Source: Amoebophrya sp. A120 (taxonomy: Eukaryota; Protista; Dinoflagellata). Taken from it: a stretch of DNA of 64,000 bases. The notes beneath the pieces are model-generated. The model was not told where the DNA came from. It did not search any database and was given only the letters and a program-made list of their open reading frames with translations. Below are positions 1-64,000 of the stretch, one piece after another. Position 1 is the first letter of the stretch. Each line of letters begins with the position of its first letter. The stretch lies in NCBI GenBank assembly GCA_905178155.1, contig CAJINV010000009.1:979415-1043414 (forward strand), in the 5' to 3' direction. The position numbers were made by a program, and so were the translations under genes.

Positions 1-10
1 AAAACTCTCT

Positions 11-3000
11 TCAGGGTAATATCACAAACTCGTCCCTACCTTTGCCTGAGCCTCCACCCCAAGAGTCCTTTCCGCCGGAGGAGCCTGCGCCCCACTGTCC
101 TCTTTTGTGTGGACTATGCCGCAACTCCGCCAAATTCCGTGCGTTTATGGCTACCTGTTGTGCGCGTAGGTACGCCTCCTGAGCCTGCTGATCGCGTTGC
201 ATCTGCTGAACCGCAGCCGCAGGATCAAGACCACTGGCAACCGGCGGCGGACCGCCCGCACCCGCCGGGAGGGGAAGGCCGCCGGGTACGATACCAGACA
301 TATTCATCGTCAAATTATTGGAAGTCGCATTCATCTGTGGTGGCACTGGTTGTAAAGGCTGGGAGGCACTTGCGGATGGATTGTTCAGGTTCATGGGTGC
401 TGGTGGAGGTCCTTGTTGCAGCATATTAGGCATGCCTGAACCTGCTCCGCTGTCGAGCTGTTGTGCGTCTTCTGGTCGTGGAAGCTGCTGCACCGGTGGA
501 AATCCGGCGTTCAATAGCTGAGGATTCACCAAATCCACGGGATTCGGATGTGGGACCACGACGTTGGTGCTTATTTGCTGCGCCGCATTGATTCCTCCGG
601 CACTCGAACCGATTTGCTGTAGCATGCTGCTAACGAGCAGCTGCTGCTGCTCAGCCACACTCACCGCTGCCATCGCGTTTGCAGCCACCTGCTGCGCCGA
701 TGGAGATAGTAGCCCGCCGTTGAGATACTGGTTCGCCAAGATCGCACGCTGTTGCGGGTTAAGCTGTCCTTGGGACTGCAACTGCATCTGCTGTTGAACT
801 CCGTCCAGGATGGTGCTGCAGGAAGGAGGGACGCCAGGCAAGGCGCCGCCCGGTAGCTGCATTCCAGCGCCGCCCAAAAACAGATTAGCTTGCTGTTGAG
901 GCCCTCCGCCGGGAAGATTGAAGCCATCCGCTCCCTGCGGTTGCATCCCCCCCGGCTGCAAATTATTCTGCGGAATCGGTGGAAGATTTGGATTGATGAG
1001 CGGAGGATTGTTCACGTTGAGTCCTCCTCCCGTAGCCACGACGCCGGTGTTCAGAGCGAGGTTACTTGGCGTCGCGTTCAAAGAACTATTGAGCATGCTC
1101 GTCGACGAACTAGAGCCACCAAATTGAACGCTTCCGCCCATAGGCACAAAGGCCACGGCGCCGGGGTTCGTCCCCGAGGAGGAGGACGGACGGGTGATTG
1201 GCTGTTGACACGACCCGCTGGACCCGCCACCGTTGTGCTGCATCACACGCGCATTTGGATTGAATGGCAAACCCGTGCTATTGCCAGGGATTGTTGTAGC
1301 ACCGTTGGCGCCCGGCACGGCTGCGGGGAGTGGAGGCGCGTTGATCATCTGCAACTGCTGCAGCGATGGGTTGCTCGCGGAGTTGGGAAGCGAGGACAGC
1401 TGTTGCTGCGGCCCCAGCACGACGGGAGCACCACCGCCTTGCCCAACGCTGAGCGTTGGCGTCTGCTGCAAGGACGGCTGCGCAGCAGAAGTGGTTCCGC
1501 CTCCGACCGAGCCCGCCGTTCCTGCAGCGGAAACACTGCCGGGCAGTTGCGGTAGATTTAGATTCATCTGGTGGTCCAACGAAGGCGACATACCATGATT
1601 CTGCAGTTGGTCCAGAACAATGCCTTGCTGCCCGGACGACTGTTGTAGTTGGTCCGCTCGCTGCTGATCCACTACCGGCAGCAGTGGTTCATCTTCGGTG
1701 GCGGCGGGCGGTGGTTTCTCGTCGAAAGCGGCGAAGATCTTGTTAATGCTGTCCTGCGTAAATCCACATGCAGGTCCATCCGCTGCTGCGCCCTCCCCAC
1801 CGCCGCCCATCCCATTGTTCCCATACGAGCGGCCCCCGCCTTGGAAGTTGTTGTACGAATGCGCGTTCATGTTGTACGAACCACCTCCATTGCTCATGAA
1901 ACTGCCTCGTCCGCTGTTGTACCCGCCCCCGCCAGCTCCACCGCGCATCATGTTGTTACCGTGCCCATTTCCTCCGCTGCGCGAGTGATCGCGCGAATGC
2001 ATGCTGTAGTCGTTGTAGTCTCGTGGCCCATGATTGGCATTCCAACTGCCGATACCGCGGTCGTCGTGGTAGGTTGAGGACCGGTTCATCCACGAGCCGC
2101 CTTTACTTCCACCGCCACTATTAAAACCCACATGTTCCGGCATCATGCCGCGACTATTGCTGAAGCCGCCTTTGCTGGAAGAGCGACCGTTGTCTTGCAA
2201 ACCGTAACCGTCACGCGGTCGGAAGTTGTTGCTGAATGCCCGCGTACCGCCGAAGTCGTCATTGTGGCCGCCGCGATTATGAGGGGGACGCAAAGAACTA
2301 CCCTTATTTCCTTTCGAACCGTACTTTCCGACCGATCCGGGATACCGCTGACCGTAGTCGGGATGCTGCTCATCGTTGAAGTCGGACGAGGAGCGGTGAT
2401 AGCGACCCCCTTTGTGCGCGGAACCAGCAGCGAAGTGCTGCTGGTCTCCGTGTTTCCCAGAGCTGTTGTAAAAACCGCTTGCGTACTTGCCGCCCTTCCG
2501 GTCCCCGTACATGCTCTTGCCACCGTACGAGTTGTAGTTCATGCCATGCATGAAACTGGAACTGGAACTCGTGGCGCTGGTCGTGCTCCCGGGTATGGGC
2601 ATATTGAGGTCGATACTGTTGCGGAATCGGTCTCGGCCGTGGTGGTCAACATCCTCATCGTCTTTCTTTTGCTCGGCGTTGAGATCCGTACACAGCACGT
2701 CTAGATCGTCTGTCTCAGACTGACGTGGTCGTCCTTCTTGCTCAACGATGTTGAAAGTAGAAAACGGCGGCGCAACACCATTGCTAGCGTTCGTCCCACC
2801 TCTCGCTCGCCGGTTGTTCTCTACTAGTGCGGGTTCCACCTCCTGTGGTCCCACATCCCTGACATCGTTCCGCGGGTCCCCGTTCAAATCGATCTTCTGC
2901 AGCCCCCTTGTTGCCAGATCTGCAATAGGAACGATCTCGTCATCAGGAGCTCCGCGATGCTTCATTCTCTTTTTCTCCACGTAATCGCGGTGATCGTCTA

Positions 3001-4789
3001 GGAGCTGAGGCTCGTGTGCATTCTGCAGATCCGCGCTCGTCGTGGGGTGGCTCGCCCCCTTGGGAAGTGGCGGTGGCGCTCTTTGCGGCGTTCGCGTCAA
3101 CTCGTTCGCCACAAAATAATTGTCGGCCTGCTCGTAGTTGTTCATCTTCATCGGCATTTTGTTTTGCTCGTCACTACCAAAACTCGAGGATTTCTGCAAT
3201 GTCGGCTGAGATGAAGCTGTCAGGTCTGCGGAGCCACCGCTCGCGCCAGTAGTTGCCGCAGATGTAGAAGATCCGGGTCGTGGGTCAACGACATGATCTG
3301 AGGAGGACTTCGAGTCCAGCACATGTTGTGTGGCGTCGGAGAACTCAACACTGCTGTGCTTGTTGTACGCGCTAGCAGCTCTAGTTGTACTCTGGTCCAC
3401 AGAAGTTGTGTGCTTGCTCGAACTGGCACTCTTCCCGGTGCCGGCTTTGCTCGTACCCGTGCCCGTGGTAGAACTAGCTCCACAGTTGTCACCGCTGTTT
3501 GCCGACAGCCACCCGGAAGGTGCTGCTCCTATTGTTGGTGTCGCGCTCTTCCCGACGCCGGGCCCACCGCTGCACGTGGAGCTACTCGACGAGGAACCAG
3601 CGTTGATGTTACCACTTCGTTTGGATGACGACTCCGAGCTGGTGTTCTGCCGCCAGGATTTTATGCCCAGGGTCGGCTTCCAAGTAGTGGCCACAAGCTT
3701 CCAACTGTCGCGCGAGGTTGAGGTGGACGATGTGGGCATGCTACTGAGATTATTTCCCGACTCTGATTCATGCAACCCTCCTCGCGTCGAGCTGCTATTC
3801 GTGGCGGTCGAGGAGGACGAAGCGGCGCTGCTCGAGCTGCTTCCGCCCGCTCTGGTAGAGGCGGCAGAGGTGCTGCTGTGTCGGGCATTCGCTTGCAACT
3901 GCGAAGAAATGCTCGACCGGCTGTGGTGCTCAGTGGTCGGACTTTCGCCACTGCTCCTGCCGCTGTTTCCCAGCAACGCTGCTCCTTTGGCGTTCATATC
4001 TTCTACGAGCTGCGAACCGGGGGTCGTGTTCTTATTCACGCCTGTCGAGGAAAGCGAACCACTGTTTGCGCTTGTGTTTCCATTCCCACCACCGCCACTA
4101 GCAGAAGATTTTGAGCTGCTGTGAAAATTGTGCTGCGAAGCGCCGCTGTGGCCGAGACTTCCTGGTTTCTGGTTTTGCCCCGCGCTTTTATTGTTGGATT
4201 TCGCGTTCGCCGCATTTGCCACTGCGGCGTAGCTCTTGCGCTGCGGTTTCGACGTCTCGGTGGGCGACGGCGCAGAGGAGGCTGTAGATCCCTTACTCGT
4301 GGTGGCGCTTCCCTGCTGCAGCTCCGCCGAGCCTCCGCCTCCCGAGGTCGCTGAAGCCGCCGCCGCGCCAGAGGAACTCCCACTAGCAGAGGACATTTCT
4401 TTACTATTCAACCTCTTAGAGTTGGATGCAACTATCGCCGGCGAAGCAAGCTTGGAGGTCTTGTGGCTCTTGTCCTTATTATTCTCTTTGTATGAAGTGG
4501 AACTACTGGTGCCTTGATGATGCCCCGAGGAGGAAGAAGACGAGCCACTACTATTGCCACTTCCTCCTCCTCCACCGTAGTGGTGCCACAAGGAGTTGTC
4601 GTGCTTCCCACTTCCCGCCCCACTGTGCTCCTTGTCTACCTTCGTCCAGGAAGACCAGCTTTGCTCCTTTTTGTAGCTGCTGTATTTGCTTTTGCTGCTG
4701 CCGCTGCTACCGTGGTGGTCTTTTTCCTTGTGACTGATGGTGCTGTTGTTCTGGTGGCCGCCAGACTCTTTGTCCTTCGTCGACGACAT
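11..4789 (-). CDS. Large low-complexity (S/G-, RGG-, Q/P/N-rich) intrinsically disordered protein, ~1590 aa
   Basis: Uninterrupted ORF 11..4840. First ATG in an aaaATG context is at 4789 (MSSTKDKE). RG/RGG-rich middle and Q/P-rich C-terminus; no recognisable folded domain. Confidence 0.8.
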   Translation of the reverse strand: MSSTKDKESGGHQNNSTISHKEKDHHGSSGSSKSKYSSYKKEQSWSSWTKVDKEHSGAGSGKHDNSLWHHYGGGGGSGNSSGSSSSSSGHHQGTSSSTSYKENNKDKSHKTSKLASPAIVASNSKRLNSKEMSSASGSSSGAAAASATSGGGGSAELQQGSATTSKGSTASSAPSPTETSKPQRKSYAAVANAANAKSNNKSAGQNQKPGSLGHSGASQHNFHSSSKSSASGGGGNGNTSANSGSLSSTGVNKNTTPGSQLVEDMNAKGAALLGNSGRSSGESPTTEHHSRSSISSQLQANARHSSTSAASTRAGGSSSSSAASSSSTATNSSSTRGGLHESESGNNLSSMPTSSTSTSRDSWKLVATTWKPTLGIKSWRQNTSSESSSKRSGNINAGSSSSSSTCSGGPGVGKSATPTIGAAPSGWLSANSGDNCGASSTTGTGTSKAGTGKSASSSKHTTSVDQSTTRAASAYNKHSSVEFSDATQHVLDSKSSSDHVVDPRPGSSTSAATTGASGGSADLTASSQPTLQKSSSFGSDEQNKMPMKMNNYEQADNYFVANELTRTPQRAPPPLPKGASHPTTSADLQNAHEPQLLDDHRDYVEKKRMKHRGAPDDEIVPIADLATRGLQKIDLNGDPRNDVRDVGPQEVEPALVENNRRARGGTNASNGVAPPFSTFNIVEQEGRPRQSETDDLDVLCTDLNAEQKKDDEDVDHHGRDRFRNSIDLNMPIPGSTTSATSSSSSFMHGMNYNSYGGKSMYGDRKGGKYASGFYNSSGKHGDQQHFAAGSAHKGGRYHRSSSDFNDEQHPDYGQRYPGSVGKYGSKGNKGSSLRPPHNRGGHNDDFGGTRAFSNNFRPRDGYGLQDNGRSSSKGGFSNSRGMMPEHVGFNSGGGSKGGSWMNRSSTYHDDRGIGSWNANHGPRDYNDYSMHSRDHSRSGGNGHGNNMMRGGAGGGGYNSGRGSFMSNGGGSYNMNAHSYNNFQGGGRSYGNNGMGGGGEGAAADGPACGFTQDSINKIFAAFDEKPPPAATEDEPLLPVVDQQRADQLQQSSGQQGIVLDQLQNHGMSPSLDHQMNLNLPQLPGSVSAAGTAGSVGGGTTSAAQPSLQQTPTLSVGQGGGAPVVLGPQQQLSSLPNSASNPSLQQLQMINAPPLPAAVPGANGATTIPGNSTGLPFNPNARVMQHNGGGSSGSCQQPITRPSSSSGTNPGAVAFVPMGGSVQFGGSSSSTSMLNSSLNATPSNLALNTGVVATGGGLNVNNPPLINPNLPPIPQNNLQPGGMQPQGADGFNLPGGGPQQQANLFLGGAGMQLPGGALPGVPPSCSTILDGVQQQMQLQSQGQLNPQQRAILANQYLNGGLLSPSAQQVAANAMAAVSVAEQQQLLVSSMLQQIGSSAGGINAAQQISTNVVVPHPNPVDLVNPQLLNAGFPPVQQLPRPEDAQQLDSGAGSGMPNMLQQGPPPAPMNLNNPSASASQPLQPVPPQMNATSNNLTMNMSGIVPGGLPLPAGAGGPPPVASGLDPAAAVQQMQRDQQAQEAYLRAQQVAINARNLAELRHSPHKRGQWGAGSSGGKDSWGGGSGKGRDEFVILP

Positions 4790-6224
4790 TTTGAAACCCC
4801 CGCCTTTCGCAGCACTAGCGACTGCAGAAGTAGAAACCAATTACCTTCACCCAGGTGACCGGCCGTTTGCGTTTCCACGTACCAATGCCGAACGCACAGG
4901 CGAATGCAACTGGCACTTTTGGGCGGCTTGTCGTTGTTTTCGTCGTGGTGTATCAAGTTATGTATTAATTTGTTACTCACAACAGCGCAGGTGGCGGTGG
5001 ACCTTTTCTTCTTTTAATCTATGTACTACCCTCACACCTAGTATTTCACCATTGCGGAGCATTCATTGCTGGTGTGTTAAAGCTACATCATCATCTGCTT
5101 GCTTTCCTACAAAAGATATTTTTACGGCACACTCAGACTCGCCACATCGTTGGGACCACTAAGGACCGTGAGAAACTACAGAAAAGCTAAAGCTCAGATC
5201 AACATAGTCATTGAGTCATCAGCTGCTTCATGATAGTGGCTTCTCTCTGTCTCCCATCTTTTTCAAAAAACATCAACAACGCAGCTACTGCCGTGGCATA
5301 TCGGTGTTGAATCTTCAGGCAAGCCGAACAATTTTCAAGAATGCAAGGAGGAGTTCGTAATTCGTGCAAGTTGGCGACCCTTTCTTCCGCACAAAAGGCG
5401 ACCACTAGCACAACCTATGCAAAACACAAGACGGCGATCCGAACAAACGAGGCGAAATCGAAAAGCGATGCATGCAAGCAATCAACGCGCGCCAGCCTCA
5501 CGACCAGCCCCTCTACTGTACAAGATTAAAATGCAATTCAAACAAATTGAAATCTCATGAATCGTCTCTCTTCACAACCGACGACAGGCAAAATGATCTA
5601 TCGGAGCAGCAAAGAAACCAGATGACCTGCCTCTTGCTCTAAACAGGTCGAAGCGCTACTGTTTCTCCCATTTTGGCCTGTGCCTAACCGGCTGCGATGT
5701 AATAATGGCTTCCTTGCAACTTCTTTTGATTTTTCGATAGGCAGGCCAGGCACCCGGAACAGGTCCTACCCTGATTTTTCCCTGACATCTTCTGATGGAC
5801 ATGGCGCACTCCGGTTCATTTGCTTTGCGTCGTTGCTGGGCCCAGCGCTTCATTATCATTCATGATCAGGTTCAGGTTTTCATACTTGTTCGCATTTCTA
5901 TTTTGTTCAGAGATTCCAACAGCAAAATTTGAGGTGATATTCTTGAAAGGTGTTGCTTTCTACAATGGGACAGAAACAATTCTTCTTCTCGAAAAGGTAG
6001 TACAATTAGAAGATGAGGCTTGCCATATTGCTTCTTTTGGTTTTGATTTGTACATTTTTGGTACATGAAAACTTGCCGGCGGCTTGTACGTAAATCCGTG
6101 CGTCTCTCAATTCATTGCATCAGTGTATGCGGCCTACTTCGCGCTCGCGCAAGTCGGTTTCCTGTCTGTATCTTCTCCGGTAAACATCGTGTGCGTGTCG
6201 TCTGCTGTGAAAACACCACCCTGC

Positions 6225-7179
6225 TTAGAGTTTTCCCGAAAGGGACTCCAATTCGGACTCGGCCTTCTTGCGTAGATCTCGTTCCAAGGAGATCTCTTCC
6301 TGAATCGGTTCCAGCAGCTTCTGTACTTCCTCCTTCACCAGGTTCTGGACGCTCTGGCGCAACTGCGCGGAGGTCTGCGAGCCGAGGATTTTGCTAGTAC
6401 TTGCGGTGCTGCTACCCCCGCCACCACGAGTTGATTTCGGTTTTGCGTGCTGCGAACCAGCCACGGACCCACAACCGGAGAGCGCTCTGAATTATATTAT
6501 ATGGGCGCGCGTACTTGATTATGAATCGAATACCACGAAGAAGAACGTCGATTACGCAATCATCTCACAAAATGCACAGGCGGCAATCTTCGAGAAGTTA
6601 TTGTTTTTCTTGTCATGCAAATGCATATCTGTAATCCGAGCAGGAGTACTTGGGTGCAAGAAAAACGCAGTCACGGATGACCTTTCCGCATAAAAAAATA
6701 CCTCGCAACAGAGGCCCCCGCGCATGATGACGGTGCGCCCGTCAAGTAGGAGGATTTGCTGTCTCTGCGGGGCAATACGACGTGATTAGCTGCCTGGCTC
6801 CCTGGTGCTTCTGAGCCCGCGAGACTGGGAGAACTCTTGACACGCTTGAACCTGGTACGGATAATTCAAAATTTTACTGGGAACGCAGAAAGCACACGAG
6901 GCGACCAGGAACAAGCCTCAGGATCGGACGATGGGAATAGTACCGTCAAATAAACAAAGTACGAGAAGATGATGAAACGGCGAAAAACAAAGTTGTGTTG
7001 CACCCATTGATCAGCTCCTGTGCGGAATCCTGCGAATCCGAAAAACTCGGCCGGTGGTAGTGCTCCTTGCCCTTGTAGTATTTTTCATATACAGGCCTTG
7101 TTTGTGCGTAGACCTCCCGCTCGATGCGCTGCGTCCACAGTTTGTCCTCCACTGTGGGTTTGCTCTTTAGCAGGGGCAT
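6225..7179 (-). CDS. Small hypothetical protein, 3 exons
   Basis: Exons 7179-7004, 6851-6702 and 6486-6225 join in frame across GT-AG introns 6852-7003 and 6487-6701. Coiled-coil-like C-terminus. Confidence 0.65.
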
Positions 7180-8458
7180 CTTCAACTTCTGACAAACGAC
7201 CTGCGTGGATCACGCCCGAGGGTACAACTTGAACTTGCTCTGCTTTCGATATTCATTTACCTACGCGAGTCACATCACCATCAGGACAGAGTAGATACAT
7301 ATCATGGCGTCGACAGCAGAAAGACGACACAGTAATCCCGAAGAGAACGACGACGATGCAGCCAAAAATGAAATTCATGTCACACCCGCGTGCAGCTCAA
7401 CAGCTTTTAGCCTGGTCTGTCAACCTCTCCTGGCGCTCCCACTGCCCAAGCATCGAATCACCACACACTCTCCTGTTTCATCTCTTTCTTGGGACAACTG
7501 TCCAAGTAGGCCACTCACCTCCGGCCGCGAAAGCCTCGGGCTTGATCATAGGGAACACGCGATTCGCTTCAAAAAAACAGAGGCGCGAAATCGGCGTGTA
7601 GTCGCACAACATAAGGTAGAGAATAATTTGGGTACTTCAAACATACATGGCCTCCATAGATAAATCAGTCTTTGGATTTTCTAATGGGAAGGTTTGATGT
7701 GCGTCGCGTGAAAGAGATCCTTTTGTTTCCCCTCATTATCTTGAGATCATGTTCATGCTCCTGCACAGAGTTATTGTGTTGAAATGTGGTAGCGTGGCGT
7801 ATGCGTATCTATAACTTGCGTCGTAGATATCAGGAGAACGGCCGTCGCGCTGAAAGAAACGTCAAAACATGTAAAAATCCAAGAAAGGACAAGGCACCGT
7901 CGAAAAGCTCGTGTCTCATGAAGTTTCCTTTTGATGAAGCAGAAGTACATTTGTCGGATAGATTTTGTACATTGTTCAACGGGCTAGAAAATTATGTGAC
8001 TCGAAAATTGTCGCGGGGAATAATTTTTACACTGAGGCTGAGCATTTCTATTTGATAAAAACGTTCCTCCTGCATTGCCTGCCACTTTCCCAAGCTACCA
8101 CAACACCTGTGGCTCCATTTCTGCCTTTATTTGATGATCATTGATATACGACATTTTGACTTGGAGCTTCTGCTGCCGCTGTGCATTGGTTCTTTTAAAA
8201 ATAGTTGCGTTGCGATTTCGTTTCTGCGTGTTGTATCAATTTAAACATGGTTGCGTCTGGGTTTATTCTGTATCCGTTTATACATAGTTGGTTGCAATGA
8301 GTCCGACAAGAAACAAAGTGGAGGTGGTAGGTGAAGACCACTCAATCTACTTGTCGCATCCTTCGAAAAAAGGCGCTTCAGTCACCTGCTCTTGCCGTCC
8401 TCTGTTGATTCAAGTTGTTTTCCATTTCCTCCGAACAATCAAGACCAGCCTGCTCCGT

Positions 8459-10386
8459 TTACAAGTAACGCTCCAGGTCCTCCGGCATCTCCTGGATCTG
8501 CGTACCGTAGTACCGCTCGATCTCCTTCAAGTAGCTCTTGTCCTTTTCCGTGCAGAAGTTGATACCAACACCCTTACGACCGTAACGACCGGATCGACCA
8601 ATACGGTGCAAGTAGTTCTCCATCTTCACTGGCAAATCGTAGTTGATCACCAGAGAAACTTGCTGGATATCGATACCTGGGTAGAAGAAGTAGTTGTGAA
8701 CAGGATTATACTATGAGATGTTGACGTTGAGTCCTCGTCTCTACAACGAACTTGGAACTGCATATTTTCGTGAATCGCGTCCGATGAAAGGCATAAAAAT
8801 CATAAGTATGTAAAAAAATCTGTACCTCGTGCCAGCAAATCTGTGGAGATCAAGACCCGACTGGCGCCGTTGATGAATTCGCGCATGACGCGCTCGCGGT
8901 CCTTCTGGTCGAAGTCCGCGTGGATGACGGAGACCGTGAAATCGTTTTCGTTCATTTTCTCCGCGAGCCAGTTGGCCTTCTGCTTCGTGTTGCAGTAGAT
9001 GATGGACTGCTGGATGGTCAGGGTTTCGTACAAATCGCACAACACATCCAACTTGTTCTTCTCCTCATCAATATCGATGAAAAACTCGCTGATACCTGGA
9101 ATTTGTTTGGAAGAATCAATATCAAGAGCGTAGATTCATTTTTTTTTCTTTGTTTGGCTTTGGCAAGGCAAAATCGTCCAGCATGGTAGTTCATGCAAAG
9201 TAAAAATCTTGTTGTATAAGGCGACACATAACTAGAAACGCAAGAACAGTTGCGACGCTGTCGCGTAAGTACCCTCAAGGGTGAGCTCGTCCTTCTTCAC
9301 CAGGATGCGAACTGGGGAGCGCATAAATCGGGTCGTCAAGTCCAGAATCTCTGGCGGAAGCGTTGCGGAAAACAAACTGACCTGAACCTCAGACGGCAGG
9401 TACTTGAAGATGTCGTAAACCTGCATTTTTGATGGTGCAATTTTTTGTCAGTCGATTCCATTTGATTCACTTTTCCGCCCTCAGTCGATTCATGCATAAA
9501 CACGAGTGGCAGGAAAAAGTGAGCAGCAGCCCTTAGTGCGTCGAAGGTTCTTCCACAGAAGTCATGCATAGAGACTTTCCAAGTGTTGATGAGAATCAAT
9601 CAGCACCACATCGGTCCAGTATATTAATACCTGCTCCTTGAACCCGCGGTTTCCGAGCATCTCATCGGCTTCGTCGAGAACGAGGAGGTTGATGTCGTCG
9701 ACCTTCAGGTGGCGCTTGTAGATCAGGTCGAACACGCGTCCCGGGGTACCCACGATGATGTGGCAACCGTTGTTCAACTTGTCAACGTCGGATTTGACGT
9801 CGGTACCACCCGTGCACACGTGGGATTCGATTTTCATGTAGAGAGAAAAATTTTGGACGACCTGGATTGGAATCAAAACAAATTCGAACTCCTGTGCGGG
9901 ATGCCTTAGTTTTGCCTACTTCTGCGATCGTAAACAACTTTATACGTAACGAAACCCACATTCCGTGGACATGGACTACATCGACTACATGCAAAGGAGA
10001 AGTACCGATCATGCGGATTTTGGTTTACTACCTAGTATCAGGTATTCTACATCCACAAACCAAAACTATACCTTGTGGATCTGGTTGGCTAACTCACGCG
10101 TCGGTGCCAAAATCAGAACCTGCACTCCACGCAGGGTGGGGTCGATTTTCTGCAAACCACCAATGACAAAGGTGGCGGTCTTTCCGGTACCAGACTGCGC
10201 CTGTCCGATAGTATCACGCCCCGCGAGGATGGGTGTAATGCCGCGCTGCTGAATAGCGGACGGCTTCTCGAAACCGTAGGAGTAGATACCCCGGAGCAAG
10301 TTTTCCTGCAGGTTGAGTTCCTCGAACTCTTGGACCACAGGGAAGTCCATCTTCTCATCGTCACGAACGGAGACGGTGGCGGTCAT
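8459..10386 (-). CDS. eIF4A: Eukaryotic translation initiation factor 4A (DEAD-box helicase), 5 exons
   Basis: Motifs [59 protein letters not shown] introns at 9862-10071, 9421-9630, 9096-9272 and 8677-8825. Confidence 0.97.
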
Positions 10387-11509
10387 TTTCGATATTTATG
10401 TTGCTTTGGCGTTGAATATATTACGCTGGTAGGTTAAGCAAGAAAAGCAAGTATTTAAGTACTTGTACAAAAGATGATCAATTATGTTCTCAGTAGACAA
10501 CAAGAGACAAATAAGGTTCTTAAACGCGAGGCAGTTTTTGGAGGTGTAGTTTGAAAGTTTGATGCTTTAGGGTTGATTTTCTCGGTTAAAAGTTTGTAAG
10601 AAGTGTCGTATTGACAACTTAGCAAAAGTTTTCTTGATGCAATTGACGATGTAGTTGTTGTGATTAAGTCTTGACAATGCTCGTCAATACAGCTTTGTAG
10701 TTTAGCAGGGATTTAATCGTAAAGAATTACGTAGATAAATCGATGATAAGTAATACCGAATTCGAGGTTCGTCGAATTAAGTGTCACTGAGAAGCGGCTG
10801 TGTGCGGAAAATTTTGCATTGGGTTCAAAATTGACATCGCATCGTCGGTCATGGAAAAAGGCCTACGCACGGCGATCTAGTAGTTTTTTGAGTTGAGAGA
10901 ATGAGAGAGATCGCTCGCGCGGTTTTCGTTTTCATGAAAAGCACGGCTTCTTTTATCGGAGGACCCAGCATAGTACCGCGTCATTTTGGATCGAAAATGT
11001 TTGGTTCTTCAAGTAATTTCTCATGATCATTCATAAACATCCTCACAGCTGAAAAATGCAAATTCTTCGAGCTCTCATTTTTTGTGGATCGAAAAACATA
11101 CGGAGCACAACTTTCGGTGTACATGCACATTCATCGGTGGCACTTACTCTGATTTGTTGATCTATGATGCGCTTCAACTTCATTTCGGAAGCATTTTCGC
11201 ATCCTCTTTTTTGCAATTATTCATTATCATTACAACACTCGTGGTGGATCATTATTTCATTTGAGGTGTCTCTGGCACCGGGCGGTACTACGGGTGCACA
11301 TTCATCGCGCAATTGCTTTTGCTCATCAGCAAAGCTTCTTGCACACTATATTCAATTTCAAGTTGCTGGAGACTTAGTGTATGGATGACCTAAAAAGTTT
11401 ACCACATCGAGATCCAGCATCGAACAACACTCAGTCGACCTAATCCAGGGCTTTCATCTCATCTTCAAGATCACGGTATAAATGAACATCGCCGAAGAAG
11501 ATATTCTCC

Positions 11510-12680
11510 GCTTGGAGGGAAGCAAAAGCGACCCACAAGCCACATCAATACGAGTGGGCTGCCTAGACCCAAATTTCAGGAGCGAGAGCCCTATCAAAAA
11601 CAAAAAACTCCGGAGGTCCGGAAGCGAGAGCCACATCATGTTTCGAGAAAAGACATTCTGGCGCTGGTGGACCAAAAGAAGCGACTCACAAGCCGGAATA
11701 AGTTTGGCGGCGAGATCCAACTTTCCGCAAAACACCACCAAATACAAAAGAAACCTTCGGCAATCGCTAATCAAGATACGCGCCGTGTTTGGGGAAACGA
11801 AATGCCGGAGCTGGATCAGAAAAAGGCGACCCACGAGTCAGAATACAAGTGGGCGGCGTAGTTCCAAATTTGAGGAGAACTCCGCCAAAACCAAAAACCT
11901 CGGATATCGGTAATCCAGAGTCCCACCCTGTTTGGGGAAACGAAATGCCGGAGCTGGATCAGAAAAAGGCGACCCACGAGTCAGAATACAAGTGGGCGGC
12001 GTAGTTCCAAATTTGAGGAGAACTCCGCCAAAACCAAAAACCTCGGATATCAGTAATCCAGAGTCCCACCCTGTTTGGGGAAACGAAATGCCGGAGCTGG
12101 ATCAGAAAAAAGCGACCCACGAGTCAGAATACAAGGAAGTGGGCGGCGTAGTTCCAAATTTGAGGAGAACTCCGCCAAAACCAAAAACCTCGGATATCGG
12201 TAATCCAGAGTCCGACCCTGTTTGGGGAAACGAAATGCCGGAACTGGATCAGAAAAAGGCGACACACGAGTCAGAATACAAGTGGGCGGCGTAGTTCCAA
12301 ATTTGAGGAGAACTCCGCCAAAACCAAAAGCAAAAACCTCGGATATCGGTAATCCAGAGTCCCGCCCTGTTTGGGGAAACGAAATGCCGGAGCTGGATCA
12401 GAAAAAGGCGACCCACGAGTCAGAATACAAGCGGACAGTCTAGATCCAACTTTGAGGAGAAACCGACCAAAGTCGAAAACTCGGGAAATCGCTAATCAAG
12501 CCCCAACACGTCCTCTTTCGGGAAAATAACTGCCGGCACTGGATCAACAAAAGACGACCCACAAGTCAGAATCAAAGCGGGCTGCCAAGGTCCAACTCCA
12601 AATTTGAGGAGGAGCCCATCAGAAGCAAAAACTTCGGGAATCGGTAATGAAGAGACATGTCCTCTTTGGAGCAAAGAGGT
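11510..12680. repeat. Tandem repeat, 143-149 bp unit, ~5 near-identical copies with degenerate flanking copies
   Basis: TGTTTGGGGAAACGAAATGCCGG recurs at 11786, 11929, 12072, 12219 and 12368 (spacings 143, 143, 147, 149). Diverged copies on both sides. Confidence 0.95.
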
Positions 12681-13216
12681 GCCCGATATGAATCAAGAAA
12701 ACACAAACGATGCACACGCCAGAAGCTAAGCGAGCTTTCTTGTGTGCAGCTGAACCTCCTGCAGATGTCGAACAACTTTCCAGCACTTCTCCACACTGCA
12801 CGAATGCTTCGCCAAAGCTTCTTCCGGTTCCGGCAGAAGCAGATCCAGATCCGAGATCATTCCTACACAAAAACAGAAGCAAATCAGCCAAACAAATGGA
12901 GGTCTGTCGGGATGCAGCTCAGGGTGCGTTGGTGTTTTTTTTGTTTCTCGGGGGTGTGAGGATGGGAATTGGTATGGGTATCTCATCAAAATTATAAACT
13001 CGGCTTCGCTCGTGCTATCTCGCTTGGAGCAGTACACCGGGCTTAAAACGACAAACAACGAACAGATGAAATCGAAGTGCTTGCTAATTGAAGGGGTATG
13101 AGTTTTTCACTTCCATTCATCGGTGATCGCCTTCGTCGGGTGCTGGTACATCTGGGCGGGGGCGGGTACAACACAAAAACTTAGTCGCTTGTTTGACGCA
13201 GCCGGTGCGCACTGCC

Positions 13217-15871
13217 TTAGCCGTGTCGCGTCTTTGCTCCAGGTGGACTTCTTGCTTCCGACGCCGCTCGTGCTGCGCTGTTCCCTTCACGCAGAGCGGC
13301 TCCGTCTTTGTTGGCTTCACTCCTTTCGCGCTGAGCAAGGAGTTCCGCTTCGAGTTCGCCATCCAGCGCGTTCTGGTCCATTCGGCCAAACAACGCTTCC
13401 TCTTCCTCCTCGCCGTTCTGGCTCCCCAACGACTCGCGGCGGCTCGGAAACAGATCTACAGAAGGGGAGCTACGCATCGGTGGCGAGGGGGAGTTCAGCT
13501 GGGGAGAGGTGGAAGAGGACGCAGCCGCTACACCAGTATCTCGCTCGCTCTGCTTGATTTTGTTCGTATTTGGACCGACCCGCGTAGAAGTACCATCTGC
13601 TTTCCTGTCGTTCTGCGATGCGGATGTGCCAAGTCTCGGCGTTGTGTTTGCGTCTACAGGTTTTGGTCCTGTCGTCCCCCCTACATCTTCGTCGAGCTTT
13701 CGCACCTCTGTTTCGTCCCCGATAAAGGACTGCAGTGACTCGGTAGGTCGGTACGAGAAACCATCGCGATCGACTAAAGATCCTGGTGCTGGTCCTCGCG
13801 AACTAGAAGATCCAGCTCTGCCCTTCCGCGGCTGCGGGAACGGGACCGGAGACGAAGACTTGTTGTCTACTTGCGGACCGGTGGTGCTACTAGCTCCGCC
13901 ACCTGCAGCCGCGCTATTTATCATGCCCGCTGTGTAGTACCGACCCGCTTGATTCCGCGCTTGGTTCGCAATTCGTATCTTCTCGCTCATCTCCTGTTTC
14001 GCTTTGGCTTTCCGCGCCAAAATGGCTCCCTTCGCACGCTTCAGTTCCTCCTCGGTAAAGGGCCGAAAGTCGTGGCCTTGCATTACCTCGTTGGCGTGCT
14101 TGATCTCGGGCGACTCGGGCACCGTCCACCCGAGGCCCCAGTTCTCCATCTCCTCTTTCCGTTTCTTCTGGTACTCCGCGTGCTTCTTGCGCAGCCGGTC
14201 GTACTCGTATTTCATGTGCAGCTGCACGTTGCGCGCGTACAGCTCAGCATCCTGCTTCTCCTCTTCTGTCGGGTAATAGATGCGGCACACCTTCACCAGC
14301 GCAGAGACAAAGCCGGCCCCGAGCCAGTTCCCGAACCACTGCGCGTCCGAAAACTCCTCGAGCTTCCCGTCGCTGGTCTTCTTGAACATCGGATTGGAAA
14401 TGTCCGAAGCGCCGAAATACAGCAATACGATGGGTCTCACCGGCAGCCCCGGCCGAAAAGCGCCCAACTTGAACTCGCCCACGGTGTGCCCGCTGGTCGT
14501 GGAACCCTCGGGAAAGATCAGCATAGCTTTATGCCCCGGTCTCCACTGCTTCACGTGGTCCTCGATCGCTTTCCGTGCGGCCTCGCGGCTACCTGCCTGC
14601 TGACGGTCGACCTGAAAAATATCGGAAATAGAGTCAGAGTCGCTTGCGTTCATAGGCTTTCATGCAGACAACCGATCGCGGCCAAAAAGCGTACATCATC
14701 CTTATCGAGGATCTCTTCTTCACTTCTAAGAAACAGTACAAGGAAACACAGTGCCTGTTTTAGAAGCGCGGATTGAAATTGTAAAGCATAAATATACCCA
14801 AACAGTGCCCATGCCGTCCATGAAGTCTCCTATCATCGGCAAGCTGCGGAGTTCGGTTTTCGCCATCACCTTCGGGTGGTCGAGCTCGGAGGTGACCAGC
14901 ATGCCGTCCACATAGCTGATGTGATTGCACACCAGAATCGGGCACTCGGTCAAGTTTTCCTCAGTCTCGTGCTTGGGCCAACTTGTCGTGATCGAGATTC
15001 CGTTCAACCGAAACCAGGCGGCGATCGCCCCTTTGAGCGTGGTTTGATCGTGCAGCTCGTGCCCCATCACCGCCCGTTGCACGTTGCCCCAGGCGTAGGC
15101 TAAGGCGATGCCCGTGGTGCCCAGTGTCGTGCTGGTAAGTTTCGCAGCGGCGGGGATGAAGTAGGCCGGGTTCCAGCTGCTGTACTCGTAGTAATCGTGC
15201 GAGGTCTCCCCATAGTTCCACTTGCTCTGTTCAACCCACTCCCGCTTTTTCTGCTCCTTCAGCTGCGCCTCCTTTTTCTCCTGAATCAATCGAATGGTCT
15301 CTTCTGTCGCAGAGGCCGTGGACGAAGTCGACGCGCGACTGCGTGGAGGTGCCGGCTGTGCTACGGTAGAGATACTAGGTCCTGATGCGGATCCCACTAG
15401 ACTGCTCCGTTGTCTCGGATTGAAACTCGCCGTCGCTTCATCTGCTCGAATGTCAGGCGGCGCCCGCTTCTGATTTTGTGTCGCTGCATTCAGACTCTGC
15501 CTGGCCGCGGAGGAGAGATCTTTTCCTTGGGGAGCTGTGATCCTGGCACTGCTCCCACTACTTGCATTTGGCTTGTAGGACGAGTTGTAGGAGGAAGCTG
15601 CGGACGCAGACGATGCTCCCCTGCTTTGTTCAGACACTGGTTTCGGCCGTGGCGCCATCCTGTCCGTGCCGCCGCTTGGAGGGGGTGCACCAAACGCGGG
15701 CGCTGAACCGTTTCCACCGCTGCCTGCCGCGCGCGGGCGGAGTCGCCCAGACTGGCTTTGCCGGGATGGCGCTTGCTGGTGCCCTATCCGATCCTCTACC
15801 TCGACATCGTCATCTGGGTCCCCAACAACGGAATCGATTATACTGCCAAAAACACCTGTGACAGACTCCAT
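13217..15871 (-). CDS. Lysophospholipid acyltransferase (LPLAT/LPCAT-like) with long disordered termini, 2 exons
   Basis: Motifs NHISYVD, VWVDR (across GT-AG intron 14612-14797), FPEGSTT, FKLGAFRPGLPVRP. Confidence 0.92.
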
Positions 15872-16607
15872 GACGTTGCGATGAAAAAGAGACTGTCTCT
15901 TCTATGTTGACATCAACCGTGTATCTGCTCTTCCAACTAGCACTCAAAACGAATCAGATGACTGAGGCATAAAACCTCGCTATCACATCATGATCTTAAA
16001 GCTCACTTAACATAAAGATCCATCGCGAGAGGACTGGAATTCGAAATCGAATCTTCAGTGGGCGTACAAAAATTTGATGGAATCTACTAGCTACTCTTAC
16101 TGAAAAGATGTCTTATTTCCAAAGACGGCACTGATTCATGTTCCGGAGTTCAGATCTTGAGGACCTGGTGCGAAGTTGTTTAATTTTTTTCTTTGCAGAC
16201 ACGATTACGACTTCCGATTGTATCATTGCACTAACTCTTACGACCTTGGGAGTACTAGTTGCGCGACTCGAATCGAAGTGCCGATGAAAGTCGAGGAATC
16301 CGAGTTGATGTTCATGTAGAAACGATTTCGCGAATGTTGGCACAGCGATAAACCGAATCAGTTTCGGAGCGATGCGAGGAGCATAGAGACCGTAGTACAC
16401 ACGATTCTTGATGATGATCCGTGTCGCACTCATTATTTTCATTTAGTGTTAAGCATAGCATCAACACCGTTTTACTTCAGCTTCAGCCGTAGCTTAAGTT
16501 TCGCTCCATGATGTACGTCCATATTACGTAACCTTTATCTGGCCTAATCTATCATTTCTTGCATCGCAGCTAAAACTTCATGATGACACAAACGCATTTC
16601 TGTTTCT

Positions 16608-19199
16608 TCACCTCGGGCGAATGCGAAACCAAATGGGCATGTGATCGGACCGAAAAAGTGGATGTGTTGAGACTGGCAGGTAAAGCGAGGACTCTTTCTC
16701 CAAGAAACCGAAAACGCCCGCGTTGGAATTTCGGGTCGCTCGAGCGGCAATCGAACTTTCTGCGTCACGATAGTACCTTTGGTTCTCCATGTCATTCAGC
16801 CTTTTTGCCCCTTGCAAATACGCTTGTCGCACAGCTACGCTCTCGGCGTCGCCCAGCTCCTGTACGACCGTGAAGCCCCTGCCGTACACGTGGTCGATGT
16901 TTTGCTTCTCCACCTTGTCGGCCTTCGTCATCTGGGACTGCAACACGGAGAGCTTCTTCGCGTAGGTGTTTATGTGCGTTCCAGCTCCGGTGAGGATACG
17001 AAGCGACCACTTTGCAACAACTTCTTCACTGGACAGCACTTCTTGCCCTGTAGCAGCTTTGGACGCCGCGGCCGCGACCTCCTGCTCCACAAGCTCTGCC
17101 GGCGTCTTGGGAATTTCCGCCGGCTCCGTATTGAGGTCTCCGCCGAGGAGAAGAAAGTTGCCTTCCTGGTGTGCTTCCCTGCTAGAAGTTCTCGCCGGCG
17201 CGAAAATGTGTGCGTCGAACTCGCGCTGCGTCGCAATGTGCCCGGACGAAAAGTGGTAGCTCCCGAGCTGCACAGGTTGGCCCACATTCACCAAATCAGC
17301 CACGCAGCGCAGTATCCGTGGCGAGGGAGCTTCGATGGAATTGCTGTAGAGCTTCCGAAGCTTCTGCGGCTTGATGAGAATCACGCTGTTGTCGGGATCT
17401 GTGGAATTGTAAGACGCAAACACGGCGACGTACTTGTAGTGCGTCGTTTGCAACCCACCCGTGACGGAATCTTTCCTGAACAAAGCGAGTCCGTCCTGCT
17501 CCTCGCCGGCAGTAATAGGAAATATTTTGTGCGCTTCGAAGAACTCCTTGCTCTGCAGCAAACTTTGGTCGACCTCCTGCAGTAACACGATGTCTGGATA
17601 CATTAGTAACTCGAGCACTTCCAAAATTTGCTTCATGTGCGTCCCGGGATCTGCCTGGTAGGTGCTGGGGACGCCGGAAAGCTTTGGCTTTGCACTGCTC
17701 GGCGAAGAGTTGTCAGCAGATCTCGACGGGGATCCGCTTCCTTCTACAGTTCTACCTGGTTCAGCATCATTGTCTTCTAGGGATGCTGTCGACGTTCCCG
17801 CCCGCTTCAACGTGGTCCAGACGTCGATCAGTGGAAGCGGCGTGTCATCTTCCTCATCCTCGTCAGCGTGCAAATTTGACGTCGGAAAGGACTCGACTTT
17901 ACGCACTTTGTTTTCTTGCCGCCGTCGCTCCTCTTCCATTTCTAACCGCTCCAACACCACCTCCTGGTCACGCTGGTAGAGCCGAAGGCGTAGTCGGTCC
18001 GTCTCTAAAGCAGCATCGTGCCACGCTTTCAGCATGAGCAAATCGTAGATTCGCATCTTGAAAAAGTCGATGCTCAGATGATCAGTTGGGTCAAGCAAGA
18101 TAGAAGCGCTCGACTCAGGCCCGCCGGCAGGGGAGACGGTTTTCGACTTTACAACGAGGGGACCTCCTTGGCTTGTCGCTCCTGCACCACTCGCACTCAT
18201 CTGCTCCCCTGTGGTCGGCCTATTTCCAATGTCGCTCTCCTCCTCATACGCCCATGCGTTGAGTCCGCGGCGCGCGAAGAATTTGGCCCCCTGTGAGAGG
18301 CTGAATTTTTTCGTGTCCGGATTTGCATAGATGGCCCGATCCTCCAGTAGCCACTCGTGCACAGTCATCTGCGACCACTTCTTCCAACGCGTTTCCACGT
18401 CGATCGGAAGTAAGTCTTCAGATACCGCCAAGTTTTTGTTTGCCGTTCCTGTCAAATCCAGCGGTTTACGGATTTTGTCCTTCAACAAATAGTCCGTGTT
18501 GTGCTTCCAAATCCCGAGGCAATCCTGCCACTTGAACGAGTACTGCGGGGTGGGTGGCGGGTACGCGTCTGCAGTGACATGGAACCTCTCCAGGTACGCC
18601 GGCTGCTTGATTGCTTCCGCAAGGAGGTCCCCGAGCGTCTGCGTTGCGCCTACAGACTTCGAAAGATGATCGCTGCCGGCCGCTGGCGAAGGCTTAGACT
18701 TTGAGAAAACCCGGTAGTCGCCCATGATTTGCTGCACATTCCTGCGAAATAGTGCGTACAGCAGAAATTGCGAACGCTGCAAATCCCTTTCCTTTTTCTT
18801 CAGGACCGCTCCAGTCGAATCATCTGCCGCGATTGAGCTTCTCAGCGCTGTGTCCAGCTCTTGCCGAACTTTTTCGATCTGCGCATCCGAAAGTTCATGT
18901 TCAGATGACGTGTCTTCATCTCCTGCGCTATTTACAGTTACATACCGTAGCTCCGATAGCGTCGGCACCTTGTTCTCGCAGCGCTTGTAAATTCCTGGGT
19001 CTACGTCGAAAATGTTACTACGAAGGCCAATCGATAGCACATTCCACGTGAGTAGCGAAAAAGAGTCGCCCAACGGCGGTCCTAGACTCGTAGGATCTTC
19101 TCCGTCCATTGAATTTTTGTCCTGCTGCAGGCTCCACAATACGTAGATGGCGTAGGACAGCTGCGCAACGAGAACCGCACACAGGAAAAACTTTTTCAT
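16608..19199 (-). CDS. Exonuclease/endonuclease/phosphatase (EEP) domain protein with N-terminal signal/anchor
   Basis: Motifs LLTWNVL, PDIVLLQEV, SYHF, GGDLN, IDHVY, SDHMPI. Hydrophobic N-terminus MKKFFLCAVLVAQLSYAIYVLW. Large insert between the first and second motifs. Confidence 0.88.
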   Translation of the reverse strand: MKKFFLCAVLVAQLSYAIYVLWSLQQDKNSMDGEDPTSLGPPLGDSFSLLTWNVLSIGLRSNIFDVDPGIYKRCENKVPTLSELRYVTVNSAGDEDTSSEHELSDAQIEKVRQELDTALRSSIAADDSTGAVLKKKERDLQRSQFLLYALFRRNVQQIMGDYRVFSKSKPSPAAGSDHLSKSVGATQTLGDLLAEAIKQPAYLERFHVTADAYPPPTPQYSFKWQDCLGIWKHNTDYLLKDKIRKPLDLTGTANKNLAVSEDLLPIDVETRWKKWSQMTVHEWLLEDRAIYANPDTKKFSLSQGAKFFARRGLNAWAYEEESDIGNRPTTGEQMSASGAGATSQGGPLVVKSKTVSPAGGPESSASILLDPTDHLSIDFFKMRIYDLLMLKAWHDAALETDRLRLRLYQRDQEVVLERLEMEEERRRQENKVRKVESFPTSNLHADEDEEDDTPLPLIDVWTTLKRAGTSTASLEDNDAEPGRTVEGSGSPSRSADNSSPSSAKPKLSGVPSTYQADPGTHMKQILEVLELLMYPDIVLLQEVDQSLLQSKEFFEAHKIFPITAGEEQDGLALFRKDSVTGGLQTTHYKYVAVFASYNSTDPDNSVILIKPQKLRKLYSNSIEAPSPRILRCVADLVNVGQPVQLGSYHFSSGHIATQREFDAHIFAPARTSSREAHQEGNFLLLGGDLNTEPAEIPKTPAELVEQEVAAAASKAATGQEVLSSEEVVAKWSLRILTGAGTHINTYAKKLSVLQSQMTKADKVEKQNIDHVYGRGFTVVQELGDAESVAVRQAYLQGAKRLNDMENQRYYRDAESSIAARATRNSNAGVFGFLEKESSLYLPVSTHPLFRSDHMPIWFRIRPR

Positions 19200-20461
19200 G
19201 TGGAAACGATTGCTTCCGACACTGCCGGAAACGGAAAAATCCTGAGCTTGCTTCACATTAATAGTCTGCGCGTGTTGCTTCGACGACGCTTGAATGTTCT
19301 GCGACGAGGAACATTTCCGTTTCTACTAGTACCTCCAACCTCAAGTAGCCGATGCCGCGATGGAATCAATGCGTAAAGTTTTCAAGTGCCAATAAAATCG
19401 GAATCGCTTTCCCGCACGGGATAATGTCCCCGCTCGTTCGTGTGTAGTCAAAGAGAACCAAGAGCAATTTTTTACGCGCACTGTAAAAAAATCAATACGT
19501 CGATACAATAAGCTAGAAGCACAGTCTAGAATACTCGAACCGAATACGCACGGACAAAATACTATGGGAGAACACTAATGCAACCCCGGCAACGTCGCTC
19601 CTGCGCATGGTGCCACGACGTCGCTTGCTCGGTCCATTGGCATTGCGAGGTTGATGCGCTTGCTGATCTTATTGTTTTTGCCGCTCCGTGGCCATTGATT
19701 TAAAAAGCTCCTCGCCGCGACTCCGCAAACACGCTACTTGTTTCTGAATAGTGCTTTCAAAAAATGACAAGGACGAGGGCTCTAACTTCGACCACCCAAG
19801 AGACTGGAGAAGCCCCTGATGCGGCAAAAGCGATGTGTCATTTAAGCGTGAGAGCGCCGTGGCCACCCTCGGTGCGAGGATACCGATCTCCTTTTTGAAA
19901 GCGAAGTATTCAAAAATTTACATCTCCAGCGCACAATCAATCGCAGCGATATTCACAGTAAAAGATACAGCTGTACGACCGGTGTCGCGGTCGTACATGA
20001 AAAAAAGTCTACAGAAAAAAAAACGGGGTTCTGAAATAATTCGCAATAATGGTAAAAAGTTTGACGAGTGTTATCAAATCGCATGTTAGAACGTTTGGTG
20101 TTGTAAACTAAATCCCGTGCTTCCAGGAGGAAAAGGCAGACGGGATTATCTGATGAAACGAGATGTCCTCGCCTGAGCATCGTGTACCAGATCTCCAGTC
20201 GTGCTATCTTTTCCACGCGCTCAGCTACACTGGGGTGTGAGACAAGCCTGGCATCTACGTGTTACCCGGGTAGCTCGATTCAGCTTCTTTCAGCAATCTC
20301 GCAGAGCCAAGGCGTGGAGAAGACGTAAGGGCCCACGCGGGGATGTAGGGTTTGCTGGTCGTTCCGCGGCACAACTTTTAACCTAGTGCGGAAACCCGCT
20401 TCAGAACACTGATTGCCCGGGACGAGGTTCTGGTCGCATCAGAAATGTCGTGTTGAAGGAT

Positions 20462-21945
20462 TTAGTTGAAAGACATGATGGCCTCCACAATGTCGTTCTT
20501 GTGCTCTTTCAGTGCCTTAATTGCCTTCTCGCGCGTTGTGCTCACCTGTTTTAGATTAGGAAGGGAGTCGCGACGTCTAAAAATGTGGAAGTTTCGGACC
20601 ACAAAGGCGATTCAGAAAAGTGATACACGATGTGATAGACTGACCGATTTTCGCTTGTGTCTAACATGATCGGAGTGCTGTGATATGGAGCTAAGTATGG
20701 TATCTGACAAATGAGCGACGTCCCGCAGCACAACCACTTTCCATATAGTGTTTGTGTCCAAAAATAGGATTATGGTGGATCTAAATTTACGCCACGGCAA
20801 CAACGAACATCTCTCAAAATCAATAAGCCGTGAGGTTCTAAGTCTGTCTAAAGCTTCTAAATCTGTCCAAATCTAAATCATGTACCTGGGTCATGATGAG
20901 CTCGATGTCCTTCTCCTCTACCTTGGTGCCGGAGCTGTCGTCCTCCACCACTTCCTCAATCTTCGGTTCCTCCTTGGTGTCAGCATCCGCGACGGACGCT
21001 CCGCCCTTTGCTGCCTCCATCTGCTGCTTCAAAGCCTGCATCTGCATTGACTGCTGCATCTGACGGTGAGCCTTATTTAGAGATTTCTTTCTGAATGAAT
21101 CAAGATCAGCAAGATCGTCGAGCATGCCATGTCGTTTTTGTTATTCGTGCCTGTGACATTCAACGGATTGAAACCAAACCAACTGAACCACCACGGAATC
21201 ACGCATGGTTAGTCCTCTCTCACGATGACTTTGACGATGAAAACTAAACAGCAAGTACCTGTGCGGCAGCGCTGGCTGCGACATCCTCGATCTTGGCTTC
21301 CCCGAAAATGACGTAGGTTTCGGAAGACGGGGCCTTCATGACTTCCGGCTTTGAGATCACGAACAGAATGTTCTTTGTCTTCTTTACCTGTAAGGAGCGA
21401 AAAATTTGAGACGTAAAACTGGATCTTTGCCTTTACGCAACGAGGTGGTGAGAAAATTTAGAATTCATGTACATGCAGATGACGCGGCGCCCTTACGCGT
21501 CCTTTCGCCAGCGCATGCGCATTGGTCGAAGGTGTGCACAGCGCTTCAATATGCGCAAAAATGCTTTTAGTCTGAAATTAGTACCGTAACTCGGACAATG
21601 CCGCCAAAGGGTCGGAGCCCGAGCTTGGAGACGGCTTTTCGGCACTTCTTCTCAGCCCGGTTCTGCTTGGTTCCATCCTGTAGTTTAGAAAATTTAGAAA
21701 ATCGTGACTAGGCAAAATGTAATTTAGAAAGCTGCCTTTTGGCCTGGATCACCATTTCAACGTCCGACCACGCCCAAAGGCTGCGTAGTTATCATGCGAT
21801 ACTGTGTGAAAATATCACTACATACCAGCATATTTAGATTTCGATTTAGAACACGAGCGCTGTGTACCTTGCTTTCCTCCAAGTTCGGGGCGTCACTGGA
21901 GGAATCGGAGTCCACCTCCTCGATTTTCGGCTCGGTTTCCGGCAT
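20462..21945 (-). CDS. NACA: Nascent polypeptide-associated complex alpha subunit, 5 exons
   Basis: Spliced [49 protein letters not shown], plus UBA-like [36 protein letters not shown] introns at 21678-21867, 21388-21584, 21072-21258 and 20546-20885. Confidence 0.96.
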
Positions 21946-23175
21946 ATTCTTTAGATTTTATCGGGGAAAAAAATCACCGCAGAACTTCTAAACCAGTGCT
22001 CTATCGCTAGTGAAACTTTAACAGGCGACAAAAAAGCCTCTTTTAGAAGTGTTTCTAAAAGTTGTTGGTGAAACCCTGAGATGGAAATCATGGATGAAAG
22101 AACAATAGAGTCTTCGATTGAAAGCAGAACTTGTAGCGTATAGTATAGGTACAGATAAATATTTTTTGTGCATAGAAGATAATTATGATCTTTTAGTTTT
22201 ACCACTTGCCGTTATTTCAGTATCAGAATCGCCACGCGAAGGCAAACAAGATCCACAACCACAGTTTGCAAGATAAAGCGCAGATTCTGCGTGTCCTTGA
22301 AATGTGCAGGTGCAGGCGTACTAAGATCGATCTTATGTGTATAAAAGGATGCTACTTGCAGAAAGGATCTCGCCTCGTTGGCGTCGCTTCAATAAGACAG
22401 CAGAAGCAGGTCCACGTGTGACGGCTACATCAGCAACTCTTACACAGTAGACCGTGGGTCACAACATCAGTTCTGCGCCCAATATCAGGATCTTTCACCG
22501 CGCATCTTGTGCCTACCGTCGAATGGCTGTGTGCGGATCTTGAAGTTGAAACAGAAATTTAGATTTAGAAAACCGATTCACCCTGGAATACCACGGTTGT
22601 GAACTACTGGAGACGTTTCCAAGCAAAGGGGAACACGCCAGTCGAAAGCTCGACTTGAGCTGCTCTGCTACAGTCGCTCGCACGAACGTCGACAACAATT
22701 CACAATTGGATGAGTAGTTACACATGGATGGTTAAGTAGTGCCGTTTGTCTACCACGTTGCTTTTTCAGCACTTCAATTCTATTCGTACCGGATGGAGAG
22801 AAGTTCAATATATTAATTTGCTTTTCCGTTCCCTCCTGGACACCGCAAAAAAGCTACACCGGCGCAGGGTTTGATTCTGGGTCCAAGCTAGGACCTCAGT
22901 GTCGTTGAATCTTTGGAAAAATGGAAAAAGTTTGCGTCAATAGCTCTAGTGTTGTTGAAGTAACCTATTCGCTCATCTTTAGAAAGATGGGGATCGATCC
23001 TCATCGTCGGATTTGAACATTTCTTCTTTATGAATGTTTATCCTTTTAGTTTGACCTTTACAGTAACCAACCTTCTGTTGACCCCCGGCGTCCCACCGGT
23101 TGCTCTCGGTGCTGCTCTGAACGCAGCAACACAAGAGGAGGAAATTGCGAAGCAACCGGCCAACCACCAACCGCG

Positions 23176-26100
23176 TTACGGCGGCAGTGGCTCGGGAACC
23201 GGGTGCGTCTCGCGGTACGCTCTCCCACGCTCGATGCTCTCGTCGGTTATGCGCGTCGCGTATGGAAGCTGCTTCCGTTGGATGGTCTTGAGTTTCGCCT
23301 CGACCTTGCGCTGGTACGCGTGTGCGTCCCGCCGTTCTAGCCGGTACTCTTCCCGAAGGAGCGCGTCGTCCTTGCGTGAGGCCTCGAGCCGCACGTTCAC
23401 GCCATCCAGCATTTCCTGCCACTCTTGTGCCTCGTTTTTGCGATCGGCCTTGATGATTTTCTTCTCCTCCTTGCGCACCCGCCGGTTTGCCTTTTGCCTG
23501 TTGAGATTGGATGGGAGGGATGCTATGCATGCCTCTGCGCCATGCAAATGAAAGAACAGCAACAGACCGATAGGGAAGACTACAGGCACACTTACGAATG
23601 TATTTTTTCTGCAAAATCTTTCTCCAACCAAGCAGACATGACGTACTCTTCCAGGAGGTTCTTTTCCAGCAGCGTGAGTTTGACCTTTCCACTGGACTGC
23701 TCCAGAGCAGCTTTCGCCTCGGCCTGCTCGCTTGCCGTGTGCGCCAAGTACTGACGCCTGACATTCAACTCCTTGAGCTCTTTCGCCACACGATTCCTTT
23801 CCTTCCGCTTCGCCTCCTGCTTCTTCGCCTCCCGGCGCGCGGCCTCCTTGGAGCACTCCTCACTGATCTTTCGCTGGACTTCTTCCTGCTCCATTTTTTC
23901 TTTTTTCAGCTTCGCGTGTCGCTCCGCGGCCTCCTTCCGCGCGATCGCGCGGATGTTGTCGAGGTTTTTCGCTTTGGCTTCAAGATTTTTCTTCTTGTCA
24001 GCCTGGTTTGTAAAAAAGTTACTGCCGTTTTCGCACAAAGTCCAAGTCGTCTGTCTTTTCACACAAATCATCGGTCTTTTGTCTCCTGAAACTGATCAAA
24101 AGTGAACGAAAACCACACGACATCCACCGACCAGCGTTCGCAAGAACGGCGCAATTACGTACCTTCTCATCCAGAATGAAAAATCGTTTCTCCAAGCGCT
24201 TTCGTTCCTGCACGGCCTTTTCGATGCGATATCGCTCGTGCAGTTCAGCTAGCGACATCTCGTCGAGAATGCCGTGCCGCGGGGGCTCACTGGGATCGTA
24301 GGGTTCTGCTGTGACGGTGGAGACACGGACAATCGCGCGTATTTGCCGGATCAGGTCTTTGCGCCTGTGGAAAGAAAAAGGCGGTGAAATATATTTTCAT
24401 AAAAACAGAAAGCACCGGCCCGTGCTAGTGCTGCTGCCATGTCAGGCATGAATGAGCATGATTAGATTTTCAGTTTTCTCTGTGGTCACAAAAAAATATC
24501 AATACTCCTCCATTTCCTGTTCCATGTCCGCTTTCTTTATTTCGAACATCTTCGCTTTCGCCTTGCGAATTTCCTCTGCATTTTCTTTCCGTGCCTCGTC
24601 GACTAAATCTAGCTGGACCCGAGGACGACCGCGCATGTCGTACACCTCACGGCACAACCCTCGCTTCTTCTCCTCTTCTGCAATCTGTCATATGGTTGGG
24701 AGAAGAAATGCGGAATTTCAATATTTTCTCAAAATTAAAGCTTTTCCATTGGGTGCCCAGCAACCAAGCGACGCGTGTCAGTGCCGGGGCCTATGCAAAG
24801 CATTCACAGTTCAGTAATCTTAATCCGGTGCTGTACTCTACTTTACCGCTTCGCGTGTCTTGCGTTTCTCCTGTACGGCCTTCTGCAATTTGACTTGTTC
24901 CGCATTCAAAACGTTTTTCTGGAATTGGAGCTCCATTGCTTCCTTCGCGGCTTCCGCTGCCATCTGCATCTCGATTTTTCCTGATGTGATTGTGAGTATG
25001 CAATACATAGCAATTTACGTTGGTGATGCGTCCTCAATAAAAAACGGAGCCAGTGGAAAAGAGAAACGAAGATTGCAATACCAGAAGAGTATACCAGTTG
25101 CACAACTGTTAAACTTACGTTCGAAAAATCTATCAGGAACTGTACTTTGTTCCACCCTGCACTTCTCTTCGATGTCATCCTGTACGCGCTGGTTGTATTG
25201 CCACAAGTAGTAGCCACTGCTGTCCCGTAGCCCGCGCTCGTAGTCCATGAGAATATTGTACTCGTTTTCTTGTTTCTTCTTCACCAGTACGTCCTCACGC
25301 AGGATAGAAGAGGCGTTGGGCTTCACCTCGGCGATTTGCTCCAGCTTGAAATGTCCGTCCTTCAGCGGTTTTCCGATCTCCGGCTGGAAAGTGCATTCCT
25401 GGTACCTAGGGAACGAAATTTTCGAAGACTAGCAATTGCTGACTTGAGGCACGCACCAGTGCTGCTGAAGATCATGCCTGTACTAACTAGGTGGTGCAGG
25501 TACTGCAAGTACCACTACAAACCAAGGTAAACAAACTATCGGAAATATATAAGTCGAAAATACTTCACGTCCTCGACGTCTCTGACGTATCTCGCTTTTG
25601 AATCGTCATCTGCGGCTGGCCGTTTCGCCGTCTCAAAGACGAATTCGTCTTTCTCCGCATTGTATTTTGCAAAGGTTTCCTCCTTCACCTTCACGGACCG
25701 CTCGTCCTTCTCCGCCTGGACCTTTTCCAAGTTGGTTGCGTAAATCGTTTTCGGTGGTGGCTTGCTTTCCAGCACGCGACTGATCACTTCGGGCTGCGGG
25801 ACCAAGCGTGGTTTGGGCTTGGTAAGGTTGAACGGCTGGATTTTGGTCGTCTTACCGCCGGAGCCTGCGATCATGGCGGTGCTGGAACTGCTACCTCCCG
25901 CTTGCTCGTTGCCGCCGCTGCTGGTCGCGGCGGCGGCGGCACCAGCGCCTAAGGCGATTATTTTCAGCTGGTCCAGGTACAGCTGCAACTGCGGTTTCAC
26001 CCGCTGCATCTTTCCAATGATCTCGTCCTCGAGGTACTTCATGTCGTATACTTTGCACCACTCCACTTTCACCCAATTGTTCAGATCCTCCTCGGTGAAT

Positions 26101-26955
26101 ATGAAGTCCTGAATTAAGTTAGTTTTGCATTGCTGGTGCAGGTTCACTCATTGCTATGTATATGTTGAAATTGTTCGTGATCATGATGAAGCCAAGCAAT
26201 CTATCCTGCATATTTTTTCCAACAGTTCCACCCACGACGACGGACCATTTCTGTACCATCAGCGCATTCAAAGCTGGCGGCGTGGAGAGCTCCGACTTCA
26301 GAATGATTTTCCCAAGCTCGTGGGGCCCCAGTTCGTCGTAGCGAAAGAAAAAAAGGCAGCCGAGGATCATATACAGCGTTTGGTCGCTACGTGGCGCAGA
26401 CGCAGGGTTCTTGTACAGAAACGCGTTCACGAAGAGCTTCAAAAACTTCTGATAGCGGATGCAGCAATCTGTGGTCGTGTAAACATGAAGTTGAAGATTA
26501 AGAACAAATGCAAGTGCAGCGGAAGGCATGCCAAATAAGGACAGATGGTACGTTTGAAAAAGATACAACACCAAAAAGACACTCTGCAAACTAACCGAAT
26601 ATGTACAAAAAATTTGCTGCGTGAACTTCTTCCGTGCCGCCGACATCCGTGTATTTTTTCCCAATTTGTCGTCAAAGTGCGCGTCGACTGTGGTCTTCTT
26701 CGGATCAAACGCCTCGATCAACTTGATGCTATCCCCGATCCACAAATGGTAGTCCACATCGGACTGCAATTTGGACAAAGCGCTGCCGCTGTTGGACCTC
26801 GTCAGTTGCGGGTTTGCGGCTGTAGAAGAGGAGCTCTTCAAGGTGTCGCCCGAGAGTGGCTGGAGTGTGTCTGGACCGGACATACCCAGCGTTGCGCCGG
26901 CGGTGTTGCCGTTGGAGGACGGCATCTCCTGGGAAGGCAATGTTTGCTGGCTCAT
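23176..26955 (-). CDS. CFAP99: Cilia- and flagella-associated protein 99-like, 9 exons
   Basis: Segments CIRYQKFLKLFV, KIQPFNLTKPKPR, SILRED, RKDLIRQIRA, GILDEMSLAELHER. Eight GT-AG introns (26469-26606, 26109-26256, 25406-25563, 24981-25145, 24685-24846, 24365-24505, 24003-24162, 23498-23595) give a continuous frame. Confidence 0.8.
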
Positions 26956-27918
26956 TCTGCCCGCCGATGTGAAGGGGAACTTGTCCTCCTACCTGGTGCC
27001 TTATCTGCAGCTCACAACCGAAACGGCTCCTGAGAGAGGTTCCTGCCTACCTGCCCCCACTGTGTTGATTCAGCTGGAATAAAAGCAACCCCGGAGCCGC
27101 GCGGCTGGAACTGCCACCACAAACACGCGTCACTACGACTATTTTCTTCCGACTCCACGCAACAACATTCTGTAGTGAAATGTACTAGAGGAACTCCTTT
27201 TCTGTAACTCGAGAGGTCAAAAATGGAAGTGTGGAAATAAATCGAATTCTTTCATACTACTGCTCCGAAGATTGAGATTCGGATGTCTGCGACAGAAAGA
27301 CGACAGTCCAGCTCCGAGGAGCTAGGCTCGGATATCGAAAACCAACTCTGTAGGGCCTTGAAAATTGGAAACCTTTCTCACATCACTGGGTCGCTCCACG
27401 ACGACGATCACTCCGACTGCAGGTGCAGCCTTCTAGTCTGCACTGACAAAAAGTCATCCTCTCTTTTCTCACATATCGAAAGAAGAACGACGTCGAGACG
27501 AAAAGACGGAAGCAAACGAAACAAAAGCTTTAGCGACACACGCATTGCAAGCAAAGCCAGGGACGGAGAGCTACAGCCTGCAGCTAACTCCCACTGTGCT
27601 GGCCATTCACACATACCGCACCAGAAAAGTAGCAAGTGTCATGTTGTTGCAGTTTAGCAATCAAAAAAAGCAGCTCCCACACAGTGTACGATAGGAGACA
27701 TGTTGCAAGGGAAAGTGGCATCTGGTACAGATGATACTGCCGCTGGTGCATTGCATTTAGAATGAATAAGGACCAAAACGTGCAGAAGATAGAGTAAAAT
27801 AAAGTCAAAACAGTCAAAATCTTTCGTGTGCAGGTGCAGGAGACGAAAACAAAGCGCAACCCTTGCATCAACATCGAAGTGGTCATCGTCTTAGGCATAG
27901 TCTTAGTCAAGCTCAACC

Positions 27919-30441
27919 TCAAGGCGGGCTGCTATACTTTCTAATTAAACTGTCGGCCTCGTGCACGTTCGGATCGTAGTGACACACCTGATATACACAG
28001 TCAGCAGAGTCACAATTTATCTTTGTGACTACTGTCGCGGATTCGAAAACAAGGATCCCCTTTGTTAAAGACGCTACCGCAGCCTCGTGGGAGTTCGGAG
28101 CCCTCACGGTTCGCATCACTTCTTGGGCCAGCGTAGCCGCCGATCCTGAGCTTGACGCTGTTGAGGAAGTGATCTCAGCCGCACTGGGTGGGGAAAACAG
28201 ATACTTGTAAAGAAGACTGCTCTCAATAGGCGTTTGGTCCGTCTCGGCGTGACGAGCCTCTTCAACACAGCGCGCGTCGTCAGAACTACTCTCGTCACCC
28301 TCGCTATCTGTCCTTTGGTCCGCATCATTTCTGTTGTCGTAATCTTTAATACGACCGTGCCGCTTTCTACTGTGCCAACTCTGCAAGATGCGATGTATAC
28401 TTCCATTCTTGACGGTTGCTGGTCTTGCGAAGACTCGTAGTTGATTCCCGGGCCGGTGGAGGTTATCCCACTTTTGGTACAAAGCGGGGGCTGCCGGTTC
28501 ATTTCCACCCGCGCCACCCTCCCGCGTTTGCGTTACCTCGACCACTTGCGGACGATCACTCCTGCTTCTTCTGCGCGCACGTCTCGCTGCCATCTGGATA
28601 CTTTCAAACGCCGACGGGGCGCCTGTACTCGAGGAAGAAGAAGCCCGGCGAGTCGCGGCAGCGTGCGGAACCCTTCCAGAGATAGGAGCGTACTCCCCTT
28701 CACCGATGCTGATCGTGTACGTTGGTAATCGCAACGCGGAGGGAGCTAGGTAATCGTGGAACGGCGGCGTGACAACGGCAACATACGTGGACGAAGATGC
28801 GGGCGCTGCTGCAGCAGGCACTGCTCGTGCAGCCTCGCTCTGATTGCGCCGGCGGTTTCGCGCGCGCCTGCCGAACGGCTGTGTGGCTGTCCGAGGTGCG
28901 GTCGTTTCCGTGAGCGTTTCTGTTGTGGACCAGGAAATACGTTCGGAAAATACCGTCCCGCGTTTCTTGGCGTCCCGCTCGGGACAGTTAGCGCAGATCT
29001 CCTGTCGCACAAATTCTGGTGCGGTGGTGGAGAAGTAAATCAGCGGGTAGTTCGACTCGTGGCTCTGCGCCACATTAAACAAAGTTGCGAGGTCTTGGTC
29101 CGAACCGATTTTCAAATACGAGCCGCCCTCGTCTGCCTCGGCCGAGGACCGGTGGTGCTCCTGCTGTTCTGGGCGTAAATGATCACCTGCAAAAAAGCTC
29201 GACACCGCGCTGCAATGGTAGAACCCGTGCCGCGGGAGGGAATTTCGGTTGTAATCCAGAATTCTCTTGTGCTTTCTCAGCTGCTTGCGGAAGTGCAAAC
29301 TGCGGAACAGCTGCAAGGCCGGGAGAAGTAATGTTGGTGCAGGTTCAGCACTCGTGTTCGACGTCGTCGTGGCGTTGCCATTTTTGATACTCGAGTTCGT
29401 TTTATTCATTTCCTCGCTTTTCCAGAAAAACTTGCTTGCGCCAAGAAGACCCCTTGCCGGCAAATTTGAGCTGGCGAAGAACGAGTCGGGGCGGGTTAGA
29501 AATTTGACCAACATCTCGTACCTCTGTTTGCGACTCTTGCTGCGTGTCAGTGGTGCGCAGTCTTGGTCCTGCTTGGTCCAGCACTGCTGAGTCTGAGTCG
29601 TGCTACTGCTACAGCTGCTTCCGCTGCCAACAAAGTGCTTCCGTTTCTTCTGCGTGTTTCGCTGCTTGTGGGAGTACCGGGGACGAGCAGGAAGATTTTT
29701 CTCTCGGCGTTGGTCGCAAAGATCTTCATCCGTTCCCGTCGTCGACGACGAATCATCTGCCTCTGACACAGCGCGCCGACGGTTCTTCGCGATTCTTCGC
29801 TTTCGCTTACTCTGGCGACCTGGTGCCGCTTGTTGTTGGTGTTGTCGCTTTTTATTTCGATTATTTTTGTGCGCAGCCACCTCCTGAATAGTTGACAGCT
29901 GATCATCGAGCTCGTAGTCAGACTCAGAAATGTGCTTGGTCCTACCTTTAATGTTGCAGTCGCGCGAACGAATCTCCTGAGCCAGATGAGCAAAGTAGTT
30001 CCGTAGTCTGTGGACCACGCTCCTAGACATCTGAATGGCAGCCTCTTCACGTGAAAGCACTGCTATGCCAGGGATAGCGTTCGATACTTTGGCAACGCCC
30101 GGCGCTGGCACGGCATTGGCATTCTGTCCAGTGATATCCGTCGTGTTCCTTGGACCAGAAGCAGGCACCGTCGTCTCCTCCTGCTCGTAAAGATGCGCCA
30201 AAATGTTGTCTAGAATCGGGGCCGGAAATCTCTCCTCCAAACTCAGGGGCTCAGGTTCAGGGTTATCCCTTGTGCTCCTTCGAATTGTTTCCTCTTGCTC
30301 TTGCGCTGCTGATAGTCCTCCCACAGTCGTATCTACAGGAGCAGCGGACGCAGGATGGGAGAGAGTGGCAAAGCCGTGCGCAAGCGCTACCGCAAGTGTT
30401 GGAGAAAACAAACGCATCAAGAGGGCAGATGAAGAGCACAT
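27919..30441 (-). CDS. Hypothetical protein with signal-peptide-like N-terminus and F-box-like motif
   Basis: Intronless ~840-aa ORF. MRLFSPTLAVALAHGFATLSHPASAAPV followed by LSLEERFPAPILDNILAHL, then basic NLS-like clusters. Confidence 0.7.
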   Translation of the reverse strand: MCSSSALLMRLFSPTLAVALAHGFATLSHPASAAPVDTTVGGLSAAQEQEETIRRSTRDNPEPEPLSLEERFPAPILDNILAHLYEQEETTVPASGPRNTTDITGQNANAVPAPGVAKVSNAIPGIAVLSREEAAIQMSRSVVHRLRNYFAHLAQEIRSRDCNIKGRTKHISESDYELDDQLSTIQEVAAHKNNRNKKRQHQQQAAPGRQSKRKRRIAKNRRRAVSEADDSSSTTGTDEDLCDQRREKNLPARPRYSHKQRNTQKKRKHFVGSGSSCSSSTTQTQQCWTKQDQDCAPLTRSKSRKQRYEMLVKFLTRPDSFFASSNLPARGLLGASKFFWKSEEMNKTNSSIKNGNATTTSNTSAEPAPTLLLPALQLFRSLHFRKQLRKHKRILDYNRNSLPRHGFYHCSAVSSFFAGDHLRPEQQEHHRSSAEADEGGSYLKIGSDQDLATLFNVAQSHESNYPLIYFSTTAPEFVRQEICANCPERDAKKRGTVFSERISWSTTETLTETTAPRTATQPFGRRARNRRRNQSEAARAVPAAAAPASSSTYVAVVTPPFHDYLAPSALRLPTYTISIGEGEYAPISGRVPHAAATRRASSSSSTGAPSAFESIQMAARRARRRSRSDRPQVVEVTQTREGGAGGNEPAAPALYQKWDNLHRPGNQLRVFARPATVKNGSIHRILQSWHSRKRHGRIKDYDNRNDADQRTDSEGDESSSDDARCVEEARHAETDQTPIESSLLYKYLFSPPSAAEITSSTASSSGSAATLAQEVMRTVRAPNSHEAAVASLTKGILVFESATVVTKINCDSADCVYQVCHYDPNVHEADSLIRKYSSPP

Positions 30442-31320
30442 TTTTTCTGATCCTGTCAAACACAACTGGAGGATCGTCTATTTTTTTTTGTTTTTATTTC
30501 GTTAATCAGAATGGCGGGAGACAGACAAAATTCGAATTCGAATACAAGGTGCAAGCAAAACCAAAATCAGAGCAAAACTATGGCCTTTGTTTCTGGACAT
30601 CTCCACAGAGAAGTAGCAAAAATATTTGGGTACATGATTGACGTCCGAAAGGATGATTAACAAAATTGAAAGAAGCCACCTACTAAAAATTTGGCTCCTT
30701 TGAAACTACAACAAAAATGAAAAAAGAGTACGGATGAGTCGCGTCGTGATGATCTAAGGACAATGCTTTGAGGTGAGGGTGCTTAGCTGGCCTCGTTTGA
30801 TCATCATTCTGTCCTTTCTTCGAAATTGAGTGCAATCTGATTATCGAAAGATCGATGGAATCGCCGCTGCCGCTAAGGGTAACAAGGACATCAAAGTATC
30901 GGGAAAACACGTGAAGTATCAGGAAAATACGTGTCCTGTCGGTCTAGCTTGCCGTGCCTGGATGTGCCAGCGCCGCCGGCCCTTGCCTCCTTGATCCTTC
31001 CTTTGATCATCAAACGCAACTGCAATTCGTGTTTACCACGTGCACTAGCATTGACCGTCAAATCCGAATTGTTTTCTGTCACCAAACCTCTATCCCATAA
31101 TGGGTGCTGCTTTTTGACATCTTCACATCTATCGTTCTATGATCTGCATCTCCAATCCTCGTCATCCTATTCCTACCAACTGCTACAACTATAGAGCTCA
31201 AACAAACTGCTCTATGACTGAATTGACGAAATCTAGTATCTTCTAAACTCGGCCGGTAACCGTAACCTAATCACTTGCTAGCTTCTTTTGGGTTTGCGAG
31301 CAAGTTACTCTTTGTCTGTT

Positions 31321-34300
31321 TCACTGACGTCCTGCGTCCTGGTCCTGTAAAACCTTGCTATTGTCGTAAGCGAAGTAGTAGTCCAGAACTAGCCAGTCGT
31401 CCTCTGCGTGTAGCATGAGCAAGCGCAGCCAGCTGATTTTGTACAAATATTTTCCCGGCTTCGCCCGTTTTCGCAGGTCGTTTTTCTCGAAGGTGGCAAG
31501 CGTGTGGAATCGTGGTATGGGTCGCTGCGACCGACGGTGGAACCGCATGGGCGGATAGAACAGAGGCTGCGAAGTGAATGAACTTTTTCCTCGTTCACAT
31601 TCCATGCGAACATCAGGTTCGTCTTTCAATGCGGCGGAAGAAGTGGAGAAAGGATCCGACAAGCGCCTTCCCTTGGTTTGGCGGGCATGAAACTCCGCGG
31701 GCGTCTCGATTTTCTGCACCCGGACTTTGACGGTAGTCGTCTTCAGTGGCGGTTTGGTTTTCCTAGTACTGCTCGGGGAATCCGACTTATCCGAATCCGC
31801 TTCGGCGTCGTCTTCGGATGATATGGACGACAGGGATGAGACGTCCGACACTTCGTCTACTTCGTCACTATTCTCACTTTCTTCTGAATCGTCTCCCGCT
31901 TCTTCCGCGTCCTCTTGCTCTTCCTTGGATGCAGCACCGTCAGTGTCACTCGCGTAATCTGAATCTGCCTTCTGTGCAAGTTTGAGTGCTTCCCTCTTGA
32001 ACTTGATCTTCTCTTCCTCTTGAGTGATTGTGGTTGATGGAGTCAATTTGTTCTGCAGATATTGGATTCTCATCTCCTCTTTTACTTTTCCTTGTGTGGC
32101 TGGTTCTTGTGCAGCAAAGGGCTGCGTCGAAGCCGAGGGGACAGCAACAGTGTCTGAATGAATAGTCTGGGCCGGATTTTGATATTGTTGCTGCTGCATC
32201 ACCGCAGCTCCGGCAGCGATGGTGTTCATCATGTCGCTTGCTTTACCCGCCACGCGATATTTATGCCACCAGTGGGTTCGTAAGTTTCAGAAACAAAATC
32301 AGAGAATCAGTGCGGCTATTGGAAATGGCTTTGAAGTACCATGAAGTGTCTGTATCGCCACGGAAACCAGTTTCAACTGGTGATGTCTTCGAAAAAAAAA
32401 CATGTATGTTGACACCGTAAGTATGCGTCATGCTGACCATTACTTCTAGAAAATGTTTCTCCACCAGCCTCAGCTTTGCTTGTGAAAAACGTAAGTAATA
32501 AGAAAAAAAAAAGCGACACTGGCAAGACAGCATACCGCCCTTCGAAACACCCATCTGGGGAAGTTTTTGCAGTCTGCATTTGCACCTTTTGCAATGCGCA
32601 TCGTGCTACCTGCATATCGCACTTGCATACTTTCAGATTTGAAACTTACCAACCTGAAAATTGCATACTAGAACGGATTCAGGGATGTGCTGTCGTCTTC
32701 GAATGATCGTTCAGGCTGCGAGGATTTTTTTCCAGCAATCTTGTTTGCCGAGGAAGAAGTAGACGACACGACCATTGCGTTATCTGTTTTCGTTATGGTT
32801 GATCTTCTGCTTTCATCCGTTTTGGCTCCCCCAGTACCGTGGCTCTTCTTTTTGCATTTGCCTGTCGAGGTGCCTGTGGCGGAGTTAGAACCATTTTTAT
32901 TGTTTGCGTTTTTATTGGTACTCTCGGATATTAGTCCCGTCTTCGTTCCAGTTCCCTGCGATTCACCTTTCCCGTTAAAAACCCCTGCGTTGTGGTATAG
33001 GAACGCGCTGCTTTTGCAGGTCGTTGTGCACAATCCCGAAGAAAACTTCTTCTGTGTCGCGGCCGTTGTCCCTACACCCTCGAAACATCTCGTGTCAAAC
33101 CCGCGCGGGCACTTCTGTCGCTCCATGTGCCTCCTCTCGCTTTTCTTTTCTCTAACCCGCTTCTTTACGTACTCCCGCTTCGAGTCTGGGGACAGGGTCT
33201 TCATCAGCTCGGCGTCCTGAGCCGCGGTCTTCTTCTTCTTGCTAGCAGCGTCGTTTGTGGTGCTTGTAGTAGTTCCATTTGTATTTTTACCATTGCTAGT
33301 TCTGGCCTCAATGTTGTTGTCCTCTCCGTCCTCAGCTTTTTTCACATCTACATAATCCGTATCGGAGTCCGGGTCGATCTCGGCAAAGTCCGAATCTTCT
33401 GACGAGATGTCCTGGAGCGATTCGTTATCGAGCTGGTCTTCGCAATCTGTGTCGATGAATCTGTCTTCCGACAAGTCGACTTTCGGCTGCACCCCGAACG
33501 CACAGCCGGCGCACCAGTGCCGGATTTTCAGGTCCGCGATCCCGTTTTTTCGTGCCTTCTTGAGCGCTTTTTCGATGTCCGCCATGCCGGGAAAGTCCTG
33601 GGCGAAGATGTTGCCGACACGGACCCAGTCGGACGCGTAGCCGTAGAACTTTAGCTGCAGGTCCGCCTCCGGACGCGGCGCGTCCACGTGTAGGCGCACG
33701 TCGTGCTTCCGGGGTTGCTTGTTCCAAAAAACGCGGGAAAAAGCAAAATCGCTGTCGATAGAATATTTCGACTTGCTCCATTTGTCGCGCTGCAGCAACA
33801 GTTCTTGCTGCTGCGCGGCGGGAATTTTACGGCACTCGCGTACATGCCCAAGCACCGCCTGCAGATGCTGGTTCGCGACGGAGGGTTCGAAATCATAGGG
33901 ATTGAAAAACGGACAAACCGCGCCCCCCAGCCCGGGCCACTGGCGGTACTCCGACTTTTCCCACTTCAAGCGAAGGCACCACTTGCGGTACACTTTTTTG
34001 TTCAAGAACCGGTGGGCGTCGCGAAAGTTCTGGGAATGCTTTTGTTCCCGGAAAAACCTCTTGAAATTTTCCTCCAGCTCCAGTTGCGCCGCAGTCGGCG
34101 CGTAATGAAAGAGGCCTGACGTGGGGGAGGCGCTTGATAGTATCGAAGTCATCTTATCCACAGAGGTTGATGCACTGCCGTCCTTTTTCTCTACCGTGCG
34201 CGTCGCCTGTGCTTTGTTTTCGGCAGAAGGTGGAGCTGTGGTTGAATTGCTCGTATTGTTGGCTTCCTTCGACTTTTTTCTGCCCTTCTTTTTTCCTCCT

Positions 34301-37300
34301 CCGGAAACAACCGTAGCTGCGTTCGAAGCAACACCAGCTGTGGCAGGGTGAGTGGCGCTCGCATGATCATCGTCTCTACTTGCAACAGCTGCGCCCTTGT
34401 CTAGCTCAACACCTTTCCCACGCCCACCTGCCGTCTCGGTAGAAGTTGCAGCAGCGGAAAGATCCGTTCTCGTTTTGCTCTTATTCTTCGGGTTTTGCGT
34501 GAACCATTTGTAACGGAACCAGCCAAGGACGTCCGGCTTCAGGTAAGTCCGCTCGGAAATCTTTGGAAGGTAAGCGCTATCTTTGAAATCGGCGTCCGGC
34601 ATCCGCACCCAACCATCTTCAGGCGGTAGCATGTGCCGCACAAGATTCGCATATTTCTGGTTGCCATCCAGGGTGACAAACTTCTCGTAAGCGGAATACC
34701 CATCCGTGTCCTCCTCGCACAAGGACAAAGGCGAGGAAAAAGAATTCCCTCCGGACCCTTCCTTCTGCCACTCCCGCTGCGCGCGGCTCCACCGGTACAT
34801 CGTGCTCCCTCTACTCTTTCTCGTCGTACCGCCACCCTCTGTCTGTTTTTTCGCTTCTGCTGAGTCGGGGCGCGGGGCGACCTCCCGGTACATCATGCAG
34901 CGCGGCTTCACAGACTCCCCGGGTGCGCGATACTTTCCGCGCAGACATTGGGCATCAAAATTCAGTGCAAACTCCTGCTGGAGGAGCAAGTCCAAGATCT
35001 CTTTTCGCCGATGGCGCCGTGCCTCTTTCATGCTTTCCACATGCACAATCTTCGGTTTCACGACCTTTTCCCTGGGCTCGAGCTCGTACTTGAGCCTAGT
35101 ACAATCGTAGTAGTTGATCGTGGGACTGAGCTTCGCAAGACGGACGGCTGGCCTCACGATGTCCACCAGCTGGATGCAGTGGACGAAACACTTGTTCCAA
35201 TCGTAGAGATAGATCAGCCGGTCCTGCTTGCGGTTCAAAAACAGCCCCAGCTCGTAGCTGGCGTAGTCCAAAACCGGCTCAAAAAGATGCATGTCTTGCT
35301 CCCGACACTCCCCACCATGGTCGCGCGCGCGAACAGGGCGGGAGCGCAGCTGTTAATTGATAATTTTTGGATACAGCTGGAATTTCAAAAGTCTGTGGCC
35401 ATCGCGCTTACGTCCGTTCGTTGTGCACGACAAGAAACGAACCTGAATTATTAGACGGAAAAAGTTCTTAAATGCGAAGTACTCTCTTACCTCGCAGTGA
35501 TCTGGCGCCATTGTGTTTGTTGGTCCAAACATCGCTCCGTCTGTCTGATCGAAGAAGCAACCGCTCATGGTTTGCCGGCTGTAGCCAATGACCGGCTTCA
35601 GTACGTGCTCGGAAAAATCATCCAGCGAGATCCAGGCGGACACCTGGATCTCGCGCCACAACAAAGGTGCATCCTTGATGCCACTTTCCGTGTCTTCGAA
35701 CAGGCAAAAAGGCCCGTCTCGGAGGTCCTTTGTCGCGGCCTCTTCTTCTTCGGTCTTGATGATGCCGCCCCAGACCGGGCTTTCTTTCGTTTCCCGCATG
35801 CGCGCCCCCCGGGTAGTCTCGTCCTCCAGGACAGGCATCCACACCCGCACCACCAGATCGTGTTCCAGTAGTGTGAGATCCGGGCAAGGAAGCTTGTCAG
35901 GCCTCTTGATTTCGAGGGCAGAACTGTCGCCGTCTTCTTCCACACCTAGGGCAGTTGTCGACAACCCTTTATTTGAACTGCCTGTGGAGGAGGGTGAGCC
36001 TGAAGCTGAACCCCCGCTGGCACGAGCGAATGCACGGTCCTGGTCTTCGTCGTCGTCCTCCTCTGCCGCGCTGTCCAAGAGACACAGCAGTTCCTTTCGT
36101 TTCAAACTCAGCAGTTCGGCTTTCCGCTGAGCCCGCAGTTTGTGGTATTGGATCTCTGGTGGCGTGAAGAAATTGGAATCGCGCACATACTTATTCATCG
36201 TCCGCATCCATGTGGGGCGAGAAGTAGATGAAGAGCTCATTTTACCTGAGCCGGTTGATGAAGATGTCGCGAGGCTTGGATTTTTTACGGCCCCCTTCTT
36301 GATGACGGACGAGGAACTACTGGTGTCAGGGTTGATATCAGCGCGCGCCGCGGGCTGCTGAAGCTGGCGGAATTCTTCCGCAACGCGCTTGTTTATCTTT
36401 TCGTCAGGGCGATCCGTCGCAGGCGTAGCGGGGCTCAGAATAATTCCTCTTTTGTTGGACACGATAAATTTCTCCAGGTACCCGGCTAAACCCCAACCGA
36501 AATGAATCCCAGTGAGGGAGCTGGGTAGAGGAAGTAAGGCGTCTTCTTCGTTGCAGATCCAGGCCTCGACATTCAACGTGGATTCGCGCTGCACCCGCTG
36601 CAACTTCAGAAAACCCTTATTCTCGGGGTGCTCACCCACCATCACCTTTTCGGGCATCTTGTGCTGAATGCGCTCCACGAGAAAATTCTCAGGCTGGTTG
36701 TCGGAACTTGCTTCATCGCCAGCATCCAGGAGCAGTTTTTTCGTTTTCTCCCCGTCGTTCCCCGTTTCGTCAGCTCCTTTGAGGGCAGTCGTGCTATCAT
36801 CAACATCAACTTCTTCCGCAGGGTTTGACTTGGTCCTCGTGAAAAACCCCAGAAGGGAAGTTGTAGACGAGTTCGATTTGTTCGCTGGCGAGGGTTTAGC
36901 CGTCTTCTTCGCGACTGCTAGTGGTTTTGGGTAGTTATCCGCTTGTTTTGCCTTTTCTTTTTCAAAACTCTCGGAGGAAGTTTTTCTTGCAGGTCCTTCC
37001 TTATGCTCTGAAGTTGTCCTGGTCGTGCAGCGGTCATGCTTGACGAAGTGCTTGTAGTATGTCGCAGCCATTTTCAGGTCCTTCCGCCGCTGCGAATTTT
37101 GCTCGTCGTCTTGCAAGGCAAGCACCTGCACGTCCTTCCCCTGTTCCTTGGTCGTGCGGCAGAAAAGCGGGCACAGTAAGCCGATCAGTATCAAATGTAA
37201 AAATGTCTGGGTCTGGAAACTTGTGGTGCTGGGTGGCGTCTCATGATGAGGCTAGAGATGGTGGCTCAGCATGACAAGTTTCTGAGCTCCTAGGTGTTGC

Positions 37301-40300
37301 CTATTCTGCATGACAAACTGCGCTTCTGCATCACAGAAAAACGGAGCTCTTGGGTAACGTGCATGACAGATCTAAGAGGTATGCCAGACATGCATGACAA
37401 ACATGAATTCTCCCAGACCCAGACATTTTTACAGTTGATAATCAGCAAGCAGTGGCAATAGCTGGTGGGATTCGTCCGGTAGCAGTACAGCAGCTCATGC
37501 GGCTTGTCAAAGGGTGAAAACGTCAAATGCGGCGTCACGGCCTTGTACTGCACGCCTTCTTGCAAAAGCTGCTTGCTGTTTTCCCACTTGTTGAAAAACA
37601 GCGAGAGGCTGCGCCGCTCCGCATCTAGCCACTCCATGACGTTCTTCTTTGACTTTTCCTCATCAATCTCACCGTTTGGCAGCGCGACCAGACACTCCCG
37701 CGGCGGAGGTTGGCCGAAGAGTTCTTCCCCGAAAAAATTTGTGAGCTTTGCGGCGCGACGCTCCAGCGGTGGGCTGTTGAGATCAATAGCTTCAGACTTG
37801 ACTCCTTGTTTTTCTGACCACTTATTCTTGCTTTTTGCAGTTTTTGTTGTCGCCGTCGCAATAGTCGTGGGGGTGACACGTTTGCCTGCCGCAGCGGTGT
37901 AGTCTGACAGACACGACTGCGCGTTGCCGCCCGCCACGGCTTGCGCAATCGAGTCTACCATAGCAGAGAAGGAGGCAGAACGATCATCTTCAATCTCCAC
38001 GGTTTCCAACATAACGCGTAACGGAGCGTCATCATCTAAAACCTTATCCAGCATGTAATACTTGAAGACCGCGAAGTCCACGAGGAAGTTCTGCAATTTC
38101 GTTTTGTTTTTCGTGACTTCGTCTATGAACTCCTTGTCATCCCAGACTGTGAACGATTCGGACAGCCGCGGATCTGTTTGCAACAGCTGCTTCTGGCTAA
38201 ATTTGAAAGTGGGCACAAAGGCCCAACGCGGATTCTTCGCCTCGTCGATCTGCTTGTACTGGAAACTGAAGAAGTGCGGTTCCAAAATTTTCGCGACGAC
38301 TGTAGGGTTGCCGTTGAGCGCAGTGGGCGTTCGGACCTGGACGATGCTGTCACTCCACCCGTTCTTTCCCGCGACGTAGGTGATCTCGTTCGGATTTTTC
38401 GAAGGTCCAGTTTTCGTCGACTCTTCTCCGTCTTGGCGCCCGGTGTCCAGCTGCGATCCGGAGCCTGCCCTCGTTTTCGTCGTCGAAGTTGTTTTGCAAC
38501 CTTTACCCTCTGGTGGTGCAGCTTGATCGGCCCCAGCTTTCTTGCACAATTTGGCCATCGCTTTGATATTCGTGGCGGCTTCCGCCTGCAGTTCCTCTAC
38601 AGTGGCGTTTTCAGACATTGACGCGATGCGTCGATCCATTGCTGCTACGTCGGAGGCACTATTGCTCCCTGTATTTTCAACGCCGCCAGCATGCTCTTTC
38701 CGTATTGCAGTCAGAATGTCATCGAATTTGAAATCATCCATTTTGCCCTTCAAAGGACTGAGGGAACTGGTTTTGTCCAGAATCGGCATGACTTTCTCTA
38801 CTTCCTTTTCTTGCTTGGCCTTGGAGGATGTGCCGGCAATAGTCGTGGCATTCGTCGCTCGCGCCGCCGTGGAGAAGGCACAACGGCGCGGGATATTTTT
38901 CATAACTATATTGTCCGACAAACTTTTTTTTGTATATTTTCGCGGTATATATATATGGTGCGGGATATTTTTCGTGGTATTGTCCGACAAAAGATGTCCA
39001 TTTTCGCCGTCCTCTGAGCGGGTGTGGGAAGAATTTTCGCCGTCCTGCATGGACTTCGGAGAATTTCGCTGCGCCCTCGAGGTGTTATCTTCGTCACGAC
39101 TTTTTGCGATGCTTGCGTCCGTACAATCTTTTCTGCCGTCCCGTACTTCATCTTTCTTCTCTCCCAGTGGTGGGTGCCCATCGTGAGTTTCCTGTGATAG
39201 GACGCCACCCTCACTTGCCTCCATTGCGCCAGTAATAAAAACTTCAAGAGCGGCCGAGTCGATGGAGCCAGGTGGCCCTCCTTGTTCCTGTATGATTTGT
39301 GGAACGACCTGGCTCAAATAACCGACAAATTTCTTCGGCCCTAAGTTCATCATTTCTTCTAGCGAGAAGTCTGTAAGCAATCTCTTTCTCGCAATGTCTG
39401 TTATGTCGCCGAAACTTTTCCCCGGGAACAATGTCGCAAAGTCTGTTGCAGAAAAATCCTTTTGGAAAGGGTCTATCCCAAAGGTAGCGCCGCGCGCCTC
39501 CACGTGGCCCATTGCGTCCTTCCTGGCAGCAGACGCGTCTTTCTCCGACTGCTGGGATGAATTGTTCTTTTCCTGCAAACTCGAGTTAGGCGAGTTTCTC
39601 GCCGTGCTGGGCTTTCCGTCGTCACCTTTCGCGCAGATGTAGTTTCTGTCCTCCGTGCAATCGTTTTCATCGCCTTTCTGTGTTTCGTCTTTCTTCTCTC
39701 CCCGAAGTGCCGGCTCATCGTGGCTTTCTTTCGATGGAACGACGCCTCCACTTGCATCCGCCGCACCTCCACGTAGTTTCCGTGTCGTTTCGTCTTCCGT
39801 GCCTCCGATCGATACTGAAGCTTTCAGTGGAACGACAGGAACAGTTTTTGAGTCTTTCTCCGGCAGCTGACTTTTATCGGCAGTCATGTCCGCGAAGGCG
39901 CTTTTTACCATGCTCGCTGCGACTTCCAAAAACCGGGCCATGGCGTCTTCCAGAAACCGTGCCATTGCGTATCCGAAACCGAACTCCTTGAAGGCCGAGT
40001 CGTCGACTTTCCCCTCTTGGTCGGCCGGTTTCGGTTCGACTTGAAGATTACTCGCATTTATTCGAAGCCGGCTCTCCTCCTTGTATCCCAGCAGCACCGG
40101 ACGGTTCTGAAGCTCTCCGCTCGCCCGCAGCTTCTGCACTTCGCACGTCATATGGAACACCGCATCTTGGTCGAACAACGTTTTCCCCTGGTTGTCTTCC
40201 TCGGCTAGGAAAAGGCAAAGTTCCTGCAGCATCACCTGCAGCTTCAGTGCGCAAAACCCGGTCGCCTGTGCCATGGAGGCGGGATTGTTCTGCAGCTCTA

Positions 40301-43300
40301 GGGCATCTGCATCATCCAACAGGTCCGCAGTGGCCGCGGAATCGGAACCACTAGTACTCTTTTTCGAGTACGCATTTTTTCGAGTCACCTGATCCCACCA
40401 ATCGTTCTTCTGCAGGCGTGATGTACCCCCGGATCTCCGCTCTAGCTTGGCCCAGTCTTCCAACGCCAAACGCTCCATGTCGGCAAAATACCCGTGGTCG
40501 TCTCGCAGCTGCTCTTTCAGTGCGCACATGGGGAAAATCAGAAGGTCTTCAGTCGCGTCTCCCAAGTCGATCTGGAGCTCCGCGGGGCGTCGACAAAAGT
40601 CCAGCAGGGTTCGGCGAACGTGCTTGCGTTGCGCGTCCAGGTTCACAAAGTCCCAAAATTCGCTGTTTTTCTGCGGGTCGTCGATTTTTTCAAGCAGCCG
40701 GTGCAAATACAAATTATTCCCGTAGACGCCGCTATTCATCAAGATTGCGTCGACAACATCGGGCGTTCTCGTCACAGCTGCGAGAGGCACCGTGTAGGTG
40801 GCAGGCGTGTCGTAACCCAGGCCATCTTTACCAGCTTCCATAGTACGGCGAACGTCGCGAGCGGAGGGCTGCAAAGGTTATCCAGTGCAAAATTATCGCA
40901 CTTGTACTTCTAATCGCAGTCACGCATGACAGACATTTGGCCTAGAAGGGCAAGACAGCATTTTACAAACTGCATCTTTGTTCATAGTCATGCCATTTAC
41001 ACTAGTGCAATGCTAATGCATTTACAAAGCATAACGCTAGCAGATCCTCGATTTGCTCATATTCGCCAGCCGGATTCAAATACAACTCCTCGTCCCACCT
41101 CAGAGCAGAGTTCTTCTTGTCGTCGTTGCGGCCAGAGTTTCGCGCAGTGAATATCTCTGGTGGCTTTTCAGCACCTTCTACCACTATGTTCAATTTTAGC
41201 AACTCTCTTCGTAGGCGCGGTCCCAGTTTTGCCGTCGCGATGACAGGCAGCCTGTCAGGGCAAGGAATCTCACAATGCGCACGGTCAAACAATTTTCGCA
41301 TGTGAAGCCCGAATCGGAGGTTATGTTTCTTCTCGAGGAGCTGGTCCCATTCGAACGCCAAGCGGAGCTGCTTACTGTACATCAACTCATTCACCTGGTT
41401 GCTGCCGGAAGCGGAGGAAGAGGATGAACCTGGTGCATTGTCGACAGTTGCGGCCGCGGACCTACTCGCAGACGCGGAAGTAAAATCACCGGAAGGAGTT
41501 AGAAAGTCGGTATCGCTTGCATTGATGGTGCGGGTGAGTTTCCCGAAACCTCCACTAGCGTCCTTCGGCTGGTGTGCGCCGGTGTGTCCTCCGCCACTGG
41601 ACTTGAGTTGTGCGTTGTGACCCCCTCGACTGCCTGCTCCGGTCACCGCTTTGCTCGCGAGCGACTCAAGCAGCAACTGCTCTTGCAGCTTGCTCTCCAG
41701 CTCTTTGCGTTGCTTCTCCTCCCGACGGAGGCGCTTGTTTTTGGATTTCTTCCCCGTCACGGTCGTTGGTAGTTCGGAAGAAGTGGACGACCCTCCGGCT
41801 GGTTGTCCTCCCCCGGACGCCGCAGCTTCCTCGCCCTCCACTGCTTCCGCAGCAGAAATCGATGGCTGGGCCGTTGTGGATACTTCTGGAACCGCGGCAC
41901 TTGTTCTTGCGTTTAGAATATCCGACGGCGCGCCGTTGGGTGCACCCTGCACGGAGTTCCATTTCCCTTTGGAAGGTGCGGCTTTCGGAAACAATTCCTC
42001 CACCGGTCGCTGCTTTTCCAAGGCTTCCAAGAACGCGTTTTTGTAGCCCCAGCGATCCGCCCGCTGGTGGGACCGCCACTGCAGCAAGGCCGTGTCAAAG
42101 TTCGGAAAAAGCCGCTCGCCCTCGGGATAGCACTCCTCGTCGCGAACGAGCCAGAGGTTGGGCAAATTCCGGTTCTCCAGGTCCGTATCCGAGGGGTCGA
42201 AGATGTAGCTGTCTTTGATCAACCACAACAAAAACGCACGGGCCTCCAAAGCGTAGCCGAAGTGCTCCAGGCCTGGGCCGGCGTCCGGGTTGATGCGGTT
42301 TATGTCCTCCACACTCTTCCAGTTTTTTGGAAACAACTTCATTTCAAAAATCCGCTGCACGATCAGCGCCCCGAGCTTGCTGAACTTCAAGGTTCGACAG
42401 GTGGACCGGTCCACCTCCTGAAAGAGTTTTAGTTTTTCCTTGGGGCGATTGTCTTCAGTCTTGTCAGTGCCCGTCGCATCGTGATCCAGTCGGTTGATCA
42501 ACGTCCCTGCGTGGTGCCAGCAGCGAACAAATTGCGACAAATCTCTACGCTGTTGATGTGCGGTTGCAATACTGGTGGCTGGTGATGTGTTATTTGCACT
42601 GGCAGACGAGCCGTTGGAGGACGTTCTTTCTCTTTCAACATGATCCTGAGCAAGAGCATCCTCCAAGTCCGAGTACCCTGGGTACTTTAGAACGACCGGT
42701 CGGATTGGTTTGAACAGCCGTTCGCTAGCGGTGAAGCCCGGGAGCTTGTCGATCTTCCGCGGAACTTTCGGGTCGATTTCGTCCCGGGATCGCAAGTTCA
42801 ACAGTTTCCGGAGCCGCGAATTTTCGTCGTGCATGTCGATGTCGCGCTTCCGGCGCTTGTAACTCGACGCGTGCTCCGGGTGCGCGCCGTAAAAGTGCTC
42901 GTTGTCGTACATATGGGGCACCCGGAAATCGCGGTGGATGCTGTCGTACACGACCCCCGTCGTTTCCCGGAGGTACTGGCCGTGCAGGGTTTCGAAAAGA
43001 CTGATCACCCCGTCGGACTTCAGCGTCCAGCCGTCCTGCCGATCGAAGGAGCGGTTGCGCGTCTCGTGGTCCGGGACGGGGAGGATGTGCTCCGCTTTCA
43101 CGTTTTCGATATCGAGGTAGGCCAGCGGAACCGGGTCCGCCGAGCTCATCCCCTCTTTCAACCCGTAAAACCCACTGTGCTTCGGGTCCCGCACGTTCAG
43201 CGTTTCCACTTTGTGCCGAAAGCTCGTCTCGTCCTCGAAGATGAAGTGGCGGCGGACGAACTCGCAGAACTGCTCCGCGCCCGTGTGCACGTTCCGCGGG

Positions 43301-46300
43301 TGCTTTTCCCCGCCACAGATCGGGTTCACGTGCGTGTTCCCGAGCAAGTAGGGGCGAATTTCGGAGTCGAAGAATTCCCCGGTCACGCACCAGTCGAACA
43401 CTTGTTCGTTCTTTTCGCACACGAGCAACCGGCGCGTAAACTCGACCGGGTCGACGAGACTCCTCGCAGTCGTGTCCCAGGGCGAGAATTTCCACTGGGT
43501 GCTGTTCCGGGTCTCCGGATCGGAGTAGAAGAGCCGAAAGTCTCGCACTTCCTCATCGGTCATGGAGCAGCACAACGTGTTCCGTGCCATGTTCGCCCGG
43601 TTGGGATCGATGATCACACGCACAGAGAAGACCTGCTTCAGCTCGTCGTAACCTAACAACACAGCCTCCGCAATGCCGTTCTCTTTCAGCAGGGCTGGAA
43701 ACTTAATGTTGTTGAAGCCGATGTTATTTTTAGTGGCAGACGTTGAAGATGTACTACTAGAGGCTGCTGTGGTAGTTGCTCCGTCTGCTACGCCACCTGT
43801 GCTCGGTGTGTTTGATGTTGTTGCACCACCAGCTCCAGCGCTGGTATGGGGGCTATAGGCACACGTACTACTGGGGGAAGCGCAATAGTACGATTTTAAA
43901 GTTTGCTCCCAGGATTCCATGTGGCGAACAAGAATGATGTCGCCCCTGCGGATCTCCCGCTCCACACTCAGCCCACTGCGGCGCGTCAGACAAGATCTGT
44001 CAACTTGGAACAGCATGTCTTTGTCCTTCGAATCTTCGAAAATCTATCCTGAGTAAAAACGTACCCACACCAGAGTCAGGATGAGGATTTTGCAACACAA
44101 ACCTAGGAGCTTTGTGAGTCACGCATGACATAAACAGACTGTGCTGCTACGGGAATGGCATTGTGTTTCGGGTGAGTTGATCAACCCAAAGACGCCGCCA
44201 CCCCGGGCCCAACGGACCTGGCACTCCAAACTATCCTCCTCACACACACACACGCACCAACTTATTTGCAGTGAGTCACGCATGACAAGCTGCACTATGC
44301 AGTGTAGTGCAGGTTAGCAAGTGCAGCCGCATCACAGATTCGTCTGCTCATCCTGTTCACAGCATCACAAATTCCAAAACACGACTGGAAATGGCTCTCA
44401 TGGGGATGCGCATTACAAGTCTTCCTGTCTTTGCAAATCTGCATTACAACTCTGGTGTGGGTACGTTTTTACTCAGGATAAAATCCGAGTCTTCGCGATC
44501 CGCCGGAAGGTCGCCATGGGTGTCTCAAAATCCTCCGGGTTCTTCGGTGCCTTACCCGCTTTACTACTGGAATTTGTACTGAGTGACGTCGAGTCGTTCG
44601 CCGTGTTAATAGTACTTCCTGGAGGGAGGGCTGATTGGTTTTTTTGTAATTTACAATTTACACCTTTGAGCAGTTTCTTCTCTGACGCCACTCGCTGCTC
44701 TGACAAGCACTGCTTCGGCAGTGGGCGGTGTAGCAACCTCGCGTCCGGTATCCAAGAAAAAACACCCATCCCCATCCATTTTGTGCATGACAAACACATG
44801 ATTTGATGCGTCCTTTGCATGACAAATTGGATGTGGATGGGTCTTTTTCTGTGGATATCCGGTTTGTGTGCGTAGTAAAAAAACTCTCGCAGGCCCGGGC
44901 CGCACACCTGCGACTGAAAGGTGTTAAACTTCGCCGGCTTCCCGATGGGAATCAATGTTCGGAACTCCATGATGTATTTACAGTCCTCCCAGTTATATCC
45001 GACGATTTTGGCACCTTCGTCGTCCAACATGGAGTCCGTCTGTGTGCATCCCGAGTTTTCCACCTGTACGATCTCTCCTGGCCCAAAATCAAACGGAACG
45101 AACTTCCAGAAAAATTGGCTTCCCTCATCTGCGTTTTTGTTGCGGTTCTCCCGTGCTGCTGTGTTTTTCGATTTGAAGTCCTCGTCTTGTGAAGAGGAAG
45201 AGCCTGCTTGATGTTGTTGTCCTAGCTTTTTCCCCACAATTGGTTTCGCAGCTGCGGACGCGGAGTTCTTTGTACTGCAGGAGCTACTATCCGCTACTTC
45301 ATCATTGTTCGGAAGGACATTGTCCTGGCAATTGCTCCAGATGGAAATATTGACGGGCTCCGGGTCGCCTTCCGTTGTCGTTTTCACGGACAGAATGCGT
45401 TCCCGTAGGTACAAAGCCCGAAACGTACAGTAATTCTTCATCAGCAGCACGTTTTTCCGACTGCTGAGGTTCTTCGCGTTTTCGAAGTACTTGCTCACGT
45501 CCGCGCTGCTGTTCAGGTTTTCCTTGCTCTTCTCGTTTTTCGTGTTCGCCGCCGCAGCCCCGCCACTGCCCAGCAGATCGTCCAGCAGGGTGTCGGCCGC
45601 CTTCCACGCGGAAATTTCCTTGTCGTTCAGGTATCAAAATGAAAAATCCCCCCACCCCATATCAAAACGAAGTTTGTGATGCTGGACTTGCGTACACAAA
45701 TCAGATTTGTCTTGCTGGAGAGGACTGCAGGCCCATACTAAGCCTGAGCAGAAAGGTTTTGGGCTAGGGTCTTAGCATCAGAAGCGTCTGCGCTGTAGGC
45801 CCAACAGCATCACAAATCGCCTGCATAAAGCGGCGGAGCCTGTGGAGGTGCCTTCTTGCAAGACAGAGATGATTTGTGGTCGCAAATCAGCATTGCAAAT
45901 TTTCTGCTACGTACCTTTTCGATATGGGGAGGGGGGATTTTTCCTCACAATATTAGGGGGGTCGAGTGCTTGCCTCTATCCGCGACCAGCATTGCGGCCA
46001 GTTTCCGAAACATGAACTCGGCTTCCTGGTACTCGGCGTCCTTTGTCTTCTTGTCTTCGTCCGTGACCACATCTCCCGTCACCGGAAGGTTGTTTGTCAG
46101 GTCAAAAAAAGGAAACTCTGCAACATTAGTAATATCAAAGTTGAACAACTCTCGCTGTTGGTCCTCCGAAGATGTCGTCGCGTTGCTATTGCCGGACGAC
46201 GTCGAAGATGTCTTACTACTCTTCTGCTTAATATTCGCCTTGTTATTTCCCGCACCGGCTCGGCCAGCTGCAACGTCTTTGCTGCTCAGGTGCATTTTCC

Positions 46301-49300
46301 ACGCGTCCCCCGGGCTAATATTTTCTCTGCTCTTTTTCCACGTCGGATCGTCAAGCAGAGCGTTCGTCCCGAGCGGTGGCGTGAAGTAATCATTGCCGTC
46401 CTGAACCTGATCTTCATCTTTACCAAAATCCACAACCTCTCCGGTGAGAACGGTTCTTCTCGTGTAGAGTCCCTCGCCCACGTCTTCAAACAGCAATTTG
46501 CCAATCAGCTGCCACCCAAACTGCTCCCGGGCCTGGATCGCCTCGCCGACGCGCACGTCGTGCCAGGGGTTATTCGGCAAGGTTGCATTGCCGAACTTGC
46601 TCTCGCTGCGCCGAACCGCCAGCTCCCCTTCCTCCGTGGACTGCAACTGGAGCATCTCGAAGGCGCGCATCCACTTGGCCTGCACGAAATCGTCCGCTTC
46701 GTGGAAAAATTTGCCGCCTTGCTGCAGGGACAGATCTAATTTCCCGCTGTCTTCGTCCCCGAAAAACAATGCACGCAAATCCCGCCGGTTCCGCACGTCC
46801 TGAACAAAACGGTTCATGTAGGTGGTAGCGGGCACTTCCGAAGATGAACTTGAACAACGCGTACGCGAGGAGTGTTTATTACTATTCTGGCGATCTTCGC
46901 GACAAGGTTCCTCCTCAGAGGCTTGTCCTCGTCGTGTCTCGCCATTGCCAAAGCTTGTCGTGTTTGACTCTGGCATTCTCGTTCCTGTCGTCTCTGACGT
47001 CGTTTCTCCCGCAACACAATTATCCGTCGAGGTAGTAGTTCCAGTGCGCCCTCCTGAGGCTTGCTCCAAAAAACGCGAGAACCAAGACTTCGACGCTTTT
47101 TCGGGTTGTGACTCCTTTCTCGGGCGGTTCTCGTTTTGCTGCAAAGATCGTCCTTGTAGCTGTGTAGTAGATGTAGAGCTATTTTTGTCACCTACAGTCT
47201 GAGTACTAGGGCCAGCAGAAGATGCAACAGCTTTGCAACCAGCAGTGTTCCCTTCTACTTTTTCTTTTCTGTTCTGTGCTGCAGTAGTTTTCGTCACTAA
47301 CCAATCGCCTCCGCATCCGGGATATTCGTCCGGCAGGGGAACCGGGTCGTAGAAACCCTGATCGAGGACGCCGGCGATCGTGCGGTGGTGTGGGTGCGTC
47401 ATTCGATTTAGGAAGGCATTCCGCACCTCTTCGTCTGGGAACACTTCGAAAGCGGTGTTACTACCTGAGCTCCCCCCTGCCGACGCGGCGCTGGAAGAGG
47501 AGGAATTGACTCCGCTCGAGAAGTAGCGTTCCATGGTCTGTTCGCCCTTGTTCACGCTGTCGGCGGGATTCAGGATCGTGCTTATCATCGAGTCCGAAAC
47601 GACACCCACCTCCTGGCTGCTGAGGCAGCGCCCGCGCATTTCCGCAGCGTGCTTGTCCGGCGGGTCTTTCAGCACCGAAGAAGTGTTGCAGTCCGGGTTC
47701 AAGTGTCGCCTTTTCCCGACCAACTCGTTGCGCAGTAGTTTTCCCAGGAGATCGAGCACGAAATGTGCAAGCTCGTCCATCTTCCGTGAGGTTTTTGCGC
47801 GCGGCGTGTCCTCGTCATCGTCGACGCAGTGTTGATCGTTCTTGCCGGCCGTCTTCGGGGTACTAACAGGATCGTCCGACTGAGTCTCGCAAGCGGCCTC
47901 GTCTGGGTCTGTCTTTGCGACAGTACGACTTTTGCTGTTCGCCACAACTTCCTCAATCAGCGACTCCTTCCGCGCCAACAGGGCGTGGCTCCCAAAGCGA
48001 ATCAGACACTCGGCGAAGCAGACCTCGCTTCCCCGATGGAACTCCTGCAGCACGAGTTGGGGCATCAGGCAGTCCTCTTGCGTCACCTTCTGCATCGCGG
48101 CGAACACCTTTGGATTGGGATCCTGCGCGGCAGGCAGTCCAAGACGCGCCGTCTTTGCTAGCGCTCCACCGAAACTGGGAAAGACGCTTGTCGCGGCCAG
48201 ATGTGAGAACTCAGTTTCATGCTTAAAGGGCCTCGCCGCGTCATGCGATTTTTGATTTGTCCTTTCGCGTCCTTCGTCATCGTCCCCCACCTCCTCAAAG
48301 GTAGAACCCTGGTCAGTTTTGTTGGCCCGGCGCATCTTTGCCGCGGCAGAGGCCATTTGCGCGAAGAACTGGCGGCTTCGGGACCGGGACTGATAAAAGC
48401 TGTCAAGAAAGGCGTCCCCAAGAATGTCGATTCCGGACACCCAATGCTGACTTAGCACCTTGTAAGCCTCGGTAACGTAGGGGGGTTGGCGCAGCATGAG
48501 ATTCTGCATCTGGCGGCGCAGGTTGATCCCGTTGTCGCAGACACGGTCGTAGAGTTGGAAAATATCCTCCCGCAGCTGCACCGCACTGAACGAACTCACG
48601 AGGAAGAAAACGAAGAAGGCGTTCCAGATTTGCAGTGCCTTGCCAGGCTCGGCGTAGTAGGCGATCTTGTCATCTTCATCTGCGCACTGGCCCGCGTAGC
48701 CCGCCTGGTTTAAATTCAGCCCCGCACAGTGGATCACCGGCGTGTTGAGCAGCAGCTCCGGCATACCGGGAACCGCCCAGTGGGTCCGGTAGTAGCCGTA
48801 TTGAAACCACGTACGGATCCCCTGCCAGCTGTACCACTTGTTTTCGGCCTCCTGTTTCAGTCCGAGCGGTTTCGGGCGGTAAAACCGCAGATCGATCTTC
48901 TTGCTGGCCATGCCCTGCAGGTCTTGCTTTAAATGCGTTTCCAGCAGGTTCGGCAAGTCTCTTTTCGCACAAAATTTGAAATTCGTACTCCGCTTCAGGA
49001 AGGTCGCGCTGCAGTCCTCCGGCATCCGCTGCAGCCCTAAATCGTGCGGCATATCGTGCACCAGCTCCTCGCCCAAATCAAACGTCCGCTGTCGCTGCTG
49101 CTGCCGGTGTAGCTGCTTCTGCTTCTTCGTCTTTCGCGGGCTGGAGCACGTGCGGCCTGAGGCACCGGGATTCTCTTTTTCGCCATTTTTCGGCGGAGTA
49201 GGAGCAGAGGACCAGTTCTCCGCTATGTCCTTTTCCAAGTTTTGTCTATTTCGGTGCTCATACACCCAAACGGTATCATCATCATGATCCGGTTTCTTGG

Positions 49301-50855
49301 CACTACTAGATCTGGCTGTCGGAGTCGCGTCTCCTTCCGTTACCGTTTCAAAAACCCACTCCGTGTAAAGGGGCACGGAAAACCTCGGAATCTTGAGGCA
49401 CTCTTCGTAATTCTTGAAAACGCGGACCTCACTGCGGGTCTCGTGGTCCACCCCGCCTTCACAAAAACGCAACGACGTCTCTCCCGCCTGTGTAGATGAC
49501 CCCAAATATGTTCCTTGCTTCTGTAGCTGCTCGACTTGCTCTTTGGATAACAAAGAGGTGTAGCATCCTCCAACCGGAGGAGGAGGAAGTCCTGGGACAT
49601 CTATTGTGCCGTTGCGTGCCTCTTCAACGGCGTCAATGATTTGCTGTCGTCTGGCGCCGGCGCTTATCGTTTTTCTGGTCACTTCAATCCTCTCGTAGTT
49701 TCCATACCCAATGTCATGTTTCTCAAGTTCGGTGAGTGTGAGGCCGAAGCAACTGTCAAACCACTTTTGGCTCCGCTTAACGCGGTTCTCATGTTCTGTA
49801 GCCAGTTCTTCTTCCGAGTCCTCCTCGCCACTCGAATCATCGCAGTTAGCGAGAGCAGGTGGACCACCACTTGACCTAGATGGATTCACGCTTTTGGTCT
49901 TGTTCAGTTGCTGTTTGCTACTTGTCCCAGATTTATTGCCTCCACTTGCTTTCGTCGTTCCTCCTTCGCCACCAACATTGTCGTTCTTCCGATCCAACTC
50001 GAGCTCCTCGGCGGCTAGATACGACCACTCGTGCGTGTAAGAATTGTAAAAGCGGTAGGGCAGATACGTCTCCTCTCGCTGTATCTTGCTCTCCACGCAC
50101 TTCGCCAATTCCGCCAAGTCTTTTGCCATGTCGTTGGTGCTACAATTTACCTGCTTCTGGATGTCCTTCTTGGTAAATTTCGCGATGCTCTCGCCGTACT
50201 TGGACGCCAAATGTTTGAACAAGGGCGTGATCTCCTCCTTCCAGTTCTTCAGTTTGAACTTTCTCGGTTTGGTTTTCTTCAGCCTCGGCCCCTTCCACAA
50301 ATACGCCGAGTAGTACTGGACAAGTAAATGGCGGAGCCGGAACACCGCCCACACCTGGCGATAGTTAGGGACGCCCAGCTCCTTCTCGGTCGCGCCAAAG
50401 CAAAACCGCATCTGCTTCACGCACTTGCCGCCGCTCCAGTTGAGCACGTTCTTTGTGACCTCCTTCTCAATGTCGTCGTACGGGCGGCACACGGGAGAGT
50501 GGAACGTCGCAGCGCTCTTGCGGCAACCCTCCGAGCAAAAAATCGCCAACCGGCATTTCTGACACGTAATGGCGTACTTCTTCACTTCTTTTCGCTCATC
50601 CGTCCACGTGAACCACCGACGCGGGAAGGGGTCCTCGGCGTCGGCGTCGCGACACACCACTTGCCGCTGCGTCCCCGAATGTTCAGCACTACTATTACTT
50701 GTTCCTTGCCCATTTTCAACACCGGGCTCTTCTCCAAAAGCATGCTCTGCGTCGTAGTACAGCTCCTGAAAGCAGGAGTAGCAGACACGTCGTAAGCGCT
50801 TCCCGAAGTTGCACGAATACCGAAATTCCTCTGGCACCGAAAGGCAGTCCAGCAA
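31321..50855 (-). CDS. Giant multi-exon protein (~5,900 aa or more) with MYND-like zinc finger and pRiA4b-ORF3-like domain; 5' end uncertain
   Basis: Exons 50855-45958, 45631-44863, 44748-44486, 44044-41039, 40878-37446, 37188-35491, 35349-32671 and 32259-31321 sum to 17,685 nt and read in one frame. MYND-like CYSC...CQKCRLAIFCSEGCRKSAATFHSPVC; pRiA4b-ORF3-like LWREIQVS...YLYDW..FVHCIQL...PPEDG. Confidence 0.8.
32262..32667. mobile_element. Degenerate TIR intron (introner-like), 406 bp
   Basis: 27-nt TIR pair TATGCcaccagtgGGTTcGTAAGTTTC vs reverse complement TATGCaattttcaGGTTgGTAAGTTTC. Eroded TSD (ATATT/CTAGA). Removal gives ...NPFYRVAG... in frame. Confidence 0.7.
35350..35490 (-). other. 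Canonical GT-AG intron in the giant gene
   Basis: GAG|GTAAGA...TTAACAG|CTG, phase 0; joins DHCE to LRSRPV. Confidence 0.85.
37189..37440. mobile_element. TIR intron (introner-like), 252 bp, TSD ATCAG
   Basis: 28-bp TIR TATCAAATGTAAAAATGTCTGGGTCTGG (1 mismatch). ATCAG at 37184-37188 and 37441-37445. Removal gives CLLIGLLCPLF in frame. Confidence 0.93.
40879..41033. mobile_element. Degenerate TIR intron, 155 bp, TSD AAGGT/ACGCT
   Basis: TATCC...GCATA termini with weak TIR; internal GTCACGCATGACA. Removal of 160 nt gives EDLL(A/P)LQPSARD in frame. Confidence 0.75.
44045..44480. mobile_element. TIR intron, 436 bp, perfect 32-bp TIR, TSD AAATC
   Basis: TATCCTGAGTAAAAACGTACCCACACCAGAGT at 44045-44076 and its exact reverse complement at 44449-44480. 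AAATC at 44040-44044 and 44481-44485. Removal gives KTRIFEDSKDKDMLFQ. Confidence 0.95.
44749..44857. mobile_element. Small TIR intron, 109 bp, TSD TCCGG, hidden in-frame inside an ORF
   Basis: ~35-nt imperfect TIR TATCCA(C)AGAAAAA..ACCCATCC.CATCCA.TTTGT. TCCGG at 44744-44748 and 44858-44862. Removal of 114 nt gives HKPDARLL. Confidence 0.88.
45632..45952. mobile_element. TIR intron, 321 bp, TSD TCAGG/TTAGG
   Basis: TAT...ATA ends. GAAAAATCCCCCCACCCCATATC (45641-45663) is inverted at 45921-45943 with 1 mismatch. Removal gives HSTPLNDKEISAW. Confidence 0.9.
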
Positions 50856-52403
50856 TTGGTCCGGCGAGTATTGGTTCTTGCTTTTTTTGCTGGTCGAATT
50901 CGGAGTCGATGTTTTCTTCGCCGTGTTCGTCGTGCCCGTCTTTTTTCCATTTTTCGCATTCGCTCCACCAGCGCGACGTCCTCATCCAGCTTTGGACGCA
51001 TCCTTGCACGAGCCTCCTGAAGATCCAGTCTTCGATGGCGTTTGCATCGTCCACGAGGACGAAGCTGTGCCTAAAGTCTGTGTACTCGGTGAACTACCGG
51101 GATTCGCAGTGCTCGTCGCAGACGAGATTGCGCCCGTAGTACTAGAATTCCAAGTGCCTCAGCGTTTCGTCAACATGCTCGAACGACGACGACTGCTGGG
51201 CCAGTCGAGCCGAAGGGGGGCTGGTACTGGATTGAAACACATCAACATAACACACAAGCACAACTACAGAAGTCTTGCCAAAATCAATAAAACTTGCCAC
51301 TACCACAAAGGCACATCCATGTTTTTTTTCAACATTCCTTACCCTCGTCGCTCATGGCATGACCTTTCAAATACCTTCTTCTACTGAGAAAAAGAGTAAC
51401 AGGAGCTGAGTCTGAACGACGATGGAAATCAGATGAAGAAAACGAAAAGCCTGCAGGCATATGGTCCACCAGATCATGAAATGCCGAAACTCGATGATCT
51501 CGGAGCCTGTCGGGAGGCTCGTATGAGGATGATCGGGTCACTGCTCCTGTAGGGGCTATTTTGTTGGATCTGGAGCTGGTCCTGGTGCAATAGCAATGCC
51601 CAAGGAAATAACCACGATCGGAGGACCGACGAACGAAACAGGAGTCACGAGACAGGTACTCAGTCGGACTTTTCTTCACTCGGGGAGATGAGAGCGAAAA
51701 ATGCCCTGCTTTCAAGAGAGAAATCCAAAAGCACAAAACAAAGCGCATGCACTGACGATGATCCAGAACTCTTTGCGTTTGCAAAAAGAACGAACAGGCG
51801 GCTTGCGCCCGTCGAAACACTGACACTGAGAGGGACACTGAGCATGTTGCTCGCTTTCCATAAAAACTGAGATTCGTTTCTTCGCGTAGAGAAGCGGTGG
51901 CCTCCGGTGCCTCAAAATAAAGTGCGTTGGTGGGTCTGCAACTACAAACCACAAAGTCAATCGCGTGAGAGCCAGAAAAATCATCGAAGGTGAAACGGGT
52001 GGCATAGCGATTTTTTTATCCTATACTGGTTGCTCGAAAAGTATCCACAGACTTTAACTAAGTATCAACAACGCCTCTCTTTTCAGAAACAGGTGAAACG
52101 ACAGCGCAAAAGATTTTCAATCATGATCAGCACCCTTATTACAAGCTGATCTTAGATCCGTTTTACCGCTTTTTGTTTTTTAATCATCGAGATCGCCTTA
52201 TGTGCTTTTGATATTCATTCACTTTACAACTCTAATTATTACCTTATCGGCCTAGTATTTCGGTCACGTTAATAACACTTTGGAGTTGGACGCAAGTGCT
52301 AGGCATGGTCATGAAAACGGTTGAAATCGTGGCTCTGATATTATTTTCGTCACATGCTAAAAGTGGAAAAGTCCAAGAGCAGACAAAGAACTTGCCCGAT
52401 CCT

Positions 52404-55254
52404 CTAGATCAAGTTCTCCTCGAGATCTGGGTTGCTGGTCAAGCGAGCTTCTTTCCAGCCGTACACTCCGCTCGCAACGACGAACGCCATCGCCACCCAG
52501 GCAAGGCACGTGGAAAACGACCACATGGAAAAGATCGCCCCCGAGTTGTCAGAGGCAGGGGACTCGGTTTTCTCTACCAGTAGCTGTTTCATTTTGGGAG
52601 CCAGCGCCAAATTTTGAGAAGCACGGGAGGCTGCTTCTGCATCAATTTTACTTGCTCCGGACGACGTGCTAGTCGAAGACGCCGTCGCGGCGACATGCGC
52701 AGCCGTGTTACCGCCAGCGAGCGCCACTAGCGGAACTTCCTTGAAATCCTTGGACTCAGGTGCGGGCGCGTTATCTTGCATGTCGAAGACCACCTTCAAC
52801 GGTTCATCGGCTTTACCCGGCGCGAACAGTTGGAAGTCGACGAAGCACGGCTCGTCAAAATAGCCCTTGCTCGCATCCGCATTCCCGCTTTTGCCCGTGA
52901 CACAACCATACCTCAGTAATTCAAAGAGATTAAATGCGTTTGTGCGTGCCACCTACACATACGTATGTTGCGCGTAACCACTACAGTTACAGGCACAGGC
53001 TCATCCGCGTTAGTTTTCTATAGCCAGATCATATTTATTAGTACAAAAGTGCTAAAAAAATACCAGACATAGATCATCGGCGCGGCTCCACCGCCTCCGT
53101 AGGCGACACTTCCGAAACGCGATGGCGCGATGCCGGACGAGATTCCGGGAGCAAAAAAGCTCTGCATCCCGATTTTCCCGAGCAGAGTAGTCATCTCTTT
53201 CGGTGACTCCGGCGTCGCGAACACATTGTAGGAGTTGTCCGCGTACACATCGTCGACGAATGTACCCCACTTCGGAATGGTATCGATCTTCTGGTGCAAA
53301 TTGTCCCACTTTTTGCTGAATTCCGAGATGTCCTTGGGCACGGCCTGCTGCTTCTGATCTCCTTTGTAGAAGCCCATGGGAATGGAAATGTCGCACTTGA
53401 ACTGCCAACCGTTGCTGCAGCTCTTCTCCTCACTCCCGGAATACTCGTAAATGTAGTATTGGTGGAAGCACACTCGGTCACTGTCCCCCATAGTGCACCA
53501 GTCGTAGAGGAGAAAGAACGGCTTCGTCGGGTCCGCGTAGCCACCTTTCGCCTGTCCGATGTAGGGCCCCTGCCGAGAGGGAGCTGGATAGGCTGTCATG
53601 GTCGCGAACGACTCTGGTGTGTACAGAAACATCGACTGCAAGATCGCCTCGTGGCCACAGAAGCTGACCATGCTCCCCTTGTCGTACCCGTAAACACAAG
53701 CGTCGGGCGCGTACCAGTTTTCGATCAGCTCTGTGCCCTGCTTCGAGTCCCAGCCGTGCGTCAGCACCACGTGTTTCATGTGCTTCATGTGTTCCTCGGG
53801 CGTGTCCGCCGGCGCTGGCACCGCCTCGACCACTTTCACCGGCGGGAGCTTGACCTCCGGTTCGGGCGCCTGGAATTCGTACACGATCTTGTATTTCCCC
53901 TCTTCATTCTTCTGCACGAAAAAAATGTCGATGAAGCAGGGCGGCCCCAGTGCTGGGTCCTCGTAGATTTGCCACTTCTTCGGGCCCCGCAAGTGCTCTA
54001 AGCACCCGTACCACATGGCAACCGCCGGTGCTGTGGACCCTTTCGGCGTCTCGGAGAACAACACCGTGCCCCGCCGGAACGCGCTGCCCACGCCGTCGAA
54101 GGGCGCGAAGAAGTCCAGAATTTCGCCCTTCTTGTTGGAAAGCACCTGCAGCGACCAATCTTCCGAGCCTGCTGCCGGCAACGGGATCGTCGTGTAGGCG
54201 TCGGGGGCGTAGGCGTCTTTGAGCAGCTTCCCCCAGGTTTTCCCGTCAAACGCTTCGAGTACGAGAAAAACGTCCTTGTACAACTCGGGCGGCATGGCCA
54301 CGGGAGCCGTCACCGAGCCCGTCGGCGATTTGTCGGCGATGGTCAGACCGCCGTGGAGCACGGCAAAATCCGCTGTGATCTTCCACTTTTTCGCGTCAGG
54401 GGAGTACTTGTAGACAAACGCCTGGTGGTAGCACCCCGAAGCACCCGGCAACGGGCTCTCCAGGCACCAACTCCACTGCCCAAATAGGGGCTTTTCCGGG
54501 TCCGTCATCTTCCCTTCTTCAAGGAGGGGCCCGACTGCGAACTGCGCCCCTTCCATCAATTTCATGGTCTTCCTATGAACTGCAAAAGCAACGTACTCGT
54601 ATAAATGCATTACAAATTTCCTTAGCATCAGTGATAAAATTTGTAATGCGGATTTACCTTAAGACAAAAATTTGTAATGCATGATTCCAATACGAGTACG
54701 ATACTTTTGCACAGGATACTTCCACTGCTCCTTGGGGTATTGCTGCAGGGCAGAAATCATGGCCGCGCGGTCGCACACCTGCACCATCGGTGGGCTGCCC
54801 ATCCCGGGATTGGGCTGGTACACGCAGGCGTCTCTGGCGTACCTGTGAAAAACAAATAGAAGCAAACAGGATGAGGCTTTTGTTTTCGATATGCTTTCGC
54901 TTCGTGAGCCGTAGCAAGCAAGAATACTATGTGGTGCAAACACACTTGTTGTCATTGATGCTGGCCCGGAATTATGGCGCTTTTAAAGGGGGCAACCCAT
55001 ACCCAGTTCGAGGAGTGAAAAGACACACTGACGCTCACTCTCCTCGAGAACCAAAAGTCCTCGTGCTCCCTAAAACTAGTGTGGTACCATTCCTCCAGGT
55101 ACTCTTGGCCTTCCTTTGTGTCGAATCCCCGCGTGCCGGCAGTTTTCCAATCATCAAAGAAGCTCTTGGCGTCCGGCGGAGGCACTCCCCCGGCTGCAAC
55201 GCCACAAAAGGTCGCCGAAGCGGCAGGCCAGAAAATTCTACTTCTTCGGGCCAT
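52404..55254 (-). CDS. Secreted/surface protein with a duplicated module (four NTF2/SnoaL-like units) and a C-terminal TM segment, 4 exons
   Basis: Signal-like N-terminus. Recurring WYARDACVY/YAPDAY/WYAPDACVY/YADNSY, WYGC twice and PCF(I/V)D twice; TM segment near the C-terminus. Introns 54843-55087 (GT-AG), ~54574-54723 (TIR type) and 52912-53063 (GT-AG). Fold assignment is an inference. Confidence 0.75.
54574..54718. mobile_element. TIR intron, 145 bp, TSD CTTCC
   Basis: TAT...TGCAAAAG(C/T)A(A/T)CGTACTCGTAT...TGCATTACAAATTT inverted at both ends. CTTCC at 54569-54573 and 54719-54723. Removal gives EQWKTMKLMEG. Confidence 0.92.
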
Positions 55255-55849
55255 GAATTGAATGGTGCTTTTATTCTTGAGGTACAAATTAGTTAAAATG
55301 TTCGATCGAACAGGACGTTAGCGCCTACAAGTAACAAAGAGGCTGATCCCTATTCCTCCTGTAGGTAGTTCTATAGCCGGGTGCGCACACTCAGACTCAA
55401 GACTTCTGCAGGTGAAGATCGCCCCATTGATTTGATACCGTGGAGAAAATCCGGCACGAAGTTCGGCAGATGTTTGTATGCGGAATGCGCTTCATATCTT
55501 TATCTGAGTAAACTTAAGTAAGTACATTGACCCGCATACTCAAAAGTCATTGCATCCCTCCATCGGGGCACTTTGCTTCTCTCGTCTTCTGTGACGGGCA
55601 ATCTGCTGTGGCAGCACCGATTGGAGGCAATATTCAAACCGACAACAAATCTGCGTCGAGGTATTCATTCATTTCGTCGAGAATTGGTGAGATTAACCGA
55701 AATTTTTGGATGGAGAAACACGAAGCGGTGGCTGTAACCACATGTTGGCTTCCGTCTCACCTGTACTTGCTGCGGTTTTCGTTTTGTCCTTACTCGACCA
55801 CCCGGTGGATTCATCATGTTTATAAATTGCATTCGCTTTTTCGGCAGAG

Positions 55850-57424
55850 TCACGTCAAGGTTATTATCGGTGTAGTCACTGTCTCATGCCATTTTCTTAC
55901 TGCTTTTTGATTTTCGGACTGCTCATACAGTTCCGACTCCTCCGCTCGTTGCAGCATCTTCGACTTTTTTCGACAATATTTCGGACAGTTTGCAAATATC
56001 TTGGCCATCCGAATCTTTGTCATTGGCTTCAATCGGTCCAACCAGCTGTCCAAGTTTTGCTCGAAATTCGTGCAGCTTTGAAACATGCAAGACAACTTTG
56101 TTGCGCTTGAGACATCCCAGTTATCCATGGGTTGGTTGTAGGCACGGCAGCCCTCAAACATGCCCGTCATGTCGTGACACTCCCCAACATCCCAGTCCGC
56201 TACGCTCTGGTTGAACGCGGCACAACCGGAGAACGCGAACGATAGGTCAAAACACTTGGAAACGTTCAGGTGGTTCACTGGCTGATTAAAGGCGAAGCAA
56301 TCGCAAAAGAGGGCGCTACCATTCTGGAGAGATGCCGTGTCCCACCCTCCAACCGGTTGGTTGAAGCGGTAGCAGTGGCCGAACATCCCTGATGCGTCCA
56401 CGACGGACCGCATGTCCCAGTCAGATACCTCGGAATTGAAGCGGTCGCAGTTCCCAAACATACCCTCCATGGAAGTGACGTTAGTTGTGCACCACCCGGA
56501 GATGTCGCACTCAAACCAGGCGATGCCTGCGAAGAGTTCTCTTAGGCTGGAGACGCGCGAAACGTCCCAGGTGACCATAGGGCCGTGTTTGTCCGTGATG
56601 TCCTGCCACTTCTGCTCCATCTCCGCTCTCGTCAGGTGCTGGTATGCGGCATTCAGCTCGAAGGAGTGTCCGTCGTCTTTCCTCCAAATAACGCGCTCTG
56701 CCACTATATATTGATGTTCCGTTGTGATACTATCTGTCACCCACTCTCGGTGAATCCAATCTTTTTCCTCAGCCGGAATGGTCATCCAAAAACAGAAAAG
56801 CTCGATCGCGTCATCAAGCTCTGCGCGTGTTGCAAACGGCTCGAACTCCTTCTCGTAAAACCTAACAAACTGGTCTATGTCGCTCGTGCTCGCGACAGCA
56901 GTCGCGTCTTCACCTTCACCTTCTGTATCTGCTTGCTCAGCCTCACAATTCATCTTGTCCATTGTATTTTGTTCATCGGTAATATTTGCGGCCTCCGCAG
57001 CGGATGACAGCTCTGTTGCGGCTGCTAGCTCGGGGAGATCGATCATAAATGTGCGCGGCTTGCGGACCTGCAACGGTTGCAACAGCGCGGAGTGGTCATC
57101 CCGGCCTTGAGCAGCACCTGCAGGTTTGCATATCCCTTCCCCTCCTTCGGAACTCTCTGCCACTTCATCTCCTGTTCTTTCGTCGTTCCTTGCCCGTACC
57201 GCCAACTCCGACCGCGGGTCCACCACGAGCTCGACTAGCTGCCACGCCCGTGGCCGCTCCAGTCCTCTCTCCGACGCAGACCGCGCCGCGACGGCCCGTT
57301 TGATTTGCTCCACCGAGACCTCCGGTGCGTCGAACTCTAACACAATAGTCTGCTCGAAATCGTGCAGACGGTGCAGAGTAAGTGTGTACTTCTCTTCGCC
57401 TTCCACCTCCATGTGCTGCGCCAT
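55850..57424 (-). CDS. BspA-like/DUF285 repeat protein
   Basis: ~7 tandem ~25-aa repeats of the W(D)xSxVxxMxxMFxxCxxFNQ type (WDVSRVSSLRELF, WCTTNVTSMEGMFGNCDRFNS, etc.). Confidence 0.9.
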   Translation of the reverse strand: MAQHMEVEGEEKYTLTLHRLHDFEQTIVLEFDAPEVSVEQIKRAVAARSASERGLERPRAWQLVELVVDPRSELAVRARNDERTGDEVAESSEGGEGICKPAGAAQGRDDHSALLQPLQVRKPRTFMIDLPELAAATELSSAAEAANITDEQNTMDKMNCEAEQADTEGEGEDATAVASTSDIDQFVRFYEKEFEPFATRAELDDAIELFCFWMTIPAEEKDWIHREWVTDSITTEHQYIVAERVIWRKDDGHSFELNAAYQHLTRAEMEQKWQDITDKHGPMVTWDVSRVSSLRELFAGIAWFECDISGWCTTNVTSMEGMFGNCDRFNSEVSDWDMRSVVDASGMFGHCYRFNQPVGGWDTASLQNGSALFCDCFAFNQPVNHLNVSKCFDLSFAFSGCAAFNQSVADWDVGECHDMTGMFEGCRAYNQPMDNWDVSSATKLSCMFQSCTNFEQNLDSWLDRLKPMTKIRMAKIFANCPKYCRKKSKMLQRAEESELYEQSENQKAVRKWHETVTTPIITLT

Positions 57425-58089
57425 GAGGATTTGCGAAAGTAAGGAGCTAGCAGTATCTTACGTATCGTCCCAGTCAGTGTAGTTCCAGGAAGTCGAACTG
57501 ATCTAGCTGCAAGTAAAATGCTGTGCCTCTTCGAAATGCGCGGCTAGTGGAGTCCTATCGTTCTAGTGAAACTTGAAGTCGCAGTTTTTATCATAGTGAA
57601 GTAGAACGTAAAAACAGCCCATGGATCACATACTTGCGTGCCATACAGTAAACATGCACTGTCCTTACACGATGTACGTGTACCTGCCCTGCGATTCAAA
57701 TCATTGCTTTTGCGGCCCTTTTTGTGGAAAATGAAATCCACACGAACTCAAAAGCAAATCGCCTGGACAGTAGAACCAGTTCTATCTTCTCGGCTGACCA
57801 CAGGAGTGAGGACAACATCATGATCTTGAAGTTTTCTGATGCATAGCTCAGCACATCAGCTTTCATTTTCAAGACCAGTTCCAGTATTCCGCTTGAAACT
57901 TTCACGTCTTTTTTTTTTTCATCATGACAGACACTTTTGGTTCGATTAGAAGAGTGATAAATTCCGATCGGTTCGCGCCAAAAGCACGACCTTCAACGGT
58001 ACTGTAGCTCTAGGTTTAAACATAGAAAATTGCATCGCTCAAGAAAGAATTTTATGTACTTGTTACGGCATTACCCAAATAAAATGTTT

Positions 58090-58875
58090 TCACTGCTGAG
58101 TGCAGGTTTTCGAAACCCTTTCCCAACCTTTCGATAAGTTCTTCATCTCTTCTAGGGAGACGGGATAAGCACCAAGAACCTTTATGGATTCCGAAACCGA
58201 ATCACCTCCCGCCACCTCCGTCTCCTGTTCCTCCTCTGCGGATTCTTCTTCAGCAGCTTCGTCCTTTACTGCTATTGTGGCAGGAGGAGGAGGAGGACCT
58301 GTACAACCTTGTGGAAGCTTAGCGACTGCCGAGACAAAGTCTGCGATGTGCTCCTTCCCCGCATCGGGCACAGTGTGCATGGGTAGATCGATTCCCACCA
58401 ACGCTTGCCACTGCTGCGGCGACATGCCAGGCGTCATGTATAGGCTGTGGTAGGCCTTGTCAAACTGAGACTGGGGCGTGGGGGTGGCGAAAGCGTCCAT
58501 TCCTGGCAGAGAACTAAGCACCGCTTGGTCTCTCGTTTTTTTCGGCGCACCAGCCTGCTTCGAGGCAAGCGTAGAGCGAGGTTGGCCATGCATCAACGGC
58601 GACACAAACTCGCGCACCAAGTAGCTAAGGTAGGGTACTTGGTGGAAAAATTTCTGCACAGCGGGGTGCTTTTGGATCATGTACTTGTTTGACGATGTGT
58701 CCTCAGTAGAAGTCGTCTTCCCCGGAACTCCGCTGTGGTCGAGCCAAAGGCTGGCCGCGCAGTTTTCCAAACCAGCTATGGGAAGGCTTTCTGGAGGCAG
58801 GCACTCCTGCTGCATCAGGTACATGAAGGGGGCGATGTGCGGCCGCTCCGTTTCGGACCGAAAAATTTGCCCACA
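58090..58875 (-). CDS. 3' exon of a hypothetical gene; upstream exon lies beyond the window end
   Basis: Protein-like frame CGQIFRSETERPH...KTCTQQ. The ORF-track extension to 59118 lies inside a TIR element and is probably not coding. Confidence 0.65.
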   Translation of the reverse strand, partial: CGQIFRSETERPHIAPFMYLMQQECLPPESLPIAGLENCAASLWLDHSGVPGKTTSTEDTSSNKYMIQKHPAVQKFFHQVPYLSYLVREFVSPLMHGQPRSTLASKQAGAPKKTRDQAVLSSLPGMDAFATPTPQSQFDKAYHSLYMTPGMSPQQWQALVGIDLPMHTVPDAGKEHIADFVSAVAKLPQGCTGPPPPPATIAVKDEAAEEESAEEEQETEVAGGDSVSESIKVLGAYPVSLEEMKNLSKGWERVSKTCTQQ

Positions 58876-58935
58876 TATCAAATGGAAAAATGTCTGGGTC
58901 TGGAAGATTGCCAGGTTTGTCATGCACATTTTGCA

Positions 58936-61900
58936 CCTTGATATTCCCGATTCACACTCGGGGGAATTTTTTCTGGCTTGGAGACCCCCTCCCACCCCCC
59001 CGATCTCGGATGTGCGTGAGCCCAAGAAAGTCCAAGGACTTGAAACATGCAAACATTTATGCGTGAGGGCTGCAGAGTCGCATGAAAAACAAAAAACTCT
59101 GAGCGAGCTGCACCGCACATGCGCGACCGAACGAGCGAGAAGTAATCAACAAGAAACTAGAGATAGAGGTGTGCGGCACCTCAAGGCACTTATGATGGCG
59201 ACGAGAAGATGAAGTAGTTTTGTTTTTTTGAATTGTCAGACATTTACGTATTACGGTATAAAACAGGTCAGCACTACCTCGATTGCGGTGTTTGCAAAGC
59301 GAAGCGGTAGCTGTAAGTTGAATTTTTTGTTCGTCATCATGGAGCTTTAGTGTGTCCACATGAGTGTCGCGGGATCTAAGAGCCCATCTATGCGCCCGCC
59401 TCATGGAGCACGCTGTGTGCCAGGAACGGGGCCGGGCATAAAAAGCGGGGTGCGGCCCCTTGAAATAGGTGGACTTATTATTAATTATTTCTTATATGCA
59501 GCCAAAAGAGAGCACACACGCGCGCGGTGAGTGGGTGGAGTCCTTGGGTGCGGCCCGACCGAAACCACCACTGCACCCGCCTAGAGATAGCAAAAAGAAA
59601 CTTGGTGCTTCCGGGTGCGGCCCATCAGCGAGTAAATAGAGTGGCTGCCTCTAAGGGCGGTAAAAGGTAGAAGCTAAAGGCTAAAAAGTATCTATCAACG
59701 ACCGACCCCGATCAGCCCGTTGGCAAGACGAAAAAAAAACATCTGCCCCTGCAACAAATGCGGGGTCCGCCACCTAGCGCTACAAGGATTCCAGAAGTAA
59801 GCAAGACGACGAGAAAGAAGTAAAAGGGTAGAGACCTGCATCTACGTGGGAACGCGGGGAAAGCAGGGAAGATCCGGCATTTCAGCATGAGGAGCGTACG
59901 AATTTGCGATCTAGCTCCATCGGGGGCGGTAGGTACTCACGAACGAAGAGCAATGGCAACGAAGTGCAGCAGTCTTTCGCGAGACCAAACGAGATGGCAA
60001 GCGAGGTCCGCGCGCCCCCCCTGGAGGTGAGATGCGAGGGTGGCCCTGTATTGTGATCTGCAATCTGCATTAGACCACACAGGAAATGAGGATGTTGGAG
60101 AAGGATCCTAGATGAACATGAGCGACACTAAGGAACGCTCCAACAACCTCAGCCAACCACTGCCCTCGCATTCACAAGAGACCTGCCAAGGCAGACTCAA
60201 CTCCGGAGAATCTTCCCGAAGCCGACCTCTAAGTTCGGCCTGGTCGGCAACGAGGCAATGTCCTCAGGGGCCGTTAGGAACCTCCCGAAACAACCGTCAA
60301 CGAGCTCCAGCGCCAGGAAGCCGCTGACGAGAGAAACGCACAGACTGTTCCCAGTGGCAAGAACAGAAAGGCAGGGACATAGGTGAACCGACAGTGACAC
60401 CAACTCGACCAAGGTAACCCAGAGTTCCGGACCCGGGGAACACTGGGGACCACGCGGCAGGAGCGCAGCACAAAGACGCCTGAAGTGTTCCCAACCGCCA
60501 GTCAAGCAGCAGCCAAAAGTCAACGGAGGCAGCAGCAGAAGCCACTCAGGTACTCCACCGAAGACGAGAGGAGCCGCAAGACCCAGAGCAAGCTCCGACG
60601 GCCACAACAGACGCTTCTACTGTCGCAACACCACTGGGGACGAAGACAGAGGGCAAGGCAAGAGCCTCGCGCAACGGGAATTTCCCACCGAGCCATGTCA
60701 ACGACCTCACATGAGAAGGCGCACCAGGACGGCCACGAGAGGGGATAATCTAAGGCACCCCGCATTCAGCCCCGTCTACACCACCGAGGACGACGAGCAT
60801 CTCTCGTCATTATGTTCACCGGATCCATCGTCAAAAATTCACGTCGTGCACGCCGCTCTGCCTCGAGGCATTGTCACTCGTCCGCTAGACACACTCCCAC
60901 TCCACTTCGATGGAAGGCCAGACATCGCGACAACATAGCACAGCAGGGTTAGGAGTGGCTGTGCTGAGTCGCGTCTGGAGAGGGAAGCTTTAAGGAGCAC
61001 CAGGCTGCCCGATTGTCCTATTTGGGCGAGTTTTGTTGTCGCCCCCGACCGCCCCCCGTCGCGGTAGCTGGCATCACTTCTGCTCGGGGAAGCCGTCTAG
61101 CCCTCGGCCATGGCAGAGGCTTCTGTCTGTCAATCGCATACCGGGCGTCGCATGTGTACGCGGCTAAGGTTTCCGAAGTTGCTGCGTGTCGTCTTTCGCT
61201 CGTAGCAGATAGGTTTGTAGTAAGTATGGAACTGTAAAAGGCAAGGCAGAAATGTGCTTGATCCTGATGCGAGAAGGCTGGAATTAGAGCGGCCATGGCT
61301 GAGCATGACACGACTTTCACTACATCTTCCGCAATACATGAGATGTCAGCATGACAAACCGATGTTTTTGTAGTTTGATTTTCTATAACGCATCACTTGA
61401 CATCCAAGAAAACAGAAGGAAGAGGAAGCTAGAGAAAGACCGAGCTTCTGCCTTGACTTACGCCTCAGATATTTTGTTGGATCCATCCGGCGATGCCGTG
61501 GTGGAAGCTTGCCCCCTCCACCCTGTTTCAACACTACAAGAACTGAGTGCGCCGGCCCACACAATTCGAAGTGATATACGTTGGGCTCCTGCGCTCATGC
61601 TCGTCGTCAGCGTCGATAGCTGCGAGCAACACTTATCTCATCGCCGGATCCGTCGCCGCTCGCTCTCGACGGCACTGGCCTCCGCTCGCATCCGCCGCAT
61701 GGCTCCGCCTAGGTGTGGCCGCGCGACAGCAAGGTCAGAAAGTCTTCGCGCCGCAACCTCGTAAGCCATTCCCACATCGACACTTCTCGTGTACAGCGGC
61801 AGAAACTAGGCGCGGAGCCGCAAGTAGTGAGTGTCTGTTTGTCTTCAGACACGACCTGAAACTGGAAAACTGCTTCGCTGAGCTCGAGTGCGAGGTAAGC

Positions 61901-63806
61901 CCGGGAACGTAACCCGCCGCGCAAACTAGGTGTGGGGCCGCAAGTGACGCACGCCTGTTTGTCTTCAGACACGAGCTGAAAATGGAAAACCACTGCGCCG
62001 GACTCGAGGACTACCTGGGAACTTAACTCGCACCCCTGGCGAGGGCGAGCAGAAACTAGGCGCGGAGCCGCCAGTAGTGAGTGTCTGTTTGTCTTCAGAC
62101 ACGACCTGAAACTGGAAAACTGCTTCGCTGAGCTCGAGTGCGAGGTAAGCCCGGGAAAGTAACCCGCCGCGAAAACTAGGTATTGGGCCGCAAGTGACGC
62201 ACGCCTGTTTGTCTTCAGACACGAGCTGAAAGTGGAAAACCACTGCGCCGGACTCGAGGACAGCCTGGGAACTTGACTCGCACCCCGGGCGAGGACGGGG
62301 GACGCGATTTAGCATTAGAAGAGGGCCTTGCTGTGGGGCTGGCAGTCGATGTCCATCAAGGCCGCGCTTGTTGCTGGATAATCTTATGGTCGCGCTCGGG
62401 ATAGGAAAGCTGGTGCGTAGTGAGGTCTGTTTACTGAGGAGATATACGTTCATGTTATGCGGATCGCCGATCTGAAAAACGCATGACAGAAACACGCCAA
62501 GCACAGGGAGGCAAGGCCGAACAAGACACAACCGAGAAAAAAGAAAACGGAAACCCAATACGCAAGTGGAAAGCGACATGTGCACGGACCTCGCCAGCAG
62601 CTTTGAGCAGACATATCTTGCCCCAGTTGACGACGCGGAGGATGTGTATCGGTTCTCCGCGTTGCACTACCAATTGCACCCAAAAGGAGGGCGCCTCCCG
62701 TCCTGCAGCTGTGCACTAGCATAGACACGTTTGCCGTAGCAACGGGATAGACACGTCTTCATTTTTTCACTGCGAGGAGTCGCCGACGGGCGCGTCCGCT
62801 TTTAAATCGCTCCTTGTCCGCTCGTGATTGCGCTCAGCTCTTGGGCTCGGTCTGGATGCGTCGGCTGTCATCTTGTCCTCATTTCAAGAAACCAGATGTG
62901 TTGCCAGTGGGGTTACATTGAAGTCTCTCACGCGGAGACCAAGACCGCTCCGCTTGCGGCCACCGGGCTTGCGCCTGCGAAGAGTCTGACCCGGCTTCCG
63001 TACGTGGCAGGACCTAGGAACACGGCGACTTGTTCCCAGTTCACAGCAAGCGTTCAACTTTAGGTCGTAGGAGGCTCGCCCAGGTGAAGATGTATAGTAG
63101 CAGACGCAGTCAACTTAAGTACAAGGCAAAGAGACATCGCTTAATCGAACCTACTCAGTGCTTTGAGGTCGTGCTCAGTGCTTTGAGGTCGTAAGCGGCC
63201 CTAATTTTCAGAGACCGAGAGCACCGCCAGAAGGGAGCCCGGCTAGCCGCGTCTCGCGGATTTACGTCCACGCCCATCTTTTCATGACCCGACTGCAGAA
63301 GGCCGGGGGCTGGTTAGCGGGCTGCCGTCACCACCCTGCGTCGCGGCCCCTTCGACGTCGTGCTCCTCCATCGGCACCACGACGACTTCTATTGATTCCG
63401 GTGGCGCTCCCTGCACAGGCGGGAGGCTAGGCTCGTTTTGGGAGGCGCGTTGCGTGTTCATTTCGTCGATCTCGCTGTCCTGCGTCGCGACGTGACATAG
63501 GAACTCACTAATTGCCTGCGAGGGAGCATCGAAGGGGTTCGGAGCAACGTTCTGCGGATCCGATAGCAGCGCATCGATGCGACTGATGTCGATCAACTCG
63601 TGTAGGCCGTCATCGCTTGTACTGGCTCCCACCTCGTCCCGGAAACCTTCGTGGGATCTCGTGATTAATGCCGCGAGAGCCCGCGCTTCTTCGTCGTCAA
63701 CTGGCCGCTCTTCCCGCTCTTGGCGGGCCGGGGAGGGTGGAGGCCATTCGTCTTCCCCCAGGCCTTCTGGCCCTGATGCATCTTCCCCCAGGCCTTCGTC
63801 TTCCCC
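58936..63806. mobile_element. Nested ~4.87-kb insertion flanked by the 15-bp direct repeat CATGCACATTTTGCA
   Basis: Exact repeat at 58921-58935 and 63807-63821. No intact transposase, RT or integrase ORF inside. Confidence 0.65.
61799..62293. repeat. 250-bp tandem duplication made of ~120-130-bp subunits (ABAB)
   Basis: GCAGAAACTAGGCGCGGAGCCGC at 61799 and 62049. CTGTTTGTCTTCAGACACGA occurs four times. Confidence 0.93.
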
Positions 63807-63809
63807 CAT
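63282..63809 (-). pseudogene. Acidic/Pro-rich ORF fragment abutting the insertion boundary
   Basis: ~175 protein-like codons. The ATG falls inside the 15-bp direct repeat, suggesting a 5'-truncated or captured coding fragment. Confidence 0.4.
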
Positions 63810-64000
63810 GCACATTTTGCATGACTCCTGATGTCTGTGATGCATGCCCTAGCATCACAGATTTTGTGAGGGCTTCCTGATGCCTATACCGCATGACAAA
63901 TGCTCTTTCCGTGTAGCAAAACTTGGACTCTCTTTGCTGCTCATGCAATACAGATTTTTTTAGAATCCAAAATCAGCATGACAAGTTGATTCTTCCAGAC

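Follow-up and report, generated by a model that had tools for sequence, protein, structure and literature searches.

The 64,000-nucleotide stretch of DNA analysed here (the window) belongs to the genome of Amoebophrya sp. A120, a parasite of algae, since its exons are 100% identical to two proteins labelled with that name (P0001 and P0003). Host genes on the minus strand are interrupted by seven complete elements and by an eighth that runs off the end of the window (Table 1). When 1000 aa of the protein encoded by the gene hosting elements 1-6 were compared by phmmer with 1.84 billion representatives, 0 matches were returned, while the gene hosting element 7 has an orthologue in strain A25.

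Table 1. Elements, host genes and canonical introns in the window.
Feature	Position	Strand	Remarks
Element 1, 406 bp	32262..32667		flanks ATATT/CTAGA (2/5); spliced 32258-32668 or shifted by at most 2 nt
Element 2, 252 bp	37189..37440		28-nt TIR; exact TSD ATCAG; 5 motif copies; TIR family shared with element 8
Element 3, 155 bp	40879..41033		decayed TIR; flanks 3/5; removal deduced from frame only
Element 4, 436 bp	44045..44480		32-nt perfect TIR; exact TSD AAATC; 6 motif copies
Element 5, 109 bp	44749..44857		near-palindrome with exact TSD TCCGG; contains no in-frame stop
Element 6, 321 bp	45632..45952		TIR ~35 nt, eroded tip; flanks 4/5
Element 7, 145 bp	54574..54718		hairpin z -7.3; exact TSD CTTCC; 150-nt removal matches RNA contigs and P0001
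Element 8, element-2 family	58876..64000		right end predicted ~64022; window stops inside right TIR
15-bp direct repeat, left copy	58921..58935	+	bounds element 8 insert
15-bp direct repeat, right copy	63807..63821	+	bounds element 8 insert
Insert of ~4.9 kb in element 8	58936..63806		left part several-copy, right part roughly two-copy, 250-bp tandem duplication
Host gene of elements 1-6	31321..50981	-	spliced frame of 5,936 codons; weak MYND match only
Host gene of element 7	52404..55254	-	A120 protein P0001 (767 aa); A25 orthologue P0002
Last exon, host gene of element 8	58090..58875	-	residues 887-1147 of A120 protein P0003
Canonical GT-AG intron	35350..35490	-	control: X4/X6 contigs are spliced RNA
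Canonical GT-AG intron	52908..53059	-	by shift within 5-nt repeat; skipped in same contigs as element 7
Canonical GT-AG intron	54839..55083	-	by shift within 5-nt repeat; deduced from 120-nt unshown piece

As described in an earlier note on this DNA, all seven complete elements begin with TAT(C/G), end with ATA and measure 109-436 bp, and the open-ended one at 58876 begins with TATC. The A-run that the note placed just inside the TAT was found at the left end of seven of the eight elements (TAT, about seven variable bases and at least three A) and is absent from the left end of element 1. The 5-bp direct repeats said to flank every complete element are exact in four of the seven (37189, 44045, 44749 and 54574), but those considered eroded agree at 4/5 (45632), 3/5 (40879) and 2/5 (32262) positions, and the last value, that of element 1, is near chance. 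A scan for TAT..ATA pairs lying 40-1000 nt apart, with an inverted identity of at least 14/20 and an exact 5-bp repeat, found four in the window as compared to a mean of 0.01 (maximum 1) in 100 Markov resamples. The inverted repeats are not limited to 3 nt and extend over ~25-55 nt in elements 2, 4, 5, 6 and 7. An inverted repeat between the ends is clear in six of the seven complete elements and decayed in element 3, where it does not exceed background (score 8), with a fold z of -0.12 and no end-to-end pairing. Element 7 forms a strong hairpin (fold z -7.33), and the ends of element 1 are paired in both the MFE and the centroid structures, its overall fold being weak.

Because element 6 ends in AATA, the genome scan for SATA ends suggested in the note would miss it. 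A search of the window for additional TAT..ATA elements between 60 and 700 nt in length disclosed no convincing new member. The next best candidate (56876-57047) had a flank match of 0/5 and lay inside an open frame, a 68-bp mini-element at 58876-58943 was rejected with a flank match of 1/5, and a rule by which the central TSD base is A/T was dropped, as it holds in 5/8 only.

Elements 1 and 2, and probably 7, are missing from RNA, and this supports the proposal of the note that the family consists of MITE-like elements removed from transcripts. In RNA-type contigs X4 and X6, 411 nt are skipped at element 1 (2 shared letters), and a single X4 contig from one run lacks 257 nt at element 2; both lengths correspond to the element plus 5 nt. 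At element 7, X4 record 16 and X6 record 22 run as far as 54568 and continue from 55084, leaving 120 nt unshown, and since this piece fits exon 54719-54838, the element was probably removed there too. In addition, the spliced frame at element 7 reproduces P0001 letter for letter, and the A25 orthologue aligns across the junction without a gap. The RNA-type status of the contigs is a software guess whose one backing is the splicing of GT-AG introns, one of which is also skipped by X4 and X6; X4, X6 and X10 represent one sample, possibly not independent of the public annotation, and the RNA-type contigs cover one side of element 8, the junctions of elements 3-6 lying outside their coverage. In X1 contigs, which count in favour of this reading, element 7 is linked to the sequence on either side and element 8 to its left flank. 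The raw RNA runs X7 and X8 left the exons uncovered (80 reads in X7, nearly all on a TIR, and one read in X8). RNA-type contigs carry family sequence on foreign flanks, so that some copies are unspliced, outside introns or the result of DNA carry-over.

The reading frame points in the same direction. When elements 1-6, each with 5 nt, and one GT-AG intron were removed, a single frame of 5,936 codons with the final stop only was obtained, and retention created in-frame stops in six of the seven elements. The claim that deleting the element plus 5 nt restores the frame was borne out in that elements 1-6 open together, but, as the frame sets the deletion length only modulo 3, +2 fits as well as +5, and element 5 says nothing on removal because it contains no in-frame stop. 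A hairpin with a short direct repeat is a layout that favours reverse-transcriptase jumps, and all the RNA evidence comes from cDNA-derived contigs; the skips could be such jumps across hairpins and not splicing. We regard this explanation as highly improbable in view of the stops caused by retention, the long frame opened by removal, the colinearity of the A25 orthologue at element 7, and the fact that element 1 is skipped despite its 2 shared letters and weak overall fold. Removal from RNA being the preferred explanation, its borders are not those of ordinary introns: as the note had pointed out, no register of the element plus 5 nt gives GT..AG in any of the seven elements, and none gives GC..AG either. 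Registers with a final AG are possible at element 7 (GA..AG) and element 4 (AT..AG), and no end dinucleotides are common to all seven.

The interiors had been regarded as otherwise unrelated, and this was wrong, as a GCAT(G/C/T)ACA motif and family links are common to the elements. The motif, which was picked after the elements had been seen, was found in 19 copies in element interiors versus 0.49 expected from resamples and 0 in the three canonical introns, and 24 of its 30 copies in the window are concentrated in 3.5% of the bases. Variant copies and foreign flanks exist in the genome for elements 2, 4, 5, 6, 7 and 8, with none listed for 1 and 3. In X1, 88 contigs have loose ends precisely at 54574 (flank agreement 0.37) and 153 precisely at 58876 (flank agreement 0.41), that is, a sharp TAT boundary common to many insertion sites. 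The elements display the traits of MITEs: TIRs, a TSD, short length, no coding content and many copies. It could be argued that they spread via RNA, with excised introns being reverse-spliced or retro-inserted, and not by cut-and-paste. The available text of PMC7789003 reports no transposase in A120, argues against general mobilisation by transposases and favours copy-paste, and the fact that 16 of 19 motif copies face the same way with respect to transcription is a weak hint of a role at the RNA level. We nevertheless find spread via RNA unlikely, given the TIR length of 25-55 nt, 5-bp repeats that are specific to each site, sharp ends common to many sites, ends of element 1 that differ from its splice cuts, and the classification of most A120 families as TIR DNA elements in Dataset S2 (PMC12130899). 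GCAT(G/C/T)ACA offers a probe for a master element and its binding protein.

Element 8 is a family member of ~261 bp that carries a ~4.9-kb insert between 15-bp repeats. Its interior is identified as an insert because short copies run from 58920 straight to 63807 across the 15-bp repeat. The whole is likely one intron of ~5.15 kb, as both the RNA (on one side) and the annotation treat it so. The insert was also considered as an IS481EU element on account of the 15-bp TSD and rejected on its termini, since it begins with CCT and ends with CCC. Its length of ~5.15 kb, the TIR family shared with element 2, interior parts that are multi-copy in X1 contigs and one 176-codon frame that scores as coding would suit a decayed autonomous master copy at 58876 that once encoded a transposase. 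This origin seems very unlikely: besides the insert structure, 0 of 70 frames reached the Pfam cut-off and none of the six weak matches was a transposase, the 176-aa frame had no match among longer proteins, and an X1 contig with 63014-63773 continues for ~12 kb into other sequence. On the insert structure and the lack of a transposase frame, element 8 was rejected as an autonomous transposon.

We believe, with a probability of roughly 0.6, that these elements are the published A120 introners, TAT...ATA elements lying in coding exons that are likely non-autonomous DNA transposons of a putative integrase-like transposase and are likely removed by a U1-less spliceosome that the pairing of their ends would guide. 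In this scheme, a DDE enzyme working in trans would bind the TIR and GCAT(G/C/T)ACA and make a 5-bp staggered cut, from which the flanking repeat would arise. In the pre-mRNA, the ends would then pair and the cuts would fall inside both repeat copies, so that exactly one repeat's worth would be lost together with the element, which would restore the coding length in either orientation. The 5' cut would most likely be placed 1 nt before TAT, the element supplying an N-UAU that resembles a donor, and the 3' cut 4 nt past ATA, with no need for AG. As to the machinery, U2, U4, U5 and U6 are present in A120, 83 of 89 proteins are kept (all but 6) and U1 was not detected; according to published data, non-canonical introns represent about two thirds of A120 introns, and nine of the nine predominant A120 pairs in Table S4 begin with NT.

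A spliceosome-independent endonuclease plus a ligase reading the terminal stem, a route proposed for the nonconventional introns of euglenids, would account for the lack of common end dinucleotides across the seven elements, the strong hairpin of element 7, the pairing of the element 1 ends in both structures and the undetected U1, and euglenid TIR introns leave as circles, with no lariats, according to PMC11282704 (section 6). We find it rather unlikely, since a good GU donor is among the registers allowed for element 1, the stem of element 3 is lost and yet the frame needs its removal, and the IR/DR layout also occurs, according to the available text of PMC7789003, in 15% of canonical A120 introns, which suggests one machinery. 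Returning to the U1-less spliceosome, element 1 is informative about the cut register. A cut flush with either end leaves a stop, the frame is open only for cuts placed 1-4 nt before TAT, and the registers allowed by RNA are GT..TA, AG..AT or TA..AA, the first of which reads GUAUGC. The position of the element 1 cut, 1-3 nt before TAT, suggests a fixed N-UAU donor register in A120 introners; at element 3, the choice of register makes a Pro/Ala difference in the protein, with Pro for cuts 4-5 nt before TAT and Ala for cuts at 0-3 nt. We tentatively advance, as a possibility of rather low probability, the joint proposal that the U1-less spliceosome gauges its distance from the paired ends, even over a 5-kb insert, and cuts 1 nt before TAT (N-UAU) and 4 nt beyond ATA, and that GCAT(G/C/T)ACA labels the diverse families as substrates of a single undescribed integrase-like transposase characterised by TAT ends and 5-bp TSDs. 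Elements with diverged flanking repeats reveal the true cut position, and eroded TSDs make the register rule testable on existing RNA-seq. A fixed register measured from structure, if true, would reveal how a spliceosome can dispense with GU-AG and thereby render exonic transposon insertions nearly harmless.

The seven elements belong to a family already in print for the A120 genome, the introners (Farhat 2021, PMC7789003), which the note had named as a known parallel: the window is that very genome and the family that very family. Origin in the A120 genome, the IR motif, the inverted repeat (8-20 nt or more), the direct repeat, removal from RNA and genomic repetition were all found. In its available sections, PMC7789003 counts 29,850 repeated introns, describes the A120 IR motifs as TAT, seven less-conserved bases and at least three A (section 11), and gives direct repeats of 3-5 nt, depicted as 5-bp in the Fig S19 legend. 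Compared with that text, the elements share the organism, the TAT start, the A-run ~7 nt inside, the IR hairpin, the 5-bp direct repeat, the non-GT-AG removal and lengths near the 240-nt mean, and no defining difference appeared. Considering that the family is an already published oddity, its rediscovery adds little. The same sections do not include the internal GCAT(G/C/T)ACA motif, state that the cut register is unknown and leave introns >1000 bp beyond the limit of analysis. A search of the literature outside subscription journals found no paper tying GCAT(G/C/T)ACA, or IS3EU/IS481EU, to A120 introners.

The statement that no recognised superfamily combines TAT termini with 5-bp TSDs agrees with Dataset S2 of Gozashti 2025 (PMC12130899), where 56 of 58 A120 introner families lack a named superfamily, but not with fam38, listed there under Ginger and noted as '5-bp TSD, TA/TA Termini'. 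The families of that study are likewise of the TIR DNA class, many with 105-320 bp and TIRs of ~30 nt, the window elements being compared by family description without a numbered-family match. Among the groups in PMC10045372, IS3EU/GingerRoot has the TA..TA termini seen in the window elements, and its TSD is usually 6 bp in contrast to the 5 bp of the four exact cases; IS481EU has fitting TNT..AYA termini but TSDs of 4, ~15 or ~25 bp, which do not fit; and Ginger2 shares 4- or 5-bp TSDs. No transposase ties the A120 elements to IS3EU/GingerRoot, IS481EU or Ginger2. U2-type spliceosomal introns differ in their GT(GC)..AG ends, absent from 7/7 elements. Finally, the euglenid and Fritillaria introns treated in PMC11282704 resemble the A120 elements in their TIR-paired ends, TSD-like repeats, non-canonical borders and likely MITE origin, and differ in their terminal motifs; those of Fritillaria are removed by the spliceosome, mostly at AG-AC/AG-AT, and those of euglenids are excised as circles.

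The seven complete elements proposed in the earlier note have the right coordinates in every case (see table), with TAT(C/G) at the start and ATA at the end; their GC content was 32-49%, against 52% for the window, and their host genes lie on the minus strand. The claim of flanking 5-bp repeats held exactly for four elements (ATCAG, AAATC, TCCGG and CTTCC), while the other three matched at 4/5, 3/5 and 2/5 positions (elements 6, 3 and 1, respectively). The four longest inverted repeats of the window (within 8 kb) were the ends of elements 4, 5, 2 and 6, and four TAT..ATA pairs combined at least 14/20 inverted identity with an exact flanking repeat, against a mean of 0.01 (maximum 1) in 100 Markov resamples. 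Folding was strong for element 7 (z -7.33) and weak for element 1 (z -1.17), whose ends were nevertheless paired, and no hairpin signal was detected in element 3. Positions 1-32000 held no convincing TAT...ATA element, against eight in the second half.

Coordinates of elements and genes in the window
Feature	Coordinates	Strand
Element 1	32262-32667	
Element 2	37189-37440	
Element 3	40879-41033	
Element 4	44045-44480	
Element 5	44749-44857	
Element 6	45632-45952	
Element 7	54574-54718	
Element 8 (open-ended)	58876-64000	
Giant gene (elements 1-6)	31321-50981	-
Gene with element 7	52404-55254	-
DUF285 (Mycoplasma-type repeat) protein, E 4.8e-52; possible bacterial transfer	55850-57457	-
904-aa frame, sub-threshold endonuclease/exonuclease/phosphatase match	16608-19322	-
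Acyltransferase divided over two frames	13217-15901	-

As the earlier note stated, no register of element plus 5 nt gives GT..AG. Its proposal that such removal restores the frame proved compatible with the sequence, but frame sets the deletion length only modulo 3. If retained, six of the seven elements would bring in-frame stops (element 5 has none), and removal of elements 1-6 and one GT-AG intron left a single frame of 5,936 codons. The giant gene is at least that long, its sole domain match is a sub-threshold MYND, and a 1000-aa part of its product found no relatives among 1.84 billion representatives. The TGA bounding its frame upstream (50982-50984) is probably an assembly error, since the sole contig there from sequencing run X1 has another letter at 50984 (depth 43.6/43.6); beyond it the frame is open for 58 further codons.

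Six of ten sequencing runs were aligned to the window. Removal from RNA was partly borne out by contigs of X4 and X6, runs of one sample whose RNA nature is guessed and whose contigs are possibly not independent of the public annotation. One contig of each skipped 32258-32668 (411 nt, element 1 plus 5) and both skipped the GT-AG intron 35350-35490; element 2 plus 5 (257 nt) was skipped in X4 alone, these being the only junctions crossed among elements 1-6. For element 7, X4 record 16 and X6 record 22, which are spliced RNA because they also skip the GT-AG intron 52908-53059, covered 53060-54568 and resumed at 55084 with 120 letters in between. We infer loss of element 7 plus 5, since their number equals the 120 nt of 54719-54838, which preserve the frame and are bounded by introns with 5-nt repeats on either side. 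The spliced frame equals the A120 protein P0001 across all 767 residues, and the A25 orthologue P0002 aligns without gaps at the junction (residues 97-98); therefore, insertion and removal leave coding length unchanged. X1 was treated as DNA for its even depth (~44) through introns; as examined at elements 7 and 8, it kept the former attached on both sides and the latter on the left. Against removal, sequence of the family also occurred in RNA-type contigs next to foreign flanks. In run X7, about 70 raw RNA reads had the element-2 TIR (37189-37218) on other flanks and none fell on exons of the window; these reads may stem from a copy retained in an abundant transcript or from a related strain that shares the family. 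Direct repeats of 5 nt (ATACC, GTACC) also flank the canonical introns 52908-53059 and 54839-55083, which may be old insertions; alternatively, the repeats may be of the common AG|GT type.

The family occupies many sites, as unrelated flanks began precisely at 54574 in 88 X1 contigs and precisely at 58876 in 153 (agreement 0.37 and 0.41); the summed depth over these bins exceeded 100,000, which is not a copy number. The interiors, described earlier as otherwise unrelated, share the motif GCAT(G/C/T)ACA in six of the seven elements (19 copies versus 0.49, maximum 3, in 1,000 resamples), a motif chosen post hoc after inspecting the elements. Of its 30 copies in the window, 24 fell in the seven elements or at either end of element 8, which together make up 3.5% of the bases; three canonical introns held none, and the transcript reads UGU(C/G/A)AUGC for 16 of the 19. 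In other TIR elements, some repeated subterminal motifs bind transposase, and this one is by analogy a candidate for that role, a splicing function being the alternative. We found no mention of it in the non-subscription literature searched on A120 introners, although the Fig S25 logos and sequence files may show it.

Element 8 is a member of ~261 bp carrying a 4.9-kb insert between 15-bp direct repeats, because short copies (X1 and RNA runs) pass from 58905-58933 directly to 63807-63833, with 15 letters at one joint fitting either side. Its first 30 nt matched element 2 at 29 positions, and the last 185 nt of the window aligned to the right part of element 2, stopping 22 nt before the terminus. 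The whole ~5.15 kb is likely a single intron with its far junction beyond the window, since X4 record 18 and X6 record 26 reached 58875 and then continued for 655 and 744 letters not shown on this stretch, and the A120 protein of this gene, P0003, has no exon within 58876-64000. The insert is several-copy in its left part and about two-copy in its right; none of its 70 frames of at least 45 codons passed the Pfam cut-off, and its single coding-like frame had no match among longer proteins. It includes an A-rich several-copy repeat (59203-60950; X1 depth 200-535 versus 44), of which RNA-type contigs contain diverged copies, a 250-bp tandem duplication (61799-62297; 95.6%, inner period near 125 bp) and, at 61225-61471 and 62481, a TAT...AAAA start accompanied by the motif in three copies, possibly the remains of an introner within a copied genomic segment.

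The analysis shows elements of this structure at many sites and their precise loss at elements 1 and 2. Their TA ends and 5-bp repeat suggest that they move by cut-and-paste in trans through an integrase-like DDE enzyme, and the U1-less spliceosome, with the terminal stem as its guide, probably removes them. The register can be narrowed at element 1, whose two flanks differ: RNA permits only cuts 1-3 nt before TAT (GT..TA, AG..AT, TA..AA), and both flush cuts yield stops. The cut 1 nt before TAT gives GUAUGC, a normal consensus donor, and would give every element an NT start. The predominant A120 pairs of Table S4 have NT starts in 9/9 and AN ends in 8/9, and fam2 introns (n=9,716) in 68.8% and 67.9%. 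Since AN ends mirror NT starts and the annotated register within exact repeats is the aligner's choice, a fixed 1-nt register is a lead from one junction.

The elements belong to the already known A120 introner family, in the genome of its original description, so that the parallel drawn in the earlier note is one of same family and same genome. A 502-aa exon was 100% identical to an A120 protein and 44% to an A25 protein (two matches among 7,999 candidates), and a second exon was 100% identical to another A120 protein; the window therefore comes from A120 or from a strain that these genes do not separate from it. PMC7789003 gives over 60% non-canonical introns and 29,850 repeated introns (17% of the assembly). 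It describes inverted-repeat motifs in A120 that begin with TAT, followed by seven bases of lower conservation and then three or more A, and direct repeats that measure 3-5 nt (5 bp in Fig S19, per its legend). The paper reports no transposase in A120; U1 snRNA went undetected there, the remaining snRNAs were found, and of 89 spliceosomal proteins only 6 were missing. It marks the intron border position as unknown. According to PMC12005148, such elements are limited to part of the genus, and PMC11282704 reviews the family. Three modest additions come from the present analysis: the constraint on the cut register, the motif that the interiors share and the nested copy of 5 kb. In supplementary file 8 of PMC12130899 (all 58 A120 rows), most families are TIR DNA and two of 58 bear a superfamily name; fam38 is listed as 'Ginger, 5-bp TSD, TA/TA Termini', while the main text describes it without Ginger homology and termini. 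Among the systems in PMC10045372, IS3EU/GingerRoot has TA..TA ends with 6-bp TSDs, IS481EU has TNT..AYA ends and Ginger2 has 4-5-bp TSDs.

Follow-up and report, generated by a model that had tools for sequence, protein, structure and literature searches.

The 64-kb window analysed here, a stretch of the Amoebophrya sp. A120 genome, holds a long reverse-strand host frame, whose sole Pfam match is a weak zf-MYND, and a series of short elements that interrupt it or lie beyond it (Table 1). The elements bearing the motif described below (five complete, one decayed and one split) have TAT…ATA ends, terminal inverted repeats (TIRs) and 5-bp target duplications, the 5-bp direct repeats at their borders being perfect in four cases and agreeing at 4/5 and 3/5 positions in one case each. 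Splicing was seen for one of six elements (54574..54718), across which contigs from one sample, presumed to be RNA, join 54568 to 54719 and skip 150 nt, that is, the element plus one copy of its duplication. Judging from the restored 4,776-codon frame, a test of element length modulo 3 only, the other five are probably introns as well, and they show no splice evidence because the gene at 35–51 kb is thinly covered by RNA contigs. Coverage by the raw RNA run was confined to TIR-like pieces from a different locus, and the contig depth over the window elements (repeated families) was very high in one dataset.

Table 1. Motif-bearing elements and associated features in the 64-kb window; sites are matches to the motif.
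Feature	Coordinates	Strand	Details
Host reading frame	35356..50981	-	4,776 codons; restored by removing five elements plus 5 nt each
Introner-like element	37189..37440		252 bp; TAT…ATA; TIR about 28 nt; duplication ATCAG; exact sites 37269, 37308, 37328, 37361, 37392; one-mismatch site 37222
Decayed introner-like element, 150-bp family	40879..41033		155 bp; duplication 3/5; exact site 40924 plus three one-mismatch sites
Introner-like element, 279-bp family	44045..44480		139-bp secondary insertion inside; 5-bp duplication AAATC; sites 44123 (= 44280, duplicated), 44329, 44362, 44410, 44441
17-bp direct repeat containing the motif	44114-44130 and 44271-44287		flanks the secondary insertion of 44045..44480
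Introner-like element	44749..44857		109 bp; duplication TCCGG; sites 44785, 44817 (32 bp apart)
Introner-like element	45632..45952		321 bp; duplication 4/5; sites 45675 (inverted), 45807 plus four one-mismatch sites
Introner-like element	54574..54718		145 bp; duplication CTTCC; sites 54607, 54642, 54673 (last two inverted, 31 bp apart)
Left part of introner-like element, 262-bp family	58876..58935		site 58918; 98% to copies in loci L066 and L088
Secondary insertion in the 262-bp-family element	58936..63806		4.87 kb; flanked by 15-bp duplication (58921-58935, 63807-63821)
Right part of introner-like element, 262-bp family	63807..64000		cut by window end; sites 63836 (inverted), 63852, 63891, 63976

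The window elements match the introners published for A120. The text of Farhat et al. 2021 (PMC7789003) describes introners with non-GT-AG ends, with inverted repeats that begin with TAT, seven variable bases and an A-run, and with direct repeats at the exon borders that reach at most 5 nt. In genomes of the A120 type, non-canonical introns number in the tens of thousands and fall into about 1,950 families, for which that text reports neither a transposase nor U1. The window elements have the same end structure (some related families have the TAT end without the A-run) and are also alike in border repeats, co-oriented genes and size; among the best matches, their relatives in the metagenome-assembly loci described below are 74–91% identical. 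However, the published description covers terminal inverted-repeat and direct-repeat motifs only, whereas the elements here carry an internal array, and the motif strings gave 0 matches in the main and supplementary text. What is new relative to that text is the array inside the elements, with its geometry and conservation, and no report of the motif appeared among the literature matches listed.

A sequence-only reading of the window had listed 23 copies of GCAT(G/C/T)ACA (19 forward and four inverted), each of which proved to be an exact match. The whole window contains 30 exact matches against a shuffle mean of 5.57, a count reached in none of 100 shuffles; the additional ones lie at 63836 (inverted), at 61303, 61349 and 62481, all three within the 4.87-kb insertion, and at 1240, 6611 and 10234. 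Contrary to the earlier description, the introns are not all unrelated, since the listed sites belong to seven elements of five families (37189 and 58876 form one TIR family, 40879 and 54574 another). Sites 58918 and 63836–63976 lie in a single element, split by the insertion with the 15-bp duplication, and 44123 and 44280 are one site doubled by the 17-bp repeat around the 139-bp insertion. The sparseness noted in canonical introns was confirmed: six elements (1,418 bp) hold 19 exact sites, while the comparison set of 17 RNA-joined canonical GT-AG introns in the window (3,178 bp) holds none (Fisher p=1e-5). Outside these elements, these canonical introns and 58876-64000, the other 54,245 bp of the window contain three exact sites; site 6611 falls inside a probable GT-AG intron (6487-6701) outside the RNA-covered introns.

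We extended the analysis to 219 elements, 214 of them from metagenome-assembly loci, so that the counts are not genome-wide; the set is enriched for one TIR family (127/219), and its members have TA..TA termini by search definition. Families with non-TAT TIRs were rare among the matches listed in an unconstrained scan. The motif is present in 216/219 elements, in 29/29 interior clusters and in 12/12 TIR classes, at a density of 12.3/kb inside elements and 0.24/kb outside (36 sites in 149 kb of loci, many within uncatalogued elements; the 14 of 153 loci with less than 60 bp of element-like DNA were left out of the density count). Its core is TGT-V-ATGC, usually preceded by AAA(T/C)T, with seven bases held at a conservation of 0.92–0.97 against a background of 0.84 and the free fourth base at background level; the motif is as strongly conserved as the TIR core. 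The earlier proposal of a conserved cis-signal common to dissimilar TIR introns thus stands.

The copies are multiple, lie inward of the TIR in both orientations and are conserved among copies of an element. The first typically starts 32-33 or 40-42 bases inward of the element end, and further copies favour +31/32 in the same direction and +15 or +45-47 when inverted. About 11 of 52 adjacent pairs are spaced by 30-33 (null best window mean 7.2, 99th percentile 11), a spacing that occurs in 8/12 TIR classes, and 23% of sites, vs 9%, have an inverted partner at +14-16. A general helical phasing of 10.3 bp, the best period in most tests, was not significant at the family level, and we claim only the preferred spacings. 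Motif changes common to copies occur at 0.15 of the interior rate and private changes at 0.57 (0.40-0.79), or at 0.93 (0.37-1.93) in the best-sampled subfamily; fully neutral private decay, taken from a first singleton test (ratio 0.93), was dropped in favour of the corrected ratio of 0.57. Compared across TIR classes, the spacers between sites resemble one another slightly more than shuffled sequences do (0.32-0.34 vs 0.26-0.28).

The statement that most copies read TGT(C/G/A)ATGC on the mRNA holds in the window, but it is mostly a small-sample effect and the bias is largely gone in the larger set, where sites are oriented 212 vs 172 relative to the mRNA (55:45, a slight sense excess) and elements 49:38 (p=0.28). 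With locus-level calls the ratio was 53:50 (p=0.84), and one looser set gave 49:30 (p=0.042). Strict strand specificity is therefore excluded by these counts, with which a small bias is compatible. The largest subfamily inserts both ways (17:19), and the two subfamilies whose sites all point in one direction insert 3:3. Although an exact sense site is found in 105/117 elements, the other 12 interrupt restored frames without one (11 of the 12 have a one-mismatch sense site). The fraction of broken sites is alike for sense and antisense (odds ratio 0.74-0.95, p 0.27-0.85), and sense sites show a slight deficit of private changes (two-sided p 0.02-0.10 by permutation, p 0.21-0.83 within elements). 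Mismatches in the terminal stems showed no RNA-strand bias (G-U vs A-C, 81 vs 75), and the target duplications no strong GT/AG bias.

Between the two options first proposed, a transposase-binding repeat in DNA and an RNA-binding-protein site, these results favour a DNA site and weaken the RNA option, because orientation appears to follow the element rather than transcription, spacing is constrained and the constraint on shared changes is much stronger than that on private ones. We give a roughly even chance to the reading in which the motif is an array of protein-binding sites in double-stranded DNA, read by one shared mobilising machinery. The reader would be the transposase of a partner element, or its helper protein, and recognition would rest on the array together with the invariant TAT end. 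The body of the TIR, variable among the 12 classes, would need only self-complementarity, by which the RNA ends may be brought together for removal. Such a sharing of tasks could explain how numerous families whose TIRs are unrelated have spread within a single genome, and a copy that lost its sites would stop multiplying and could still be spliced. The maize element Ds1 is spliced as an intron. With one conserved site in all sampled TIR classes, one factor probably serves all of them; the motif is a defined pull-down bait and a marker for finding the autonomous element and, if the role in mobility is true, a first handle on the spread of these introns.

Precedent for a DNA array comes from the Emigrant/Lemi1 MITE, whose transposase binds subterminal repeats cooperatively (PMC1636448, where hAT and CACTA elements are also cited). 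As described in the text of that paper, the MITE repeats resemble our motif in being short, inward of the TIR, in both orientations and unequal between the ends of non-autonomous elements; here, in contrast, the carriers are introns, and a single motif is common to 12 TIR bodies unrelated to one another. As for the type of mobiliser, family 38 of the A120 introners (Gozashti et al. 2025, PMC12130899) is annotated as 'Ginger; 5-bp TSD, TA/TA termini' with integrase-like homology. It shares with our elements the 5-bp duplication and TA termini with TIRs, which by analogy suggests an integrase-type mobiliser, but it is about 810 bp long with ORF remnants, unlike the elements here; no internal motif appeared in the text and supplements searched. 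IS3EU and GingerRoot elements (PMC10045372, PMC6839031) likewise have TA..TA termini and TIRs, with an integrase-related transposase of their own; in the text of these sources their duplications are usually 6 bp, whereas those of the window and loci elements are 5 bp, and GingerRoot TIRs measure 100-150 bp vs about 22-55 nt here ('subterminal' has 0 matches in the GingerRoot text).

Several results weaken the reading as a DNA array for mobilisation. Neither a transposase nor an autonomous element was found in the window ORFs or the loci examined (Pfam on 14, 17 and 2 ORFs), nor a transposase by a crude integrase pattern and a long-element scan, and the 4.87-kb insertion matched no Pfam family at the curated cut-off. 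A scan of prokaryote genomes gave 0 matches, and viral scans gave 4 and 6, apparently by chance, with a nominal TAT pair seen once in 10 loci. No binding protein was found; the motif may resemble the sites of PUF, Rbfox, ApiAP2 (TGCATGCA), Pax paired-domain and DREF/BED proteins and the ends of hAT elements. The overall private depletion of 0.57, the slight deficit of private changes at sense sites, the looser orientation set and the one-mismatch sense sites kept in 11 of the 12 elements without an exact one count in the same direction. So do two TIR-less GT-AG introns (L054:2512-2685 and L067:2367-2479) without alignable similarity to any catalogued family, each of which has two exact sense sites 33 bp apart, because an intron that does not move should have no need of a site for transposition.

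These introns bring in a different reader, a host protein that would recognise the site after insertion, in the pre-mRNA or in DNA during transcription, and mark introns for a spliceosome lacking U1, with both directions carried so that either landing orientation gets spliced. We regard this as rather unlikely, although it would explain why the motif is in nearly all non-canonical elements and in 0/17 RNA-joined canonical introns, and U1 was not detected in A120 according to the text of PMC7789003. Outside catalogued elements, moreover, pairs of sites 30-34 bp apart number 8 against 0.23 expected (9 loci skipped), including the two TIR-less sense pairs, and the slight sense excess, the fewer private changes at sense sites and the exact sense site in most elements point the same way. 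Against it stand the even insertion of single-direction families, the frame-interrupting elements without an exact sense site, the equal broken fractions in both directions and predicted RNA folds, in which sites are more paired than background (unpaired 0.17-0.20 vs 0.43). Moreover, both TIR-less introns that keep a pair are of the GT-AG type, of which other members are spliced in the absence of a site; a rough GT-AG predictor, with boundaries right in 3/12 benchmark cases, placed a site in 3/38 introns and missed those of L054 and L067. Comparing the decay of sense and antisense sites provides a within-genome test that separates mobility from splicing. The two roles could also reside in one protein that mobilises families with unrelated TIRs via the array, stays bound and flags the copy to the U1-less spliceosome, a reading that we hold to be unlikely; if true, one sequence code would serve both transposition and the recognition of introns.

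It is more doubtful still that the site serves a host protein that binds DNA or chromatin and has no part in splicing, with carriers of the site amplifying or persisting better, for instance through accessible chromatin or escape from silencing. Such a protein would fit a motif that is independent of orientation, kept in TIR-less introns and common to TIR classes each of which would normally require a transposase of its own. However, the host's genes and the DNA between them are almost free of the motif (54 kb of the window contain 3 sites, 149 kb of loci 36), and where the motif lies depends on the end of the element. That the motif is a functionless remnant of one shared ancestral element in which internal duplications had occurred is very improbable: the spacer likeness across TIR classes makes a common origin plausible, but the reading is largely refuted by position-specific conservation, with seven positions held while the fourth drifts, and by a roughly six-fold depletion of shared changes in elements whose TIR bodies and interiors can no longer be aligned. 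Euglena nonconventional introns, as described in the text of PMC12501133, resemble the elements here in having non-GT-AG, pairing ends, but there the signal sits at the extreme ends and is a short motif that pairs, whereas ours lies at least 30 bases inside, is repeated and is not kept for pairing. That opposite copies pair to lengthen a terminal hairpin in RNA or single-stranded DNA has only a very slim chance, despite the pairing of sites in predicted folds and the many elements with inward-facing copies at both ends: whole families carry one direction only, pairing alone would leave the sequence free to differ among the 12 TIR classes, and the copies are not kept for base pairing because the free base does not co-vary (end copies agree there in only 28/102 elements, vs 46% expected) and the offsets are unequal (equal in 4/102 elements, otherwise differing by 1-2 or 8-9 nt).

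Exact matches to GCAT(G/C/T)ACA (TGT-V-ATGC on the other strand) are present at 23 of the 23 positions where a sequence-only reading had placed the motif, and the window holds 30 in all, compared with 5.57 expected and with 0 of 100 shuffles reaching 30. The sites reside in elements that start with TAT, end with ATA, and carry inverted repeats of ~22–55 nt and 5-bp flanking duplications. The listed sites fall in seven terminal inverted repeat (TIR) elements of five families rather than in eight unrelated ones; one element is split (58876/63807), and in the 44045 element the 17-bp duplication of the 139-bp insertion doubles one site.

Coordinates of introners and other features in the window and in metagenome loci (L009, L053, L054)
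Feature	Location	Description
Introner	37189-37440	TAT…ATA, TIR, 5-bp duplication
Decayed introner	40879-41033	
Introner with secondary insertion	44045-44480	279-bp-family copy + 139-bp insertion
Introner	44749-44857	TAT…ATA, TIR, 5-bp duplication
Introner	45632-45952	TAT…ATA, TIR, 5-bp duplication
Introner	54574-54718	TAT…ATA, TIR, 5-bp duplication
Split introner	start 58876, resumes 63807	interrupted by 4.87-kb insertion with 15-bp duplication
Secondary insertions with motif-overlapping duplications	58921-63821, 44114-44287; L009:1491-2745, L054:1805-2435, L053:571-1051	
Tandem array, intergenic	11780-12480	~140-bp units; seen in sequence
DUF285 repeat protein	55853-57457	Pfam search of window ORFs

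Probing 14 of 64 parts of a metagenome collection with 18 nt taken from one TIR yielded at least 153 loci, mostly from one assembly, in which an element finder based on TAT…ATA and the 5-bp duplication, and making no use of the motif, brought the catalogue to 219 distinct elements, five of them from the window (93 elements in the real loci vs 0 in 40 shuffled loci). Exact sites, one or more per element, are present in 216 of the 219 elements, in 29/29 interior clusters and in 12/12 TIR classes. The sample is lopsided, one family supplying 127 of the 219. When 8-mers were ranked among 45 subfamily representatives, two motif variants took the top two places and the third came sixth. Element DNA contains 959 sites in 77.7 kb, compared with 36 in the remaining 149 kb, for which the expectation is 11 (this count omits 14 loci).

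The motif is conserved and has preferred positions. In its core, TGT-V-ATGC, V is C more often than G, G more often than A, and almost never T; AAA(T/C)T usually precedes, and the most frequent variant is TCTCATGC. Across nine subfamily alignments, conservation is 0.92–0.97 at the seven fixed positions, 0.80 at the fourth and 0.84 in the background. The first inward-reading copy mostly starts 32–33 or 40–42 bases from the element end. Same-direction neighbours favour 30–33 bp, a spacing that some 11 of 52 pairs share (equal to the null's 99th percentile) and that occurs in 8 of 12 TIR classes. Inverted partners favour +14–16 (23% vs 9%) and also +45–47. A ~10.3-bp period seen in general is not significant at the family level. 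Within the TIRs, the two ends match at positions 11–28 (window and loci); among positions 4–10, they are often mismatched at 4, 5 and 7, where different families show a small, recurring set of variants. A 6-bp tandem repeat is common in TIR bodies.

The reading we prefer, at an even chance, is that the motif forms a DNA-binding array for one shared mobilising machinery. Sequence-specific recognition would rest on the TAT end and the array, and the variable TIR body would act as a self-complementary stem. How the motif is distributed, conserved and spaced, and that it hardly follows transcription, are observations; a protein, its binding to the motif and a role in transposition we infer. Among the rivals, a host splicing mark appears rather unlikely and a host chromatin site improbable.

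Contigs of two sequencing runs (X5 and X6) join 54568 to 54719, skipping the 54574 element plus one duplication (one sample; RNA status guessed), and a 4,776-codon minus-strand frame (35356–50981) is restored once the other five elements are taken out, each together with 5 nt, which checks element length modulo 3 only. These six elements hold 19 sites in 1,418 bp versus 0 in 3,178 bp of 17 contig-joined GT-AG introns (15 among the joints listed in one contig set, two from another), in agreement with the earlier impression that canonical introns are poorer in the motif; site 6611 lies inside a probable GT-AG intron separate from the 17. On exact removal, GT-AG occurs in 0 of six possible registers for each of the six window elements, and an AG acceptor is wholly absent from four (37189, 40879, 44749 and 45632); in the loci, one is possible in 55/100 sense and 38/100 antisense readings. 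The 44749 element plus its duplication measures 114 nt with no in-frame stop, so retention would leave the frame open.

The motif appears nearly independent of transcription. A coding model called the strand of 117 of the 214 locus elements (107/107 right on held-out window pieces; concordant inside 23 of 28 multi-call loci). The claim that most copies read TGT(C/G/A)ATGC on the mRNA survives as a slight excess (UGUVAUGC 212 times, its complement 172) and not as a clear bias, the sense and antisense majorities being 49:38 by element with 30 ties (p=0.28), or 53:50 with locus-level calls; an earlier, looser element set gave 49:30 (p=0.042). Insertion direction is 17:19 in the largest subfamily and 3:3 in subfamilies with single-direction sites. 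An exact sense site is absent from 12 elements, 11 of which have a one-mismatch version. Private changes, found in one copy, number 0.11 per sense site versus 0.16–0.20 per antisense site (permutation two-sided p 0.02–0.10; within-element p 0.21–0.83), and the broken-site fraction does not differ between the two.

Outside the catalogued elements, 8 site pairs are spaced 30–34 bp apart against 0.23 expected, several in uncatalogued elements. Two stretches, L054:2512–2685 and L067:2367–2479, resemble GT-AG introns (by reading frame only). Both lack a TIR and align to no family, yet each carries a pair of exact sense sites at a distance of 33 bp. The former also bears an inverted half-site at +16; its gene, presumably similar to acyl-CoA oxidase, had no Pfam match. 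These outside pairs, the TIR-less introns and the fewer private changes at sense sites count against the mobilising array, as does the fact that no transposase was found in the window ORFs or the loci examined.

That the motif is a relic is very doubtful: its change rate relative to the interior is 0.15 for shared changes, and 0.57 for private ones (0.93 in the subfamily with the best sampling). Overall, the private ratio of the TIR core is the same. These rates fit selection mainly on multiplying copies and are compatible with selection after insertion. Folds do predict paired, not exposed, sites, but copies at opposite element ends show no co-variation, and we hardly credit copies kept for pairing.

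The elements are A120-type introners, their anatomy in the window matching that in Farhat et al. 2021 (PMC7789003). Their ends resemble the TA..TA of IS3EU/GingerRoot, but they were not assigned there because the duplication is 5 bp, not 6. PMC12130899 describes A120 family 38 with a 5-bp TSD, TA/TA termini and integrase-like homology. The motif seems to work like the MITE subterminal repeats in PMC1636448, but spans unrelated TIRs. Motif strings had 0 matches in the main and supplement text of PMC7789003 and in those supplements of PMC12130899 and PMC9860276 that were searched, and passages of PMC12005148 and PMC11282704 are silent on any motif inside the elements. The motif is a real and conserved internal signal of known introners, and apparently one not described before.

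Five of the six secondary insertions inside introners have 8–21-bp duplications overlapping a motif copy or a degenerate form, and in four of these five one junction falls immediately before the site's CATG/CGTG. Two of the inserts, those in L009 and L054, are related (70%), and the insertions look like a non-LTR retroposon favouring CAYG and landing in spliced-out DNA. This does not establish that the full motif is targeted, because 56% of CAYG-type 4-mers in interiors already sit in sites. The 4.87-kb insert (58936–63806), without a Pfam family at the curated cut-off, contains a 250-bp tandem duplication (61799–62297), short repeats at its right end and a possible decayed TAT element (~61225–61471) with two sites. 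Two genes with GT-AG introns only, at 8400–10400 and 20500–21950, resemble what we take to be eIF4A and NAC-alpha.

Follow-up and report, generated by a model that had tools for sequence, protein, structure and literature searches.

In Xenopus laevis, the non-LTR retrotransposons Tx1L and Tx2L are reported to target the Tx1D DNA transposons, so that a non-autonomous DNA transposon provides the element of retro type with a safe haven (PMC6719617). By analogy of arrangement, we take Tx1L as the closest precedent for the locus described here. The introners of the dinoflagellate Amoebophrya sp. A120 are described as many-copy elements with inverted repeats starting from TAT, an A stretch after seven bases, a 3-5-nt direct repeat and non-canonical ends (Farhat et al. 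2021, PMC7789003); introns of 40-1000 bp were analysed in that study, whose passages on introners describe neither nested inserts nor a preferred site. Larger elements also occur, since A120 families with units of 100-300 bp have alignments 3.8-7.1 kb wide and matches to LINE, Gypsy or Maverick elements (Gozashti et al. 2025, PMC12130899; 19 of the 58 A120 rows of supplementary file 8). These long families, family 38 among them, are likewise TIR-bounded introns of several kilobases; they are treated there as transposon families of unknown mechanism, and the word 'nested' is absent from the main text (PMC12130899). Our literature searches listed no article on inserts nested in dinoflagellate introners.

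We analysed a stretch of 64,000 nucleotides from Amoebophrya sp. A120 (the window), at the right-hand border of which a long insert interrupts an ordinary TIR introner lying in a coding exon. The last exon of the host gene occupies 58090..58875 on the minus strand in the annotated gene model, encodes residues 887-1147 of the protein P0001 plus the stop codon, and contains no Pfam family. P0001 leaves out everything from 58876 to beyond 64000, and the gene model spans this part of the window with one intron of about 5.15 kb, in keeping with the single intron of more than 5 kb proposed in a preliminary description of this DNA. A 1,242-nt contig from X6 showed 0 differences to 58010-58875, with its 376 extra nucleotides falling outside the window stretch; that X6 is RNA is our guess, and the spliced contig could derive from either the filled or the empty allele. 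A homologue search with P0001 found only P0001 itself, so the exon join had no relative for comparison, and a frame neighbouring P0001 gave a weak 28-residue match across the join (E 0.015). The raw RNA run X10 matched the TIR only, left the host gene uncovered and carried no information on expression.

The host introner has the build described for A120 (Farhat et al. 2021, PMC7789003), including the initial TAT and the A stretch of its TIRs. Its left TIR arm is complete (58876..58925), with the terminal TAT on the outside and the GTCATGC motif on the inside. In the remainder (63822..64000), internal copies of GCATGAC are present, the right TIR arm begins at 63976-64000, and the window border cuts the element off. 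The left end matched the TIR of an uninterrupted sibling of 252 bp (37189..37440, duplication ATCAG), whose excision restores a reading frame, at 29 of 30 and 44 of 51 bases. With the insert collapsed, an introner of 239 bp up to the window end was obtained, all 239 bases of which were 97.5% identical to a complete 262-bp introner at locus L048 of a second assembly. The earlier reconstruction of an introner of about 260 bp resembling the sibling is thereby borne out, and because the 239-bp collapsed form aligns to the 262-bp copy, about 22 bases of the right TIR should follow beyond 64000. The left copy of a candidate 5-bp target duplication, CCACA, lies at 58871..58875, named as such from the 5-bp duplications of sibling introners in the window, and a second CCACA is predicted just past 64000. 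Matching 5-bp repeats were present at the partner end for 130 of 186 introner family ends in the second assembly. The family is multi-copy, as seen from the sibling at 37189, from thousands of X1 contigs on the TIR arms and from the second assembly, whose 143 loci contain 117 complete copies. Its empty form was found in the A120 reads, where 11 X1 contigs connect 58920 to 63807; these represent members of the introner family and are not tied to the locus under study.

The insert is flanked by an exact repeat of 15 bp. CATGCACATTTTGCA has exactly two occurrences in the window, 58921..58935 and 63807..63821, which confirms the duplication first pointed out in the preliminary description. Nine 15-mers recur in the window at a distance of over 1 kb, seven of which are shared introner repeats, one is CATGCACATTTTGCA and one is A-rich. 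The first copy terminates at the entry point GCA^, and the duplication shortens to 13 bp if its first two bases are counted as junction microhomology. The empty site had been read as 8-bp arms around a 5-bp spacer. This is true of this copy's own spacer, but the palindrome of the introner family is 7-7-7 (GTCATGC-N7-GCATGAC), and among the 34 of 117 complete introners with a perfect palindrome the eighth base pair was Watson-Crick in only 7. Fifteen different spacers were found in these 34. The palindrome is the junction of the inner TIR motif with the first internal repeat, and not a dedicated att site.

Between the two copies of the duplication lies the nested insert of 4,871 bp (58936..63806). 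We assigned it to the minus strand because its left end is fixed and its right end broken, and it would accordingly represent the cDNA of a minus-strand RNA with its 3' end at 58936. No terminal inverted repeat joins the insert ends (best 17/60). Neither a poly(A) nor a simple-repeat tail was found, A/T runs near both ends being no longer than 6, and the earlier remark that no poly-A is present thus holds. Contig joints divide the insert into three modules, all on the minus strand. Module A (58936..59973) is a multi-copy terminal part whose length varies among copies, with joints leading from 58964, 59016, 59068 and 59569 each to 59974, and from 59320 back to 58967; this last, partial tandem joint resembles Penelope-like elements. 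Module B (59974..63013), delimited by contig depth and joints, has a fixed start breakpoint, is multi-copy to about 60700 and low-copy thereafter, and contains a tandem pair of 250-bp copies (61799..62297) that are 96% alike; each copy in turn consists of two related halves, about 125 bp long. Module C (63014..63806), delimited by contig matches, bears an acidic open frame (63282-63806) that reaches the junction unclosed. As far as 63773 it also forms the opening 760 nt of a 12,678-nt contig, the rest of which is different, and position 63806 is a break in mid-frame, where the insert's right end parts from a longer locus.

Other copies show that the insert's left end is fixed and multi-copy. 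The 1,978-nt record 11 of X3 consists of 58 nt from the left arm of another introner with a different spacer, followed by 58933-58964, 8 other letters and 59974-61852; its component lengths sum exactly, with 9 differences and 1 gap over the last segment. In this record the left end of the insert enters a different introner, with another 7-base spacer, at the same GCA^ position. There is also a 15-nt insert with the same 15-bp duplication. The two long copies and the 15-nt insert all start at GTCATGC-N7-GCA^TGAC, and the left junction is the same in all three; among the matches listed, the other long copies offered one junction, and the targets of most copies fall outside that sample. Judging from X1 record 8, the right end does not appear to be fixed, and in an X1 contig with a depth of 27.9 the positions 58938 and 63806 are separated by 11 other letters. 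Summed contig depth, which is not equivalent to copy number, fell from 200-350 at the left of the insert to 21 at its right, compared with 26 on the flanking exon, and up to 8 variant contigs covered one left-hand position. This gradient, together with the contig that runs on for 11.9 kb, fits variable 5' truncation, the right ends of other long copies lying outside the sample. The insert matched none of the 143 loci of the second assembly, and exact patterns of its left end were found in 0 metagenome and 0 viral contigs.

We searched the insert for coding content. Pfam comparison of 15 frames from 55.8-64 kb, 12 of them from the insert region, returned only DUF285 (55853-57457) above cut-off, and no RT, endonuclease, transposase or recombinase in the insert. 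An RT motif scan of the 4,871 bp found none. The right-hand frame 63285-63806 had no homologue among 6,359 candidates of 306-2000 aa or in 1.84 billion representatives, and an atlas search with this frame and with 60387-60935 gave no usable match. With a codon model built from the long frames of the window itself, scores along the insert never exceeded 6, and the maximum of 5.5 fell in module C. Rfam gave 0 matches on the insert, and no hammerhead core with stem II was found. Penelope-like elements are characterized by pLTR direct repeats, a hammerhead ribozyme and a GIY-YIG or HNH frame; the insert ends have no pLTR-type direct repeats, and Pfam detected neither GIY-YIG nor HNH. The RT with an APE or RLE frame that would mark a non-LTR element was likewise not found within the 4,871 bp. 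Helitrons end with a 3' CTRR after a hairpin, and we rejected this class: the left end of the insert is not CTRR, and only the inner boundary at 63014 reads CTAG. The 15-bp duplication also speaks against it, Helitrons being reported to make no target duplication (PMC12130899).

On balance we think it probable that the insert is a 5'-truncated, non-coding piece of a retroelement, which target-primed reverse transcription placed at a site of preferred nicking in the introner palindrome; the intron around it is removed whole in the gene model. The fixed, multi-copy left end and the right end broken in mid-frame favour this mechanism and count against att-type recombination. The preliminary description had offered both as candidates, and of the two the retroelement with a 15-bp target duplication fits what was found. 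A top-strand nick made by an endonuclease at CA^TG would supply the 3' end from which cDNA synthesis is primed, the template being an RNA with its own 3' end corresponding to 58936. The enzyme would then stall or jump between templates, giving rise to the variable module A, the fixed start of module B and then module C, until synthesis halted in mid-frame at 63806; a second nick 13-15 bases away would generate the duplication. With the TIRs intact, the 5.15-kb intron would still be excised and the insertion tolerated. The enzyme itself would be encoded outside the insert, perhaps in the 11.9-kb run-on of the 12.7-kb contig, or supplied in trans. End-to-end template jumping of the R2 type is said to occur in non-LTR retrotransposons. 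The 3' ends of non-LTR elements are described as carrying poly(A), short repeats or neither, and their copies as often 5'-truncated; the fixed 3' end, apparently variable 5' end, target duplication and joined 3'-anchored pieces seen here resemble such insertions (PMC2881922). The window insert differs from them in having no poly(A) or repeat tail, and in extending more than 4.3 kb from its 3' end without a recognisable coding domain.

The comparison with Tx1L and Tx2L has limits of its own. A fixed site in a non-autonomous DNA transposon, a Tx1-like feature, is true of both long copies with a visible junction. Members of the Tx1 clade carry a sequence-specific APE endonuclease and RT, whereas no APE/RT frame was found in the window insert and there is no sequence link between the two. 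The target in A120 is, moreover, itself an intron in a coding exon, so that safety would come from splicing.

That a second mobile element targets introners, as had been proposed, holds to the extent that a multi-copy element is nested in an introner and another copy sits at the same spot. Its aim at introners as a safe harbour is likely, given the two long copies and the one 15-nt event; other insert families use the same region in the second assembly. Part of the insertion pattern is a general hot spot, because 11 other introners of that assembly carry inserts, several with retro hallmarks. The insert at L059 is poly(A)-tailed with a 19-bp duplication, those at L007 and L130 have duplications of 21 and 14 bp, and those at L039, L091, L132 and L136 have simple-repeat tails, L091 breaking at the same CA^TG register as the window insert. 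At L072, a local 18-bp duplication surrounds 45 nt of locally derived filler, again at this register. Four of the 11 inserts lie 57-61 nt from the TIR and the others at about 41-195 (binomial 4e-5 for an interval picked after seeing the data, or about 2e-3 with a 50-fold look-elsewhere factor). The automatic 7-9 bp duplications of L059 (496 bp), L041, L132 and L022 were judged to be chance and were not counted. CATG occurs at 21.4 per kb in introners versus 6.6 per kb in the second-assembly loci overall, a density about 3 times as high. With other families using the region as well, a preference for this short motif combined with survival in introns could mimic aiming.

Taken to its full extent, this argument would make the T-rich spacer and CATG a general nicking hot spot for retroelement endonucleases or the introner transposase, with breaks patched by any template, Penelope-type or host captures included; the insert would be a mosaic capture, and exon insertions elsewhere would have been purged. 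The unrelated inserts and their clustering, the filler at L072 and the modular build of the insert, in which module C has a different left flank in record 15 of X3, all lend themselves to this account. We nevertheless consider it unlikely, as an identical terminal sequence begins at the same base in two introner copies, which is unexpected of a random patch, and the pLTR-type repeats and hammerhead core are missing.

The fixed-point joints at 59974 are also compatible with deletions beside the end of a DNA transposon. Such a transposon would be target-selective, make a long duplication and have an intact left end, with internal and one-sided deletions producing the variable joints and removing the right end. 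A120 is reported to have many TIR families, some of them kilobases long (PMC12130899), and the start of the insert completes a mimic of the introner right TIR. Yet there is no TIR between the insert ends and no transposase, and a duplication abutting a broken right end requires truncation during insertion, which together render this origin very improbable.

We attach still less weight to the integration of a circle by a site-specific recombinase at an att-like palindrome. Inverted 7-bp arms around a 7-bp spacer do resemble lambda-type core sites, and the entry point is fixed. Elements of this kind, however, carry a recombinase gene, two fixed ends and a core common to all targets. Here a recombinase was not found, the right end seems to vary, the spacer is not the same in the two targets although the window duplicates its own spacer exactly, the family palindromes vary in theirs as well, and no joint from the insert's right end back to its left end was seen among those listed. 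A Crypton or other att-type element was rejected on the same grounds, and site-specific recombination, the other mechanism first offered, fits poorly. As for the assembly, no X1 contig covers 63774-63805, no single piece spans the whole stretch, and several sites in the low-copy part (61-63.7 kb) read differently in X1 contigs and in the window; contig assemblers can lose short links into very deep repeats, and such a coverage hole proves nothing. That the right junction or the 4.9-kb path is a chimera of several repeat copies, as these gaps might suggest, is barely credible, since the duplication is exact, joining the introner halves yields a single family member at 97.5%, and the assembly is reported as built with long reads (PMC7789003).

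In the filled introner the TIRs lie about 5 kb from each other. Pairing of the introner arms was computed at -35.3 kcal/mol, against -16.5 +/- 3.7 in 500 shuffles, and splicing by long-range TIR pairing across the insert is plausible on this model. A120 introner alignments of multiple kilobases are already on record (PMC12130899), and U1 snRNA is reported as not detected in Amoebophrya (PMC7789003). We put forward only tentatively, as a possibility somewhat against the odds, the wider proposition that a retroelement family aims at one nucleotide of the introner palindrome, with introns serving as self-renewing landing pads in coding exons, and that a U1-less machinery removes the 5-kb intron by TIR pairing across the insert while ignoring a decoy TIR. 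Transposons targeting transposons are known; here the target is an intron-forming element in a coding exon, and aiming at it would open the gene bodies of a compact genome to a parasite at low cost. Some of the long A120 introner families may be due to nested insertion, offering a plain account of those that are multi-kilobase and chimeric. The locus would also constitute a natural experiment on non-canonical intron definition, in which one kind of TIR pair is separated by either 260 bp or 5.1 kb, in the presence of a competing local hairpin.

Two further features were noted at the left junction. With its first bases, the insert completes a mimic of the introner right TIR that agrees at 14 of 18 positions, aligned by eye, and the near-perfect decoy TIR made by the insert (58926-58943) lies 68 bases from the left end. 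We considered whether 58926-58943 might be the right end of a second introner and rejected this, as record 11 of X3 assigns the bases from 58936 onward to the insert.

The 4,871-bp insert (58936-63806) lies in a host introner, a transposon-derived intron with terminal inverted repeats (TIRs). The 15-bp duplication flanking the insert at 58921-58935 and 63807-63821 was confirmed, and the 15-mer occurs at only these two positions in the window. A TIR pattern scan of a second public assembly (contigs JACKZZ01) yielded 146 stretches of the introner family, from which 143 loci with 186 distinct ends were examined. Of the 186 ends, 130 have a partner end that carries the same 5-bp duplication, and 124 of these 130 span 240-283 bp. 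Once the insert was collapsed, the window element was 97.5% identical to one 262-bp member (L048) across every one of the 239 bases available, which bears out the element of about 260 bp predicted in the preliminary description and indicates that the empty site is the normal sequence of the introner family. The 15-mer was found once in 6 and twice in none of 117 complete elements, and the empty form was present in 11 contigs of sequencing run X1.

The insert enters the family palindrome GTCATGC-N7-GCATGAC, which arises where the inner TIR motif joins the first internal repeat and is perfect in 34 of the 117 complete elements, with 15 different spacers among those. We aligned contigs of two runs to the insert (115 records of X1, 11 of X3) and considered the junctions among the joints listed. 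As the preliminary description had anticipated, a further copy lay at such a site: X3 record 11 carries the left arm of another introner, a different spacer, then the first bases of the insert at the same GCA^ position, followed by an internal gap and 1.9 kb of insert at about 99.5% identity, the parts summing to its 1,978 nt. Unless a crossover fell inside three bases, this is an independent insertion. In an X1 contig of single-copy-like depth, the same 15-bp duplication flanks only about 15 nt, which open with the same three bases as the 4,871-bp insert.

Searches of the insert ends revealed no TIR, and no tail was found, in keeping with the earlier remark that poly-A was absent; protein-family, RNA-family, homologue and RT-motif searches of the insert placed it in no recognisable family of proteins or RNAs. 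The insert has a modular build. From different points of its first kilobase, four joints lead to one fixed point, 59974, and another joint runs back to 58967 from 59320. A second module boundary lies at 63014; a contig of 12,678 nt has 63014-63773 in common with the insert before it continues differently. Summed contig depth, which is not a copy number, was 200-350 at the left and dropped to 21 at the right. Since up to 8 variant contigs overlie one position, the left part is repeated. Copy differences in X1 across 58917-63825 were skewed to purine transitions on the plus strand (G>A or A>G at 40 of 81 places, C>T or T>C at 12), a skew that may partly reflect base composition. X3, for which RNA is a guess, covers most of the insert and none of 57401-58720; if the run is RNA, this would fit transcription of insert copies, but as it stands it is no evidence of it.

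Target-primed reverse transcription leaves one end fixed and the far end broken, duplicates the target spacer and joins 3'-anchored pieces, according to the available part of PMC2881922. The ends, the own-spacer duplication and the joined pieces seen here fit this process, and so the retroelement option with a 15-bp target-site duplication, one of two offered previously. We infer that the insert was probably made in this way. The top strand would be nicked at CA^TG, synthesis would be primed on a minus-strand RNA whose end is 58936, the template would jump during cDNA synthesis, and a second nick would fall 13-15 bases away.

As a control we used the second assembly, where the insert matched none of the 143 loci. 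Other sequence interrupted eleven introners, and short local duplications were present in a further two. The inserts comprised one of 691 bp, poly(A)-tailed and flanked by a 19-bp duplication (972-bp element of L059), one of 976 bp with a 21-bp duplication (L007), one of 125 bp with a 14-bp duplication (L130), one that has a tail of simple repeats and duplicates 8 bp at a CATG (L039:676-911), and a T-rich one with no clear duplication (496-bp element of L059); for the other six, only one insert end lay within the locus sequence. At four of the 11 junctions the distance to the TIR was 57-61 nt (binomial 4e-5 for an interval picked post hoc; about 2e-3 with 50-fold correction), and the exact register of the window was also used by L091 and by the local duplication in L072. 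From these interruptions, their duplications and tails, and the clustering of junctions, we conclude that introners in this lineage commonly receive retro-type insertions and that more than one insert family has a hot spot in the spacer region. The main rival to target-primed reverse transcription, mosaic capture at a general nicking hot spot with the products kept by selection, is unlikely, if a serious contender. The inserts of L041, L007, L130 and both L059 elements are of poly(A) or duplicated-target type, with three lying where the T-rich spacer ends. Those of L039, L091, L132 and L136 have short-repeat tails and are possibly a LINE/SINE family favouring CATG sites; L039 and L091 look alike by eye just inside the tail, with no link by BLAST.

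A DNA transposon is a poor candidate for an insert with these ends. The att-type recombinase of the preliminary description fared worse still: the spacer is not common to the targets and the right end of the insert is not fixed, so site-specific recombination is very unlikely. No X1 or X3 contig covers 63774-63805 and no single piece spans the insert stretch; we give an assembly chimera hardly any weight, and the insert nested in the introner is a real feature.

In its way of working the insert would resemble Tx1L of Xenopus, a non-LTR element directed at a non-autonomous DNA transposon (PMC6719617, in the part available). No RT or endonuclease was found in the insert, so it can be assigned neither to Tx1 nor, more broadly, to the non-LTR retrotransposons. 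That a retroelement is aimed at introners as spliced-out landing pads is a tentative proposal, which we hold to be somewhat less probable than its negation. The accessible literature on dinoflagellate introners yielded no description of nested insertion at a preferred site.

The host gene was located through its exon at 58093-58875 (minus strand), which encodes residues 887-1147 of a 1,147-aa Amoebophrya sp. A120 protein (P0001) at 100% identity. With residues 1-886 matching nothing in the 64-kb window, the published gene model therefore runs a single intron from 58876 past 64000, and the proposed intron of more than 5 kb is thus present in it. Long TIR-bounded introns are already on record for A120 (available part of PMC12130899), which makes this non-canonical 5-kb intron less novel. 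A contig of run X6 follows the exon up to 58875 with zero differences and has 376 extra bases off the aligned stretch, as would a spliced message if X6 is RNA, which is a guess. Across the insert, the two introner arms can form a duplex of -35.3 kcal/mol (computed without the last 22 bases of the right arm) against -16.5 +/- 3.7 (minimum -31.9) in 500 shuffles, as expected of any TIR pair, and this energy alone is no proof that pairing defines the splice. By eye, the first eight insert bases finish a mimic of the introner right TIR (14 of 18 positions against the left TIR), giving a 68-bp pseudo-introner at 58876-58943 that lacks a matching duplication and could compete with the long-range pairing. 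A weak 28-residue likeness (pairwise E 0.015) between 43345-43425 (minus strand) and residues 873-900 of P0001, the stretch across the splice junction, may be a motif shared by neighbouring genes.

Elements elsewhere in the window match the introner type described for this organism (PMC7789003, in the part available). TAT...ATA ends and a 5-bp duplication were found at 37189-37440, whose removal restored the reading frame, and in introners of other families at 44045-44480, 44749-44857 and 54574-54718; a fourth such introner at 45632 to about 45951 has TIR-like arms, and an exact duplication was looked for there and not found. The elements at 44045-44480 and 44749-44857 have an internal GCATGAC motif in common. 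At 11524-12701, a 143-bp unit forms a tandem array of 5.4 well-kept copies and further diverged ones, in a part of the window that is AT-richer and has few long frames. The frame at 55850-57457 (minus strand) is uninterrupted and contains DUF285 repeats (Pfam E 4.8e-52).
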